Notes: generated by a model from the sequence alone, not told the origin. A stretch of DNA of 64,000 nucleotides from Alphaproteobacteria bacterium (GCA_965205265.1 CBDBGH010000003.1:384001-448000); one strand, 5' to 3'. Shown: positions 1-64,000, numbered from the stretch's first letter. Numbers and translations: made by a program.

Positions 1-1668
1 AACCATGCCCGGGCCACCGGTCTCGCTCTGGTCGGCGGAAAGATGGAACGAGGTGCCGAGCAGGAACTCCCGGGCAGTCATGGTTTGTGTCTGCGCCTCG
101 CGGTCGTGCTCCCGCCAGTTTCGTTTGTTGTCGGCACCCAGCGCCGGCTCGAGCCATCCGCCGGCAGCAGCGGACTGCCCGCCGAGCGTCAGAGCCGGCT
201 TCCGACCGGCTGTTCCGTCGAGCCGTCCGATCACCGCTTCCACGGCCTGTCCTGCTATCGTCCGTCCGAACCGGGCTTGCCATGCCTCGAGAACCGGGCG
301 TCGGTCGAAGCCGATATCCGTCCGGGTCCTCCCTTCCCCCGACTCCGACCAGGCCCCGTCGCCCGCGGCATTGGACGCACGCACTTGCACCTGGTACGAC
401 GTACCCGGCCGAAGACCCCCGATAGAGGTGGAAAGGCCGCTTACGTCCTGCGGGCCGTCGGTCCAGCCGCCGCTCGACCCCGTCCGGTAGCGCAGATCGT
501 AGCTTGCGATTGCCGGGCCCGTATTCGACGGGGCGTCCCAACTCACGTCCAGGCCCGGCTTCGTGTTCGCCCTTTCCGTCACCCTCGGCGCCGCCGGCTT
601 GCCCGGCACCTCCGCCACGTCCGTCACCCGCACCGTCACCGTCACGTCCGTGTTCGACAGCCCGTCGCTCGCCCGCACCGTCAGCGTGAACGCCGACGCC
701 GGGGTCCCTAAGCCCTCGTAGTTCTCCCCGCTCCCCACATAGGTGAGAACGCCGCTCAGGGTGCCAAGCTCGAACTTGCTCTCCGTGTTCCCCGCCTGAA
801 TGCTGTAGCTCACTACGTCGCCGGGGTCCGCATCCGTCGCCTTCACCGTTCCCAGAGACAGCGCCGTCACGTTGCCGGCCGCATTCTCCGCAAGATCGAA
901 CGTATAGCTTGCTGCGTCGAAGGACGGCGCACTGTTCGCCGTCGTCGTCCCTTCCCCCGGATCCGACCAGGCCCCGTCGCCCGCGGCATTGGTCGCACGC
1001 ACTTGCACCTGGTACGACGTACCCGGCCGAAGACCCCCGATAGAGGTGGAAAGGCCGCTTACGTCCTGCGGGCCGCCGGTCCAGCCGCCGCTCGACCCCG
1101 TCCGGTAGCGCAGATCGTAGCTTGCGATTGCCGGGCCCGCATTCGACGGGGCCTCCCAACTCACGTCCAGGCCCGACTTCGTGTTCGCCCTTTCCGTCAC
1201 CCTCGGCGCCGCCGGCTTGCCCGGCACAGTCTGCGTGTTCGCCCTTTCCGTCACCTTCGGCGCTGCCGGCTTGTCCGGCATAGTCTGCCTCGTGCCAAGG
1301 TCAGGCGTCCGTGCCGGTTCGGAGCCGGACGACGACGGCGACCCTGTTGGTGGGGAATCCTGCCCATTGGTGGGACGGCACGGTTTGAATATGACTGGAT
1401 ACGTTCTCCAGAGAGGCTGCCAATCGGCATCGAACACGGTGCCCGCCGGGCACCCGTAGTTCTGGTCGTCGGCAGTGTCCGTTGCAGAAGCCGTCCCGCA
1501 CAGCAGCGCCGTCGAGACAAGGGCACTTGCGAGAATCGGGAAGAGCGCCCTGGCGACGGTCCATGCAGCCCCGGACAGAATTCCTGGAAAAGCTCGGAAA
1601 GAGAAGCGGAAACCCGGCCCGTCATATAGCCGTCGGCGTGAACCGCAAAGGACTGGCAGTCGATGCAT
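1..1668 (-). CDS. FN3-cadherin-FN3 surface protein, probable autotransporter (runs off left edge; absent from ORF track)
   Basis: Manual translation from ATG 1668 is open to base 1. It has a signal-like hydrophobic stretch, FN3 motifs (LDVSWEAPSN..YDLRYR..GLRPGTSYQVQVRATN..GAWS) twice, a cadherin motif (APSFDAASYTFDLAEN..ATDADPGD..LTVRASDG), then AWQARFGRTIA and REFLLGTSFHL, linker motifs I associate with autotransporter barrels. Confidence 0.85.
   Translation of the reverse strand, partial: MHRLPVLCGSRRRLYDGPGFRFSFRAFPGILSGAAWTVARALFPILASALVSTALLCGTASATDTADDQNYGCPAGTVFDADWQPLWRTYPVIFKPCRPTNGQDSPPTGSPSSSGSEPARTPDLGTRQTMPDKPAAPKVTERANTQTVPGKPAAPRVTERANTKSGLDVSWEAPSNAGPAIASYDLRYRTGSSGGWTGGPQDVSGLSTSIGGLRPGTSYQVQVRATNAAGDGAWSDPGEGTTTANSAPSFDAASYTFDLAENAAGNVTALSLGTVKATDADPGDVVSYSIQAGNTESKFELGTLSGVLTYVGSGENYEGLGTPASAFTLTVRASDGLSNTDVTVTVRVTDVAEVPGKPAAPRVTERANTKPGLDVSWDAPSNTGPAIASYDLRYRTGSSGGWTDGPQDVSGLSTSIGGLRPGTSYQVQVRASNAAGDGAWSESGEGRTRTDIGFDRRPVLEAWQARFGRTIAGQAVEAVIGRLDGTAGRKPALTLGGQSAAAGGWLEPALGADNKRNWREHDREAQTQTMTAREFLLGTSFHLSADQSETGGPGMV
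331..1227. repeat. Two near-identical 279-bp direct repeats (331-609, 949-1227) encoding the FN3 domains, plus a partial third copy at ~1235-1280
   Basis: Direct alignment at offset 618 with only scattered substitutions. Confidence 0.9.
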
Positions 1669-2311
1669 AACAGGGATTCCAATCTTGTAACCGTTTGGCT
1701 TCTGTACTTTTCGCCGCAACCCGATGGCTCCGTTCGATCCCCAGGCGAATGCTTGCGCGACGATGACGCGGTTGTGCGAGTTGAGGTCAGGGTTTCCGGT
1801 CCAGGTTGGGATCGAACCTGCGATCTCAAGATTATGGGGATCGAGGTCGATGCGGCATGCGGTGCCTCCAACACGACAATTGAGTGAATCGAGAGCGTTT
1901 TACGATCAACAATGAGGTGTTTGATTGCGGCATGGAAACCTCAAGGAACCAGCCAGCTCTGGGCAATAATCGGCGCATGGCGCTCAATTCTGGGCGCAAG
2001 CAAGCTAACGATGTCAACGTCACGGCCCGACGGCGCCCCCTAGCCCTCGTGCGCGGCTTCCGCCGCTCGCCCCTCTCCTCGAATCTGACCATGGGAGGCC
2101 GTGCGATGTCAATCCCGAATGTTGATTGAAGCGACGGAATTCAGCGGTTGCGGCCTCCTAAAGAATGGCGCTCCACCGTCGCCCCGGCCCCCCGAGCCGG
2201 GGCCTCGCGCCGCAAGGGATATTGCTCGCCGGGAGAGGTCCCGGATCGACGCTGACGCGCCGTCCGGGACGATGGAAAGGGCCTGGCGGTTCTTGCGCGT
2301 TGCCGCCGGTA

Positions 2312-2980
2312 TCACTCATCGTGGAAGCATACCCAGTCGGACAACGGCGCACGCTCGGTGCGCAGGGTGTTCTCGACGGCGTTCTCGTCCTCGTAGCCGA
2401 GCGCCATGCCGCAGACGACGACTTCCTCCTCCGGCATGCCGAGCACCTCGCGCACGACCTCGTGGTAAGGCATCCAGGCGACCTGGGGGCAGCTGTGCAG
2501 GCCGAAGGACCGCGCCGCCACCATGACATTCTCCAGGAACATGCCGTAATCGAGCCAGCTTCCGATCTCCAGCACGCGGTCCACGCTGAAGATGATGCCG
2601 ACCGGCGCGTCGAAGAACATCTGGTTGCGGGCGTGCTGGACGCGCATCTTGTCGGTCTCGCCGCGCTGGATGCCGAGCAGGCCGTAAAGGTCCCAGCCGA
2701 CCTTGCGGCGGCGCGACAGATAAGGCTCCGGGAAGCGGTCGGGATAGTATTTGTATTCGGCCTTCAGCGCCGCGCCGTTTGCGCCGGCGGCGAGCGCGGC
2801 CCGGACCAGCCGTTCGCGCGCCGCGCCGGTCACGACCCGCGCTTTCCAGGGCTGCATGTTGGTGCCGGAAGGCGCGCGGGCCGAGACCTCGAGAATCTCC
2901 CGGACGATTTCCGGCGGCACCGGGTCCGGCCTGAATGCGCGGACGGACCGGCGGGTGGCTATGGCTTCCAGGGCGTGCAC
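2312..2980 (-). CDS. Nitroreductase family protein
   Basis: EAIATRRSVRAF, APSGTNMQPW, GLHSCPQ, GMALGY motifs; GTG start chosen. Confidence 0.9.
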   Translation of the reverse strand: MHALEAIATRRSVRAFRPDPVPPEIVREILEVSARAPSGTNMQPWKARVVTGAARERLVRAALAAGANGAALKAEYKYYPDRFPEPYLSRRRKVGWDLYGLLGIQRGETDKMRVQHARNQMFFDAPVGIIFSVDRVLEIGSWLDYGMFLENVMVAARSFGLHSCPQVAWMPYHEVVREVLGMPEEEVVVCGMALGYEDENAVENTLRTERAPLSDWVCFHDE

Positions 2981-3828
2981 GCGGCGACCTCCATGGCAGG
3001 CAGGCTTTCGATGAGGATTCGGTTGACTTCGTCCGGCGCTTCGAAGGCGGCCCAGTGGCCGGCGCCGGCAACGATATGGAAGGGGCAGCCGGGCTGCAGC
3101 CTGTGGAACAGGTCCCGCCGCGTGTGCAGCAGGTCGCCGGCCGTGGCGTCGCGCTCGCCCCATATGCCCTGGATCGGTAGGCCGGCGGCGGCCATCTCGC
3201 CGAGCCTCTGCGCGAGGCTGTCCCCGGCCGGGATGCTGCCGGAGCGGATGCGCGCGCGGCGCGTATTGGCGTTCTGGAGTGCAAGCGCGGCGGCGTCGAT
3301 CCGTTCGGGATCGCCGAACATCTGGAGGCCGAGATTGTGGCGGTGGAGATCGAGGATTTCCGCCTCGCTCATGCCCCGGTTCGGCTTGCGCAAGGCGGCC
3401 TTCGCCGCCAGCGGCAGGCCGAGGGCGTTGGAGCCTATCGCGGTATAGCTGAGCACGCGCGGCATGGCGCGGACGGCGACATGGCCGCCGACAATGCCGC
3501 CGAAGGAAAAACCGACCAGATGGAACGGCTCCGGCGCAAGCCGCTCCAGCCCTTCCGCCAGAATGTCGGCGAGGCTGCCCGCGTCGAACGGCAGGGGCGG
3601 CAGGTCGCTCCCGCCCATGCCCGGCAGGTCGCAGGCCAGCACCCGGAAATGCGCGGCCAGCGCCTCGATATTGCGCAGCCAGTGGGTCCAGGAGCCGAAG
3701 GAGCCGTGCAGCAGCAGCACGGTCCGCCCGGCGCCCCATTCGCGCCAGACCATGCTGCCGTCGCCGCAGGGCGTCTCGTGGCGCCGGGCCGCGCGGTCGA
3801 GCCGGCCCTGGATTTCGGGCATCGTCAT
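2959..3828 (-). CDS. Alpha/beta fold hydrolase
   Basis: LLLHGSFGS, DLPGMGGS, GFSFGG nucleophile elbow, AGHW. Confidence 0.88.
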   Translation of the reverse strand: MTMPEIQGRLDRAARRHETPCGDGSMVWREWGAGRTVLLLHGSFGSWTHWLRNIEALAAHFRVLACDLPGMGGSDLPPLPFDAGSLADILAEGLERLAPEPFHLVGFSFGGIVGGHVAVRAMPRVLSYTAIGSNALGLPLAAKAALRKPNRGMSEAEILDLHRHNLGLQMFGDPERIDAAALALQNANTRRARIRSGSIPAGDSLAQRLGEMAAAGLPIQGIWGERDATAGDLLHTRRDLFHRLQPGCPFHIVAGAGHWAAFEAPDEVNRILIESLPAMEVAACTPWKP

Positions 3829-3888
3829 GCTTGGTTTCGAACGGGGCGATAGAGTAAGTTTCCACCGGAGTGATAGGGGAGGAAGGCC

Positions 3889-4734
3889 ATGAAGTCCAAC
3901 AGCATCGAGGTTCGGCCGGTAGCAGGCGCGCTCGGAGCGGAGGTCTGCGGCGTCGATCTCGGCGACGCGCTCTCGGACGAGCAGGTGGATACCCTGCGCC
4001 GGGCGTTCCTGGACCACCAGGTGATCTTCTTTCGCGGCCAGTCGCTCGACCCCGACAGTCACAAGGAGGTCGGCCGGCGTTTCGGCGACCTCAACATCCA
4101 CGGCTATTACGAATCGCTGCCGGGGCATCCGGAAATCCTGCCCGTGCTGAAGGAGCCCGAGGCGACCGGCAATATCGGCGGCGTCTGGCATTCCGATGTC
4201 ACCTACCTGCCGGCGCCGGCGCTGGGCTCGATCCTCTATGCGCTGGAAGTGCCGCCTGCGGGCGGCGACACCATGTTCGCCAGCCAGTATCTCGCCTGGG
4301 AAACGCTGTCGGACGGCATGAAGGAGATGCTGGAGGGGCTGCGCGCCATCCACAGTTCCGACATCTTCACGAACAAGGCCCGCCGCGACGCCGCCAATGC
4401 GATCCGCACCACCAAGCTCAACGAGGTGGACGAGACCATCGAGAGCAGCCATCCCGTCGTGCGCACCCATCCGGAAACCGGCCGCAAATGCCTGTTCGTC
4501 AACGGGGCGTTCACGCGGCGCATCGACGGCTGGACCGTGGAGGAAAGCCGGCCGCTGCTCGACTTCCTCTACCGGCAGGCCTCGCGGCCGGAGTTCACCT
4601 GCCGCTTCCGCTGGGAGGAGGGGTCGATCGCCTTCTGGGACAATCGCTGCACGCAGCATTACGCGCTCAACGACTACCAGGGCCACCGCCGCAGCATGCA
4701 CCGGGTGACGCTGGAAGGGGACAGGCCGGTCTGA
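3889..4734 (+). CDS. TauD/TfdA family 2-oxoglutarate-dependent dioxygenase
   Basis: WHSDVT, GGDTMFA, HPVVRTHPETG, WDNRCTQH motifs. Confidence 0.92.
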   Translation: MKSNSIEVRPVAGALGAEVCGVDLGDALSDEQVDTLRRAFLDHQVIFFRGQSLDPDSHKEVGRRFGDLNIHGYYESLPGHPEILPVLKEPEATGNIGGVWHSDVTYLPAPALGSILYALEVPPAGGDTMFASQYLAWETLSDGMKEMLEGLRAIHSSDIFTNKARRDAANAIRTTKLNEVDETIESSHPVVRTHPETGRKCLFVNGAFTRRIDGWTVEESRPLLDFLYRQASRPEFTCRFRWEEGSIAFWDNRCTQHYALNDYQGHRRSMHRVTLEGDRPV

Positions 4735-5423
4735 TGGAACTCGTCGATCTTTCCCGCGAGCTTTACCACCGCACCGCCCACCACCCCTCGCACCCGCCGG
4801 TGGTCGTGACGGTCTGGAACGACCATTCCGAGATCAAGTCGGCCGGCGGCTTCGACTTCACTTCGAAGTCCCTCACGATGTCGCTTTCGGACCATTCGGG
4901 TACCCATGTCGATGCCTTCTGCCATTTCGATCCCGACCCGGAGGCGGAGTCGATAGACCGGATGGCGCTCGAGCGCTTCTACACCTCCGCCATCTGCCTG
5001 GACCTCGGCGAGCCGCCGCCCCGCCATGCGGTGACCGTCCCGGAGATGGAGGCCGCGCTCGAAGCGTCCGGGGAAGAAATCCGCCAAGGAGACACGGTGC
5101 TGCTCGCCATGGGCGTGAACCGGCGCATGTTCGGCACGCCCGCCTACGGGCATGAGTTTCCCGGCCTCGCGACCGAGTCCGTCCACTGGCTCGCCGACAG
5201 GGGGATCGGCATGTTCGGCGTCGAGGCGGTGAGCCCCGCACCGGAAGGGGAACTCAATTTCCGCGCCCACCGCGCCTGCGCCGAGCGCCGGATCACCCAT
5301 ATGGAGTGCCTCGCCAACCTGGAGGCGGTGGTCGGGCGCGGGCGGTTCCGCTTCATCGGCTTCCCGCTCAGGATTCGCGGCGGCACCGGCAGCCCGATCC
5401 GCGCGGTGGCGGTGTTCGAATGA
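4734..5423 (+). CDS. Cyclase / kynurenine formamidase-like metal hydrolase
   Basis: HSGTHVDAFCHF and GGTGSPIRAVA motifs; start overlaps the upstream stop. Confidence 0.88.
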   Translation: MELVDLSRELYHRTAHHPSHPPVVVTVWNDHSEIKSAGGFDFTSKSLTMSLSDHSGTHVDAFCHFDPDPEAESIDRMALERFYTSAICLDLGEPPPRHAVTVPEMEAALEASGEEIRQGDTVLLAMGVNRRMFGTPAYGHEFPGLATESVHWLADRGIGMFGVEAVSPAPEGELNFRAHRACAERRITHMECLANLEAVVGRGRFRFIGFPLRIRGGTGSPIRAVAVFE

Positions 5424-6136
5424 GCGCCGTTCTCGCCCGGGGGCTGCTCGTTGCGGCCGGCCTGTTGGCCGCCGCCGCGGCATGGGCGGATGCCTCGAAG
5501 CCGGTGGTGGTCGAGCTCTTCACCTCGCAGGGCTGCTCCTCCTGCCCGCCGGCGGACCGCATCCTCGGCCATCTGGCGGACCGGGAGGATGTGGTCGCCC
5601 TCGGCTTCCATGTGAACTACTGGGACCGTCTCGGCTGGCCGGACCCCTTCGCGACCCAGGCCGGGACCGACCGGCAATACGCCTACAGCCCGGCTCTCGG
5701 CCGCCGCAATGTCTATACCCCGCAGATGGTGGTGGACGGGCGCTACGACGTGGTCGGCTTCGATGCGGAGCGGATCAAGCTGGCCATCGCCCAGGCGGAA
5801 GCCATGTCGGCATCGCGCCTTGCGGTCGGTCTCGAATGGCGCGGGTCCGGCCTTCTCACCTATTCGCTGCCGGCGGGCGAGGGCGAAGCGCGGGTCCATC
5901 TGGTGCGTTTCGCCCGCAAGCTCGACCAGGATATCGAGCGCGGCGAGAATGCCGGCCGGCACCTCAGCTACAGCAATGTCGTGCGCGAGATCGTGCAGAT
6001 CGCCGAATGGAACGGCCGGGCTGCGGAAGGCGAGATCGAGGTCGATACGGCGCAGGACGCGGCAGGCGGCGTTGCGCTGCTGGTCCAGGACCGCCGCACC
6101 CTGCGTATGCTGGGCGCAGCGAAGCTCGCCTTCTGA
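5420..6136 (+). CDS. DUF1223 thioredoxin-like secreted protein
   Basis: Signal peptide, then VVELFTSQGCSSCPPAD, HVNYWD and VYTPQMVVDG. Confidence 0.9.
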   Translation: MSAVLARGLLVAAGLLAAAAAWADASKPVVVELFTSQGCSSCPPADRILGHLADREDVVALGFHVNYWDRLGWPDPFATQAGTDRQYAYSPALGRRNVYTPQMVVDGRYDVVGFDAERIKLAIAQAEAMSASRLAVGLEWRGSGLLTYSLPAGEGEARVHLVRFARKLDQDIERGENAGRHLSYSNVVREIVQIAEWNGRAAEGEIEVDTAQDAAGGVALLVQDRRTLRMLGAAKLAF

Positions 6137-6173
6137 AGCGGCGAACCCGGCCGTTTCCGAGCCGCGCCGCTCC

Positions 6174-7943
6174 TCAATGCGAGTGGCGGGGCGGTTCGGC
6201 GGCGACGCGGTGGTAGCGGGTGGCGAACTCGAGGCAGCCGCCGTCCGCGAGCTGGCCCACATGGCTGCGGTAAAGCTCCTCCCAGGGCGTGTGGTTCTCC
6301 AGCGCCGGCGGGTCGTAGGCGGCGCGCCGCGCGGCCAGCACCTCCTCCGGCTGCAGGATATCGACGCGGCGCCTCGGCAGGTCCACACGAAGCCGGTCGC
6401 CTGTCTCCAGTATGGCGAGATTGCCGCCGACGGCGCTTTCCGGGCTCGCATTCAGGATCGAGGGGCTGCCCGAAGTGCCGGACTGCCGCCCGTCGCCGAT
6501 GGTCGGCAGCTCGGTGACGCCCGCGCGGATGAGCGCCGCCGGCGGCTGCATGTTGACCACTTCGGCCGAGCCCGGATAGCCGACCGGCCCCGCGCCGCGC
6601 ATCACCAGGATGGAGGTCGCGTCGACGCCGAGCGCCGGGTCGTCGAGCCGCGCGTGGTAGTCCTCCGGCCCGTCGAACACGATGGCCTTGCCCTCGAAGG
6701 CGTCCGGGTCGTCCGGGTTCGACAGGAAGCGCGCGCGGAATTCCTCGGAGATGACGCTCGTCTTCATCACCGCGGCGTCGAACAGGTTGCCGCCCATGAC
6801 GACGAAGCCGGCGCGCTCCTTCAGCGGCCGGCTCCAGGGGCGGATGACGTCCTCGTCGAGCGGGGCGGCGTCGCCGATGTTCTCGGCCGTCGTCCGGCCC
6901 GTGACGGTGAGCGCATCCGCGTTCAGCTTCCCGGCCCGCAACAGTTCGCCCATGACGGCGGGTACGCCGCCCGCGCGGTGGTAGTCCTCGGCCAGATAGC
7001 CGCCGGCCGGCTGGCAATTGACCAGCAGCGGAATGTCGTAACCGCAGTCCTGCCAGTCTTCCAGCTTGAGGTCCACGCCCATATGGCGCGCGATGGCGTT
7101 GATGTGGATCGGCGCATTGGTGGACCCGCCGATAGCGCTGTTGACGGCGATGGCGTTCTCGAAGGCCGCGCCGGTCAGGATGCGGTCGGGCGTCAGGTCC
7201 TCGTGGATCATCGCGACGATGCGCCGCCCGGTCTCGTAAGCGTATTGCGCGCGCTCCTTGTGCGGGGCGGGCGGGGCGGCCGAGCCCGGCAGGGACATGC
7301 CGAGCGCCTCGGCGAGCGAGTTCATCGTCGTGGCCGTGCCCATGGTGTTGCAGTGTCCGGGGCTCGGCGCGGAGGAGGCCACCATCTCGATGAACTCCTC
7401 ATAGCCGATCTCGCCCGCCGCCTGCAGCTTGCGCGCTTCCCAGACGATGGTGCCGGAGCCGACCCGCCGGCCCTTCCACCAGCCGTTGAACATCGGCCCG
7501 CCATTGAGCGAGATGGCCGGCAGGTTCGCGGTGGCCGCCGCCATGATCATCGCCGGCGTGGTCTTGTCGCAGCCCGTGGTCAGGATCACCCCGTCGATGG
7601 GGTAGCCGTGCAGCACCTCGACGAGGCCGAGATAGGCGAGGTTGCGGTCTATGGCGGCGGTCGGGCGCCGTCCGCTCTCCTGGATCGGATGGACCGGGAA
7701 CTCGATGGCGATGCCGCCCGCCTCGCGGATGCCGGCGCGCATGCGCTCGGCCAGCGTCTGGTGGATGCGATTGCAGGGCGAAAGGTCGGAGCCCGTCTGC
7801 GCGATGCCGACAATGGGCTTGCCGGACTGCAACTCCTCCCGCGTGATGCCGTAATTCATGTACCGCTCGATATACATGGCGGTCATGCCCGGATCGTGCG
7901 GATCGTTGAACCAATTCCGGCTGCGCAACTGCTTCCCGGCCAT
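6174..7943 (-). CDS. IlvD/Edd family dehydratase (sugar-acid dehydratase-like)
   Basis: PCN, GCDKTTP, CNTMGTA, GGSTNA and DGRQSGT motifs. Confidence 0.92.
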   Translation of the reverse strand: MAGKQLRSRNWFNDPHDPGMTAMYIERYMNYGITREELQSGKPIVGIAQTGSDLSPCNRIHQTLAERMRAGIREAGGIAIEFPVHPIQESGRRPTAAIDRNLAYLGLVEVLHGYPIDGVILTTGCDKTTPAMIMAAATANLPAISLNGGPMFNGWWKGRRVGSGTIVWEARKLQAAGEIGYEEFIEMVASSAPSPGHCNTMGTATTMNSLAEALGMSLPGSAAPPAPHKERAQYAYETGRRIVAMIHEDLTPDRILTGAAFENAIAVNSAIGGSTNAPIHINAIARHMGVDLKLEDWQDCGYDIPLLVNCQPAGGYLAEDYHRAGGVPAVMGELLRAGKLNADALTVTGRTTAENIGDAAPLDEDVIRPWSRPLKERAGFVVMGGNLFDAAVMKTSVISEEFRARFLSNPDDPDAFEGKAIVFDGPEDYHARLDDPALGVDATSILVMRGAGPVGYPGSAEVVNMQPPAALIRAGVTELPTIGDGRQSGTSGSPSILNASPESAVGGNLAILETGDRLRVDLPRRRVDILQPEEVLAARRAAYDPPALENHTPWEELYRSHVGQLADGGCLEFATRYHRVAAEPPRHSH

Positions 7944-8053
7944 GGCGCGGTCTCCCCTCTGCCTGTAGCCGGAAGCCTAGCGAAGCGTTTTGCCGCCGGG
8001 AAGCCGTGCGCTACACTCCGCGTCGGCTGCGCAGACGGGGTCCGGGAACGGTC

Positions 8054-8995
8054 ATGCAGGGAATGCGGATAACGGTGTTCGGCGGCGCCGGGTTCGTCGG
8101 GCGCTATATCGTCAAGCGGCTTGCGGCGGCCGGCGCCGGCGTCCGGGTCGCCTGCCGGGACCCGGAACGGGCGAAGTTCCTGAAGCCCGCAGGCGGCGTC
8201 GGCCAGGTCGTGCCGGTGCAGGCCAATCTGCGCTATCCGGACAGCGTGCGCGCGGCGGTCGAAGGCGTCGATGCGGTCGTCAATTGCGTGGGCGTTCTGG
8301 TCAGCCGGGGGCCGCAATCCTTCGGCGCGATCCATGTCGCCGGGGCGGGAGCGGTCGCCGCCGCCGCTGCCGAGGCGGGCGTGCGCCAACTCGTGCATAT
8401 CTCCGCCATCGGGGCGGATGCGGAGTCGACGGCGGCATATGCCCGCTCCAAGGCCGCCGGCGAAGCTGCGGTGCGCGAGGCCTTTCCGGATGCGGCGATC
8501 CTGAGGCCGAGCCTCATCGTCGGACCGGAGGACGACTTCTTCAACCGCTTCGCGCTCCTGGCCCGGCTGCTTCCCGCGCTGCCGCTCGTCGGAGGCGGCT
8601 TCACGCGCTTCCAGCCGGCCTATGTGGGCGATGCGGCCGATGCGGCGGTCGCCGCGCTCGACCGGGCGGGCGGCGTGTTCGAGCTCGGCGGCCCGAAGGT
8701 CTATTCCTTCAGGCAATTGATGGAATTGCTGCTGGAGGAAATCGGCCGCAAGCGCCTGCTGGTGCCGGTGCCGTTCCCCATCATGCAGGCCAAGGCCGCC
8801 TTCATCCAGTTCGTACCGGGCGCGCCGATCACGCCGGACCAGGTCGAATCGCTCAAATACGACAATGTCGTGTCCGAGGGCGCGGCCGGCTTCGCCGAAC
8901 TCGGCATCGAGCCGACGGACATCGAAACCGTCATCCCGACCTATCTCGACCGCTTCCGCGTCCGGGGCCGCTTCGCCGGGCGCGATCCGGCCTGA
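8054..8995 (+). CDS. Complex I NDUFA9-family NAD-dependent epimerase/dehydratase
   Basis: VFGGAGFVG Rossmann motif, SAIGAD, YARSKAAGE, TRFQPAYVGD. Confidence 0.9.
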   Translation: MQGMRITVFGGAGFVGRYIVKRLAAAGAGVRVACRDPERAKFLKPAGGVGQVVPVQANLRYPDSVRAAVEGVDAVVNCVGVLVSRGPQSFGAIHVAGAGAVAAAAAEAGVRQLVHISAIGADAESTAAYARSKAAGEAAVREAFPDAAILRPSLIVGPEDDFFNRFALLARLLPALPLVGGGFTRFQPAYVGDAADAAVAALDRAGGVFELGGPKVYSFRQLMELLLEEIGRKRLLVPVPFPIMQAKAAFIQFVPGAPITPDQVESLKYDNVVSEGAAGFAELGIEPTDIETVIPTYLDRFRVRGRFAGRDPA

Positions 8996-9064
8996 CAGAG
9001 CGGGCGGCAACCCGGGCCCGCCGGAGGGCGCGAGGCGGGCGCCATCGCGGCCGCGCTTCTGGCG

Positions 9065-9892
9065 ATGGTGTTCTGGGGCGCATGGTTTCCGCTGTCCCGG
9101 CTTTCCGTCACCGAGTCCATTACGCCCGAGGACCTGGCGATCCTCCGGGTCGGCCTGCCGGGCCTGCTGCTGCTGCCGGTGGCGCTGAAGCTCGGCTTCA
9201 AGGCCGGCAAGGCCGGATGGTGGGGAACCGCGGCGATGGCGGGGACCATCGGCATTCCCTTCGCGCTGGTGCTGGGCACGGGCCTCCTCCATGCGCCGGC
9301 CGCGCACGCCGCGATCTTCATTCCCGGCGCCTTCCCGGCGCTGACGGCGCTGCTGGGCATCCTGCTGCTGCGCGAGCGGGCCGGCGCGCTCAGGCTGGCC
9401 GGCGTCGGGCTGACCGTGGCCGGGGTCGGGCTCACCGCCCTCTCCGCGCTGCAGGGCGCGCCGCCGGGCGGCCTCGGCGGCTATGCGCTGTTCCATCTGG
9501 GCGCGTGGATGTGGGCCATCTACACGGTGACGGCGCGCCGGGCCGAGGTCTCGCCGCTGCACGCCGCCGCGATCCTCTCCACCGTATCGACGGCCGCCTT
9601 CCTGCCGCTCTTCCTGCTGTTCGGGGAAAGCCGGCTGCTGGAGATACCCTTCGCCTCCCTGGCGTGGCAGGCCTTCGTCCACGGCATTCTGGGCGGCATC
9701 GTCTCGATCTGGCTCTACAGCTACGCCATCGGCGTGCTGGGCGCGGGCCGCACCGGCGTCTTCGCGGGTCTGGTGCCGGGGCTCGGCGCGCTGTTCTCCG
9801 CGCTGCTGCTCGGCGAGAGCCTCGCCTGGCCGGAACTGGCGGGCCTGGCCGTCGTCACGGCCGGCATCGTGATGGTGCAGGCGGGGCGGTAG
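9065..9892 (+). CDS. DMT/EamA family transporter (start may lie slightly upstream)
   Basis: About 10 hydrophobic segments with two LLRE/LLGE repeats. Confidence 0.85.
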   Translation: MVFWGAWFPLSRLSVTESITPEDLAILRVGLPGLLLLPVALKLGFKAGKAGWWGTAAMAGTIGIPFALVLGTGLLHAPAAHAAIFIPGAFPALTALLGILLLRERAGALRLAGVGLTVAGVGLTALSALQGAPPGGLGGYALFHLGAWMWAIYTVTARRAEVSPLHAAAILSTVSTAAFLPLFLLFGESRLLEIPFASLAWQAFVHGILGGIVSIWLYSYAIGVLGAGRTGVFAGLVPGLGALFSALLLGESLAWPELAGLAVVTAGIVMVQAGR

Positions 9893-9907
9893 GCCGGGCG
9901 CGCCTGC

Positions 9908-10789
9908 CTACCGTCCTCTCGCGATCCGGGTTTCGGCGGCGAGGTTCCACCAGGCGCCGGCGACGATCATGCCGGCGCCGATGAGCACCATCGTCTCCGG
10001 CACCTCCAGATAGAAGACGAAGCCGACCAGCCCCAGCAGCGGAAGCTGGATGTAGGTGACCGGCACGACGACCGAGATGTCGCCGAGGCGGATGGACTGG
10101 TTCATGGTGAGATGCGCGAGCACGCCCGTCAGGCCGACAATCGCGATCCAGCCGGCGTCCTCCCAGACGACCGGCGTCCACTGGCCCCAATTGGCGAGCG
10201 CGGCGATGGGGAGCTGGATGACCAGCATCCACAGCACGATCTGGATCGGCGTGTCGGTGCGCATCAGTTCCTTGGAGAGCACATTGGCGCCCGCATAGCC
10301 GGCGGCGCCGAAAATGCACACCAGCGCCGCCCACTCGACCGGCACGGCATGGGGGCGCAGGATGACCAGCACGCCCGCGAAGCCGAGCGCAATGACCGCC
10401 CAGCGCCGGAAGCCCGCACGCTCGCCGAGGAAGCCGACCGCAAACAGCGTCGCCCAGATCGGCGTGGTCGCCATCAGCGCGCTCATATCGATGAGGCTCA
10501 GCATGGCGATGCCGTAGAACCAGGCGAATTGCCCGACGAAATGGACCCCGTTGCGCGCCAGGTGCATCAATGGCCGGCGGGTGGCGATGCGCCCGGCGGC
10601 AAGCGCGAGCGGCAGGGCGGCGAACAGCCCGACGAAGCTTCGCAACACCATGATCTGCGCCGTGGACATGGTGTCCGAGAGCTGCCGCGCGGCGACCGCC
10701 ATCGCCATGAAGCAGAGCACCGTGGCGCCCATCCAGAGCGCGCCGACGACATTGTTCCGGGCGGCGAGGCGGCTGTCGGGTTCCCTCAT
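9908..10789 (-). CDS. DMT/EamA family transporter
   Basis: FLGERAGFRRW, GVLVILRP motifs and multiple TM helices. Confidence 0.87.
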   Translation of the reverse strand: MREPDSRLAARNNVVGALWMGATVLCFMAMAVAARQLSDTMSTAQIMVLRSFVGLFAALPLALAAGRIATRRPLMHLARNGVHFVGQFAWFYGIAMLSLIDMSALMATTPIWATLFAVGFLGERAGFRRWAVIALGFAGVLVILRPHAVPVEWAALVCIFGAAGYAGANVLSKELMRTDTPIQIVLWMLVIQLPIAALANWGQWTPVVWEDAGWIAIVGLTGVLAHLTMNQSIRLGDISVVVPVTYIQLPLLGLVGFVFYLEVPETMVLIGAGMIVAGAWWNLAAETRIARGR

Positions 10790-12141
10790 CCTCGGGGTGC
10801 CAGGCCGGCGAGCAGGCGGTCCACCATCTCAGGCGCCTCGCCCACATAATTGCCGGGCTCGCAGAGCTGCGCGAGCGCCTCGCGGTCGAGCTTGGCCGTG
10901 ACCTCCGGCATGTCCAGCAGCACGTCGAGCAGAGGGCGCCGTTCGTCCGTGGCGATCCGGCAGGCCTCATAGACGAGATCGTGCGCCGCCTGCCGGCCGA
11001 GCGCGGGCGCGAGGCCCATCATCACAGCTTCGGAGACGATCAGCCCGCGCGTCATGTCCATATTCGCCCGCATGGCGTCGGGATCGACCCGCAGGCCCTC
11101 GACCAGGAAACGCGCCTGGGCGAGCGCGCCCGAGGCCAGCACGAAGGCTTCCGGCAGCGCGGCCCATTCCACATGCCAGGGGCCGGTGGAGCGTTCGAGG
11201 TCGGCCGCCATCGAGTCCATCGCGAGCGCGGCGCGGCTCTGCACCTGCTTGGCGCAGGCGAGGATGAGCTCGCTGGAGACGGGGTTGCGCTTCTGCGGCA
11301 TGGTGGAGGAGCCGCCGCGGCCGGGCGCAAAGGGTTCGAAGACCTCGCCCGTCTCGGTCGCGGTCAGCAGCACCACGTCGGTCGCGATCTTGGCGAGCGA
11401 GCCCGTAACAAGCGCGAGGAAAGCCATCGTCTCGGCGATGGTGTCGCGCGCCGTGTGCCAGGCGATGGCGGGCCGTCCGAGCCCGAGTTCCTCCATCAGC
11501 GCGTCGGCGACCTCGAGCCCGCGCCCGTGCAGCGAGGCGAGCGTGCCGGCCGCGCCGGCGAACTGGCCCGTCAGCACGCGCGGGCGGAGCTGGTCGAGCC
11601 GCTCCAGATGCCGCTCGACGGGCGCCAGCCACACCGCCGCCTTGTAGCCGAAGGTGACCGGGAGTGCGTGCTGGAGATGCGAGCGCCCGGCCATCGGCGT
11701 GTCCCGGTATTCGCGCGCAAGCCGGGCGAGGCTCTCCCGGACGGCGAGCAGGTCCGCTTCCACCAGCACGAGCGCGTCCCGGATCTGGAGCACGACGCCC
11801 GTGTCCTTGATGTCCTGCGTGGTCGTGCCCCAATGGACGTAGCGTCCTGCATCCCCCTCGCATATGGCCGCGAGGCGGTGGACCAGCGGCATGATGGCGT
11901 AGCCGACCCGGTCCACCTCCTCGCGCATGAGTTCCATGTCGATGAGGTCCGCGTCGGCCCTGGCGGAAATCTCGGCTGCCGCCTCCTCCGGGACGATGCC
12001 GAGCCGCCCCTGGACCCGCGCCAGCGCCGCCTCCACATCCAGCCATTTCTGCACCTGCCCGCGCTCGGAAAAGACGGCCCGCATGGCGTCCGCGCCGAAG
12101 AGGTTCCCGTAAATCCCGCTGTCGATGATGGAGACTGGCAT
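10786..12141 (-). CDS. Adenylosuccinate lyase family / 3-carboxy-cis,cis-muconate cycloisomerase-like
   Basis: Fumarate-lyase signature GSSTMPQKRNP, HWGTTTQDI, GQFAGAAGTLA. Confidence 0.88.
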   Translation of the reverse strand: MPVSIIDSGIYGNLFGADAMRAVFSERGQVQKWLDVEAALARVQGRLGIVPEEAAAEISARADADLIDMELMREEVDRVGYAIMPLVHRLAAICEGDAGRYVHWGTTTQDIKDTGVVLQIRDALVLVEADLLAVRESLARLAREYRDTPMAGRSHLQHALPVTFGYKAAVWLAPVERHLERLDQLRPRVLTGQFAGAAGTLASLHGRGLEVADALMEELGLGRPAIAWHTARDTIAETMAFLALVTGSLAKIATDVVLLTATETGEVFEPFAPGRGGSSTMPQKRNPVSSELILACAKQVQSRAALAMDSMAADLERSTGPWHVEWAALPEAFVLASGALAQARFLVEGLRVDPDAMRANMDMTRGLIVSEAVMMGLAPALGRQAAHDLVYEACRIATDERRPLLDVLLDMPEVTAKLDREALAQLCEPGNYVGEAPEMVDRLLAGLAPRG

Positions 12142-12275
12142 CGCCCCGCTCTTCCCCCGCTGCCGCCGGCGCGCGCAGCCTAAAGCGTTTCTCGCCCGGC
12201 CGGAATCGTCCCCGCTTGCGGGCGCGGGGATGCGGGGGCAGTCTGTCGGCGCGGTTGCGGAGGAGAGGACCGGCG

Positions 12276-12980
12276 ATGGTGAAGGCGCTTCTGTTCGATG
12301 TGTTCGGCACGGTGGTGGACTGGCGGGGCTCGGTGGCGAGGGAGGCGAAGAAGGCGCTCGCGCCGAAGGGCCACGATCTCGACTGGCACGATTTCGCGCG
12401 GCGCTGGCGGGACCGCTACCAGCCCGCCATGGAGGAAGTCCGCAGCGGGGCGAGGCCCTACACCATCCTCGACGTGCTCCACCGCGAGAACCTGGTGTCG
12501 CTGCTGGAGGAGTTCGGCGTCGAGGGCCTGAGCGAAGCCGAGACGGACGACCTCAACCGCGCCTGGCACCGTCTCGCCCCCTGGCCGGACGCGGTGCTCG
12601 GCCTCTCGCGGCTCAGGCGCAAATACATCGTCGGCACCTGCTCCAACGGCAATATCGCGCTGATGGTGAACATGGCCCGCCATGCCCGGCTGCCCTGGGA
12701 CGCGATCCTCGGCGCGGAGGTCGCGCGGGCCTACAAGCCGCAGCCGGACGCCTACCTGCTGAGCTGCGCCGCGCTCGGCCTCGCGCCCGAAGAGGTGATG
12801 ATGACGGCCGCCCATAACGGCGACCTGCATGCCGCCGCCGCCCAGGGCATGGCGACCGCCTTCGTGCCCCGCCGGACCGAGCACGGCCCCGGCCAGACGA
12901 CCGACCTCGAAGCCGACCCCGGATTCACCGTGGTCGCGGACGACTTCATCGACCTGGCGGACCGGCTCGGCTGCCCCTGA
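12276..12980 (+). CDS. Haloacid dehalogenase, type II
   Basis: LLFDVFGTVVDWR, SNGN, YKPQP, AAHNGDL. Confidence 0.9.
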   Translation: MVKALLFDVFGTVVDWRGSVAREAKKALAPKGHDLDWHDFARRWRDRYQPAMEEVRSGARPYTILDVLHRENLVSLLEEFGVEGLSEAETDDLNRAWHRLAPWPDAVLGLSRLRRKYIVGTCSNGNIALMVNMARHARLPWDAILGAEVARAYKPQPDAYLLSCAALGLAPEEVMMTAAHNGDLHAAAAQGMATAFVPRRTEHGPGQTTDLEADPGFTVVADDFIDLADRLGCP

Positions 12981-12996
12981 CGACAGACGCGCCCCG

Positions 12997-13584
12997 TCAG
13001 GAGGCCAGCGCCTCCTCGACGAAGTCCAGCCGGTCCTGGCCGAAGAACATCTCGTCGCCGACGAAAAAGGTGGGCGCGCCGAACGCGCCGCGCGACACCG
13101 CTTCCTCGGTATTGTCGATCAATTGCTGTTTGATCGCCGGCTCCTGCGTGGCGGCGAAGAGCGCGTCGGCGTCGAGGCCGGCGGCGGTGAGCACCTCGCG
13201 CAGCACGTCCAGGTCGCCCGTGTTCTTCTCCTCGACCCACATCGCCGTGAACACGGCATCGGCATAGGTCTGGAAACAGCCGTCGCGCTGGGCGGCGAGG
13301 CAGCCGCGCATCAGGCCGAGCGTCATGATCGGGAAGAACGGGTTGCGCCGGAACGGCACGCCGTAGCGTCTGGCGAAGCGCGGGAGGTCCGCCGCGTAGT
13401 AGGCGGATTTGGCGGGCACATCGCCGGGCGGCGCATTTCCGGTCGCCTTGAAGACGCCGCCGAGCAGCATCGGCTTCCAGGCGATCTCCGCCCCGGTGCG
13501 CGCGGCGATGCCGGGCATCTGCGTGTGGGCGAGATAGGCGGTCGGCGACCCGACATCGAACCAGAATTCAAGGCGTTTCGGCAT
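12997..13584 (-). CDS. 2-hydroxychromene-2-carboxylate isomerase (DsbA/kappa-GST family)
   Basis: [29 protein letters not shown]. Confidence 0.9.
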
Positions 13585-13700
13585 GGAGGGCTCCCGGTCT
13601 CCGCAGCGTTTTCCGCACTATAGAGCACGATCCCGCCGCATTGACAGGACAGGCCGGTTCGGGAATGGTCCGGGGCCTTTTCCGGGGAGGGGAAACATCC

Positions 13701-14543
13701 ATGTCCGACGGGACCGTGCAGGCCGCAATCGACCGCGCCTGGGAGGACCGCGCCGCTATCGGGCCGGACACGAAGGGCGAGGCCCGCGAGGCCATCGAGG
13801 CGGCGCTCGACGCGCTCGACCGCGGCGAGGCGCGGGTCGCGGAGAAGGTGGACGGCGAATGGCATGTCCACCAGTGGTGCAAGAAAGCCGTGCTGCTCTC
13901 GTTTCGCCTTGCCGATTCCGCCCCGGTGTCCGGCGGGCCGGACGGCGCGCCCTGGTATGACAAGGTGCCGTCCAAATTCGAGGGCTGGGACGCGGCGCGC
14001 TTCGCCGGGGCCGGCTTCCGCGCCGTGCCCAACTGCGCGGTCCGGCGCTCGGCCTACATCGCGCCCGGCGCCGTGCTGATGCCCTGCTTCGTGAATGTCG
14101 GCGCCCGGGTCGGCGAGAACACCATGATCGACACCTGGTCCACCGTCGGCTCCTGCGCGCAGGTCGGCGCCAACTGCCATATCTCCGGCGGCGTCGGGCT
14201 GGGAGGCGTGCTGGAGCCGCTCCAGGCCGAGCCCGTGATCGTCGAGGACAACTGCTTCATCGGCGCGCGCAGCGAGGTCGTGGAGGGCGTGATCGTCGGC
14301 GAGGGCGCGGTGCTCGCCATGGGCACCTTTATTTCCGCCACCACCAAGATCGTGAACCGCGACACCGGCGAGGTGCATACGGGCCGGGTGCCGCCCTACG
14401 CCGTGGTCGTGCCGGGCAGCCTGCCGGGCCGGACCCTGCCGGACGGAAGCCCGGGGCCGAACCTCTCCTGCGCCGTCATCGTCAAGACGGTGGACGCGCA
14501 GACCCGCGCCAAGACGGCGATCAACGACCTGCTGCGCGACTGA
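13701..14543 (+). CDS. dapD: Tetrahydrodipicolinate N-succinyltransferase
   Basis: [20 protein letters not shown], hexapeptide repeats, [10 protein letters not shown]. Confidence 0.97.
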
Positions 14544-15676
14544 TGTCCGCGGGCGCCCTCGACCTCGCCCGCGCCCTCATCCGCTGCCCGAGCGTCACGC
14601 CGGCCGACGAGGGCGCGCTGGCCGTGCTGGAGGCGGCGCTGGAGCCGCTCGGCTTCGCCTGCGAGCGCATGCCGTTCAGTGCGCCCGGCACGCCGGATGT
14701 GGACAATCTCTACGCCCGGCGAGGCAGCGGGGGGCCGCTGTTCTGCTTCGCCGGGCATACCGATGTGGTGCCCGCGGGCGATCCTGCGGACTGGAGCGTG
14801 CCGCCCTTCTCGGCAACCGTCGCCGGCGGGCGGCTTACCGGGCGCGGCGCGGCGGACATGAAGGGGGCGATTGCCGCTTTCGTCGAGGCCGTTTCACGCC
14901 TCGGTCCGGTTCCCGGCTCCATCGCGCTGCTCATCACCGGCGACGAAGAAGGCCCGGCGGTCAACGGCACCCGGCCGATGCTGGAGCGGCTGGCGGCGCG
15001 CGGCGAGCGCATAGACGCCTGCGTCGTCGGCGAGCCGACCAATCCCGCGCAGTTCGGCGAGATGATAAAGATCGGCCGGCGGGGCTCGCTCAACGCGCGC
15101 CTTGTCGTGGAAGGCGTGCAGGGCCACGCCGCCTATCCCGATCTCGCCGACAATCCCGTGCATCCGCTGCTTGAGATGGCGCACGGCCTCGCCTCGACTC
15201 CGCTCGACCGGGGCACGGCGCATTTCCAGCCCTCGTCGCTCCAGGTCACCAGCGTCGATGTCGGCAACCCGACCACGAACCTGATCCCGGCCCGTGCCGA
15301 GGCCCGCTTCAACATCCGCTTCAACGACCTGCATACGGGCGCCGGTCTGGAGGAGCGGCTGCGCGGCATGCTGGACCGGCAGGGCCACGCCTACGGGCTG
15401 GACGTGTCGGTCAGCGGCGAAGCCTTCCTGACGCCGCCGGGGCCGCTGGTGGACCTGGCCGCAGAAGCCATGCGCGAGGTCACGGGCCGGACGCCGGAAC
15501 TCTCCACGTCCGGCGGCACGTCGGATGCGCGCTTCATCAAGGACTATTGCCCGGTGGTCGAGCTCGGCCTGGTGAGCGAAACGGCCCACAAGGTGGACGA
15601 ATATCTGGAGATCGAGGACCTCGAGAACCTGACGCGCGTTTACGAGAAGATGCTCGCGGGCTATTTCCTCTCCTGA
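14543..15676 (+). CDS. dapE: Succinyl-diaminopimelate desuccinylase
   Basis: [32 protein letters not shown]; coupled to dapD. Confidence 0.96.
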
Positions 15677-15699
15677 TACCGCTCAGGAGAGCGTTTCGG

Positions 15700-16242
15700 A
15701 TGCTCGGGGAAATTCGGACGGGCTGCGCCGCCGCACTGGCATTGGCGCGCGGGAACGCGGGGCCGGTTTCCGCGCTCGCCGATTTCTGGCGCTCGTTCCG
15801 CGCCGCCGCGGTGGCGTTTCCGCTCTCGCTGCTGATGCTGGCCCTGGTGCCGCACGGTTTCGAGATGACGGGCAAGCTCATCGCGGCGGATATCTTCGGC
15901 TATATCTGCACCTGGACCGCCTTCCCGCTCATCATGGTCTATGTGGCGGACCGGATACAGGTTTTTCCCCATTACTGGCGGTTCGTCATCGCCACCAACT
16001 GGGCGAACCTGCTGCAAAGCGCGGTCTTCGCGCTCGTCGTGCTGGTGGACGCCGCGGGCTTCCTGCCGGAGCCCGTCTCGGCCATGCTGTTCATGGCGGC
16101 CTGGTTCTGGATCCTGCTGTTCAAGTGGCGCCTCGCCCGCCACGGCCTCGGGATCGCGCATTTTCCGGCCGTCGCCATCGTGCTGCTCGACCTTGCGCTT
16201 CGCCTCGTCATCGCCCGCGCCACGATCTGGTTCGGAAGCTGA
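15700..16242 (+). CDS. Hypothetical membrane protein
   Basis: Several TM segments; AGGAG RBS upstream of ATG 15700. Confidence 0.7.
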   Translation: MLGEIRTGCAAALALARGNAGPVSALADFWRSFRAAAVAFPLSLLMLALVPHGFEMTGKLIAADIFGYICTWTAFPLIMVYVADRIQVFPHYWRFVIATNWANLLQSAVFALVVLVDAAGFLPEPVSAMLFMAAWFWILLFKWRLARHGLGIAHFPAVAIVLLDLALRLVIARATIWFGS

Positions 16243-16279
16243 ACGGGCGGAAATGCAGGGTCACGAAATTTTCTCTTGT

Positions 16280-16294
16280 GTTCCTGAAATATTC
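16280..16294 (+). promoter_or_regulatory. Probable alphaproteobacterial LexA (SOS) box GTTC-N7-ATTC
   Basis: GTTCctgaaatATTC about 70 bp upstream of recA; one mismatch to the GTTC-N7-GTTC consensus. Confidence 0.65.
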
Positions 16295-16365
16295 CTTCTA
16301 TGCAATTGGCCGGTGAATGGACCGGGGGCAAAAAAACGGCCTCCGGGCGAGCGGGGAGCGAGCAT

Positions 16366-17445
<1,080 letters not shown>

Positions 17446-17454
17446 GCGCTTTCC

Positions 17455-17708
17455 GAGACCGTTCGAGAATAGCGTCTCTGCAGGGTCCGGTCCGGCTCCG
17501 CAATGCCCGAACGCCTCCCTTCGACAGGCTCAGGACAGGCTCCTTCGTCATGCCCGGACTTGTTCCGGGCATCTCCACCGCTTCTCCCGGGGCGGCCGCA
17601 TGGATGCCCGGAACAAGTCCGGGCATGACGGGAAGAAGGTCGGGGCAACGCTTTCGGTCCCGCCTCGAACCCCCGGGCGCCGCAGACAGCCAATTCTCAA
17701 ACGGTCTC
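17455..17708. mobile_element. MITE (IS5-like TIRs) containing a REP doublet
   Basis: TIRs GAGACCGTTCGAGAAT / ATTCTCAAACGGTCTC; internal CGTCATGCCCGGACTTGTTCCGGGCATC...GATGCCCGGAACAAGTCCGGGCATGACG. Confidence 0.8.
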
Positions 17709-18581
17709 TCACGACCTCGGGTCGAGCGCGTCCTGGAGGGCGTCGCCGAGGAAGTTGAAGGCGATCACCGTCGCGAAGATCAGAAGCCCCGGCCAGACGG
17801 CGAGATACGGAGCCTGCCAGATCGTTTCCTGGGCGTGGGCCAGCATGTTGCCCCAGCTTGCGGCCGGCGGCTGGATGCCGAGCCCGAGAAAGGAGAGGAC
17901 GCTTTCGAACAGGATGATATTCCCGATCGAGAGCGTCGTCGCCACCAGGATCGGCGAGGCGACATTGGGCAGGATATGCCGGAGCGCGATGCGCCCGCTG
18001 CCGGCCCCGAGCGCCCGCGCCGCCCGCACATAGTCCTGGGCGCGGGCGGCGAGCGCGGCGGCGCGCACCAGCCGGGCCACCGTCGTCCAGCCGACCAGCG
18101 CCACGATGGCGATGACCCGGAACAGGCTCGCGTCCGTGCCGTCGTCGAGGCCGAGCTTGGCGGGATCCACCGCCGCCAGCACGATCAGCAGCGGCAGCAG
18201 CGGCAGCGCGATCACGCCGTCCGTCAGCCGCATGAGCGCGGTGTCGAACGCGCCGCCGCGATAGCCGGCGAGCAGGCCGAGGCCGGTGCCGATCAGCGCG
18301 GCGATGAAGGCGGCGGCAAGCCCGACCGAGAGCGAGACCCGGCCGCCCCGGAGCAGCCGCGCCAGCAGGTCCCGCCCGAGGTCGTCGGCCCCGAGCGGGT
18401 GGGCGGCCGACGGCGGCGCATAGCGGGAGAACAGGTCCACCGACTCGGCGTCGATGCCGAGCGCGGCCTCGATGAGCGGCGCGGACCAGGCGGCGGCGGC
18501 GAGCAGCAGCAGGAAGACCGCGCCGGCAAGGCCCGCCTTGTGGCGGCGGAAGCGCAGCCATGCGAGCGCGGCCGGGCTCAT
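17709..18581 (-). CDS. Peptide ABC transporter permease (DppC/OppC-like)
   Basis: HPLGADDLGRD, RHILPN, LSFLGLG, NFLGDALQDALDPR. Confidence 0.93.
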   Translation of the reverse strand: MSPAALAWLRFRRHKAGLAGAVFLLLLAAAAWSAPLIEAALGIDAESVDLFSRYAPPSAAHPLGADDLGRDLLARLLRGGRVSLSVGLAAAFIAALIGTGLGLLAGYRGGAFDTALMRLTDGVIALPLLPLLIVLAAVDPAKLGLDDGTDASLFRVIAIVALVGWTTVARLVRAAALAARAQDYVRAARALGAGSGRIALRHILPNVASPILVATTLSIGNIILFESVLSFLGLGIQPPAASWGNMLAHAQETIWQAPYLAVWPGLLIFATVIAFNFLGDALQDALDPRS

Positions 18582-19540
18582 GCCCCGGCCCGGAACGCGA
18601 TGCGCGGGTCGAGCGCCACATAGGCGCCGTCCGCGGCGATATTCGCGGCAAGGGTGGTGAAGGTCGCGAACAGGAGGCCGATGAGCGCGAGGTTGTAGTC
18701 GTTCGCCATCACGGCGTTGTAGATGAGCGCGCCCATGCCGGGATAACCGAACATGATCTCGGTGATGAGCGCGCCGGAAAAGAGCGCGCCCATGTCGAGG
18801 GCGAGGATCGTCACCACCGGGATCATAGCATTGCGCAGCACATGGCGGCGCAGCACGGCGGCGCGCGAGAGGCCCTTGGCGCGCGCGGTGCGCACATAGT
18901 CCTGGCGCAGCGCCTCGCGCATGGAGGCGCGGACATAGCGCGTGATGCCGCCGGCCGAGAGCAGCCCCAGAACCGCGACCGGCAGGACGAGGTGGCGCAG
19001 CCGCTCCAGCCAGCCCGCGTCGCCCGCCGCCGGATAGCCCGTCGCCGGCAGCCAGCCGAGCATGACCGAGAAGAGCAGCATCGCCATGATCGCGAGCCAG
19101 AAGGGCGGCGTGGAAATGCCCGCGAAGCAGAGGAAGTTGACGGCGTAGTCGGCGAAGCGGTTGGCCTTGAGCGCGGCGAAAATGCCGGCCGGCAGCGCAA
19201 TCGCGACCGAGAGCGCGAAGGCCAGCCCCATCAGCAGCGCGGTGTGCGGCAGCCGCTCCGCCAGCAGGTCGAGCGCCGGGCGGTGGTAGATGCGGCTGTG
19301 TCCGAAATCGCCGCCAAGCGCCCGTCCCGCCCAGGCGAGATAGCGTTCCCAGACCGGGCGGTCGAGGCCGTAAAGCGCCTTCAGCCGTTCGGTGTCTTCC
19401 GAAGTCAGTTCCGGGTCGGCCGCGATCATGGCGTCGATCGGGTCGCCCGGCATCAGGCCGATCAGCCCATAGACGACGAAGGACATGACGGCCAGCACGA
19501 GGGCCGCCTGCAGCAGGCGGCCGGCGAGAAAACGGCTCAT
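18578..19540 (-). CDS. Peptide ABC transporter permease (DppB/OppB-like)
   Basis: PGDP, QDYVRTARAKGL, RHVLRNA, LDPRI. Confidence 0.93.
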   Translation of the reverse strand: MSRFLAGRLLQAALVLAVMSFVVYGLIGLMPGDPIDAMIAADPELTSEDTERLKALYGLDRPVWERYLAWAGRALGGDFGHSRIYHRPALDLLAERLPHTALLMGLAFALSVAIALPAGIFAALKANRFADYAVNFLCFAGISTPPFWLAIMAMLLFSVMLGWLPATGYPAAGDAGWLERLRHLVLPVAVLGLLSAGGITRYVRASMREALRQDYVRTARAKGLSRAAVLRRHVLRNAMIPVVTILALDMGALFSGALITEIMFGYPGMGALIYNAVMANDYNLALIGLLFATFTTLAANIAADGAYVALDPRIAFRAGA

Positions 19541-21192
19541 TCCTCCGCGCGCCACTCCTCGATCCAGAGCGTGGTCGGATACTGGTGGCCGGTGGGCGTC
19601 ACGCCTTTCAGCCACTTCGGGAAGACATAGGGCGTGGCGCGGAAATAGAGGGGCAGCACCGGCAGGTCGCGCGCATAGGCAGCCTGGAGCTGGGCCCAGA
19701 GCGCGCGCCGCTTCCCGCGGTCGAGCTCCACCTCGATGTCGTCGAGCAGCCTGTCCATATCCGGGTTGCGGTAGCCGGTGTAGTTCTGCCCGGACCAGTT
19801 GTTCTCCGCCGTCGGGATCATGGTGGAGTGGAGCGTCGAACGCGGCACGCTCTCCGGCGAGGAGAGCCAGGCATACATCGCCATGCCGCTGAACCGGCGC
19901 TTGGAAACCGTCTCGCCGAAGAACACCCGCGCCGGCCGGTTGCGGATGCGCACGTCGATGCCGACATCCTTCCACGCCGCCTGCAACACCTGCTGCACGA
20001 GTTCGCGCGAGCGGTTGCCGGCCGTGGTGCCGAGTTCGAGCCTGAGCGCCTCCCCGGCGGTGTTGCGGCGGGGCGCGCCCGGCGCCTCGTTGGTCCACCC
20101 CGCCTCGTCCAGCAGCCTCCGCGCCGCGTCCGGGTCGAACGGCGTCTTCGGCAGGTCCGGGTCATAGACCCGGTCGAGCGGGCTGACGGGCCCGTGCGCC
20201 ACCGGCTGCCGGCCGAAAAAGAGGCGCTTCGAGATCGTCTCCCGGTCGATGGCGTGCAGCAGCGCGCGCCTGACCCGGACATCGGCCAGCGCCGGATTGT
20301 CGAGATTGAGGTCGATATGCTCGTAGATCAGCCCCGCCTTGTAGGCGAAGTCCCAGGCATCGCCCTCGCGCTCTTCCATGGCGGCGGCCTGGTCGAGGCT
20401 GAGGCCGAGTTCGCCGGCGATGTAGTCGATGGCGCCCGAGCGCAGATTGACCTCGAGCGCCGCGGTGTTCTCGACGATGCGGATGATGACCGTCCCGAAG
20501 GCCGCCGGCTTGCCCCACCAGGTGGGATTGCGCGTGAGTTCGATGGCGGCGCCCGGCTCCACGCGGACGACCCGGTAGGGCCCGAACCAGAGGCCGGGAT
20601 TGGCGCTGTCGGCGTCGAAGGCGGTCCGGTTCCGGTATTCCGCCGGGTCCGCGTCGAAATTGGCGCGGTCGATATGCGCGGGAAGCACGAGGCCGCCGAT
20701 GTCGTTGTAGTCGAAGGTCACGCGGTCCAGATGCAGGGTGAACCGCCGGTCGTCATGGATTTCCAGTTCCAGAATGCGCCGGAAGAGTTCCGCCGAGGCG
20801 ACGCCCGATTGCGGATGCTTGCCGACCTCGACGGCGAAGGCCACATCCTTCGTCGTCACCGGCGCGCCGTCCCCCCAGCGCGCATCCGCGCGGATGGTGT
20901 AGGTGACGGCGATGCCCTCCTTGCCCTCGGAGGTCGTCTCGCGCACCGCCCCGCCGTTCTCGATGGTCGGAAGGTCGACGCAGAGCATGCAGACCAGCCG
21001 CCACTCCGGGTCGTAAGCGGTAAAGGGGCGCATGCCCATCGCCAGCGCATAGCTCTTCGCCAGCATCGAATCGATCAGCGGATGCAGGGTCGAGGGGAAC
21101 TGGGTCATGCCGATCACCAGCCGCTCCTTCGCCGCCGCCGGGGCCGTCCAGCAGACCAGCAGCGTGAGCACAGCGGCGAGGATGCGAGTCAT
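19537..21192 (-). CDS. Peptide ABC transporter substrate-binding protein
   Basis: Signal peptide, ARWGDGAPVT, GPYRV, VRRALLHAIDR (SBP family 5). Confidence 0.93.
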   Translation of the reverse strand: MTRILAAVLTLLVCWTAPAAAKERLVIGMTQFPSTLHPLIDSMLAKSYALAMGMRPFTAYDPEWRLVCMLCVDLPTIENGGAVRETTSEGKEGIAVTYTIRADARWGDGAPVTTKDVAFAVEVGKHPQSGVASAELFRRILELEIHDDRRFTLHLDRVTFDYNDIGGLVLPAHIDRANFDADPAEYRNRTAFDADSANPGLWFGPYRVVRVEPGAAIELTRNPTWWGKPAAFGTVIIRIVENTAALEVNLRSGAIDYIAGELGLSLDQAAAMEEREGDAWDFAYKAGLIYEHIDLNLDNPALADVRVRRALLHAIDRETISKRLFFGRQPVAHGPVSPLDRVYDPDLPKTPFDPDAARRLLDEAGWTNEAPGAPRRNTAGEALRLELGTTAGNRSRELVQQVLQAAWKDVGIDVRIRNRPARVFFGETVSKRRFSGMAMYAWLSSPESVPRSTLHSTMIPTAENNWSGQNYTGYRNPDMDRLLDDIEVELDRGKRRALWAQLQAAYARDLPVLPLYFRATPYVFPKWLKGVTPTGHQYPTTLWIEEWRAEE

Positions 21193-21225
21193 GGCGCGGA
21201 ACTCCCGGCGGAGGCGGCGCGGGCG

Positions 21226-21618
21226 TCAGAAACCGAACTGCACACCACCGCCGCTAGTAGAGCTACCGTAGCCCGCCACAAAACGGAAGCCGTTGCAGCA
21301 AAGCTGCCGGCATGCCTCTATGAAGTTGCTGTAAGGAGGAGCGCACATCGCCACGGCGAGGCACCGTGCCATGCACAGCTCAAGACGATCTGGTTCGTCC
21401 GGACGAGGGCGGTCCGGATAACGGAGAACGGAGCCGATGACGAGGCTATAGTTCTGGCACGGGGGCAGTTTGCCTGGGTCGAAGTTCCGGAGTTCGCAGC
21501 GAATCTGATCGTAAAATGGGTTGACGGGATTGCACGGATCGGAAAAGGACGCTGAGGTCGGGCCCACAGCGGACAACACCAGAAAACAGGTGCCAACGAT
21601 ATGGGCAAGGATACGAAT
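21226..21618 (-). CDS. Small secreted cysteine-rich protein (non-canonical ATT start or start-codon mutation)
   Basis: AGGAG, 7 nt, then ATT-CGT-ATC; signal-peptide-like RILAHIVGTCFLVLSAVGPTSA; 9 Cys in the mature part. Confidence 0.5.
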   Translation of the reverse strand: MRILAHIVGTCFLVLSAVGPTSASFSDPCNPVNPFYDQIRCELRNFDPGKLPPCQNYSLVIGSVLRYPDRPRPDEPDRLELCMARCLAVAMCAPPYSNFIEACRQLCCNGFRFVAGYGSSTSGGGVQFGF

Positions 21619-21817
21619 CGCAACTCTCCTTCGAGGCGCTGCAAGTCCGACGATGACAGCCGACCCGCAAGCTGCTGTCCAGACTTCCGGAGAAATTCGC
21701 CGATCTGAGTTTTCCGGATGGAAACGCTTTCCTCGACGCGGAAATATTTTCTTCCTTAGTGATCGATGTCCGCTGGAACCCGTTGACATGGTCCCGATCC
21801 GGTGTTTGAATACCTGC

Positions 21818-22378
21818 ATGGTATCCGACAGCGATATGCTTACAATCCTCCCGGCCAGATCTTGGATGAATGCCCCCCGCTTATATCTCAGGATCGTAGA
21901 AAAGACGGACGACCTTCCAAATCCAGATAAGGAAGACTTGAAGGTCTTTGACAGCTTAATCAACGTCTGGATACTGGAAATCATCCATGATGCGAATATC
22001 GCCGCCAGGATGGACACAATCATAGGAAAAATTATGGATAATCGACCGAGTAAATTGCATAAGAGCAGAGCAAGTACGGCGCGAAATTTGCGAAATCAGA
22101 TGAAAAAATTCGAACGATTGAAACTCATTAAGAGAGTTTCATTGCCGTTATATTTCGATGAGAGGTTACCGGAGCTGGAAGCGGGGGGAAAGGTCAGCAT
22201 TAAGGAGGAATTGGATCGATTGCTGAAAATGGAGGTCGCTAGCAGGCATGACGAAGACCAAGCGGGACCGGTATCGACTCACATCTGCGGGTTAAGACCC
22301 CTCAGAGAGCTGGTCGAGCTTGTCAAACGATATCCAGAACAACGCGATTCAGGTGACCGGGAAGGAGCCGCGATATGA
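21818..22378 (+). CDS. Hypothetical protein (start uncertain)
   Basis: Long ORF with globular composition in an A/T-richer tract; stop overlaps the next ATG (ATGA). Confidence 0.6.
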   Translation: MVSDSDMLTILPARSWMNAPRLYLRIVEKTDDLPNPDKEDLKVFDSLINVWILEIIHDANIAARMDTIIGKIMDNRPSKLHKSRASTARNLRNQMKKFERLKLIKRVSLPLYFDERLPELEAGGKVSIKEELDRLLKMEVASRHDEDQAGPVSTHICGLRPLRELVELVKRYPEQRDSGDREGAAI

Positions 22379-23247
22379 GGGAACTCTTGGGAGCTGCTAA
22401 TAGCCGGAGATTTGGCGCTTTGGCGCTTGTTCTGGTTTCGATGCTATCGTTTGACCGGGGGATAGCGTTGGCGGCGGACTTCCGTATTCCAACCATATCG
22501 CGCGCGACGAGCGGTTTCGTGCCTGGCGCGGATTCTGGAATTTATGTCGGGACGGTGGAACAAGCCGAAGTCGCTGCTGCACCATTGTGGACGCAGTATG
22601 AGGCTGGCGGCTATTTCCGCGACTATTTTAGCTATTTCGGTGACCATTGGAACGACATTCATCGGGCGGATGTGGGTATGGCTGCTGAGGCGGTGTGCTC
22701 AGATTTCGGCAAAGTTGTCGGTTTAAGGGCCGGTAAACTGGTTCCGGTCGGTGGCGCAGACGACAGAGATATTGATCGACTGCTGGACGATTACCGCAAG
22801 AGCGGTCGGGAATCAGAGAGTGATTCTGAGAGGCAAAGACGTTATTTCGAACCGATGTTGCGGGAATTGTTTGAAGAAAAAGGGTTCAAGGTGTCCGGTG
22901 GAGGAGTGAAGGACGGGATGAAGGCAGCAGAAGTGGACGAGTCGTTCGCCAAGGCAATAGTTAAGGAGTGGATAGCCGCGACTAAGGAGTGGGTAGCCGC
23001 CGGAAACGGGTGGAGAATGGCCGCCGGAAACGACGGTCGAGTAGTCCTGATCCCGGCTTGGGGCACCGGGACAAAGTTATTCCCGATCCCGATCCCGACC
23101 CCGGTTTCGGGCATCGGGAAGAAGATGGTGTCCGCGACCAGCGACTTGCCGGGGCAGGGGCTACAGCCTTGCGAAGCCCGGCGCCCTACCGCCATGGGCT
23201 TGGTGACCGCCTTCTCGCCTTCCGCTGCCGCCGCTTCACCCCGTTAG
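22375..23247 (+). CDS. Hypothetical secreted protein
   Basis: AAGGAG RBS and signal-peptide-like N-terminus ending ALA; 3' end uncertain. Confidence 0.6.
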   Translation: MRELLGAANSRRFGALALVLVSMLSFDRGIALAADFRIPTISRATSGFVPGADSGIYVGTVEQAEVAAAPLWTQYEAGGYFRDYFSYFGDHWNDIHRADVGMAAEAVCSDFGKVVGLRAGKLVPVGGADDRDIDRLLDDYRKSGRESESDSERQRRYFEPMLRELFEEKGFKVSGGGVKDGMKAAEVDESFAKAIVKEWIAATKEWVAAGNGWRMAAGNDGRVVLIPAWGTGTKLFPIPIPTPVSGIGKKMVSATSDLPGQGLQPCEARRPTAMGLVTAFSPSAAAASPR

Positions 23248-23910
23248 CGCCGCCAGCCAGTCCTCCAGGCTTTCGGCGGTATGGTGGACGGCGGCGGGGT
23301 CGAGGCCGCGGGCGCCCTGGGGGCGCTCGGTGCGCAGCCATAACGTCGTCATGCCCGAGGCGGCGGCGGGGATGAGGTTGCGGGCCATATCCTCCACCAT
23401 CACGGCGCGGCGGGGATCGACCGCGTGGCGGGCGAGCAGGCGCCGGTAGCCTTCCGGGTCCGGCTTGGGCAGGAGTCCGGCGGCTTCGACATCGAACACC
23501 GCCTCGAAATGCGCGCTGAGGCCGAGCCGGTCCAGCACGCGCTCGGCATGGGCGGTGGTTGCATTGGTGTGGATGAGGCGCCGGCCCGGCAGCCCGGCGA
23601 TCAGCCGTTGCAGGCGCGGGGAAGGGCGAAGCGAGGACAGATCGAGGCGGTGGGTTTCCTCGAGGTAGTCATGGGGGTCCACGCCGCATTCCGCGATCAC
23701 GCCGCCGAGGGTCATTCCGTAGCGGCTGTGCCACACGCTGCGGAGCCGGTCCGATTCGTCCGCCGGGACGTCGAGACGGCGTTGGATGAAGGCGGAGATC
23801 GCCGCTTCCATCTGCTCCGGGATATCGCATTCCGACGGGCTGTAGAGCGTGTTGTCGAGGTCGAAAATCCAGCAGTCCACGCGGCCGGGATCGGGGAGCG
23901 GGTGGTTCAT
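23236..23910 (-). CDS. Pyrimidine 5'-nucleotidase (HAD family)
   Basis: [26 protein letters not shown]. Confidence 0.9.
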
Positions 23911-24827
23911 TGCCGCCGGATCAGCGTGCCTGCGCCCGAATGCGTCAGGATTTCCAGCAGCACGGCATGGTCCATCCGGCCGTCCAGGATCGCCGCCGCC
24001 TCGACCCCGCCCTGGACGGCGTCGAGGCAGGTCTCCACCTTGGGGATCATGCCGCCCTTGATCGCGCCGTCGGCGATCATCCGCCGGGCGCGGTCGCGGT
24101 CGATTTCGGGAATGAGCCGGCCTTCCTCGTCGAGCACGCCCGCCACGTCGGTCAGCAGCAGGAAGCGGCGCGCCTTGCAGGCGGCGGCGATGGCGCCTGC
24201 GGCCGTGTCCGCATTGATGTTGTAGGTCTCGCCGTCCTCGCCGAGGCCGATGGGCGCGACCACCGGGATGAAACCCGCCTGCGCGAGCGCGTCGAGCACG
24301 CCCGTATCGACGCCGGAGGGCTCGCCGACGAAGCCGAGGTCGAGCGCCTTCTCGATGTTCGACTCCGGGTCGCGGCGCATGCGCTGCAGGCGTTTCGCGG
24401 TCAACAGCCCCGCATCCTTGCCGGAGAGGCCGACGGCGCGTCCGCCGGCCGCGCCGATGGCGGCGGCGACCGCCTTGTTGATGCGGCCCGCCAGCACCAT
24501 CTCGACGATCTCGACCGTCTCCGCGGTCGTCACCCGGAGCCCGTCCACGAAGTCGCTGCCGATGCCGAGGCGCTCCAGCATGCCCCCGATCTGCGGACCG
24601 CCGCCATGCACCACCACGGGGTGGATGCCGATCTGCTTCATCAGCACCACATCGCGCGCAAAGCCGGCAAGCGCATCGGCGTCGCCCATCGCATGGCCGC
24701 CATATTTGACGACGACGGTGGCGCCGGCATAGCGCGCGATATGCGGCACGGCCTCGGAGAGCACGGCGGCTTTCGCAATGCCCTCGGCGAGCGGGCCTGC
24801 AAGGGGGCCGGCGGCGGTCTCGGTCAT
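23907..24827 (-). CDS. argB: Acetylglutamate kinase
   Basis: [31 protein letters not shown]. Confidence 0.97.
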
Positions 24828-25480
24828 GGGCCAGGCTCCTCTGCAAGGGCGGCGAGTTCGGCGCGGAGCCGGGGGACGCCGTCGCCGGCGCGGGCGCTGG
24901 TGGCGATGACGGCGGGATGCGCGGCGGCCCGGCGGGCGATGCTGTCCTCGACTTCGCCAACCGCCCGCGCGCGCGCCGGGGGGCTGAGCTTGTCTATCTT
25001 GGTCAGCACCACCTGATAGACAACCGCCGCGCGGTCGAGCAGCTCCATCAGCTCGTGGTCGCTCGCCTTCAGGCCGTGCCGCGCATCGACCAAGAGGCAG
25101 AGCCGGCGGAGCGTCGCCCGTCCGGCGAGATAGTCGCGGGTAAGCGCCGTCCAGGCCGCCGCCTTCGTCTTCGACACCTTCGCATAGCCGTAGCCCGGCA
25201 GATCGACGAGGCCGAGCCGGCCGGCGAGGTCGAAGAAGATCAGCGCCTGGGTGCGGCCCGGCGTGTTGGAGGTGCGCGCCAGGCTCCGGCGGCCGGTAAG
25301 CGCGTTCACGAGGCTCGACTTGCCGACATTGGAGCGTCCGGCGAACGCGACTTCGGGCAGTCCGGCCGGGGGCAGCCGGCCGGCTTCGGCCGCGGCGGCC
25401 ACGAAGCGGCAGTCTCCGGCGAAGAGCCGCCGGCCGCGCTCCAGTTCCAGGGTGTCTTGCAACGGGCCGGGCTGGCACAC
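24824..25480 (-). CDS. engB: Ribosome biogenesis GTPase YihA/EngB (start approximate)
   Basis: [23 protein letters not shown]. Confidence 0.95.
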
Positions 25481-25496
25481 GGGTTCCTGGACCTCA

Positions 25497-25738
25497 ATAT
25501 CCGTTTGAGAATTGGCGTCCGGGCGTATCGAGACAGGACCGGAGGCGTTGCCCCGACCTCTTCTCGTCATGCCCGGACTTGTTCCGGGCATCCATACGGC
25601 CGGCCGGCCGAAGCGGTGGAGAGAGATGCCCGGAACAAGTCCGGGCATGACGGAGGAGCCTGTCCTGAGCCTGTCGAAGGGGGGCGTTCGGACATAGCGG
25701 AACGGGGCCTTGCATGGACGCTGTTCTCAAACGGTCTC
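25497..25738. mobile_element. MITE copy (inverted relative to 17455) with REP doublet and TCA target duplication
   Basis: TCA|ATATCCGTTTGAGAAT...TTCTCAAACGGTCTC|TCA. Confidence 0.82.
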
Positions 25739-27487
25739 TCAGGTCTTTCCGGCCGCCGTGCGGGTCACGCCGTGACGGCGCATGATGACCCATTGCTGCG
25801 CCATGGAGAGGAGGTTGTTCCAGGTCCAGTAGATCACCAGGCCGGCCGGGAAGGTCGCCAGCAGGAAGGTGAAGACCAGCGGCATGAACTGGAAGATCTT
25901 GGCCTGGATGGGGTCGGCGGGCGTCGGGTTGAGCCGCATCTGCGCCCACATCGAAAGTCCCATCAGGATCGGCCAGATGCCGAGATGCAGGAAGGAGGGC
26001 GGCCCCCAGTCCACCAACCCGAACAGCGTGAACAGGTTTGTCGGATCGACCGCCGACAGGTCCTCGATCCAGCCGTAGAACGGCGCGTGGCGCATCTCGA
26101 TCGCCACGAACAGCACCTTGTAGAGCGCGAAGAAGACCGGGATCTGGATCAGGATCGGCAGGCAGCCGGCGGCCGGATTGACCTTCTCGCGCTTGTAGAG
26201 GGCCATCATCTCCTGATTGAGCTTCTGCCGGTCGTCGCCGAGGCGCTCGCGCAGCTTCACCATTTCCGGCTGCAGCGCCTTCATCTGGCTCATCGAGCGG
26301 TAGGACTTGTTGGCGAGCGGGAAGAAGACCAGCTTGACCGCGACCGTGAGCGCCAGGATCGCCAGGCCGAAATTGCCGAGCACGCCCTGGAGCCAGGAAA
26401 GCGCATAGAAGAACGGCTTGGTGAGGAAGTAGAACCAGCCGAAATCGATGGCGAGGTCGAACTTCGCGAAATTGAGGTCGTCGCGGTAGCGGTCCAGCAG
26501 ATGGGCCTTCTTGGCGCCCGCGAACACATGGTTGCGCACCGCGACGCGCCCGCCGGGCGGCACGGTGACGGCGGTGCGCAGATAGTCGGTCTGGTATTTG
26601 TCGAGGCCCTGTTCGAGCCTGTGCAGGAAGCGCGCCGTGAACGCTTCGCCCGGTTCCGGGATGAGGGCCGTCAGCCAGTATTTGTCGGTGATGCCGAGCC
26701 AGCCCTGCGTGTTCTCGACCTTGATCTCGCCGTCGTCGGCGAGGTCGTCATAGTCGTGCTCCTGCAACCCCTCGCCGAGAACCCCGAGCGGCCCTTCATG
26801 CAGGATGAAGAAACCCGAGGTCTCCGGCGTGCCGGAGCGCGAGACGAGGCCGTAGGGATAGAGCGTCACCGGCGAGGCGGTGTCGTTGGCAACGGATTGC
26901 TCGACCGTCAGCAGGAAGTCGTCCGCAAGTTCGACGGTCCGGGCGAAGCGCAGGCCCGCGCCATTGTCCCAGGACAGCTTGAGCGGCCGTTCCCGGCTCA
27001 GCTGGCGGTTGTTGGTGGCCCAGAGCGTGTCGCCGGCCGGCACCGGCGTCGTCCCGTCGGCCGCGACCCAGCCGAGCTCGGCGTAGAAGGCCCCGCGCGT
27101 GCCGGGCGGGGACAAGAGGGTGATAAGCGGACTGTCGGGATCGGGCGTCTGCCGGTAGTCCTTGAGCGTGATGCTGTCTATGCGCGCCCCGGCGAGCGGG
27201 ATCGAGCCGGAGACGCGGCCGTCTTCAATCGGGATGCGGGGCGCCTGCCCCTCGGTCGCGGGCTGCCGGGCGGCGGGCTGCGTTCCCGGAACGACGCCGG
27301 ACGGGGCGGGCAGTCCTCCGGGCGTGGGGATGGCGCCCCTCTCCGCGCCGGGCGCGGGCGGCGCACCAGGCGCGCTTGTCTCCTCCGCCGGTGGCGGCGG
27401 CTCCGGCGGCGGCATCATCATCTGGAACACCAGCAGGATGCCGATCGAGATGACGATCGCGAGGAGGAGGTTGCGGTTGTCGAGCAC
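25739..27487 (-). CDS. yidC: Membrane protein insertase
   Basis: AIDFGWFYFL, GNFGLAI, GCLPILIQIPVFF, GLVIYWTWNN. Confidence 0.98.
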   Translation of the reverse strand: MLDNRNLLLAIVISIGILLVFQMMMPPPEPPPPAEETSAPGAPPAPGAERGAIPTPGGLPAPSGVVPGTQPAARQPATEGQAPRIPIEDGRVSGSIPLAGARIDSITLKDYRQTPDPDSPLITLLSPPGTRGAFYAELGWVAADGTTPVPAGDTLWATNNRQLSRERPLKLSWDNGAGLRFARTVELADDFLLTVEQSVANDTASPVTLYPYGLVSRSGTPETSGFFILHEGPLGVLGEGLQEHDYDDLADDGEIKVENTQGWLGITDKYWLTALIPEPGEAFTARFLHRLEQGLDKYQTDYLRTAVTVPPGGRVAVRNHVFAGAKKAHLLDRYRDDLNFAKFDLAIDFGWFYFLTKPFFYALSWLQGVLGNFGLAILALTVAVKLVFFPLANKSYRSMSQMKALQPEMVKLRERLGDDRQKLNQEMMALYKREKVNPAAGCLPILIQIPVFFALYKVLFVAIEMRHAPFYGWIEDLSAVDPTNLFTLFGLVDWGPPSFLHLGIWPILMGLSMWAQMRLNPTPADPIQAKIFQFMPLVFTFLLATFPAGLVIYWTWNNLLSMAQQWVIMRRHGVTRTAAGKT

Positions 27488-27504
27488 GGGGCGGAAGCGT
27501 CCGT

Positions 27505-27738
27505 TCAGCGGCGGTGAGCGCCGTGTTCCGGCGGCACCGGGTCATAGCCCGAACCGCCCCAGGGATGGCAGCGGGCGAGGCGTTTCGCCGCAAGCCAGCT
27601 GCCGCGCAGCACGCCGTGCGAATCGATGGCCTCCAGCGCAAAGGCGGAGCATGTGGGCCTGTAGCGGCAATTCGCCGGCAGCCAGGGCGAGATCAGCCAG
27701 CGATAGGCGTAGATCGGCGCTTTGAGCAGCAGCCTCAT
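27505..27738 (-). CDS. yidD: Membrane protein insertion efficiency factor
   Basis: [30 protein letters not shown]. Confidence 0.96.
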
Positions 27739-28067
27739 CGCCGTTCGACCCGGTCGGCGGCGGCCCGGAGGTCGCCGGTCAGCGCCTCCCAGTCCCGAGT
27801 GAGCGCGGCGCGGCGGCCGATCACGACATAGTCCCTGCCGGGCCGGGGCTCCAGCGAGTCGCGCACGGCAGCGCGCAGGCGGCGGCGCACCCGGTTGCGT
27901 TCGACGGCGTTTCCGACCTTTTTCGACACGGTGTAGCCCACCTGCATGGGGCCGTCGTCGCCGCGCTCGCGCATCTGCAGCACGAGCCCGGCCGCGGCCC
28001 AGCGGCGGCCGGCCGCACGGACACGGAGGAAGTCGGCGCGTTTCCTGAGCGTCCGGGGGGTGTCCAT
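27735..28067 (-). CDS. rnpA: Ribonuclease P protein component
   Basis: [22 protein letters not shown]. Confidence 0.96.
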
Positions 28068-28087
28068 GCGGGTCGGCGGAGCCGGGC

Positions 28088-28222
28088 TCAGGCCGAGAGG
28101 ACCTTGCGCCCCTTGGCGCGCCGCCGTTTCAGCACGCGGCGGCCGCCTACGGTCGCCTTGCGGGCGCGAAAGCCGTGGCGCCGCTTGCGCACGAGGCGGC
28201 TCGGCTGGAAAGTGCGTTTCAC
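28088..28222 (-). CDS. rpmH: 50S ribosomal protein L34 (absent from ORF track)
   Basis: Manual translation from GTG: [44 protein letters not shown]. Confidence 0.97.
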
Positions 28223-28349
28223 GGAAAATGAGCTCCATCGCGGAGGATATTACGGCCGCCGGCCGCATCCAGATGGCCGGATAATGGAGATACCCCGCTC
28301 GGCTGTCAACGCTATGATGACGGGACGCGGACGATGCGGAGATGTGTGG

Positions 28350-29081
28350 ATGGCCGCTACCGGACGGCGCTCGCTCGGCGGCGCGGCGAAACGCCTTTCG
28401 ATCCTGGCGGTGCTGGCGGCCGGCCTCGCCGCCTTCTTCGCCGCCGGGCTCCATGAGCAGTTGAGCTTCGAGGCGCTCAGGGACAACCGGGAGATGCTGA
28501 CCTCCTGGGTCGAGGCGAACCTTTTGCTCGCGCTGCTCGCCTATCTGGCGGGCTATGCCGTCGTCATTGCCTTCTCGCTGCCGGTGGGCGCGGTCGCGAC
28601 CATTTCCGGCGGGTTCTTCTTCGGGCTGTGGTTCGGCACCGCGGCGACGGTCATCGGCGCCACGCTCGGCGCGACGGCCCTGTTCGTCGCGGCGCAGACC
28701 GTGCTCGGGGACCGCCTGCGCGCGCGCGTCGGGGCGGCGCTCGAACGCATGGACAGCGGTTTCCGGGAAAACGCCTTCAACTACCTGCTGGTGCTGAGGC
28801 TGGTGCCGCTGTTCCCGTTCTTCCTCGTGAACATTGCGCCGGCCTTCGCCAATGTGCGGCTTGCGACCTATGTCAGCGCCACCTTCATCGGCATCGTCCC
28901 CGGCACCTTCGTCTATACGAGCGTCGGCAACGGGCTGGGCGCGGTCTTCGACAGCGGCGGCGAGCCGGACCTCGGGCTCATCCTCGAGCCGGAAATCCTG
29001 CTGCCGATCCTGGGGCTGTCCGTGCTGGCACTGGTGCCGGTGATCTACAGGCGTTTCCGGCGCGCCCCGCCGCCGGCATGA
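28350..29081 (+). CDS. TVP38/TMEM64 (DedA-like) membrane protein
   Basis: GATLGAT, LRLVPLFPFFLVN, GIVPGTFVY. Confidence 0.92.
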   Translation: MAATGRRSLGGAAKRLSILAVLAAGLAAFFAAGLHEQLSFEALRDNREMLTSWVEANLLLALLAYLAGYAVVIAFSLPVGAVATISGGFFFGLWFGTAATVIGATLGATALFVAAQTVLGDRLRARVGAALERMDSGFRENAFNYLLVLRLVPLFPFFLVNIAPAFANVRLATYVSATFIGIVPGTFVYTSVGNGLGAVFDSGGEPDLGLILEPEILLPILGLSVLALVPVIYRRFRRAPPPA

Positions 29082-30457
29082 TGCGGCTGCCGCGCTCCTT
29101 TCGTTCGCTGTCGGCGCGCCTGCTGGTGCTCACCGTGTTTTTCGTCATGCTGGCGGAACTGCTGATCTACGCGCCGTCCATCGCGCGCTTCCGCACGGTG
29201 TATCTGGCGGACCGGCTGGCAGACGCCCATATCGCCGCGCTCGCGCTCGAGGCGGCGCCGGCCAGGGCCGTCGGCGAGGCGCTGGAAATGCGCCTGCTGC
29301 GCCAGGTGTCGGCCTACAGCGTCGAACTCAGGGTGGGCGACCACACGACCTACATGCTCGGCGGCAGCATGCCGCCCGAAGTGGATGCCGTCTTCGACCT
29401 CGACGAGACCATGGCGGTGTCTTCGGTATGGGACGCCGCGTCCACGCTCGCCCAGACAGGGAACCGGGTGCTGCAGGTCAGCGGCGCCTCTTCCCGCGAG
29501 CCGGGCGCGCGGGTCGAGATCACGATGGACGAATGGCCGATGCGCGAGGCGATGATCGCCTATTCCGAGCGCATCCTGCTGCTCTCGCTGGTGATCTCGG
29601 CCTTGACGGCGGCGGCGGTCTTCCTGGCGCTGCACTGGCTCATGGTCCGCCCGATGGGCCGGTTGACGGAGGCGATGGTGCGCTTCGGCGCCGACCCGGA
29701 AGACCAGAGCCGCATTCACGGGCCCTCGGAGCGCAGCGACGAGATCGGCACGGCCGAGCGCCAGCTTGCCGGGATGCAGCGCCGCCTGCACGCGGCGCTC
29801 AGCCACCGCGCGCATCTGGCGGCGGTGGGCGAGGGCGTGGCGAAGATCAACCACGACCTGCGCAACATGCTGGCCTCGGCCCAGCTCGTCTCCGACAGCC
29901 TCGGCGAGAGCCGCGACCCGCGCGTGCGCAAGGCGGTGCCGACCCTGGTGGGGGCGCTCGACCGGGCGGTCGGCCTCTGCACGCGGGTAGTGGATTTCGC
30001 GCGCGCCGGCGGCCCCCGGCTTACCCTGGAGGCCGTGCCGCTGGCCGAGGTGATGGACGATGCGGCGGGCGTCGCGGGCAAGGGCGTGTCGTGGACCAAC
30101 GGCATTGAGCCGGGGATAGCGGTGGAAGGCGACCGCGAGCAGTTGTTCCGCGTCTTCGCCAATCTCGCCCGCAATGCGGCGGAGGCCGGCGCCGGGACGG
30201 TTTCGGCGACGGCGAGAATGCGCGACGGGCGCGTGCATGTGACGGTTGCGGATGACGGCCCCGGCCTGCCGGAGCGGGCGCGCGAGAACCTGTTCCGGCC
30301 CTTCCAGGGCTCGACCCGGCCGGACGGCTCCGGCCTCGGCCTTGCGATCGCGCGCGAGATCATGCGCGCTCACGGCGGGTCCATACGGTTGATTTCCTCC
30401 GGCGGCGAGGGAACTGTCTTCCGGCTCGATTTCGCAATGTGCAGGGAGCGGCGATGA
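29078..30457 (+). CDS. HAMP sensor histidine kinase
   Basis: Two TM segments, INHDLRNML H-box, NLARNA, DDGPG, GSGLGLAI. Confidence 0.93.
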   Translation: MMRLPRSFRSLSARLLVLTVFFVMLAELLIYAPSIARFRTVYLADRLADAHIAALALEAAPARAVGEALEMRLLRQVSAYSVELRVGDHTTYMLGGSMPPEVDAVFDLDETMAVSSVWDAASTLAQTGNRVLQVSGASSREPGARVEITMDEWPMREAMIAYSERILLLSLVISALTAAAVFLALHWLMVRPMGRLTEAMVRFGADPEDQSRIHGPSERSDEIGTAERQLAGMQRRLHAALSHRAHLAAVGEGVAKINHDLRNMLASAQLVSDSLGESRDPRVRKAVPTLVGALDRAVGLCTRVVDFARAGGPRLTLEAVPLAEVMDDAAGVAGKGVSWTNGIEPGIAVEGDREQLFRVFANLARNAAEAGAGTVSATARMRDGRVHVTVADDGPGLPERARENLFRPFQGSTRPDGSGLGLAIAREIMRAHGGSIRLISSGGEGTVFRLDFAMCRERR

Positions 30458-31245
30458 GCACGAGAGGGGGCGGGGCCTGGAACCCCGGGCAATATCTGCG
30501 CTTCGGCGGACACCGCCTGCGGCCGGCGCTGGAGCTGTTCCAGCGGGTCGAGCACGACAATGTCCGCACCGCCGTCGACATGGGCTGCGGGACCGGCGAT
30601 ATCGCCCGCGCGATGGCGGCGCGCTGGCCGGAAGCGGAGGTGCGCGGGCACGACCTGTCGGACGCGATGCTGGAGTCGGCGGCGGCTGCGGACCCGGATG
30701 CCCGCATTGCCTGGTCGAGGGCCGATCTCCGCGACTGGCGGCCCGACCGGCCGGTGGACGTGCTCTACGCCAACGCCGTTTACCAGTGGGCGGACGACCA
30801 CGGGACGCTCTTTCCGCGCCTGCTGGGCGCGCTGGCGCCGGGGGGCGTGTTCGCGGCGCAGATGCCGATGAGCTGGTCGGAGCCGAGCCATGAGGGGATG
30901 CGCGCGGTCCTCGACGAACACGGCTTCGGCACGCCGGAATTGCGGACGCGGCTGGCGCGCAAATGGGTGGCGGAGGCGGAGGAGTATTACGGCCTGTTCC
31001 GGCCTCTGGTCTCGGAACTGGATATCTGGGAGACGCGCTACATCCAGGTGCTGGAGGGCGAGGACCCGGTGCTGGAATGGGTCAAGGGCACGGGGCTCCG
31101 CCCGGTCCTGGAAGCGCTGGAAGGCGAGGAGAAGGAGCGCTTCCTCGCCCTCTACGCAGCCCGCCTGCGCGAACTCTATCCGAGACGCGAGGGCGGCGAG
31201 ACCCTCTACCCCTTCCCCCGCCTGTTCATCGTGGCCCGGCTGTAG
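30454..31245 (+). CDS. tam: Trans-aconitate 2-methyltransferase-like
   Basis: WNPGQYLRF, DMGCGTG, WVKGTGLRP, FPRLFIVA. Confidence 0.85.
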   Translation: MSTRGGGAWNPGQYLRFGGHRLRPALELFQRVEHDNVRTAVDMGCGTGDIARAMAARWPEAEVRGHDLSDAMLESAAAADPDARIAWSRADLRDWRPDRPVDVLYANAVYQWADDHGTLFPRLLGALAPGGVFAAQMPMSWSEPSHEGMRAVLDEHGFGTPELRTRLARKWVAEAEEYYGLFRPLVSELDIWETRYIQVLEGEDPVLEWVKGTGLRPVLEALEGEEKERFLALYAARLRELYPRREGGETLYPFPRLFIVARL

Positions 31246-32125
31246 GGAATAGCGTTTCGATGACCGCGGTGTAGTAGTTCCGGGCGAAGCCGGCGTCGCG
31301 GGTGCGCTCCATGAGGTCGCGGGTGACATGGGCGGCGCGCATCTCCATCCCGGTGCCCTCGGCGAAATCGAGGGCGTAGGAGAGGTCCTTCAGGATGTAG
31401 TCGGTCGGGAAGGCGCCCTCGGTCGGGTGCTCGCCCGTCAGCAGGCATTTCATGCCGTGATTGCGCAGCACGAAGCTGTCGGCGGAGCTGCGCGCCAGCG
31501 TTTCGAACAGCACCTTGCCGTCCACCGCGCCGGAGGCCCGCGCCGCCGACAGCGCCTCCGCAAGCGCCACCACCGTCATCGCGACGACCATGTTGTTCAG
31601 CAGCTTCACTGCCTGGCCTGCCCCCGCGCCGCCGCAATGGGTGGTCTCGGCGGCCATGCAGTCCAGCAGCGGGCGGATGCGCGCGAAGGTCTCCGCGCTG
31701 CCGCCCACCATGATCGAGAGCGTGCCGTCGATGGCGGCCTGCGCCGTGCGGGCGACGGGCGCATCGGCAAAGACCGCGCCGCGCCCGGCGCAGGCTTGCG
31801 CCAGTTCGCGGGCGAGATCGGGCGGGGCGGTCGAGCAGTCCACCAGCGCCTGTCCCGGCCCCATCGCCGCGACCAGCCCGCCATCGCCCAGGCAGACGCT
31901 GCGCAGCTGCGGTTCGCCCGGCAGCGACAGCAGCACCGTGCCGGCGCGGCGCGCGATCTCCTCCGGCTCAGCGGCTTCCGCGCCTTCGGCCGCAAGCCGC
32001 GCCGCCGGCTCCGGCCGCACGTCGTGGCAGAGCACCCGCCGGCCGGACTTCCTGAGAACGTTCCGGCACATCGGCTCGCCCATGACGCCGAGCCCGATGA
32101 ATCCGACCGTGTTGTCGTCCGCCAT
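31226..32125 (-). CDS. 3-hydroxyisobutyrate dehydrogenase / tartronate semialdehyde reductase family
   Basis: GFIGLGVMG, DAPV, LSIMVGG, KLLNN. Confidence 0.9.
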   Translation of the reverse strand: MADDNTVGFIGLGVMGEPMCRNVLRKSGRRVLCHDVRPEPAARLAAEGAEAAEPEEIARRAGTVLLSLPGEPQLRSVCLGDGGLVAAMGPGQALVDCSTAPPDLARELAQACAGRGAVFADAPVARTAQAAIDGTLSIMVGGSAETFARIRPLLDCMAAETTHCGGAGAGQAVKLLNNMVVAMTVVALAEALSAARASGAVDGKVLFETLARSSADSFVLRNHGMKCLLTGEHPTEGAFPTDYILKDLSYALDFAEGTGMEMRAAHVTRDLMERTRDAGFARNYYTAVIETLFPTAGPR

Positions 32126-32288
32126 GACCCGTATCCCGCAGTTGTGAAATGGCCCGCTCGGACGAAAGCCTAGCATCCGGCTCCCTTCGCTGCGGCAATG
32201 TTTTCTGCGGCGGCGATGCGCGGGCTTTCCTTGCGGGCGGGGTCTGTGCAAGACTGCGCCGCCGGTCTTAACGGAAACGGGAGAACCT

Positions 32289-33368
32289 ATGATGTTGCAG
32301 GGGATGAAAATTGCGGCCGCGGCGGCCGTTGCAGGCGCGATTGCGCTCGGCGCGGGCGCTGCCGGAGCCGCCGACTACGGCAAGAAGGAATTCACGGTGG
32401 TCGGGACCTGGGGCTTCCTCGACCACTGGAAGGAGCGCGAGAGCAAGTTCTGGCAGGAAGTCATTCCGGAGGCGTCCGGCGGCGCGCTGACAGCCAATGC
32501 GAAGCCGTTGACGGAGCTCGGCCTTTCCGGCTTCGAGGTCATGCGGCTCCTGAAGCTCGGCACCTATGACGCCGTCCACGGCGTGACGACCTATGTTGCG
32601 CAGGACAGCCCGGCCATCGAGGGCACCGACCTTGCCGGCGTTATCCAGGACTTCGGCGACTACCGGACCGTCCTCGAAGCCTACACGCCCATTCTCGAGC
32701 GCGAATTCGCCGAGAAATACGACGCCAAGCTCCTGATGATGTATGCGTGGCCGAGCCAGCAGCTCTGGTGCAATCTCGGCGACAAGAGCATCACCCAGTT
32801 CTCGCTCGACGACCTCGAAGGCAAGAAGATCCGCGTCTATTCGACCACGCTCGGCGATTTCGTCGAGGGCGTCGGCGGCAGCGCGGTGACCATCGCCTTC
32901 GCTGAGGTCGTGCCGGCCCTGCAGAAGGGCGTCGCCGACTGCGGCCTGACCGGCACGCTGCCGGCCTACAACGCCAAGTGGTGGCAGGTGGTGACCCACA
33001 ATATCCGCATCCGGCTCGGCTACGCCTCCTCCTTCCTCGCCATGAACATGGACAGCTGGAACAGCCTCACCTCCGATGCGCAGAACCTCATCATGGAGAA
33101 GCTGAAGGTCCTGGAAGAGGAGATGTGGGCAGCGACGGCGGTAAACGACCAGCGCGGCATGGACTGCAACGCTTCCGGGCCGTGCGACCTCGGCGAGCCG
33201 GGCGGCATGACGCCGATCGAGGTGTCGGACGCCGACCGCGCAAAGCTCAAGCAGATCGTGTCCGACTTCGTGGTCAAGCGCTGGGCGCAACGCTGCGGTA
33301 CGCAGCAATGCGTCGATGAGTGGAACGAGACCATCGGCAAGATCGCAGGGATCGAAGCGAGCCTGTAA
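32289..33368 (+). CDS. TRAP transporter substrate-binding protein DctP
   Basis: Signal peptide, DLEGKKIR, AEVVPALQKGVAD. Confidence 0.92.
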   Translation: MMLQGMKIAAAAAVAGAIALGAGAAGAADYGKKEFTVVGTWGFLDHWKERESKFWQEVIPEASGGALTANAKPLTELGLSGFEVMRLLKLGTYDAVHGVTTYVAQDSPAIEGTDLAGVIQDFGDYRTVLEAYTPILEREFAEKYDAKLLMMYAWPSQQLWCNLGDKSITQFSLDDLEGKKIRVYSTTLGDFVEGVGGSAVTIAFAEVVPALQKGVADCGLTGTLPAYNAKWWQVVTHNIRIRLGYASSFLAMNMDSWNSLTSDAQNLIMEKLKVLEEEMWAATAVNDQRGMDCNASGPCDLGEPGGMTPIEVSDADRAKLKQIVSDFVVKRWAQRCGTQQCVDEWNETIGKIAGIEASL

Positions 33369-33373
33369 TCCGG

Positions 33374-33407
33374 CGGGGCGCCGCCGCCGCGCGGCGCCCC
33401 GTTTTTC
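33374..33407 (+). terminator. GC hairpin plus T-tract after dctP (terminator/attenuator)
   Basis: CGGGGCGCCGC...GCGGCGCCCCG followed by TTTTT. Confidence 0.6.
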
Positions 33408-33470
33408 CGGTTGAGACGCCCGCTCGACCACCGACTTGCGCCCGCCGGGATGCCGCGGGACGGAGGCGGC

Positions 33471-34076
33471 ATGTTGGAACGCATACATATTGCGCTCGAA
33501 TGGATTTCCCGCCGGGCGGTCTGGATCGGCGGCGCCGCCCTGCTGGTGGCGGCGGTCATGGTCACGCTCGACGTGCTCAGCCGCAAATTCCTCAATGTGA
33601 CCATGAGCGGCGCGGACGAAATCTCCGGCTATGTGTTCGCCGCCGGCACGACCTGGGCCTACAGCTATTGCCTGCTGCACCGGGCGAATATCCGCATCGA
33701 TGCGCTCTACAACTTCATGCCGCGGTGGCTCTGCGCCGTTCTGGACACGGTCGCGGTCGTCCTGCTGCTGATCTATAACGGCGTGCTCGCATACAGGGGC
33801 TACGGGGCGTTCGCCGAATCCTGGGCCAAGGACTCGGTGTCGATCACGACCCTCGCCACGCCGCAATGGATCCCGCAGCTGTTCTGGGCGTCGGGGCTGA
33901 TCTTCTTCGAGCTGGTCTTGGTGTTCGTCCTCCTCTACACGCTGGTCGGCCTCCTGCGCGGCGATCTCGACCTCGTCAAGCGCATCGCCGGCGTGCCGAG
34001 CGTCGCCGAGGAAATCGAGGCCGAAACCCACGGCATGAACCTCCGGACCCTCCAGACCGGCGCGCGGGAGGACTGA
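33471..34076 (+). CDS. TRAP small permease DctQ
   Basis: Four TM segments, DEISGY, NIRID, PQWIPQ. Confidence 0.9.
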   Translation: MLERIHIALEWISRRAVWIGGAALLVAAVMVTLDVLSRKFLNVTMSGADEISGYVFAAGTTWAYSYCLLHRANIRIDALYNFMPRWLCAVLDTVAVVLLLIYNGVLAYRGYGAFAESWAKDSVSITTLATPQWIPQLFWASGLIFFELVLVFVLLYTLVGLLRGDLDLVKRIAGVPSVAEEIEAETHGMNLRTLQTGARED

Positions 34077-34080
34077 CGCC

Positions 34081-35370
34081 ATGGTTGTGGGGATCCTCGT
34101 CGCGCTGATGCTGCTGGTGGTCGCCGCGGTGCCCGTGGCGGCCATTCTCGGCATTCTCTCCTTCGGCCTCGACTCGATGTATTTCGGCGGCCGGCTCACG
34201 CCCGCCATAGGCGAGTTCGTCTGGGACAAGAGCAAGGAGTTCATCCTGGTCGCGGTGCCGATGTTCATCCTGCTCGGCGAGATCATGCTCCGGGCCGGCA
34301 TCGCGGCGCGCATGTACAACGCCGTTGCGCAATGGCTGGTCTGGCTGCCGGGCGGGCTGATGCACGCCAATATCGGCTCCTGCGCCATCTTCGCGGCGTC
34401 ATCGGGTTCCTCGGTCGCCACCGCCGCGACCGTCGGCACCGTCGCCTATCCGCAAATCGAGCGCCGCGCCTACAATGAGCGCCTGTTCCTGGGCTCGCTG
34501 GCGGCGGGCGGCACGCTGGGCATCCTGATCCCGCCCTCGATCAACCTCATTCTCTACGGCCTGCTGACCGACAGTTCGGTGCCGGAGCTCTATCTTGCCG
34601 GCATCATTCCGGGGGTCATCCTCTCGACCCTGTTCATGGCCGCCATCGTGGTTGCCTGCCTCTGGCGGCGCGAGTGGGGCGGCGCGCGTATCGAGACCAA
34701 CTGGCGCGACCGTATCCGCACCCTGCCGGACCTCGTGCCGCCGATCCTGCTGTTCGTGGTGGTGGTGGGTTCGATCTATGCCGGACTGGCGACGCCGACC
34801 GAGGCCGCGTCGGTCGGCGTGTGCTTCGCGCTGATCCTCTCGGCATCGACCGGCACCCTCAAGCTCTCCATGCTGCGGGAAGCCTTCGAGGGCACCATGC
34901 GCACCACGGCGATGATCATGCTCATCATCCTGGCGGCGGTGTTCCTCAACTTCGTGCTGGGTTTCATCGGCGTGACGCAGGCGATGATCAACTTCATGGC
35001 GGAACTGGGCCTGACGCCGCTCGAATTCATGATCCTGCTGGTCATCTTCTACCTGATCCTCGGCATGTTCATGGAAACGCTGTCCATGATGCTGACCACC
35101 GTGCCGGTGATCTTCCCCATCGTGGTGCAGATGGGGTTCGACCCGGTCTGGTTCGGCGTGATGATTACCGTGCTGATGGAAACCGCGCTCATCACGCCGC
35201 CCATCGGCGTCAATCTCTATGTCGTCCACGGCATCCGCGCGCGCGGCGGCAAGTTCAACGATGTGGCTTACGGGTCGCTGCCCTTCGTGGTGTCGATGCT
35301 GGTCATGGTGGCGCTGCTGATCGCCTATGAGGACCTGGCGCTCTACCTGCCGACCCTGGTCTATCGCTGA
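34081..35370 (+). CDS. TRAP large permease DctM
   Basis: AVPMFIL, SGSSVAT, GGTLGILIPPS, ITPPIGVNL. Confidence 0.94.
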   Translation: MVVGILVALMLLVVAAVPVAAILGILSFGLDSMYFGGRLTPAIGEFVWDKSKEFILVAVPMFILLGEIMLRAGIAARMYNAVAQWLVWLPGGLMHANIGSCAIFAASSGSSVATAATVGTVAYPQIERRAYNERLFLGSLAAGGTLGILIPPSINLILYGLLTDSSVPELYLAGIIPGVILSTLFMAAIVVACLWRREWGGARIETNWRDRIRTLPDLVPPILLFVVVVGSIYAGLATPTEAASVGVCFALILSASTGTLKLSMLREAFEGTMRTTAMIMLIILAAVFLNFVLGFIGVTQAMINFMAELGLTPLEFMILLVIFYLILGMFMETLSMMLTTVPVIFPIVVQMGFDPVWFGVMITVLMETALITPPIGVNLYVVHGIRARGGKFNDVAYGSLPFVVSMLVMVALLIAYEDLALYLPTLVYR

Positions 35371-35471
35371 TCTCCTCTGCCGGGCCAGTGCCGTATCGGA
35401 TCGTATTGGATCGGCACGAAGGGATTGCAAAATGTTGTCGCCCCGGTCCTCTTCCCCTCATGCCCTCATAT

Positions 35472-35559
35472 CGTCATGCCCGGACTTGATCCGGGCATCC
35501 ATGCGGCCGCTCGGTGGAGGTGGTTGAGAGAGATGCCCGGAACAAGTCCGGGCATGACG
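35472..35559. repeat. Stand-alone REP doublet (REPIN-like), same family as inside the MITEs
   Basis: CGTCATGCCCGGACTTGATCCGGGCATC...GATGCCCGGAACAAGTCCGGGCATGACG with no TIRs. Confidence 0.85.
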
Positions 35560-35620
35560 GACGGGGGCGTTGGGGCATGACGGAGAAGGGCCGGGGTGAC
35601 GGTTTTGGGCTCGATCCCGA

Positions 35621-36970
35621 ATGCGGCGCAGTCTGAAAGAGTTCGGCTCTAATCCCGTGCTAGGCATCCGGCCGGCCCTGTCGCGCCGCATCTGGCGCAT
35701 GGCGGGGCCGATCGTCGTGTCCAATGTCTCGGTGCCGCTGATCGGCGCGGTCGATACCGCCGTGATGGGCCATCTCGATGCGGCCTGGTATATCGGCGCG
35801 GTCGCCATCGGCGCGATGATCTTCAACTTCCTGTTCCACCTGCTCAACTGCCTGCGCATGGGGACGACCGGGCCGACCGCCCGGGCCCGCGGGCGCGAGG
35901 ACTGGGGCGAGGTGCGCGCGATGCTCTGGCGCGCGCTGACGCTCGCCGGCGGGGCGGCGGCGCTCATCGTCCTGCTGCAGGGGCCCATTGCCGCGCTCGC
36001 CTTCGGGCTCGTCGAGGCGAGCGCGGAGGTCGAGGAGCACGCGCGCACCTATTTCTTCATCCGCGTGTGGACGGCGCCCGCCAACCTCGCGGTCTTCGCC
36101 ATCATCGGCTGGTTCTACGGGCTGGAGGACTCGCGCACGCCGCTCGTCCTCCAGGTCACCGTCAACGTCACCAACATGGTGCTCGATGTGGTCTTCGTCA
36201 TGGGCTTCGGCTGGGGCGTCGAGGGCGTCGCGTTCGCCACGCTCATCGGGGAGTATCTGGGCCTCGCCGTCGCCGTGCTCGCCGTGCGCCGGCGGCTGAA
36301 ACGCCTGCCTGCGGGGCGGGGGCCGGTGTTCGACCGGGCGCGGCTGCTGCGCCTCGTCGCGATCAACCGGGACATCACGATCAGGTCGCTCTGCGTCGTC
36401 TCCGCCAATGCGGTCTTCCTCGCCAAGAGCGCGGCGGCGGGCGACACGACGCTGGCAGCGAACCAGATCCTCGTGCATTTCGTCATCTTCGCCTCCTTCG
36501 CGCTCGACGGCGTCGCCCATGCGGGGGAGGCGCTGGTCGGCGATGCGGTCGGGCGGCGCCACGGCGCCGGGCTCCGGGAGGTGATCCGGGCCGTGCTTGC
36601 CTGGTCCGTCGGCGCGGCCGCGCTGCTCTCCGGCATTTTCCTGGCCGCCGGCGGCCTTCTCGTCGCCGTCATGACCTCGCTGCCGGAGGTGCGCGAAGCC
36701 GCCGCCGGCTGGATGCTGTGGGGCGCGCTGGCGCCGCTGGTCGCGGTCTGGGCCTATGCGTATGACGGCATCTATCTGGGCTTTTCGGCGACGCGCTGGA
36801 TGCTGCTCACCATGGCGGTCGCCTTCGCGGCCTATGTCGCGGCGCTGTTCCTGCTGCCGGGCCCGCTCGGCAATCACGGGCTCTGGATTGCGCTCTGGCT
36901 GTTCTACGGCCTGCGCGGCGCGGGCCTCGCGCTCGCCTATCCGAAGCTCAGGCGAACCTTCGCACTATGA
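35621..36970 (+). CDS. MATE family efflux transporter (DinF-like; start uncertain)
   Basis: SNVSVPLIGAVDTAVMGHL, LRMGTTG, LAANQIL, YDGIY. Confidence 0.92.
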   Translation: MRRSLKEFGSNPVLGIRPALSRRIWRMAGPIVVSNVSVPLIGAVDTAVMGHLDAAWYIGAVAIGAMIFNFLFHLLNCLRMGTTGPTARARGREDWGEVRAMLWRALTLAGGAAALIVLLQGPIAALAFGLVEASAEVEEHARTYFFIRVWTAPANLAVFAIIGWFYGLEDSRTPLVLQVTVNVTNMVLDVVFVMGFGWGVEGVAFATLIGEYLGLAVAVLAVRRRLKRLPAGRGPVFDRARLLRLVAINRDITIRSLCVVSANAVFLAKSAAAGDTTLAANQILVHFVIFASFALDGVAHAGEALVGDAVGRRHGAGLREVIRAVLAWSVGAAALLSGIFLAAGGLLVAVMTSLPEVREAAAGWMLWGALAPLVAVWAYAYDGIYLGFSATRWMLLTMAVAFAAYVAALFLLPGPLGNHGLWIALWLFYGLRGAGLALAYPKLRRTFAL

Positions 36971-37078
36971 CCCCGGCGGCCGCGCTGACGGAAGAAGGGC
37001 GGAGCGCCGGATTTTCCTGCAACAACACAATGGGGCAATTCTCCCCCGAAAAAGTGTACTGTCCTTGCATAGCCGATA

Positions 37079-37101
37079 GTAAGGAAATACGCTTTCCTTA
37101 C
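37079..37101. promoter_or_regulatory. TA operon operator palindrome
   Basis: Perfect inverted repeat GTAAGGAAA-N5-TTTCCTTAC 27 bp upstream of the antitoxin ATG. Confidence 0.75.
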
Positions 37102-37128
37102 CTCGCGTTCACCGCATGGAGCGCAGAC

Positions 37129-37353
37129 ATGCTCGCCAAGCTGACCTCCAAGAACCAGTTGACCCTGCCCAAGGCCGTCACCGCCGCCGTGGACGCCGCC
37201 GAATATTTCGATGTGACCGCCGAGAACGGGCGCATCGTGCTGACTCCGGTCCGCGTCAACCGCGCCGACGGCGTGCGCGCAAAGCTTGCCGAACTCGGGC
37301 TCTCGGAAGCCGACATAGCCGACGCGGTTGCCTGGGCCCGATCCGGGAAATGA
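37129..37353 (+). CDS. AbrB/MazE/SpoVT family antitoxin
   Basis: MLAKLTSKNQLTLPK...GRIVLTPV; ATGA overlap with the toxin start. Confidence 0.9.
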   Translation: MLAKLTSKNQLTLPKAVTAAVDAAEYFDVTAENGRIVLTPVRVNRADGVRAKLAELGLSEADIADAVAWARSGK

Positions 37354-37394
37354 CGCCGGTTCGCCCGGTTCTCGACACAAACGTATTTTGTTGA
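37350..37394 (+). pseudogene. 5' fragment of PIN toxin gene (MTPVRPVLDTNV) cut by the island
   Basis: ATG overlaps the antitoxin stop; VLDTNV motif then a stop; the gene continues at 57829. Confidence 0.88.
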
Positions 37395-37527
37395 ATCCTA
37401 CCGATATAACCTGTTGTATTGAAACAGAACTTTATTTTCATTGCCTTATCCGTAAGCGATCCGGAAGCGGATTGGATTGAATGTCTGCGCAGTCCGGCGC
37501 GGCGCTGTCGGCAGAAACAGCGGGTAA

Positions 37528-38684
37528 TACCAGCGGCTGAGGTTTGAGACTCATTGGGGGATTCCCAAGGAGAGGTGCTTCTGACTCAATGCCGGTTCTG
37601 CGATTGGAGGGTCGGTATGAGGGCAGGGGTCCGATTGAGGGACGATTTCGATGCGGCGCAGTTGCGCGGCCTGGCGCAGCGGAGCCGGGACAGCGCGCAG
37701 ACCCGTCGCCTGCTTGCGCTTGCGGTGATTTACGACGGTGATCGTCGTTCGGACGCGGCGCGCTTTGCGGGCGTGGGCTTGCAGATCATCCGGGACTGGG
37801 TTCTTCGCTTCAATGCGGACGGGCCGGCGGGCTTGAAGGACCGCAAGGCGTCGGGTCCGCCGCGCAAGCTGAGTGCGGAGCAACGCGCGGCGCTTGTGGA
37901 GAGCGGTCCGGATCCGGCGATCCACGGCGTGGTGCGCTGGCGGCGCTGTGAGGTGGCGGCATGGCTCAAGGAGCAGTTCGGCGTCTCCTTGGCGGAGACG
38001 ACGGTCGGGCGGGAGTTGCGCCGGATGGGCTATGCCAAGCTCTCCGCGCGCCCGCGCCACTATGCCCAGGACGAGGCCGCGCTGGCAGCGTTCAAAAAAA
38101 GTTCCCGGACCGCCTGAGGGAGATACGCGCCAGGCTGGACGACGGCGTCGAGGTCGAAATCTGGTGGCAGGACGAAGCCCGCGTCGGCCAGAAGAACAAG
38201 ATCACCCGGCGCTGGGCGAAACGCGGCACAAGACCGTCAGCGCCCAAGGACCAGAGAACGACCTCCGCCTATATCTTCGGCGCCATCTGTCCCAACAAGG
38301 GCAAGGCCGCCGGCCTCGTCATGCCCTACGCCAACACACACGCGCTCAACGCTCATCTCGCCGAAATCAGTCGCATCGTCGAACCCGACGCCCATGCCGT
38401 CGTCATGCTCGACCGGGCCGGATGGCATACCTCCTCCTCTCTCAAAGTGCCCGGCAATATCTCGCTCATGCCGCTCCCACCCCGGGCGCCCGAACTCAAC
38501 CCGGTCGAGAACGTCTGGCAGTTCATGCGCGACAACTGGCTCTCCAACCGCGTCTTCAAAAGCTACGACGACATCCTCGATCACTGCTGCCACGCCTGGA
38601 ACAATCTTGTCTCACAACCGGCGCGCATTGCCTCCATCGGAACCCGAAAATGGGCCGATGGGTTCTAAACTATGCCCGCTGGTA
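37528..38684 (+). mobile_element. IS630 family element; transposase 37617-38668 via -1 frameshift at A7G (38094-38101)
   Basis: TA-CCAGCGG...CCGCTGG-TA ends; HTH orfA; orfB with WWQDEAR, LDRAGWH, PELNPVENVW. Confidence 0.92.
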
Positions 38685-38764
38685 TAACCCTTCGTATCCT
38701 GGGGGATGAGGAGACAGTTATCCGTCCCTTGGCATGTGCACACCCGTCCGAACGCGCCCGGATT

Positions 38765-39061
38765 CGATTCGACCGATTGAGGGTGCGCCGCCAATCTTTT
38801 CGGAGGGATCGGAGCCAGATGTCCTTTTTCGGCTGGGCTCGTTTGGTATGCCGGTCGTATCGCCCGCGCCCCCTGGGTGGCGCCGACGCGGGTTCAGCCC
38901 GACGCCTTGTGGACGGTGCCGGTGTAGCGCGGGGTCTCGACGAAGGTCTCGATGAGCACGGGGGTGATGTTGTAGCGCGCGGTCCAGCCCTCTGGCAGGC
39001 GTCGGCGCACGATGGCGAGGATGTGCGAGCCGAGGTTCGGGATCCGGACCCAAGGCAGGAT
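38765..39061 (-). pseudogene. C-terminal fragment of DUF4338 (DruA-like) domain gene
   Basis: ILPWVRIPNLGSHILAIVRRRLPEGWTARYNITPVLIETFVE..KASG*, then a frameshift before GRGRYDRH..PKKDIWL. Confidence 0.75.
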
Positions 39062-39088
39062 TCGAACCTGCGACCTTCAGGTTATGAG
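39054..39088 (-). other. 3' half of tRNA-Met(CAT), att-site remnant
   Basis: Minus strand CTCATAACCTGAAGGTCGCAGGTTCGAATCCTGCC: anticodon loop to T-arm, no 5' half. Confidence 0.85.
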
Positions 39089-39277
39089 TTTGGTCCCGTT
39101 CTGCGTCTCTCACAAGCTGACGTAAGCTGAAGGATGACAAACGCCTTGTTGGCAGGCATTTCCGGGTTCCCATCATACGCATGCGCCGCCTGAGGTAAGC
39201 TGCGATACGATGCAAAATGTTTGCCAATAGTTTGCCAGTCTGCTAGAACATCCTTCCGGCGTCAAGGATCTTCGGCC

Positions 39278-40588
39278 ATGGCAAACCGCATCCCCAAACT
39301 CACCAAGCGCGCCGTCGAGGCCCTCAGGGCCAACGGCGCCGACACCGTCCACTGGGACGGCGAACTGACCGGCTTCGGTATCCGGGTCCGCAAGTCGGGC
39401 CGGAAGAACTATGTCCTCCAGACACGGGTGCGCGGCAGGCTACGCTGGTTCACCATCGGCCAGCACGGGCGCGTCACCCTGGACGAGGCCAGGGCGGCGG
39501 CGCTGGAGATCCTGGCCCAGACGAAACAGGGCATCGATCCGCGCGAGGCGGAGGCGAAGCGGAAAGCCGAGCCGGTCATGACCGATCTCGGCAGGCGCTT
39601 CCTCGAAGAGTATGTCCGCACCCACTGCAAGCCCAGCACCCAGGGGGAGTACCGCCGGTCGGTGGAACTCTTCATCGACCCCGCGCTCGGCAGGATGAGG
39701 ATATCGGAGGTGGAGCGCAAGGACATCGCCAGGCTGCATTTCGACCTGCGCGACAAGCCCTACCAGGCGAACCGCACGCTGGGCGTGCTCTCGAAGATGT
39801 TCTCGCTCGCCGAGGTCTGGGGATGGCGGCCGGACGGCTCCAATCCCTGCCGTCACGTCAAGCGCTACAAGGAGAACAAGCGCGAGCGGTTCCTCTCGGA
39901 GGCGGAGACCGAACGGCTGGGCGAGGTTCTCCGCGAGGCCGAGGGCGAGATGCCCTCGGCGGTCGCCGCCTTCCGCCTGCTGCTGCTGACCGGCTGCCGG
40001 CTTTCGGAGATCCAGTTCCTGCGCTGGGAGCATGTCAGGGACGACTGCATCGAGCTGCCCGACGCCAAGACCGGCGGGCGGGTGGTGCCGCTCGGACCCG
40101 AGGCCCGCGCCGTGCTGGCGACCCTGCCCCGCGAGGACGGCAACCACTGGGTCATCGCCGGCAAGCTGCCGGACTCCCACATCACCGACCTGCAGAAGCC
40201 CTGGCGGCGCATCCGCGAGCGCGCCGGGCTGGAGGATGTGCGCATCCACGACTTGCGCCACAGCTTCGCCTCGCGCGCCCTGGCGCTGGGCGAGAGCCTG
40301 ACGATGATCGGGAAGCTGCTCGGCCATACGCAGGTGCAGACCACCGCGCGCTACGCGCATCTGGCGCGGGACTCGATCCGGAACGCCGCGGCCCGGATCA
40401 CCGGGAGCATCGGCGGCAATCTGTCCGGAGAGACGCCGGTATTCCGGCCGGCCGCCGCGCCCGAAACGGACCCAGGCGGAGACAGCATCGGGAAGACCGG
40501 CAGCACCGTTTCCGGGCACAGCGCTTCGCCGCCGGCAATCCGGCCGGCCGGCGGCGTCGAGGGAACCGTTCCCGGTCGAACGGAATAG
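39278..40588 (+). CDS. Tyrosine integrase with Arm DNA-binding domain (Int1)
   Basis: WDGELTGFGIRV arm motif; TGCR, KTG, HDLRH, LLGH, TTARY all present. Confidence 0.95.
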   Translation: MANRIPKLTKRAVEALRANGADTVHWDGELTGFGIRVRKSGRKNYVLQTRVRGRLRWFTIGQHGRVTLDEARAAALEILAQTKQGIDPREAEAKRKAEPVMTDLGRRFLEEYVRTHCKPSTQGEYRRSVELFIDPALGRMRISEVERKDIARLHFDLRDKPYQANRTLGVLSKMFSLAEVWGWRPDGSNPCRHVKRYKENKRERFLSEAETERLGEVLREAEGEMPSAVAAFRLLLLTGCRLSEIQFLRWEHVRDDCIELPDAKTGGRVVPLGPEARAVLATLPREDGNHWVIAGKLPDSHITDLQKPWRRIRERAGLEDVRIHDLRHSFASRALALGESLTMIGKLLGHTQVQTTARYAHLARDSIRNAAARITGSIGGNLSGETPVFRPAAAPETDPGGDSIGKTGSTVSGHSASPPAIRPAGGVEGTVPGRTE

Positions 40589-40666
40589 CCGGTCGGCGTA
40601 GGGTGTGGTCATGATGATCGCCGTTCCTGTCCCGGATCGCAGGCGGGCTGCCCGGGGTCCCGCCCG

Positions 40667-41644
40667 GTGAGCCTTCCCGCGACGCCGCACGACGCGCTGT
40701 TCCGGGCGCTGGTCTCCGACCCCGCCCGCGCCGGCGCGCTGCTCGCGGACTACCTGCCGCGGGAGGTCGCCGACCTGCTCGATCCCGACTCCCCGCCGGA
40801 GGCGGTGGAGGGCAGCTTCGTCGATGAGGACGCCGCAAGAACCCAGTGCGACGCCCTCTTCAGGGTCAGGCTCAAGACCGGCGAGGATGCCTTCATATTC
40901 GCGCTCCTGGAGCACAAGAGCTACATCGACGCCGCCACGCCGCTTCAGATCCTGAAATACCTCGCCAGCATCTGGCTCCGCGAGATCGAGGGCGGCGGCG
41001 CCAGGGACAGGCTGCCGGCGATCGTCCCGCTTGTCTTCTACCACGGCCCGGGCACGTGGACCGTGCCGCGCTCGGTGGCGGCGATGATCGACGCGCCCGA
41101 GGAACTGGAGCCGTTCGCCCGGGAGTTCGCCTATGTGCTGCACGACCTGGGCCGGATCGAGCCGCTGCACCTGTCGCGGACGCCGGAGGTCAGGGCCGGC
41201 TTGCTGGCGCTCCGGGTGGTCCATGCCGCGGACATTCCGGCCGACCTTCTCGACCTGATGACCGGCGGACCGATTGACGGGAGCGCGTTCGAGCGGCACA
41301 TTGTGCGCTACATCGCCGAGCGCATGAACCTGACGCCCGTGATGCTGGAGGCGTCGCTGCGCCGGACGAAGCCGGACCGATGGGAGGCGCTGATGGGAAC
41401 CGTCGCCGAAGCCTGGATCGAACAGGGCCGGAGCGAAGGACGGGCGGAAGGACGGGCGGAAGGACGCACCGAGGGCCAGGCCGGGGTCGTTCTGCGCCAG
41501 CTGGAGCTGCGCTTCGGGACTGTGCCCGAGGCGGTGCGCGAGCGGGTTCGCGGCGCGTCGGCCTCCGAACTGGAAGCCTGGGCCGAGGCGGTGCTGACGG
41601 CGGCGAGCCTCGACGAAGCGATGGCCGTCCCGCCCAGCCGCTAA
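40667..41644 (+). CDS. Rpn family (YhgA-like) PD-(D/E)XK nuclease
   Basis: PHDALFR, GSFVDE, LLEHKS, IVPLVFYHG, EGRAEGRAEG repeats, RQLELRFG C-domain. Confidence 0.92.
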   Translation: MSLPATPHDALFRALVSDPARAGALLADYLPREVADLLDPDSPPEAVEGSFVDEDAARTQCDALFRVRLKTGEDAFIFALLEHKSYIDAATPLQILKYLASIWLREIEGGGARDRLPAIVPLVFYHGPGTWTVPRSVAAMIDAPEELEPFAREFAYVLHDLGRIEPLHLSRTPEVRAGLLALRVVHAADIPADLLDLMTGGPIDGSAFERHIVRYIAERMNLTPVMLEASLRRTKPDRWEALMGTVAEAWIEQGRSEGRAEGRAEGRTEGQAGVVLRQLELRFGTVPEAVRERVRGASASELEAWAEAVLTAASLDEAMAVPPSR

Positions 41645-42234
41645 GCCCGCCGGAACAGGACATCGACAGAAAACCGGTCTGGCGCCGGACGGGGTCGCTT
41701 GCCCCCCATGGATCCCGATGAAGGCACGATCGTCGGGGAAACGATGCCGGTCCTTCCCGCCCGCCCCCACGCCGCCGTCGATCACGCGACCGGCAGTCCG
41801 AAAAGGCGAGGTCGTCTCACCTGCCGACGATCGGCAAACCCCCGGTCACACGCAGGTGCAGAGGAACGTGCGCCATGCTCACCTTGAGCGGGATCCGGTG
41901 AAGGTTGCCGCCGCGAGGACCGCGGACAGCCTCGCAGCCGACAGGAATACCCCGCCGGACATTTCCATCGCAGCCTGATCCACGCGGCGCCGACGCGGAC
42001 CGTCAGGACGCCGCATTCCCCAGGCGCCGGCGCACGCGTCCGGTCTCGTCTTCCCTTGCCATCCCGAGCCGACCTTCCGGGTCCCGCGTGCCGCGCCGCC
42101 GGCCTACCGCCGTCTCCATGTCCGCGCCTCGCGCCACCGGGAGGAGAGCCTGGCCGTGAGTGGGGCGGCGGTCGGGGGTCCGGGAGAGGGCGTCCGGCCG
42201 CTGTTTCCCCCCACGGCATGATGGAGACGGCACC

Positions 42235-42558
42235 ATGACGGCAGCCATGGCATTCCCCCGCAACACGGCGAACACCTTCCTGACGCATTTCTTCGGCAGC
42301 GGGCTTTCCGACGACCGCTACGCCGTGGAGCGCTTCCGCGCGATGGTGGACGGCGACATTCGCCGCTGCCCGGACCCGGCGCCCGGCAAGGGCCGGCGCA
42401 AGGCGGGCCATGCCACCGCGACCCTGAAGGCGGTGAAGGAGATGCGCCCCGAGCGCAACGAGATCATCGTCTGCACCGGCCTCGGCAGCCGGGGCGGGGT
42501 CCAGTACTGGGGCGTCTACGCCATGGGGCTCGGTATCGACCGCCGCCAGAAGGGCTGA
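42235..42558 (+). CDS. Hypothetical protein
   Basis: GGAGA RBS, GC3-rich codon usage, 107 aa. Confidence 0.55.
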   Translation: MTAAMAFPRNTANTFLTHFFGSGLSDDRYAVERFRAMVDGDIRRCPDPAPGKGRRKAGHATATLKAVKEMRPERNEIIVCTGLGSRGGVQYWGVYAMGLGIDRRQKG

Positions 42559-42666
42559 CCACCCGCTTCCCGGACGTCCTGCCGGCCCGGCGTCCCCGGC
42601 TCGGGGGCCGGGCCAGGCGGCGGGGCGTCCGCCTTTCCCCTTGTCCCACGAACCGAGGAGGACGGC

Positions 42667-43038
42667 ATGGCCCATGTCGATCCGGAGACCCGCCGTGCGC
42701 GCGACCGCGCAAGCGTCGCCCGGCGCACCGCCAAACGGATCAAGGCCGGCCTGTGCACGAGATGCAGCAGGACCGGGCCTGAGCCGGAGCGCCGCCTGTG
42801 CGCGCCCTGCAACGAGAAACGGAACCGCGCGAGCCGGGCGCGGGACGCCCGCCTGCGGGCCGGCAGGAAGCCCCGGCGCGACCCCGAACGGGCACGGCGC
42901 CAAGGACGCGAGCGCGACCGCAGGCTGTATGCCGAGCGCGCGGCTGCCGGCATCTGCACCAAGTGCAGCCGCTCCGGCTCGGCCTTGATGACATCAGTCA
43001 CCTTGTCGCCGGACGCCCGGACCAGCTTGCGGGCGTAG
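42667..43038 (+). pseudogene. Arg-rich repeated CxxC (zinc-finger-like) protein, truncated near 42970
   Basis: GAGGAGG RBS; GLCTRC..LCAPC..GICTKC, then runs into antisense recD2 sequence. Confidence 0.65.
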
Positions 43039-43257
43039 ACCATGCCGATGCCCCGGATCGTCCCTGAGCCGCATACTCCTCGATCCCGTCGACCGAGGAA
43101 GGCGCGGCGGTGCGGATGAAGTGCGCACGGAACTGCTAGCCGTGGGCGCGGTCGTTCACCCATTCGCCTGACGCGGTGATCGATTCTCCCGGCGACACTG
43201 CCGCGGCGTGGCCGACCATGGTCACCAAGTCTCAATGGCCTCGCGCCCCGACCCGCA
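42968..43257 (-). pseudogene. RecD2-like helicase N-terminal fragment
   Basis: LRVGARGH*DLVTMVGHAA..ITASGEWVNDRAHG*QF..GSGTIRGIGMVYARKLV..EPERL, with two stops and a frameshift. Confidence 0.75.
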
Positions 43258-44710
43258 GGTCGTGCCCCCAGGCGTGGTGTAGGAGCAGGAGCCACCATCG
43301 GTAGCTGTGGGTAAGTGGCCCGCCGCCGCGACCGTGTGGAGTGTGGCGGCGGCGGGCCACTTATCCATAGCGGATGGCCATCGCGGTGCCGGTTAGGGTT
43401 GGGCTTCTACAGTCCATCCGACCGGAGGAGTACCACGATGACCACCAAGGACATGATGACCCTGCAGGCGCTTTTGGAGAAGAGTTCGGACGCCGATCTG
43501 CTTCGCGAGATGATCGGGTTCACGGCCGAGCGTTTGATGGCGCTTGAGGTGGAGGGCCTTGCGGGAGCCGCACACGGCGAGCGTTCGCCGGACCGGCTCA
43601 CCCATCGCAACGGCTACCGGGACCGGGTCTGGGAGACGCGCGCGGGCACGGTGGAGTTGAAGATCCCGAAGCTGCGCAAGGGGAGCTGCTTCCCGGGCTT
43701 CCTGGAGCCGCGTCGCATGGCGGAGAAGGCGCTGACGGCGGTGATCCAGGAGGCCTACATCAAGGGCGTGTCGACCCGCTCGGTGGACGACCTGGTGCAG
43801 GCCATGGGCATGTCGGGCATCTCGAAGAGCCAGGTGTCGCGGCTGTGCGGTGAGATCGACGGCAAGATCCGCGACTTCCTCGACCGCCCGCTGGAGGGTG
43901 ACTGGCCGTATCTGTGGCTGGACGCGACCTATGTGAAGATGCGCGAGGCCGGGCGCGTCGTCTCGGTCGCGGTCACGATCGCGGTGGCGGTCAACGACCA
44001 GGGCCGCCGCGAGGTGCTCGGCATGGCGGTCGGCGCGTCCGAGGCCGAGACCTTCTGGACCTCCTTCCTGCGCTCCCTGGCCCGCCGCGGCCTGCGCGGC
44101 GTCAAGCTGGTCGTCTCCGATGACCACAAGGGCCTGAAGGCGGCTGCAACGCGCGTCCTCGGCGCCACATGGCAGCGCTGCCGCGTCCACTTCATGCGCA
44201 CCCTGCTCGCCCATGCCGGCAAGCAGGGCCGGCGCGTCGTGTCCGCCTTCGTCACCACCGCCTTCGCCCAGGAGGATGCAGACAGCGCCTCCGCCCAGTG
44301 GCGCCAGGTCGCCGACCAGCTCAGGACCAAGGCGCCGAAGCTCGCCGCTCTCATGGACGAGGCCGAGCACGACGTTCTCGCCTACATGACCTTCCCGGCC
44401 GCGCATCGCCCCAAGCTGCACTCGACAAACCCGCTCGAACGACTCCATGGCGAGATCAAGCGGCGCACCAACACCGTCGGCATCTTCCCCAACGAGAACG
44501 CCATCACACGCCTGATCGGCGCCATCCTGCTCGAGCAGAACGACGAATGGGCCGTCCAGAGGGCCAGATACATGACGCTGGAATCGATCGCTCCCGTGAG
44601 CGACAATGCAACCGTCAAGCTGCCCGCCGTGGCAGCCTGAGCCTACCGGCCCTTCCCGCCGGATACCGCGACGGCCGCCAGGCTCTTACACCACGGCTCG
44701 GGACACGATC
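43258..44710 (+). mobile_element. IS256 family element (transposase 43438-44640)
   Basis: Imperfect 29-bp TIRs GGTCGTGCCCCCAGGCGTGGTGTAG / rc GATCGTGTCCCGAGCCGTGGTGTAA; [25 protein letters not shown]; flanks not duplicated. Confidence 0.94.
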
Positions 44711-45375
44711 GCCGCTTGTCGCGCGCGAAGTGCCGTTCATGCGGTCGCCAACAACGGGACGGCCCGCTGGCCGGATCGACCTTGTTGTGTCCGCCGACGA
44801 CGCTGCATCGGTCTGGTACGGGCTGGAAATCCAAGCTGTCTACTTCTCCGGCCCGGCCATGCAGTCCGATTTCACGCGGTTGCTCGCGTCTACAGCAACC
44901 GTCCCGCCCGCACCTGCGGCAGTTCGTCGTCCCGACTGGCGTTCGTCGAGCGCAAAGCGCCTGATGCCGCAGTTACAGATCAAGGCTCCGACACTGCGAC
45001 GGTGGGGAACGAAACTCGCGGTGGCCGTCGATCTGCCGTTCTTCAACGCGATAGGCGGGCCGTCAGACAATCCCTCGCGCGACCTGGACGATGGCGACAT
45101 CGTTTGGCTGATCCTATAGCGCGACAATCTGGGTGAGAGCCGCGCGTCAATCAGGATGAGATTCCCCGGCGGCATCGGCGAGTTGATGATTGTCGCGCGG
45201 GGCGCGGATTGCAAGCGGTTTCGGATTTTGATTGTCGCGGCGCGACAAACAAGGTTTTCGGAGAGCGTTTTGATTGTCGCGGGGGGGCCGTCGGGTCGGA
45301 GAAGAGACGGCCCGCGGAGGCGATTCCCGCGGGCCGTGAGTGTTGTGGCCGCTGGGCCGATCTGGCGGCAGCGGT

Positions 45376-47723
<2,348 letters not shown>

Positions 47724-48061
47724 CTACTCGGAAAAACGTCACCGTTCGCCCAGCCGACCGACCCCGCCAGAAGGTCCAGGAAAAATTTTTTGAGGCGGCG
47801 GCCCGGAACTCCGGTCGGGCTACGCCCTCCCTCCGTTCCGGGCCGCCGCCTTCCCCCGTCTCATCCTGATTGTCGCCAGCGTCTCAAGCTGATTGTCGCG
47901 CCGCAGATCCCGCGCATAGACGACGATTCCCGGCTCGTGGCGCACCATTGGGAAGTGCTGTCGCTTGAGGCGTCCAGCGACAAGCTGCTGTCCGCTGAAA
48001 CCGTGCGGCGGCGCGAATTCGAGGAAGCGTTGCGTGCGAAGCTCGAACCGTTGGAGACAGG

Positions 48062-48247
48062 ATGATGCCGAAGAAAGAGGCGCGGCAACCTCGCAAGATT
48101 ACCCGCCGCACTGTCCGGGTGAAGCCGCACAGCTACCAGCCGAAGAAGGCGGAACTGGAGGAAGAATTCCTGATTGACGCGACGCCAGAAGAACTGGCGA
48201 CCGCGATCCTACAGCCGGTCAAGATCGTCAAGGACTCAGAGGCTTAG
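48062..48247 (+). CDS. Small protein typical of IS1595-like passenger elements
   Basis: HSYQPKKAELEEEFLIDATPEELA; followed by a possible IS end GTACATAATCCCC (~48266-48278). Confidence 0.55.
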   Translation: MMPKKEARQPRKITRRTVRVKPHSYQPKKAELEEEFLIDATPEELATAILQPVKIVKDSEA

Positions 48248-48670
48248 GCGAGGCCGGTGACTTTTGTACATAATCCCCCTGAATTGTCGCCCTGGAGGCG
48301 AACGCAAGCAGGCAATCGTCTGGCTCCGCCCGCAATCTTTCTAGGATGTGTGCTCGATACCGGCGCACAGATAAAATGTCCGCTTCACCTTTTGGTCGTA
48401 TACACAGTAGCGTCGGTCGGTCTCTGTTCCGTTTCGGACACCAAGGTGTTTGGCCAGCTTCGCCAGATGGTGCCCGGTGAACATACAGCTTCGTCGATTC
48501 TCCCGGGATCCCGGTGCTTGACGCGTCCACGATACCTACCCTTTCCCCTGGCAACCGATTTCGGTCCGAGGGACCCTCCATGGACGCCCCTTTCATCTCT
48601 TGGCGTTAACACCACCGTCAACATGGCACATCGCGATGCCGTCGGGAGGGGCGTCCACTCCATCGCTTAC

Positions 48671-48945
48671 CCTTGAGCCAGGTGTAGGGCTCGACACCGT
48701 TCAGTTCCGCCGTCTCGATGAGCGAGGCGATGCGCGCCCATGCGGCAGCGCCTTCGTCGTGCAGTTGTGACCGGCGAAGAGTGCGTTCTTGCGATTCAGG
48801 GCAATCGGCCTGGCGAGGTTTTCGACCCTGTTGCTGCCGATCTCGACTCGCCCGTCGGCGAGGAAGACCTGGAGTCCGTCCCAGTGACGGGCGATATAGG
48901 CGAGCTTCTCGCCGAGGCGGGACTTGGGCGAGACACGGGCGCGCT
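48671..48945 (-). pseudogene. IS66 transposase (TnpC) C-terminal fragment
   Basis: KSRLGEKLAYIARHWDGLQVFLADGRVEI..IALNRKNALFAGH..ASLIETAELNGVEPY. Confidence 0.85.
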
Positions 48946-49012
48946 GCTAGAGAAAGTAATCCCGCCGGGTTCCACGAATGGAAGGATGTCCGTCAACCGC
49001 CATCGCCTGAGA

Positions 49013-49558
49013 TCAACGCCCCGCCCGTCGCGCGGCCTCCTCGACCCATTCGCCGAGATCGTTCACCCGGTTTGACCAGTTGCCGGCCGGCTCCCAAGTG
49101 TAGGTCATGAAGCGCTCGCTGGCCTTCTGTGCGAGCACATACCCCATTGTGTTCCTGAAAGGCGGTATCTTGTGCTTATCCAGCGGGTTTGCTGGCCGGA
49201 GAATTGCATCAAGAACCGGGCCGGGAACTGCGCTCTGATGGTCCTTCGACTTGCGCAATTTGTGGACGTAAACGCCGAGAAGGCCCATGCCGTTGGCGAT
49301 GGATTCCTTGATCTCGAAGTTGACCCATCTGCTCCGGTGGGTGGCAGCGCCGATCAGAACGCACGTGACCGAGCACCCGTGCATCTGCTTTCGGATCCAG
49401 TTCCTAATGGCGGCGTCACCGGTTCGCCTGACTTTCTCGTACTCCGCCTTGTCCCGGAAGCCCGAGCGCGGCTCGCCGATGAATCTGCCCGAGTTGCGGA
49501 CCTGGTTGACGCGCCATACGTCGTCGTAGTCGAAACTGAAGAAAACGATTCTGGTCAT
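49013..49558 (-). CDS. Thoeris ThsB-like TIR domain protein (DUF1863)
   Basis: VFFSFDYDDVWRVNQVRN, IRNWI..SVTCVLIG..T..SRWVNFEI with catalytic Glu; ends WVEEAARRAGR. Confidence 0.9.
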   Translation of the reverse strand: MTRIVFFSFDYDDVWRVNQVRNSGRFIGEPRSGFRDKAEYEKVRRTGDAAIRNWIRKQMHGCSVTCVLIGAATHRSRWVNFEIKESIANGMGLLGVYVHKLRKSKDHQSAVPGPVLDAILRPANPLDKHKIPPFRNTMGYVLAQKASERFMTYTWEPAGNWSNRVNDLGEWVEEAARRAGR

Positions 49559-49568
49559 CGGTGCAGCC

Positions 49569-49761
49569 CTATCCAGATCTGAGAATCGGCGCATGCGGCG
49601 CCTGTAGTAAGGCTGCGGGGCCGCACTCGCTGCCGAGGGCCGCCACCGCGACCAGGACGAGAGCGAGCAAGGCTCCGTAGAAGAATACCAGGGTACGGGA
49701 GAACGTCGCGCCTCGCCAGCTATGGCGCAGGGATCCCCGGTACGCGCGGACATCCATGGAA
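49569..49761 (-). pseudogene. C-terminal fragment of a membrane protein upstream of TIR, cut by IS21
   Basis: SMDVRAY..SW..FSRTLVFFYGALLALVLV begins exactly at the IS21 end. Confidence 0.55.
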
Positions 49762-51318
49762 TGCGCGTTTCAGTAAGTCCCGGCCGGTGATTACGGAAAG
49801 TCCCGGCCGGCGATTTCAGTAAGTCCCGGCCGGCGATTCCGGAAAGTCCCGGCCGGCATGACCGGGGCGATTTGAGTTCGGCTTTCGGGTGCGCCGACTC
49901 GGCGTCTACCCCCTGGCATTTTGCCGGGGGGTGGCATGCCGGGACGGAAGCAGACGAGACGAACGACAGTGAAGGACGTCAGGGCGATCCTGCGGCTGAG
50001 CCATGGGCAGGGTCTGTCGGAGCGCGAGGTCGCGGGGCGGCTGAAGCTCTCCAGGGCGACGGTGTCGACCTATCTTCTTCGGGCCCGGGAGGCGGGCCTG
50101 TCGAGCTGGCCGCTGCCGGCGGTCTACGAGGACGACGCGGTGCTGGAACAGTTGCTGTTCCGGCGCATGGGCCGCCCGCCGCGGGATACGCGCCAGCCGC
50201 ACTGGCCGACGGTGGCGGCCGAGCTGAAGCGCAAGGGCGTGACGCTGAGCCTGCTGTGGCAGGAATACCGGGCCGCGCATCCGGACGGCTACGGCTATAC
50301 CTGGTTCTGCGACGCCTTCAGGGCCTTCGAGCGCCGCACGCATGCGAGCTGGCGCAACCGGCACGAGGCCGGCGCGGTGATGCAGACCGACTATGCCGGC
50401 CAGACGGTCGAGATCGTCGATCCCGAGACCGGCGAGATCCACGAGGCGCAGATCTTCGTCGCGGTGCTCGGCGCCTCGTCCTACACCTTCGCGACCGCGA
50501 GCCTGACGCAGCGCCTGCCGGACTGGATCGCTGGGCAATGCGAAGCGCTGGCCTTCTTTGGGGGCGTGCCGAAAAGCATTGTCTGCGACAACCTGAAGGC
50601 GGGGGTGGCGAAGCCGCTCTGGTTCGAGCCGACGCTGAACGCGACCTTCGCGGCGCTGGCGGAGCACTACGACACCACCGTCCTGCCGACGCGGCCCCGA
50701 AAACCCCGGGACAAGGCGAAGGTCGAGGTTGGCGTGCAAGTGGTCGAGCGCTGGATCCTGGCCCGCCTCAGGAACCGGCGCTTCTTCTCCCTCGGGCAGC
50801 TCAACGCGGCGATCCGCGTCCTCCTGGACGAACTCAACGACCGGCCCATGCGCCATCTCGGCCAGAGCCGGCGCCAGATGTTCGAGGCCATCGAGCGCGC
50901 CGCGCTGGCGCCGCTGCCGAAGACCCCCTTCGAATACGCCGAGTGGAAGACCGCGAAGGTCCACCCCGACTACCATGTCGATGTCGAGCGCACCTTCTAC
51001 TCGGTCCCTCACAGCCTGATCGGGCGCACGGTTCGGATCCGCCTCACCCGGCGCACGGTCGAGGTCTTCCATAGCCACAGGCGCGTCGCCGCCCATGCAC
51101 GCCGGTCTCCCTATGGCGGGCATGTCACCGTTGCCGCTCATATGCCCAGCGCGCATCGCCGCTATGCCGATCGCACCCCGGCAAGCCTGATCGGCAGGGC
51201 AAGACGCATCGGCCCCAACACGGCCGTGCTGGTCGAGCGCATGATGCGCGACAGGCCGCATCCCGAGCAGGGCTATCGAAGCGCCATGGGCGTCATATCG
51301 CTCTCCCGGCGATACGAG
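49762..51318 (+). mobile_element. Truncated IS21 family element (istA from 49936, C-terminus and istB missing)
   Basis: TG end with four AAGTCCCGGCCGG repeats at 23-bp spacing; QTDYAG, CDNLK, DKAKVE motifs. Confidence 0.9.
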
Positions 51319-52135
51319 TGTCGGTGATTATCATAAAGGGCGCATATTTGCTGGCGTAGCGCGCTTTTGTGGTGCGCACGACAAACAGCGTGAGACAGGC
51401 GCGGCCGGGTTTATGACGGGGGCCGAGGACGGAAGGAGGGCGTAGCCCGACCGGAGTCCTCGGCCCCCGTCGCGTTGAGATTTTCGCCTCCCGGAGGGCG
51501 GCGACGTCCTGGCGACCGGGTTGGCCGTTCCCGGGCTGCGGCAGGGGGTAGACTGGGGCTTCTGAGAACGATGCGGCGCCGGCCCCGTTGGCTTGGTGGC
51601 AACGACCGGCGCCGCACCCCCCGAGCCATGCAAGGCGCGGCCCGGAAGCGCAGTATCGTGCGCGTCCGGGCGTGGGTCCACCCCGTTCTCATCGGTCGCG
51701 ATGAGGAACGCCGCCCGCCTGTTCACCTGCGCCCTGTGCCGCCGCCAGGTGGTTCTCTGCCGGCGCTGCGACTCTGGCCATATCTACTGTTCGCCGCGTT
51801 GCAGCGGGCGGGCGCGGCGTCGGTCGGTGCGCCTTGCGGGGCAGCGCTACCAGAACAGCCGCCGGGGCCGTCACAAGCATGCCGAGCGCCAGCGGCGCTA
51901 CCGCGAACGGCGCCGTGTGCGGCAGCCGGCAGTTCGGGCCATCGCGCAGAAAGTGACGCATCACCCTTTGACCGTCGCGCGCCGGCGTCCTGATGTGGCG
52001 CGCATACCGGCGGGGCGGTCCGGAACCCGGCCCTTCGGGCCCGACCGTCCCGCCCGGGTGTTCCGCTGCGAGCGCTGCGGTCGGTTCTGCGGCCTGGCGG
52101 TCTATCCGGGCCTGCGCCAGGCGCGAAGGGCCGGC
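51319..52135 (+). mobile_element. Left end of a third IS21-type element with its Cys-rich leader ORF (from 51701), truncated
   Basis: TGTCGGTG end cuts the previous istA; ORF CALC..LCRRCDSGHIYCS..RYQNSRRGR..KVTH. Confidence 0.6.
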
Positions 52136-53140
52136 CATGACGGCGTGGCTGGCCACGGTGTGGCGCAGGTCGTGCAGGCGGAGCCTGCCGAGGCCGGCGT
52201 CGGCGCAGACGGTGCGCCAGCACAATACCAGGCTGTCGGCCCTTCTTCCTTCGGCGTATCGCGGAAACACGAAATCGCTCGGTTCCCGCGCACCGGGCAG
52301 GGTCTCGATCAGCGCCCGCGCGGCCTCGCCGAGCGGCACGGCGCGGGGGCCGGTCTTGGCATCCTCAAGGTTCAGGGCCCTGGCTCCGACGTTCCGCCAG
52401 CGCAGGTTGAGGACCTCGCCCCGGCGGCATCCGGTGAGGGCCAGCAGGCGGATGGCGGCGACGGCCTCGGGCCAGCGGCCTTCGTGCGCATCGAGCGCGC
52501 GCCCGAGCCGGGCGAGCTCTCCGGTGTCGAGGAAGCGGGCGACGTTGCGCCTCGGGTTCTTCGCGATGCCGAGGCAGGGGTTGGAGCTGCGCTCGCGCAA
52601 TCCCCACTCCTCGGCGCGGAACATCATGGCGCGGAGGATCTCGAAGGCGCGGTTGGCCGCGCCGGGCCTGTCCCTGCTCGCGGCGTCGAACCACGCGGCC
52701 ACGTCCTGCGCGTCGATGCGGTCGAGCGGCATCCTGCCGAAGACGGGCAGGATGCGGGCCTTGAGATAGATGCGCACGGTCCTGCGCCCGGAGGGCTTCC
52801 AGTGCGGTTCCGAGCGCCGCAGGTATTCCCCGGCGAACTGGCGGAAGCTCGGGGTCTCCTTCTCCCTGCGGATGTCGTCGGCGGGGTTGCCGCCCGCGCG
52901 GATGCGGGCGAGCATGTCGCGGGCGCGGCGGCGGGCCTCGACGAGGTCCATCTCGCCGTGGCGGGCGACGACGATGCGGCGGCTCCGTCCCTCGATGCGG
53001 GCCTGCACGATCCAGACCTTGCGGCCCGAGGGGTGGATGCGCAGCCCGAAGCCGGGCAGCGACCTGTCGAACAGGATCGTGTCCTTCGGGCCGGGTGCGG
53101 CGTCGCGGGCCAGCTTCGCGGTAAGGTCAACCCTTGGCAT
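52130..53140 (-). pseudogene. Arm-domain tyrosine integrase (Int2), lacking the catalytic His/Tyr end
   Basis: FDRSLPGFGLRI, TGCR, HDLRH; homology stops at HAVMAG. Confidence 0.88.
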
Positions 53141-54317
53141 GACCGCACCCTCCCTCATGCTCCGCGCCGCTACCGGCCAGGGCCGCATGGATGCGGTTCG
53201 ACACCCGGTCGGCGGCGTCCGTGACCGACTGGTCGGACAGATGGACATAGCGCTCTGTGGTCTCGACCAGGGCGTGACCGAGCAGCTTCGCGATGGTCAC
53301 CATGTCCACCCCGTTCATGGCGGCGACCGAAGCCCAGCTGTGTCTGAGATCGTGCAGCCGCAGGCCGGGCAGTTCGGCCTCGCTGCGGATGCGGTGCCAC
53401 TGGTACTCGATGTTGTCTACGTGCCGCGTCGGCGGACGCGCCGGAAAGAGATACGGGCAATCCGCGCTGTATCGCGGGATGGCGTTGATCACGATCCGCG
53501 CGGCACTGGACAGCCAGACCGTGCGCGGGCCGGACTTGGCATCGGGCAAGTGGATGCGCTTGCCCCTGATCCAGTCCCATTCGAGGGAGACAATCTCGCC
53601 GAAGCGGCATCCGGTGAGCATCAGCAGGCGGACGATGGCGACGACATGGGGACACCGGAACTCGTCGCGGGTGAGCACGGCGTTGAGCCGGGCCATCTCG
53701 TCCGCCGTGAGGAACCGCTCCTTCGGCTTCATCCTGTAGCGGCGGGTCCGCTTGCAGGGGTTGGTGTTGTGGGCGCGGTATCCCCAGAGTTCCGCCATGC
53801 GCATCATCACCGACAGCACGGGCATGGTCCGGTTGGCGACGCCGGGCCTGTTCGCCATGGAGGCGAACCAGCGCCTCACGTCGTCGGCCTCGATGGCGTC
53901 CACGGTCATGTGCCCGAAGGCGGGCAGGATGTCCTTGCGCACGATGCGGGCGTTGGTCTCCAGGGTCCTGGACTTCCAGTGCCGGGCATGGCGTTCGAGG
54001 AACTCCCCGGCGAAGGCGTCCATCGGGTGGCCGGGCATCTTCGGCCCGTTGTCCTTCCTCGTCGGCTCGATGAAGCTGGCGATGAGCCTGCGGGCCTCGC
54101 GCCGCGCCTCGGGGACGGTCATGGCGTCGGCGTCGCCGATCCGGGCGTAGCGTCTCTTCCCGCGCGCCATGCGGGCAAGGAAGAATGTGCGGGTTCCGGT
54201 GGGCTGGATCGAGACGGCGAGGCCGCTCACCACGTCGTCGCGGACTTCGTACTTCCCGGCTCGGGGTCTGGCGGCGCGGAGGCGCCGGGCGAAGGTGGAC
54301 TTCGGCTGGTCGTTCAT
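53127..54317 (-). CDS. Arm-domain tyrosine integrase (Int3)
   Basis: TGCR, KSG, HDLRH, LLGH, TTERY; stop overlaps the Int2 start by 14 nt. Confidence 0.94.
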   Translation of the reverse strand: MNDQPKSTFARRLRAARPRAGKYEVRDDVVSGLAVSIQPTGTRTFFLARMARGKRRYARIGDADAMTVPEARREARRLIASFIEPTRKDNGPKMPGHPMDAFAGEFLERHARHWKSRTLETNARIVRKDILPAFGHMTVDAIEADDVRRWFASMANRPGVANRTMPVLSVMMRMAELWGYRAHNTNPCKRTRRYRMKPKERFLTADEMARLNAVLTRDEFRCPHVVAIVRLLMLTGCRFGEIVSLEWDWIRGKRIHLPDAKSGPRTVWLSSAARIVINAIPRYSADCPYLFPARPPTRHVDNIEYQWHRIRSEAELPGLRLHDLRHSWASVAAMNGVDMVTIAKLLGHALVETTERYVHLSDQSVTDAADRVSNRIHAALAGSGAEHEGGCGHAKG

Positions 54318-54741
54318 GGTCGCGGCTCCCTGTTCGGGCCGCGTGGCCGACTGGTAGTCCAGGAAGCGGCCGCGGCGGCGTTTCGTCGGGGAAGCCGCGC
54401 GAAGGCGCGGGAGAGGCTGAACCGTAACGCCCTGTAGTTACAGGGCTTTCCTCCGGTTCATGCGAAGGCGGGCGCTGGCAGGATTCGCACCACGGGTGCG
54501 GAGGGTGTGACGCGCAAACCGCCGCATGGCGTAGAAAACCGGCACTCCGCTCACGCATCCGCGAAGTGCTGAAAGCGCAGCTGCAGCAACGGCTTGCAGC
54601 CCGCGCGGCGTTTGAGCGCAGCACTTCCGACCCTTCCGATCTTCGAGCCCGCCGCCGTTACCCGGCGTGTCCTGGGTGTTCCCCAACGGGGGCGCCCGAG
54701 ATGCGCCGGTCGCGACCGGAACGAACGGAAGGGATCGGACA

Positions 54742-54926
54742 ATGGCCAACAGAACAAAGACCACGATGGCGGGCGCTCGCGCCTTCGCCGCTGCCGACGG
54801 GCGCGAGGCCGTGCTGTGGGACAGTATCGCGCCGGGGCTCGGACTGCGGGCGCGACCGAACGGACGCAAGACATGGATCGTGCATCGGCGCTGCAACGGC
54901 TCTGTCGTCAAGCGGACGCTCGGCAC
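54742..54926 (+). pseudogene. Integrase Arm-domain fragment (Int4)
   Basis: AVLWDSIAPGLGLRARPNGRKTWIV..KRTLG, cut by an IS21 end. Confidence 0.8.
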
Positions 54927-54990
54927 TGCGGCGCGACAATCAGCTTGAGACGCTGGCGACAATCAGGATGAGACGGGGGAAGGCGGCGGC
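54927..54990 (+). mobile_element. Solo IS21 end matching the istA-proximal end of the 45115-47905 element
   Basis: TGCGGCGCGACAATCAGCTTGAGACGCTGGCGACAATCAGGATGAGACGG is the reverse complement of ~47842-47905. Confidence 0.9.
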
Positions 54991-55031
54991 GGTCGCCGCG
55001 GAGATGCGCGCCGCGCCGGCGCGGCCGGCGG

Positions 55032-56237
55032 TCATGGCGCGGGACACGGAGGATCGGTCTCGCCCGCCAGGTCGGCGCGGAGGCTCTCGGCGACGCGCGC
55101 CGCCGACGCCTTCACCGAATCGCGCGCGAGATGGGCGTAGCGCGCCGTGGTCTGCACCTTCCGATGGCCGAGCATCCGGCCGATCATCGGCAGGCTCTCG
55201 CCAAGCGCCAGAGCGCGCGAGGCAAAGCTGTGCCTGAGGTCATGGATGCGGACGTCCTTCAGGTCCGCGCGGACCCGCACCGCGAGCCAGGCGTTGTTGA
55301 GGTTGCTGAGCCGCGCGCCCGGCCTCGCTCCGGAAATCACCCAGGGATTGTCCGGCAGGCGCGGTATCCCGGCAAGCACGCGCCGCGCCGCCGGCGAGAA
55401 CGCGACCGAACGCGCGCCGGTCTTCGCGTCGCGCAACCTGATCTCGCCCGCCTCGAGGTCCACATCGGCCCAGCGCAGCGTCAGGACCTCGTTGCGCCGG
55501 CACCCGGTGAGCATCAGCAGGCGGAACGCCGCCACCGCGCTCGGATGCACCCTGCCCTCGGCCTCGACCGCGTCGAGCGTGCGCCCGAGGCGCCGGAACT
55601 CCTCATCGGAGAGGAAGCGCTCGCGGCTCTTCTCCCGATACTTGCGCACGAACCGGCACGGATTGCCGCCCTCCGACGTGATCCCCCACAGCTCGGCCAT
55701 GCGGAAGAGGCGCGAGAGCATGTCCAGGACCCTGTTCGCCATCGCCGGCGTCTCGTGCAGGCTGTAGTGCAGCGCCGCGACGCGTTCGCGGCCGATCTCC
55801 CCGAGGCGCACCGGGCCGAGCGCGGGCAGCAGGTGCCTGTCCAGGACATGCCGGCAATGGCGCACCGTGGTCGGCTTGCAGCGCACCTTGACGTGCTCCG
55901 TCATGCAGCGCTCCGCCACCTCCGCGACCGTGGGGCCGGCGTCCGCCGGGGCCGCACCGCCGTCGGGCGCCGGCTCCCTGCCGGCCTTGAGGTCGGCGAT
56001 GATGCGCGCCGCCTTCGTCCGCGCCCGGTCCGCCGTCATCAGCCCGTGACGCCCGACGGTCAGCCGGCGCGACCTGCCGCCCGCCCGCGTCTGCACGAGG
56101 TAGACCTTCGAACCGCTCGGATACACGCGGACCCCGAAGCCCTGAAGCTTCGAATCCCAGTGGACCGTCTCGCGCTCACCCACCGGCAGCGCCTCCACGG
56201 TCCGGCGCGAGATCCGCTGTGCGTTCAGCTTCGTCAT
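55032..56237 (-). CDS. Arm-domain tyrosine integrase (Int5)
   Basis: WDSKLQGFGVRV, TGCR, KTG, HDLRH, MLGH, TTARY. Confidence 0.95.
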   Translation of the reverse strand: MTKLNAQRISRRTVEALPVGERETVHWDSKLQGFGVRVYPSGSKVYLVQTRAGGRSRRLTVGRHGLMTADRARTKAARIIADLKAGREPAPDGGAAPADAGPTVAEVAERCMTEHVKVRCKPTTVRHCRHVLDRHLLPALGPVRLGEIGRERVAALHYSLHETPAMANRVLDMLSRLFRMAELWGITSEGGNPCRFVRKYREKSRERFLSDEEFRRLGRTLDAVEAEGRVHPSAVAAFRLLMLTGCRRNEVLTLRWADVDLEAGEIRLRDAKTGARSVAFSPAARRVLAGIPRLPDNPWVISGARPGARLSNLNNAWLAVRVRADLKDVRIHDLRHSFASRALALGESLPMIGRMLGHRKVQTTARYAHLARDSVKASAARVAESLRADLAGETDPPCPAP

Positions 56238-56274
56238 CGTCCGCTCCCGGCTGTCCCCGTGTCCGTCGCGCCCG

Positions 56275-57459
56275 TCACGGATCCGTCCGCTCCGTGAGGA
56301 TGTCGGCGCCGATGCTGTCGGCGACCCTCGCCGTCGACGCCTGCACCGACTCCCGCGCAAGGTGCGCGTAGCGGGCCGTGGTGTCGATCTTCCGGTGACC
56401 GAGCAGTTCGCCGATCATGCTCAGGCTCTCGCCGAGCGCGAGCGCCCTGCTGGCGAAGCTGTGGCGCAGGTCGTGAAGGCGGACGCCGTCGAGGTCCGCG
56501 TGCCTGCGGATGCGGTCCCAGGCATCGTTGATGTTGGTCTGGTGAGTACCCTTCTTCCGCCCCGGGAACACCCATGGATTGCCGGCGACGCGCGGCAGTG
56601 CCGCCAACACCGCGGCCGCCGCGGGCGGCATCGGCACGATGCGCGCGCCGGTCTTGCTGTCGGCGAACCGCATCTCGCCCGCCTCGAAGTCGAGGTCGTC
56701 CCAGGCCAGCCCCATGATCTCGTTGCGCCGGCACCCGGTCAGCACCAGCAACCGGATCGCCGCCGCCGAGTGACGGGAGGCGAGACGCTTCGCGGGGGCA
56801 ATGTCGAGCGTGCGTCCGAGCCGTGCGAGTTCCCCGGACGTCAGGAACCGCTCCTTCCGGGGGGCCACCTTGTAGCGGGGCACCGACCGGCAGGGGTTGC
56901 GCCCCGGCGGACGCATCTCCCAGAGTTCCGCCATGTTGAACATCTTCACCAGGATGTCGACGCACCGGTTCGCCACCGTCGGCATGCCGCTCAGACCGAA
57001 CTGGAACGCGAGGATGTCCTTGCGCGCCACCTGCGACACGGGATGCGCTCCCAGGCCCGGCACGATGTGCTTCTTCAGCATCAGGCCGTAGTGCCTGATC
57101 GTATTCGGCTTGCAGTGCATGGCGACGTATTCGCGCTCGTAGCGCTCGGCCAGATCGGCCACGGTCGGCGCGGGTTCGGTCTCCGGCTCGACAGGCGGCA
57201 ATCCGGCCTTGATGCGCGCAAGCAGCTTCGCCGCCTCCCTGCGCGCCTCGGCGGGCGCGATGTCCCCGTGCCGGCCCACGGTCGCGCGGACCGACCTGCC
57301 CTTCGCACGGGCCTGCGCCACATAGACCTTGCGCCCCGTGGGGTAGACGCGAATCCCGAACCCCGGCAGTTCGCTGTCCCAGAACACGCCGTCCTTTCCG
57401 TTGACCGCGAGACGGTCCACGATACGCTTGGTAAGCGTTCGGTGCTGGCGTTCGGGCAT
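56275..57459 (-). CDS. Arm-domain tyrosine integrase (Int6), adjacent to attR
   Basis: WDSELPGFGIRV, TGCR, KTG, HDLRH, LLGH, TTARY. Confidence 0.95.
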   Translation of the reverse strand: MPERQHRTLTKRIVDRLAVNGKDGVFWDSELPGFGIRVYPTGRKVYVAQARAKGRSVRATVGRHGDIAPAEARREAAKLLARIKAGLPPVEPETEPAPTVADLAERYEREYVAMHCKPNTIRHYGLMLKKHIVPGLGAHPVSQVARKDILAFQFGLSGMPTVANRCVDILVKMFNMAELWEMRPPGRNPCRSVPRYKVAPRKERFLTSGELARLGRTLDIAPAKRLASRHSAAAIRLLVLTGCRRNEIMGLAWDDLDFEAGEMRFADSKTGARIVPMPPAAAAVLAALPRVAGNPWVFPGRKKGTHQTNINDAWDRIRRHADLDGVRLHDLRHSFASRALALGESLSMIGELLGHRKIDTTARYAHLARESVQASTARVADSIGADILTERTDP

Positions 57460-57815
57460 GTCCTCGTTCCTCCACCGGGGCGCGAAAGCGTTCGTTCAAG
57501 GTGTGACGATGATGAGGACGACGAGGCCAATTCCGTGGTTTGCCGGGCTTCGCCCGACTTCGCTCTGTGCCATCGTCCCCTCCATCAACGCATGACCGAA
57601 CGCTTTCCCGGGGCGCTGGAAGCCGGTTCGGGCTCGGACGCAGGTCACGTAAGCGGACCGAAAGCGACCGGCTGGAAATCGGGGCGCATTGAAGCGCATC
57701 CGGGGCAGGGATGCAAGGACGGAGATGGGCGATCAGACACACAAATATAGAGAATTGACAATGGTTTATATCAGAAGAGCGCATCCGGGCGCATGCGAGG
57801 CAAGGTAGACAAAAA

Positions 57816-58247
57816 TTGAGTTGTCTTTTCGACACGAACGTCCTGCTGTCGGCGCTGCTGTTCCATTCCGGCGCACTTTCGTGGCTGCGCGCCGCCTGGC
57901 GCTCCGGCGACATCCGCCCGCTCGCCAGCCGGGAGACCGCGGCCGAACTCGTCCGTGTCCTCGCCTATCCGAAATTCGGGTTGGACGCCGAGGAGCGGCG
58001 CGACCTGCTCGACGACTATCTTCCCTTCTGCGAGACGGTCCCCGTGCCGGATCCGCCGCCGGCGGTTCCCGAATGCCGCGACCCTTCCGACCGCCCGTTC
58101 CTGGAACTGGCGCTGGTCGGGCGTGCCGACGCGCTGGTGACCGGCGACGCCGACCTCCTGGCGCTCGCGGGCGCGTTTCCCGTGCCCCTATTGCTGCCCG
58201 CCGGCTTCGGGCGGAGACTGTCCCGCGGCGAAGAAGCGGAGCGGTAG
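57816..58247 (+). CDS. PIN-domain toxin, 3' body (with an island-supplied TTG start)
   Basis: DTNVLLSAL, ELVRVLAYPKF, CRDPSDRPFLELA, LVTGDADLL. Confidence 0.88.
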   Translation: MSCLFDTNVLLSALLFHSGALSWLRAAWRSGDIRPLASRETAAELVRVLAYPKFGLDAEERRDLLDDYLPFCETVPVPDPPPAVPECRDPSDRPFLELALVGRADALVTGDADLLALAGAFPVPLLLPAGFGRRLSRGEEAER

Positions 58248-58296
58248 TCGCCGGGGCGGCGGGCTCCAGTTCTCCCCCTCCGTCCCGGCTGCCCTC

Positions 58297-58392
58297 ATCG
58301 TCGTCCCGGCCGGAGCGCAGCGGAGAGCCGGGGCCTCCTTGAAGCGGAACTCCGGCCGCACAAGGCCCCGGATCGGGGTCCGGGGCGACGAT
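58297..58392. repeat. REP-like palindromic element, second family
   Basis: Outer IR ATCGTCGTCCCGG / CCGGGGCGACGAT; inner CCCCGGATCGGGGTCCGGGG recurs at 61407. Confidence 0.7.
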
Positions 58393-58432
58393 ATGGAGCC
58401 GTCGCTATCGGTCCCGGTCGCGACCGCCGGTA

Positions 58433-59212
58433 TTACGCCGGCGGCCGGTGGTTGAGCGGGCCGTGTCCGCGCCCGAGGCCGGGGGCGGTGCGGATCGCCT
58501 CATGCACGAAATCGCCGGCCCGGCGCACGGCCAGGGTGAGGTCGAGGCCCTGGGCCAGGCCGGTCGCCGCGGCGGAAGCCAGCGTGCAGCCCGTGCCGTG
58601 GGTGTGCCTCGTGTCGAGGCGCTCATGCTCGAACACGGTCTCGCCGGAGGGCGTGAGCAGCCTGTCGCGCACGATGGCGCCTTCGCCATGCCCGTCCTTC
58701 AGCAGCACCGCGCCCGCCCCGAGGGCCGCCCAGGAAGGCCAGCCGGGCGCGCGCCCGTCCAGCAGCGCTGCGGCTTCCGGCAGGTTCGGCGTCAGCAGCG
58801 CTGCCAAGGGCAGCATACGCCGGCGAAGCGCGTCCACCGCGTCCTCCCGGAGCAGGCTGTGTCCGCCCTTCGCCACCATGACCGGATCGACCACGACCGG
58901 CACGCCCGGCGCTTCCCGCTCCAGCGTTTCGGCTACCGCCTCGATAACCTCCGCATCGTGCAGCATGCCGGTCTTGACCGCGTCCGCGCCGATGTCCCGC
59001 AGCACGACGCGCATCTGGTCGGCGATGAAGCCGGGCGGCACGGGATGCACGCCGTGGACGCCCTCGGTGTTCTGCGCCGTGAGCGCCGTCACCGCCGTCA
59101 TCGCGAAGCCGCGGAGCGCCGTGCAGGTCTTGATATCCGCCTGGATTCCCGCCCCGCCGCCGGAATCCGAGCCCGCCACGATCAGCAGGCGGCCTTGCAT
59201 TTTCATGGACAT
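58433..59212 (-). CDS. thiD: Hydroxymethylpyrimidine/phosphomethylpyrimidine kinase
   Basis: AGSDSGGGAGIQADIKT, VKTGML, HTHGTGCTLA. Confidence 0.96.
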   Translation of the reverse strand: MSMKMQGRLLIVAGSDSGGGAGIQADIKTCTALRGFAMTAVTALTAQNTEGVHGVHPVPPGFIADQMRVVLRDIGADAVKTGMLHDAEVIEAVAETLEREAPGVPVVVDPVMVAKGGHSLLREDAVDALRRRMLPLAALLTPNLPEAAALLDGRAPGWPSWAALGAGAVLLKDGHGEGAIVRDRLLTPSGETVFEHERLDTRHTHGTGCTLASAAATGLAQGLDLTLAVRRAGDFVHEAIRTAPGLGRGHGPLNHRPPA

Positions 59213-59254
59213 AGCCCCTGCGATACACGGCTGTGCCGGGAGCGGGAGGACCGA

Positions 59255-59632
59255 GAGACCGTTTGAGAATGGAGTCCATGCGAGGTCCGGTTCCGCCATG
59301 TCCGAACGGCCCCCCTGCGCCATTCCTGGACGCCCCCTCCGTCATACCCGGACTTGTTCCGGGTATCCATGCGGCCGTTCGGCGGAAACAGCGGAGAGAG
59401 ATACCCGGAACAAGTCCGGGTATGACGATATGAGGGTCGGGACGCCGGGCACCGATCCGAGCCTCGATCCGGCCGGCCCCTTCGAAATCGGCTTGAATCC
59501 AAGCCATGCGCCCTGCCCGCCAAAGCTAAACCGGACAACAATGGAACAAGTCCGGGCATGACGAGAAGAGGGTCAGGGCAACACCTTCGATCCTGTCTCG
59601 ATACGCCCGGACGCCAATTCTCAAACGGACAC
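59255..59632. mobile_element. Longer composite MITE copy with REP doublet and an extra half-REP
   Basis: CGA|GAGACCGTTTGAGAAT...ATTCTCAAACGGACAC|TGA. Confidence 0.8.
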
Positions 59633-59780
59633 TGAGCGCAGCGAGGCATGGTCGCATAGTCTAGGAGAGCCCGGGCCAGGATGGAACCGTGCGCGTCGGA
59701 AACGGGAAGCGCAAGATTCGGGCTGCGGCGGCGGGCGGGGCGTGCGATCCGGCGTTCGCCGCCGCGGAAGACAACGCCCG

Positions 59781-60695
59781 ATGACCGTATCTCGTCCGCC
59801 CGTGCTCGACATGGCTGCATGGGGCCTGCTGGCCGCGTTGTCGCTTGTCTGGGGCGGGTCTTTCTTCTTCGCCGAAGTGGCGCTCGCCGCGCTGCCGCCC
59901 TTCACCATCGTGCTGGCGCGGCTGGCGTTGGGCGCGGCCGGCCTCTGGCTGCTGGTCTGGCTGACCCGCGCGACCCTGCCGACCGGGCTTCGGGACTGGC
60001 GCGATCTTGCGGCGATGGGCCTGCTCAACAACGCCCTCCCGTTCTCGCTCATTGTCTGGGGCCAGCAATGGATCGACGGCGGGCTGGCGAGCGTCCTCAA
60101 CGCCACCACGCCGGTCTTCGGCGCGGTCGCCGCGCACTTCCTGACGAGGGACGAAAAGCTGACCGCCAACCGGCTTGCGGGCGTAGCGATCGGGGTGGCA
60201 GGGGTCGCCGTGCTCGTCGGCCCGGCCGCGCCGGACGGCTCCGGCGGTTATATCGTCGGCTCTGTGGCGGTGCTGGCGGCGGCCGTCTCCTATGCTGCGG
60301 CCGGCCTCTGGGGGCGGCGGTTGCGGCATCTGTCGCCGGTATCGGCGGCGGCGGGGCAGGTCGGCTGCTCGACGCTGATCGTGCTGCCGCTCGCGCTGGC
60401 GCTGGAGCGGCCCTGGCGCCTGCCCGCCCCGCCGCCGGAAGTCTGGGGGGCGCTGGCCGGCATCGGGCTGCTCAGCACCAGCCTCGCCTACCTGTTGTTC
60501 TTCGCCATCCTGCGCCGGGCCGGCGGCAGCAACGTCATGCTGGTGACGCTGATGATCCCGCCGAGCGCGGTGCTGTTGGGCGTCGTGTTTCTGGGCGAGG
60601 AAGTCGGCCCCGGCCAGCTGTTCGGAATGGCGCTCATCGCCGCCGCCCTGCTGGCCATAGACGGCCGCCTCCTGCCCGCTCTGCGCCGGGGATGA
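59781..60695 (+). CDS. DMT/EamA family transporter
   Basis: WGGSFFF, NNALPFSLIVWGQ, LNATTP, FLGE. Confidence 0.92.
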   Translation: MTVSRPPVLDMAAWGLLAALSLVWGGSFFFAEVALAALPPFTIVLARLALGAAGLWLLVWLTRATLPTGLRDWRDLAAMGLLNNALPFSLIVWGQQWIDGGLASVLNATTPVFGAVAAHFLTRDEKLTANRLAGVAIGVAGVAVLVGPAAPDGSGGYIVGSVAVLAAAVSYAAAGLWGRRLRHLSPVSAAAGQVGCSTLIVLPLALALERPWRLPAPPPEVWGALAGIGLLSTSLAYLLFFAILRRAGGSNVMLVTLMIPPSAVLLGVVFLGEEVGPGQLFGMALIAAALLAIDGRLLPALRRG

Positions 60696-60783
60696 CGCCA
60701 GGGGGTAGGGACGCCATACCTCCCCTCTGTCATGCCCGCTTCAAATGGCCGGCCCGGTGCTCTAGATTCGTCCCCCGGAGACG

Positions 60784-60996
60784 ATGGACATGCTCGACAT
60801 CAAGCCCCGCTACCTTGTCGACGGCGCCGGCCGAAAGACCGGCGCGGTGTTGTCGATGAAGGATTACCGCGCGCTGATGCAGCGCCTGGAAGACCTGGAG
60901 GATACTCTGGAACTGGACCGCGCTGTGGAGACGGCGACCGGTTTTCGCGACTATGCGGAAGTCCGGAAGGATCTGCGGGCGCGTCTTGACGGATGA
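60784..60996 (+). CDS. Putative antitoxin
   Basis: YLVDGAGRKTGAVLSMKDY..LEDLED; overlaps the downstream RelE-like gene. Confidence 0.8.
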   Translation: MDMLDIKPRYLVDGAGRKTGAVLSMKDYRALMQRLEDLEDTLELDRAVETATGFRDYAEVRKDLRARLDG

Positions 60997-61258
60997 CGGC
61001 GCTTACACCGTAGCTTTGGAACGGAGAGCCGAACGGGAGTTGCGAAGCTTGTCCGATGCGGCCGTTGGCCGAATCGACATCGCATTACGCGGTCTGGCCA
61101 ACAACCCTCGGCCGGTCGGTGCGGTCAAACTCCAGGGCCGGACAGGTTTGGGATGGCGGGTTCGGGTGGGCGAATACCGCATCCTCTACCGCATTGACGA
61201 CAATATCCGCCGCGTCGAGATTTACCGCATCCGACACCGTCGGGACGCTTATCGCTGA
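60986..61258 (+). CDS. RelE/ParE family toxin
   Basis: LANNPRPVGAVKL, WRVRVGEYRILYRIDD, HRRDAYR; TTG start chosen. Confidence 0.9.
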   Translation: MTDDGAYTVALERRAERELRSLSDAAVGRIDIALRGLANNPRPVGAVKLQGRTGLGWRVRVGEYRILYRIDDNIRRVEIYRIRHRRDAYR

Positions 61259-61404
61259 AGCCCCGCCCGCGCTACCGCCGCCTCGCCCGCATCGGCCGTC
61301 GGCGGAAACGGTGGACGGAGCGGTAGCGGGCCGGGGAAGAAGCCGCCGCCGCTTCTCCCTCCTGCCCCCTGGCTCTCCTCCCGTCGGACGGAGCCCGGCA
61401 AAGG

Positions 61405-61718
61405 TCCCCCGGATCGGGGTCCGGGGCAGGCCCGCCGAGAGAGCCCCCATCCGGCCTACCCCGCAAGCGGGAGAGGAGAAGAAAGGAGCAGGCGAGGGAG
61501 AAGAGGAAGGAGCCGCCGCCGACCGCAACTTCCCCTCTCCCCGCTCGCGGGGAGAGGTCGGGAGAGGGGGCCGGCCGCAAGGCCGGCGGGCGAAGCCCGG
61601 AACAAGTCCCCCGCTTTCGCGAGGGCAGGCCGGGCATGACGGGAAGAGGGCAGGGCAACGCTTTCGGTTCCGCTTCGAACCCCCGGACGCCGCAAACAGC
61701 CAATTCTCAAACGGTCTC
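61405..61718. repeat. Cluster of REP-like palindromes plus the right half of a MITE
   Basis: CCCCGGATCGGGGTCCGGGG; CCTCTCCCCGCTCGCGGGGAGAGG; interrupted REP at ~61596-61641; TIR ATTCTCAAACGGTCTC. Confidence 0.75.
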
Positions 61719-63080
61719 TCAGACCGCAGCTCGGATGTCGGCCGCAAGGCTCTCCACGATCTCGCCGACGAGATGCTCGTCCTCGGCCTCGGCCATGATG
61801 CGGATCAGCGGCTCGGTGCCGGACTTGCGGATCAGCAGCCGCCCGACGCCGTCGAGCCGGGCTTCGGCATCCGCCACCGCCTGCTGCACGGCGGGCACCG
61901 CCAGCGGGTCGCGCGCGCCGCAGGGCACGTTCTCCAGGCGCTGCGGCAGCGGCTCGAAGAGCGCGAGCGCTTCCGATGCCGGCCTGCCGCCCGCCACCAG
62001 CTCCGCCAGCACCTGCAGCGCCGCCAGCAGGCCGTCGCCGGTCGCGCAATGGTCGCGCAGCACGACATGCCCGGACTGTTCGCCGCCGAGATTGAGGCCG
62101 TTGGCGCGCATGTGCTCGACCACATAACGGTCGCCGACGCGGGTGCGCTCCAGGCCGAGCCCGATGCCGTCCAGATAGCGTTCGAGGCCCAGATTGGACA
62201 TGACCGTCGCCGCGACCGCGCCGCCGCGCAGCCGGCCGCGCCGCTGCCAGGCGGTCGCGATCAACGCCATCACCCGGTCGCCGTCCACCGGCCGGCCGGT
62301 TTCGTCGGCCAGCACCAGGCGGTCGGCATCGCCGTCGAGGGAGAGGCCGATATCGGCGCCATGCTCCCTGACCGCCCGGCAGACGGTTTCCGGATGCGCG
62401 GCCCCGCAGGCGTCGTTGATGTTCATGCCGTCCGGCGAGACGGCGACGGGAATGACCTCCGCGCCGAGCTCCCACAACACGGCGGGCGCCACCCGGTAGG
62501 CGGCCCCGTTGGCGCAATCGACGGCGACCCTGAGCCCGTCGAGCCGCATGCCTTGGGGGAAGCTGCTTTTCACGGCCTCGATATAGCGGCCCTGCGCGTC
62601 CTCCATGCGCCGGGCGCGGCCGAGCGCCTCGGGTGCGGCGCGGCGGCTCTCGACCTCGGCCATGGCCGCCTCGACCGCCTGTTCCTGCGCATCGGAGAGC
62701 TTGTAGCCGTCGGGGCCGAAAATCTTGATGCCGTTATCGTGGAAGGGGTTGTGCGAGGCGGACAGCATGACGCCGAGATCGGCGCGGAGCGAGCGCGTCA
62801 GCACGGAAACCGCGGGCGTCGGCAGCGGGCCGACCGTCACCGCGTCCCAGCCGAGCGCGATGAAGCCGCAGACCAGCGCCGGCTCCAGCAGATAGCCGGA
62901 CAGGCGCGTGTCCTTGGCGATCACGGCGGTGCCGCGCCCGTTGCCGCCGAAGCGCGCCGCCGCCGCCATCGCCGCGCGCATGACCGTCTCCGGCGTCATC
63001 GGCTCGACATTCGCGCGCCCGCGAATGCCGTCCGTGCCGAAAAGCCTGCGGGTTCCGGTCCCGTCCATGGCTTCAAACAT
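61719..63080 (-). CDS. glmM: Phosphoglucosamine mutase
   Basis: [38 protein letters not shown]. Confidence 0.97.
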
Positions 63081-63906
63081 GGCGAAGCGCCCGCCAGACC
63101 GCAAGCGCGCGGCAGGTCTCCTCGACATCGTGGACCCGCAGCAGGCGCACGCCCCGGTCCAGCGCGAACAGGCCGGCGGCCAGCGACTCGGGGAAGCGGC
63201 GCTTCGGGTCCGGCTCGCCCGAGATGCGCCCGAGCGACGCCTTGCGCGACACGCCGAGCGCGACCGTGCAGCCGAGCGCGCCGAAGCGCTCCAGACCCTG
63301 CAGCAGGGCCAGATTGTGCTCCAGCGTCTTGCCGAAGCCGTAACCGGGATCGACGGCGAGGCGCTCGGGTCCGATGCCCGCCGCCCGGCAGGCCTCGACC
63401 CGTTCGGCGAGGAAGGCGAACACGTCCTCCACCACGTCGTCGTAGCGCGGGTCGTCCTGCATGGTCTCCGGCCCGCCCTGCATGTGGACGAGGACGGCGC
63501 TCGCTCCCGTCTCGGCCACGAGGTCCAGCGAGGCGGGGTCGGCGGTAAGCGCCGAAACGTCGTTGGCGATGCCGGCGCCTGCGGCGAGCGCGGCGCGCAG
63601 CACGCGGGCGTGGCGCGTATCGACGGAGACCGGAATGCCGTCCCCGGCAAGCGCCGCCACCACCGGCAGGATGCGGCGGCATTCCTCCGCCTCATCGACC
63701 TCCACGGCGCCGGGCCGGGTCGATTCCCCGCCGATATCGACAATATCCGCGCCCGCCGCCGCGAGCGCCCGGCCGCGCCCGATGGCGGCCTCCGGGTCGG
63801 ACCAGTCGCCGCCGTCGGAGAAGCTGTCCGGGGTCACGTTCACCACGCCCATGACCAGCGGCCGCCGGGTGGACAGGCCGGCGAAACGGGAAGGTTGGCC
63901 GGGCAT
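63073..63906 (-). CDS. folP: Dihydropteroate synthase
   Basis: [37 protein letters not shown]. Confidence 0.97.
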
Positions 63907-63933
63907 GATCGGGACCGGTGCCCGGAGGACCGC

Positions 63934-64000
63934 CTAACCCTCCGGCTGCGGCTCGGGACCGAGGCCGCCGGGCATCGGGGTCGCGCCGCGCCCGCGCTGG
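63934..64000 (-). CDS. ftsH: 3' end of probable FtsH protease (partial)
   Basis: Tail SAGRGATPMPGGLGPEPQPEG* and the conserved ftsH-folP-glmM order. Confidence 0.65.
   Translation of the reverse strand, partial: QRGRGATPMPGGLGPEPQPEG

Follow-up and report, generated by a model that had tools for sequence, protein, structure and literature searches.

The stretch of DNA analysed here (the window, 64,000 nucleotides) raises the question of how a PIN toxin gene came to be cut at its catalytic motif, and what this interruption means for the toxin. Directly after an AbrB-like antitoxin gene, the window encodes MTPVRPVLDTNVFC followed by a stop codon, and the remainder of the PIN_3 gene starts again 20,457 bp further on. 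We propose, with a probability of about 0.85, that the intervening DNA is a site-specific integrative element whose attB is the DNA encoding the first beta-strand and the catalytic Asp of PIN toxins.

The interrupted toxin gene

The features of the locus are collected in Table 1. The stub ORF overlaps the antitoxin ORF by ATGA, and the inverted repeat of the putative operator, read directly from the sequence, precedes the antitoxin start by about 30 nt. The profile matches of the antitoxin are weak and under the curated cut-offs (PF04014 MazE_antitoxin, E 0.0022; TIGR01439 AbrB, E 4.7e-4). At the other end, the frame from position 57829 reads DTNVLLSALLFHSG, and the PIN ORF matches PF13470 (PIN_3, E 5.6e-21), the PIN profile PF01850 and TIGR00305 (52.3 bits for a cut-off of 29.15). 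The N-terminal Asp motif and, upstream, the small DNA-binding antitoxin gene that overlaps the PIN gene are characteristic of a type II toxin-antitoxin operon with a PIN toxin. The junction and the frame reading confirm the first-pass annotation, which had described a PIN gene split after its antitoxin and resuming with DTNVLLSALL.

The block displays an integrase at one end and direct repeats that match imperfectly (attL and attR) at both ends, the two cores starting at the same distance from each other as the two gene parts. As had been noticed, the repeats have TCGACAC in common and diverge at the following base (A in attL, G in attR); beyond it, AACGT is again shared, a point that had not been stressed. 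In a shuffle control tolerating up to two mismatches, the 13-mer gave 2 matches for 2.15 expected, by itself no enrichment; both matches are exact, and a rough estimate would give about 0.004 exact matches expected in 64 kb. The genomic context of TCGAYACNAAYGT is a stronger control than the shuffle test. This sequence occurs 10 times in the whole 5.7-Mb genome, in all cases (10/10) in the frame D-T-N-V, located either at the beginning of a PIN-like ORF or in one of four island junctions.

Table 1. Features of the locus, with positions counted from the first nucleotide of the window; copy 2 and G041 are described in the text.
Feature	Position	Strand	Details
Putative operator of the toxin-antitoxin operon	37079..37101		Perfect 9-bp inverted repeat, GTAAGGAAA, 5-nt spacer, TTTCCTTAC
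Antitoxin gene, AbrB/MazE-like	37129..37353	+	74 aa, intact; stays at attL with its native promoter region
5' stub of the PIN gene	37350..37394	+	MTPVRPVLDTNV, two element-encoded codons (FC) and stop; ORF MTPVRPVLDTNVFC
attL core, TCGACAC-A-AACGT	37372..37384	+	TCGACACAAACGT; probable 7-bp overlap 37372-37378
Left-end backbone, first part	37385..37524	+	97% to copy 2 left end; 96-97% to five G041 left ends
IS630-family insertion sequence in left arm	37525..38685	+	HTH and DDE_3 ORFs 37554-38117 and 37961-38668, in two frames (Pfam)
Left-end backbone, second part, DruA-like gene remnant	38686..39053	-	PF14236; 97-98% to copy 2 and G041:C17
tRNA-Met(CAT) 3' fragment, att remnant of another, nested island	39054..39088	-	35/36 bases as in the tRNA-Met gene of the same genome
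Integrase Int1 of a nested tRNA-type island remnant	39221..40588	+	PF00589, PF13356
Transposase_31 (YhgA/Rpn-like) gene	40667..41644	+	PF04754, E 6.8e-42
IS256-family (Mutator) insertion sequence	43258..44710	+	PF00872, E 9.5e-119; 99% identical copy elsewhere in the genome
IS21-family insertion sequence	45113..47906	-	istA 46212-47711, istB 45376-46215; IstB PF01695, E 5e-65
ThsB-like TIR-domain gene in the debris zone, possible defence gene	49013..49753	-	PF08937, E 4.3e-22
Insertion sequence with rve and Mu-transposase C-terminal domain	49762..51318	+	Pfam; three more copies at 99.7-99.9%
812-bp repeat element	51318..52130		At >15 other genome sites; removes the 3' end of Int3
Integrases Int3 (truncated) and Int4	52131..54317	-	ORFs 51689-53248 and 53127-54317 (Pfam)
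Solo IS21 end, inner edge of the conserved right backbone	54926..54990		Exact inverted copy of 47842-47906 (65 nt, 100%)
Int5, second tyrosine recombinase of the conserved pair	55032..56219	-	PF00589, PF13356, PF22022
Int6, att-proximal tyrosine integrase defining the PIN-targeting clade	56275..57459	-	Arm-binding, SAM-like and catalytic domains
Right arm of the element	57460..57828	+	98% to copy 2 up to the core; arm-like motif; surrogate start
attR core, TCGACAC-G-AACGT	57829..57841	+	TCGACACGAACGT
Chimeric open PIN_3 ORF	57816..58247	+	143 aa; MSCLF (element), then DTNVLLSALL... (chromosome)

Empty sites, further copies and interior of the element

The locus G009:C145, from the same genus and the same neighbourhood, matches the left flank at 91% over all 1672 queried bases and the right flank at 93% over 414 bases, and the two flanks are contiguous. 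The uninterrupted junction reads MTPVRPVLDTNVLLSALLFHS, and in this intact operon the antitoxin is directly upstream of the PIN gene with the ATGA overlap. As G009:C145 joins both flanks directly, the two halves come from one PIN gene and not from two, and precise excision would rebuild the operon, as the first-pass annotation had supposed. The crossover proposed there was also of 7 bp. From the comparison of seven attL with six attR junctions, we observe that the base before TCGA(C/T)AC is chromosomal in 7/7 attL and element-derived in 6/6 attR, and that the base after it follows the reverse pattern; the exchange is confined to this heptamer, which probably represents the 7-bp overlap of recombination. 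Neither the assembly nor the fetched loci contained an excised circle or an attP junction, the public runs having been searched as contigs, which drop rare forms.

A second copy is present in the same genome (copy 2), with an Int6 99% identical and a right end 98% identical to those of the window. There, the right end joins a different PIN gene (PF01850, E 4.4e-15) at the base used in the window, and the matching left end is preceded by a FitA-like RHH antitoxin and the stub MFVLDTNVFC with its stop codon. The intact empty site of this FitA/VapC operon is found in G009:C60. G041 contains five Int6 copies and five left ends, each of the latter located after a different antitoxin (one Phd/YefM-like, two RHH, one AbrB-like and one other), with stubs ending in DTNVFC and stop; counted together, this ending is found at six attL junctions besides that of the window. 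The four right ends fetched from G041 (L001-L004) are identical up to TTTTCGA and then run on, each into a different PIN gene (four in all). In copy 2, about 69 kb separate the two ends, which are inverted, and colinear ends on one contig were obtained for just one of the five G041 copies; to account for these mismatched ends, either rearrangements or assembly errors in MAGs rich in repeats are required. In the window's genome, three further loci with an integrase pair, of lower identity, adjoin other genes (for example a 3' end read as a Dam-like methylase).

Another explanation would be that the 20.4-kb block accumulated by accretion of insertion sequences and island remnants, its end repeat being a chance match or a transposon target-site duplication. 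The shuffle control, without excess of the 13-mer, is in line with this, and most of the block is indeed made of IS630, IS256, IS21 and other insertion sequences and of three unrelated integrases. The IS630-family insertion has TA at both ends; contigs of the runs X20 and X23 join 37524 to 38685 (TA..TA), corresponding to a form devoid of it, and copy 2 and G041 are contiguous across its site. The DruA-like gene is complete in the G041 copy (E 1.3e-32), and the window ORF at its remnant gave no Pfam match. No whole tRNA was detected in the window with ARAGORN. Int1 falls outside the PIN-targeting clade and groups in the tree with L035, whose flank carries a tRNA 3' end. The IS21-family element has terminal inverted repeats and more than 30 genome copies at 88-100% identity, and the insertion sequence with the rve domain displays 23-bp terminal tandem repeats at 49768-49857. 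The catalytic-domain match of Int3 ends at profile position 151 of 172; Int3 and Int4 belong to a distant clade (38-39% to Int6), outside the PIN clade in the tree. Identity of the right backbone to copy 2 begins at 54979, and the backbone surviving in the window copy amounts to about 0.5 kb on the left and 2.85 kb on the right (about 3.4 kb). The window copy is a decayed mosaic, most of its 20.4 kb being unrelated mobile-element debris, and it may no longer be mobile.

Accretion is accordingly true as a description of the interior, but it is contradicted for the outer boundaries. The same ends are common to copy 2 and G041, and they always border an antitoxin with a stub at one end and the remainder of the PIN gene at the opposite one; the imperfection of the repeat is that expected of attL/attR hybrids and not of a duplication; and the empty site of G009 lacks the whole block, precisely. 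As an account of the locus, accretion is very improbable.

The integrase pair and the fate of the toxin

Both recombinases at the right end of the integrative element display the domains of P4-like tyrosine recombinases, i.e. the catalytic PF00589 and the N-terminal arm-binding PF13356 (E 9.8e-26 and 3.6e-10 for Int6, with PF14659 at 3.5e-6; E 1.4e-18 and 1.8e-11 for Int5). The longest ORF of Int5 extends to 56360, and the alignable protein begins near 56219. The sequences LTGCRRNE, KTG, HDLRHSFAS, LGH and TTARYAHL, which we take to be the catalytic R, K, HxxR, H/W and Y motifs, are invariant in 10/10 Int6-like and 10/10 Int5-like sequences. In nearly all loci of the clade, the Int5-like gene is located 10-70 nt after the Int6-like gene, and the divergence of the two is matched (99/97, 82/80, 77/80, 73/69 and 66/61% for Int6-like/Int5-like). 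Int5 and Int6 are a conserved, co-diverging tandem pair of paralogues, predicted to be catalytically intact; their description as two stacked island remnants is refuted by the conservation of the pair across the clade. The junctions and these domains support the tyrosine-integrase island in the DTNV codons of a PIN gene that had been postulated, and the two recombinases presumably catalyse its integration. An arm-like motif is found as CGTAAGCGATCCGGAAGCG at 37451-37469 in the left end and as CGTAAGCGGACCGAAAGCG at 57648-57666 in the right arm; the form CGTAAGCGNNNCGRAAGCG occurs exactly twice in 64 kb (0.01 expected), with one occurrence within either end, both on one strand.

A survey of the loci at least 63% identical to Int6 recovered 30 genome loci, 27 of which have a usable upstream flank. 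A Pfam-verified PIN ORF starting from D-[T/P]-[N/D/H]-[V/I] is present in 18 of these 27, at 138-380 nt upstream of the integrase start. Five have an element end devoid of a PIN domain (L007, L014, L022, L034 and L037), one has the C-terminal part of a PIN_3 next to a truncated integrase (L030), and neither element end nor PIN was found in the last three (L017, L024 and L025). Of 14 metagenome loci at least 64% identical, 10 have a flank and seven adjoin a PIN ORF at the motif, six of these having been tested with Pfam and all found to be PIN. An intact PIN at the junction is absent in 9/27 genome and 3/10 metagenome loci of the clade, and a PIN junction was seen in none of the 15 examined loci at or below 55% identity. 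In the integrase tree (a quick version, with seven short rows left out), every PIN-adjacent integrase belongs to one clade of 28 rows with an SH-aLRT of 100. The locus counts do not represent independent events, since related loci are kin. Except for L013 (66%), the target PINs are only 14-33% identical to the window PIN. No close homologue was detected among the PLSDB plasmids (best 44.8%) or in IMG/VR. The idea that an integrase clade uses the Asp motif of many PIN genes as attB is borne out by these numbers, and at most of the loci with a usable flank, the islands of the Int6 clade do end at the motif of a PIN gene.

The PIN genes could also be cargo of the element, as a stabilising toxin at its end, instead of its target. 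Mobile elements often carry toxin-antitoxin modules, and the PIN ORF always adjoins the integrase. However, copies with integrases 99-100% identical and with identical ends lead, from one and the same base on, into six different PIN genes, and the antitoxin is found with the first codons of the same toxin at the opposite end. The uninterrupted operons at the two empty sites of G009 already contradict this explanation, to which we give almost no credence.

By its sequence, the PIN ORF is rebuilt and its frame kept open rather than destroyed, which resembles a 5'-end replacement of the dusA type. The Asp codon is immediately preceded by an in-frame ATG, GTG or TTG with 3-4 hydrophobic codons in 18 of the 20 foreign junctions, in L026 and in both copies of the window's genome (in the window TTG AGT TGT CTT TTC, 57816-57830, at the end of the right arm). 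At least 10 DNA versions encode this same kind of peptide (MSCLF, MSFLL, MYLL, MFLL, MYLI, MLIL and others). Among the 26 Pfam-tested junction ORFs from other genomes, 24 retain a full-length PIN domain, the exceptions being L100, which leaves the contig, and L030, restricted to the C-terminal part.

These observations bear on the function that the first-pass annotation had attributed to the insertion, namely regulated gene integrity (a concept named in PMC12424338) or a penalty on excision. According to this proposal, integration silences the toxin and excision switches it back on, either as a developmental switch or as a punishment for the loss of the island. It is true that integration cuts the toxin off from promoter, operator and antitoxin, that a scan of the region around the start of the rebuilt ORF (57380-57900) gave no sigma-70-like promoter, and that precise excision would restore the operon. 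However, the element already rebuilds the ORF that excision was supposed to reactivate, and a surrogate start maintained in so many DNA versions, together with the full-length PIN domains, would be odd for a dead gene. Classical regulated-gene-integrity elements interrupt genes without repair. Nor is there an obvious penalty, because the toxin comes back together with its antitoxin as a normal, non-toxic operon, whose restoration should cost nothing. We consider the switch or penalty unlikely.

For the integrative element, we favour the following scheme. The attB would have the consensus hydrophobic-D-T-N-V (TCGAYAC-N-AAYGT in DNA), and recombination would occur within TCGA(C/T)AC. The element brings two adjacent, co-evolving P4-like recombinases at its right end, Int6 by the att site and then Int5, with arm-like motifs on either side of its core. 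After integration, attL keeps the antitoxin gene and a toxin stub of 10-14 codons, and at attR the remainder of the toxin is fused to the element-encoded start codon and 3-4 hydrophobic codons, so that the toxin ORF is open yet severed from the promoter, the operator and the antitoxin gene. As many PIN paralogues have the motif in common, many landing loci per genome and hosts of several phyla would be accessible. The window copy lies in an AbrB-like/PIN_3 operon and was later filled by IS630, IS256, IS21, other insertion sequences and island remnants. The rebuilt toxin may be expressed and functional, and the insertion may be of benefit to the element or to the host. Apparently, the landing site of this integrase family is a protein motif conserved within a multi-copy family of toxins.

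Comparison with known systems

Classical P4-like integrase islands target tRNA genes, have their integrase by one att site and carry a copy of the displaced gene end. The PIN element shares these features as well as their arm-binding, SAM-like and catalytic domains, and the remnant of one such P4-like island is nested at 39054-40588. In contrast to them, it targets the coding DNA of a catalytic motif, replaces the 5' and not the 3' end, and has two recombinases. The skin/sigK and nifD elements are regulated-gene-integrity elements located within coding genes, which are restored by precise excision. The PIN element also lies inside a coding gene and its precise excision would restore the original, but it repairs the interrupted ORF, which is therefore not clearly inactivated.

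Int5 and Int6 resemble XerC/XerD at dif as two paralogous tyrosine recombinases, apparently both catalytically competent, and they co-occur and co-evolve as a Xer-like pair would. Unlike XerC/XerD, both are P4-like with arm-binding domains, and their pairing is known from co-occurrence and co-divergence; their matches to the NCBIfam Xer models are far under the cut-offs. Tn554 (TnpA/TnpB) is an example of paired tyrosine recombinases whose genes are neighbours on a mobile element with site-specific insertion. RIT and GInt elements have three consecutive tyrosine recombinases of distinct subfamilies. An identity with RIT or GInt, as these elements are generally defined, was rejected, the conserved genes here being two and not three, both of P4-like architecture.

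According to PMC7371117, the attP of a Neisseria ICE exploits DNA uptake sequences, and the PIN element likewise appears to have adapted to a short sequence that recurs many times within a genome. In the Neisseria case this is a non-coding uptake repeat, whereas the PIN repeat exists because of the conservation of an active site at the protein level.

The mode of insertion resembles that of the dusA islands. Farrugia et al. (2015, PMC4482086) describe a tyrosine-integrase insertion at a conserved sequence within the 5' end of a protein-coding gene, with an element-encoded 5' end proposed to restore the first beta-strand and imperfect direct repeats flanking the island. The PIN element similarly supplies a new 5' end and the target ORF stays open. 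The dusA gene itself was rejected as the target, the targets being PIN genes according to Pfam. The PIN element differs by its target, a multi-copy superfamily of non-orthologous toxins instead of one housekeeping gene, by its several copies per genome, its P4-type arm-binding domain and its conserved integrase pair, and by an integration that uncouples a toxin from its antitoxin.

The interrupted PIN gene and its uninterrupted counterparts

The first-pass annotation had described a genomic island inserted into the catalytic motif of a PIN toxin gene, and the split gene proves to be real: a stub ORF follows the antitoxin, two copies of the core are present, and the frame opened at 57829 reads DTNVLLSALLFHSG... 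with a PIN_3 match (E 5.6e-21) and a TIGR00305 match above cut-off. The sequence TCGAYACNAAYGT is found 10 times in the whole 5.7-Mb genome (G000), and all 10 occurrences are either an in-frame D-T-N-V opening a PIN-like ORF or located at an island junction. This genome-wide context count was used in place of a shuffle control of the 13-mer allowing up to two mismatches, which is uninformative at such looseness (2 found versus 2.15 expected). Six PIN genes of the contig C3 of this genome contain the exact TCGAYACNAAYGT and are unoccupied (positions 1077139, 1349288, 1677673, 2032290, 2260345 and 5171645); they are candidate landing sites still free in this genome. At 5171645 the ORF comprises just 53 amino acids, and an IS21 copy starts some 140 bp past the motif (5171786), near the expected end of the ORF.

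Features of the split operon, of the island and of related integrase pairs (window positions, unless a contig is named)
Feature	Position	Strand	Remarks
Perfect 9-bp inverted repeat, putative operator	37079-37101		5' of the antitoxin, read from the sequence
Antitoxin ORF, 74 aa	37129-37353		MazE/AbrB model matches weak, under curated cut-offs
PIN stub ORF, MTPVRPVLDTNVFC then stop	37350-37394		ATGA overlap with the antitoxin stop
Core TCGACACAAACGT	37372-37384		Read from the sequence
Core TCGACACGAACGT	57829-57841		20,457 bp past the first core
IS630 element	Left arm		Contigs of the public runs X20 and X23 show the left arm without IS630
tRNA-Met(CAT) 3' fragment (35 nt) and separate P4-like integrase	39054-40588	fragment on minus	
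Transposase_31 gene	Island interior		
IS256	Island interior		
IS21	45113-47906		More than 30 genome copies, 88-100% identity
ThsB-like TIR-domain gene	49013-49753	minus	PF08937, E 4.3e-22; between insertion sequences
Further insertion sequence	Island interior		
812-bp repeat	Island interior		Truncates another integrase
Fourth integrase	Island interior		
Solo IS21 end, 65 nt	54926-54990		Exact inverted copy of the end of the complete IS21, 7 kb away
Non-PIN tandem integrase pairs	G000:C3:3800290-3803650, 5433600-5436958, 5322400-5325587		

The two halves belong to one PIN gene and not to two, since they are contiguous in G009, a genome of the same genus. The left flank is matched there with 91% identity over all 1672 queried bases, and the same contig runs unbroken into the right flank (93%, 414 bases). 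The uninterrupted junction is MTPVRPVLDTNVLLSALLFHS, and the downstream neighbour is located on the same contig. In two other genomes (G012 and G015), the antitoxin and PIN matches are 13-16 bp apart, a spacing compatible with an intact operon at another place in each genome, and many relatives are devoid of the operon between the same flanking genes. A contig of 675 nt from run X1, a sponge metagenome, matches positions 37186-37384, from the antitoxin to the last core base, and continues with 476 nt unlike the island, which would be compatible with an empty site in a different sample.

A second copy of the element is present in G000. Its Int6, the tyrosine integrase proximal to the att site, is located at C3:3282731-3283912 and is 99% identical to that of the window (56275-57459, minus strand); the neighbouring paralogue Int5 adjoins it there too. 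The right ends of the two copies are 98% identical over 348 bases, and in the second copy ...TTGAGTTGTCTTTTCGACACGAA is followed by a different gene, MSCLF-DTNVASQLMRPAP..., that encodes a PIN domain (PF01850). The left end, 97% identical, is preceded by the stub MFVLDTNVFC, closed by a stop codon, and the stub by a FitA-like RHH antitoxin (PF22513, E 3e-20). This FitA/VapC operon is intact in G009 (contig C60). In G000 the two ends are about 69 kb apart and mutually inverted (G000:C3:3214998-3215154, minus strand, and 3281433-3284291, plus strand), and in G009 the operon is contiguous; the separation and inversion probably reflect a rearrangement in a genome that contains more than 30 IS21 copies.

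An integrase clade at the PIN aspartate motif

A scan of one genome per species gave 56 integrase loci. Thirty of them are at least 63% identical to Int6, and 27 of these have usable upstream sequence. In 18 of the 27, a Pfam-verified PIN ORF starts at D-[T/P]-[N/D/H]-[V/I], 138-380 nt 5' of the integrase start and pointing away from it. In five others (L007, L014, L022, L034 and L037), the element end is present and is followed by a shortened stub or by non-PIN sequence. One locus (L030) displays the C-terminal part of a PIN_3 domain next to a 5'-truncated integrase, and the last three (L017, L024 and L025) display no PIN-junction arrangement. Metagenome contigs provided 14 loci with at least 64% identity, 10 of them with flanking sequence; seven adjoin a PIN ORF at the motif (six of these ORFs were tested with Pfam, and all six are PIN) and three have no adjoining PIN ORF. 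The arrangement was found in none of the 15 examined loci of 55% identity or less.

Several loci depart from the common layout. At L014 (2464-2808, minus strand), a PIN-like start of 20 residues (DTNVLVSDLMSPYG...) comes after the element end and continues in frame into a Phd/YefM antitoxin domain, and this fusion may derive from a deletion or from a second event at the toxin-antitoxin (TA) locus. At L022 and L034, ends of the element type (MYLIDTNG... and ..AIDTF..) lead into ORFs without a PIN domain; one has 322 aa and the other looks transposase-like by eye. Off-target insertion or a later rearrangement may account for them. At L094 and L095 (about 1490-1505), a PIN Asp motif lies 7 nt from the integrase match, which starts at Int6 residue 5; the right arm is absent altogether, as are the first codons of the integrase.

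The metagenome-assembled genome G041 contains five copies of Int6. The four right ends examined (L001-L004) are identical up to TTTTCGA and then enter four different PIN genes, and each of the five left ends comes after a different antitoxin and a stub ending in DTNVFC and a stop codon. Both ends are colinear on one contig in only one of the five copies. The left end of the element in the window was also searched in G042 and G043, the genomes of L005 and L020, which gave two weak matches in G042 (72-80%, unplaced by motif look-up) and none in G043.

In a quick maximum-likelihood tree, from which the short rows L025, L030, L031, L037, L041, L049 and L052 were dropped and which does not contain L053-L056, every PIN-adjacent integrase is included in one clade of 28 rows with an SH-aLRT value of 100. 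According to the record titles, the hosts of this clade are Alpha- and Gammaproteobacteria, Bryobacterales, Binatia, Syntrophobacterales and others; integrases 68-78% identical to Int6 occur under titles with these five names. Most of the targeted PINs share 14-33% identity with the PIN of the window and are therefore different genes rather than one orthologue. G000 contains 44 integrase-like matches at E<=1e-10. Three more tandem pairs of integrases in this genome (50-56% identity to Int6, 83-85% identity of the right-arm DNA) end beside other genes; one of them adjoins the 3' end of a Dam-like methylase gene, as read from the translation. Since these pairs do not adjoin PIN genes, the PIN targeting is specific to the clade. 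The two-integrase layout seems to characterize a wider family with several target specificities, and it predates PIN targeting, since non-PIN clades of this genome share it.

The limits of the exchange were read from the junctions. Across seven attL, the antitoxin-side junctions (window, second copy and five of G041), the base before TCGA(C/T)AC is variable and the base after is always A. The six attR (PIN-side) junctions compared, which belong to the same subclade, invariably have T in front of the motif and either G or C behind it. The variable base preceding the attL motif is consequently attributed to the chromosome and the constant A to the element; at attR, the constant T is attributed to the element and the G or C to the chromosome. 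This pattern confines the exchange to the 7 bp TCGA(C/T)AC, in agreement with the 7-bp crossover proposed by the first-pass annotation. In L077 and L002, a likely pair of ends, the fifth base of the motif is T rather than C at both junctions, which a heteroduplex within the 7-bp overlap could give. The earlier proposal of a clade of integrases that use the PIN Asp motif as attB (the empty chromosomal site), with a 7-bp overlap, is well supported by the two empty sites and by over 25 junctions that involve different PIN genes.

The 19-nt motif CGTAAGCGNNNCGRAAGCG has exactly two occurrences in the window (0.01 expected), both on the same strand; one lies 79 nt in from the left end of the element and the other 181 nt in from the right end. 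The right arms of other clade members contain strings that look similar. These sites are putative arm-type binding sites for the PF13356 domains.

The rebuilt toxin ORF and the integrase pair

In the window, TTG AGT TGT CTT TTC are the final 15 bases that the element places in front of the Asp codon. The same positions in other subclades read ATG AGT TTT CTT CTA, GTG ATG TAT TTA CTG, GTG TAT CTA ATC or ATG CTT ATC CTA, among others. Eighteen of the 20 foreign junctions, L026 and both copies of G000 have an in-frame start followed by 3-4 hydrophobic codons, and the native attL stubs are similar (MFVL-D, MILL-D, VIAL-D and MTGYLI-D). Integration certainly separates the toxin from its promoter, putative operator and antitoxin; the antitoxin is intact at 7/7 attL sites. 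A simple promoter and terminator scan of 57380-57900 found none. In islands at dusA, the 5' end of the target is typically replaced, and restoration of the first beta-strand has been proposed (PMC4482086). The parallel with the rebuilt PIN 5' end argues against integration as a simple off switch. The earlier view that the toxin stays off until excision is therefore unsupported, because the element repairs the PIN ORF with a start and hydrophobic codons.

Among clade loci with sufficient sequence, nearly all have an Int5-like gene 10-70 nt downstream of the Int6-like gene. The two proteins are about 52% identical to each other and diverge in step (identities to Int6/Int5 of the window of 99/97, 82/80, 77/80, 73/69 and 66/61%), and the catalytic R, K, HxxR, H and Y motifs are kept in 10/10 aligned sequences of each integrase. 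The two-gene layout also occurs in other, non-PIN clades of this genome. No curated NCBIfam family fits Int5 or Int6, all matches being far under cut-offs.

We consider it a speculative reading, with roughly one chance in five of being right, that Int6 and Int5 form a putative obligate XerC/D-like heteromeric integrase, carried by an element that controls the captured toxin. One partner would read the invariant half-site imposed by the Asn-Val codons and the other would tolerate the variable half-site derived from the first codons of the toxin. Such a division would let one element use the whole PIN superfamily as attB, multiply in a genome and cross phyla. The new start and upstream region of the element would take control of the captured toxin, and the antitoxin would remain under host control. 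If so, each insertion would rewire a TA module and couple the toxin dosage to the state of the element. The conserved pair of P4-like integrases is a candidate model for asymmetric site recognition.

Island interior and known systems

Only the segments 37372-37527, 38685-39057 and 54979-57838 are common to the window, the second copy and the G041 copy on contig C17. The colinear G041 copy (about 34.8 kb) contains DruA-like, SSB, YspA/SLOG, ankyrin/FGE-sulfatase and S24/LexA-like genes, the last a repressor gene beside the integrases, and two IS66 copies; the cargo is thus variable. The segment with the tRNA-Met fragment is the remnant of a classical tRNA-targeting island nested in the PIN-targeting element. 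Contigs of all four public runs compared pile up and break at 39054/39088. The solo IS21 end marks the inner edge of the conserved right backbone, which suggests an IS21-mediated rearrangement or deletion there. The tested ORFs revealed neither conjugation nor virion genes, and no attP junction (the site on the element circle) or tandem copies were detected in the genome or in any fetched locus. Plasmid hitchhiking was rejected, as PLSDB contains no homologue of at least 60% identity (5 records, best 44.8%); a phage origin was likewise rejected, with no relative in IMG/VR.

To our knowledge, known integrases target a single orthologous site such as tRNA, tmRNA, dusA or guaA. No integrase targeting PIN or VapC genes was found in the literature searched, although an earlier listing in Mageeney et al. 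2020 or in the TIGER/Islander tables is possible. The element is unusual in its paralogous, motif-defined and multi-copy target and in its conserved tandem pair of catalytic integrases. Its landing site is set by the protein-level conservation of an active-site motif common to dozens of paralogous, dispensable toxin genes, which would explain both the five island copies in one genome and the wide host range of integrases that are 68-78% identical to Int6. For annotation, an orphan antitoxin with a tiny PIN stub and a PIN gene with an odd N-terminus beside an integrase are accounted for as the halves of one event. TA loci here act as landing pads that mobile elements rewire, and as tools such integrases could allow multi-site insertion in hosts with PIN genes. 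Among known systems, the near analogues are the tRNA-targeting P4-like islands, the regulated-gene-integrity elements, XerC/D as paired recombinases and the Neisseria ICE, whose attP exploits a multi-copy uptake sequence (PMC7371117); the likeness to the dusA islands lies in the replacement of the 5' end of the target (PMC4482086).
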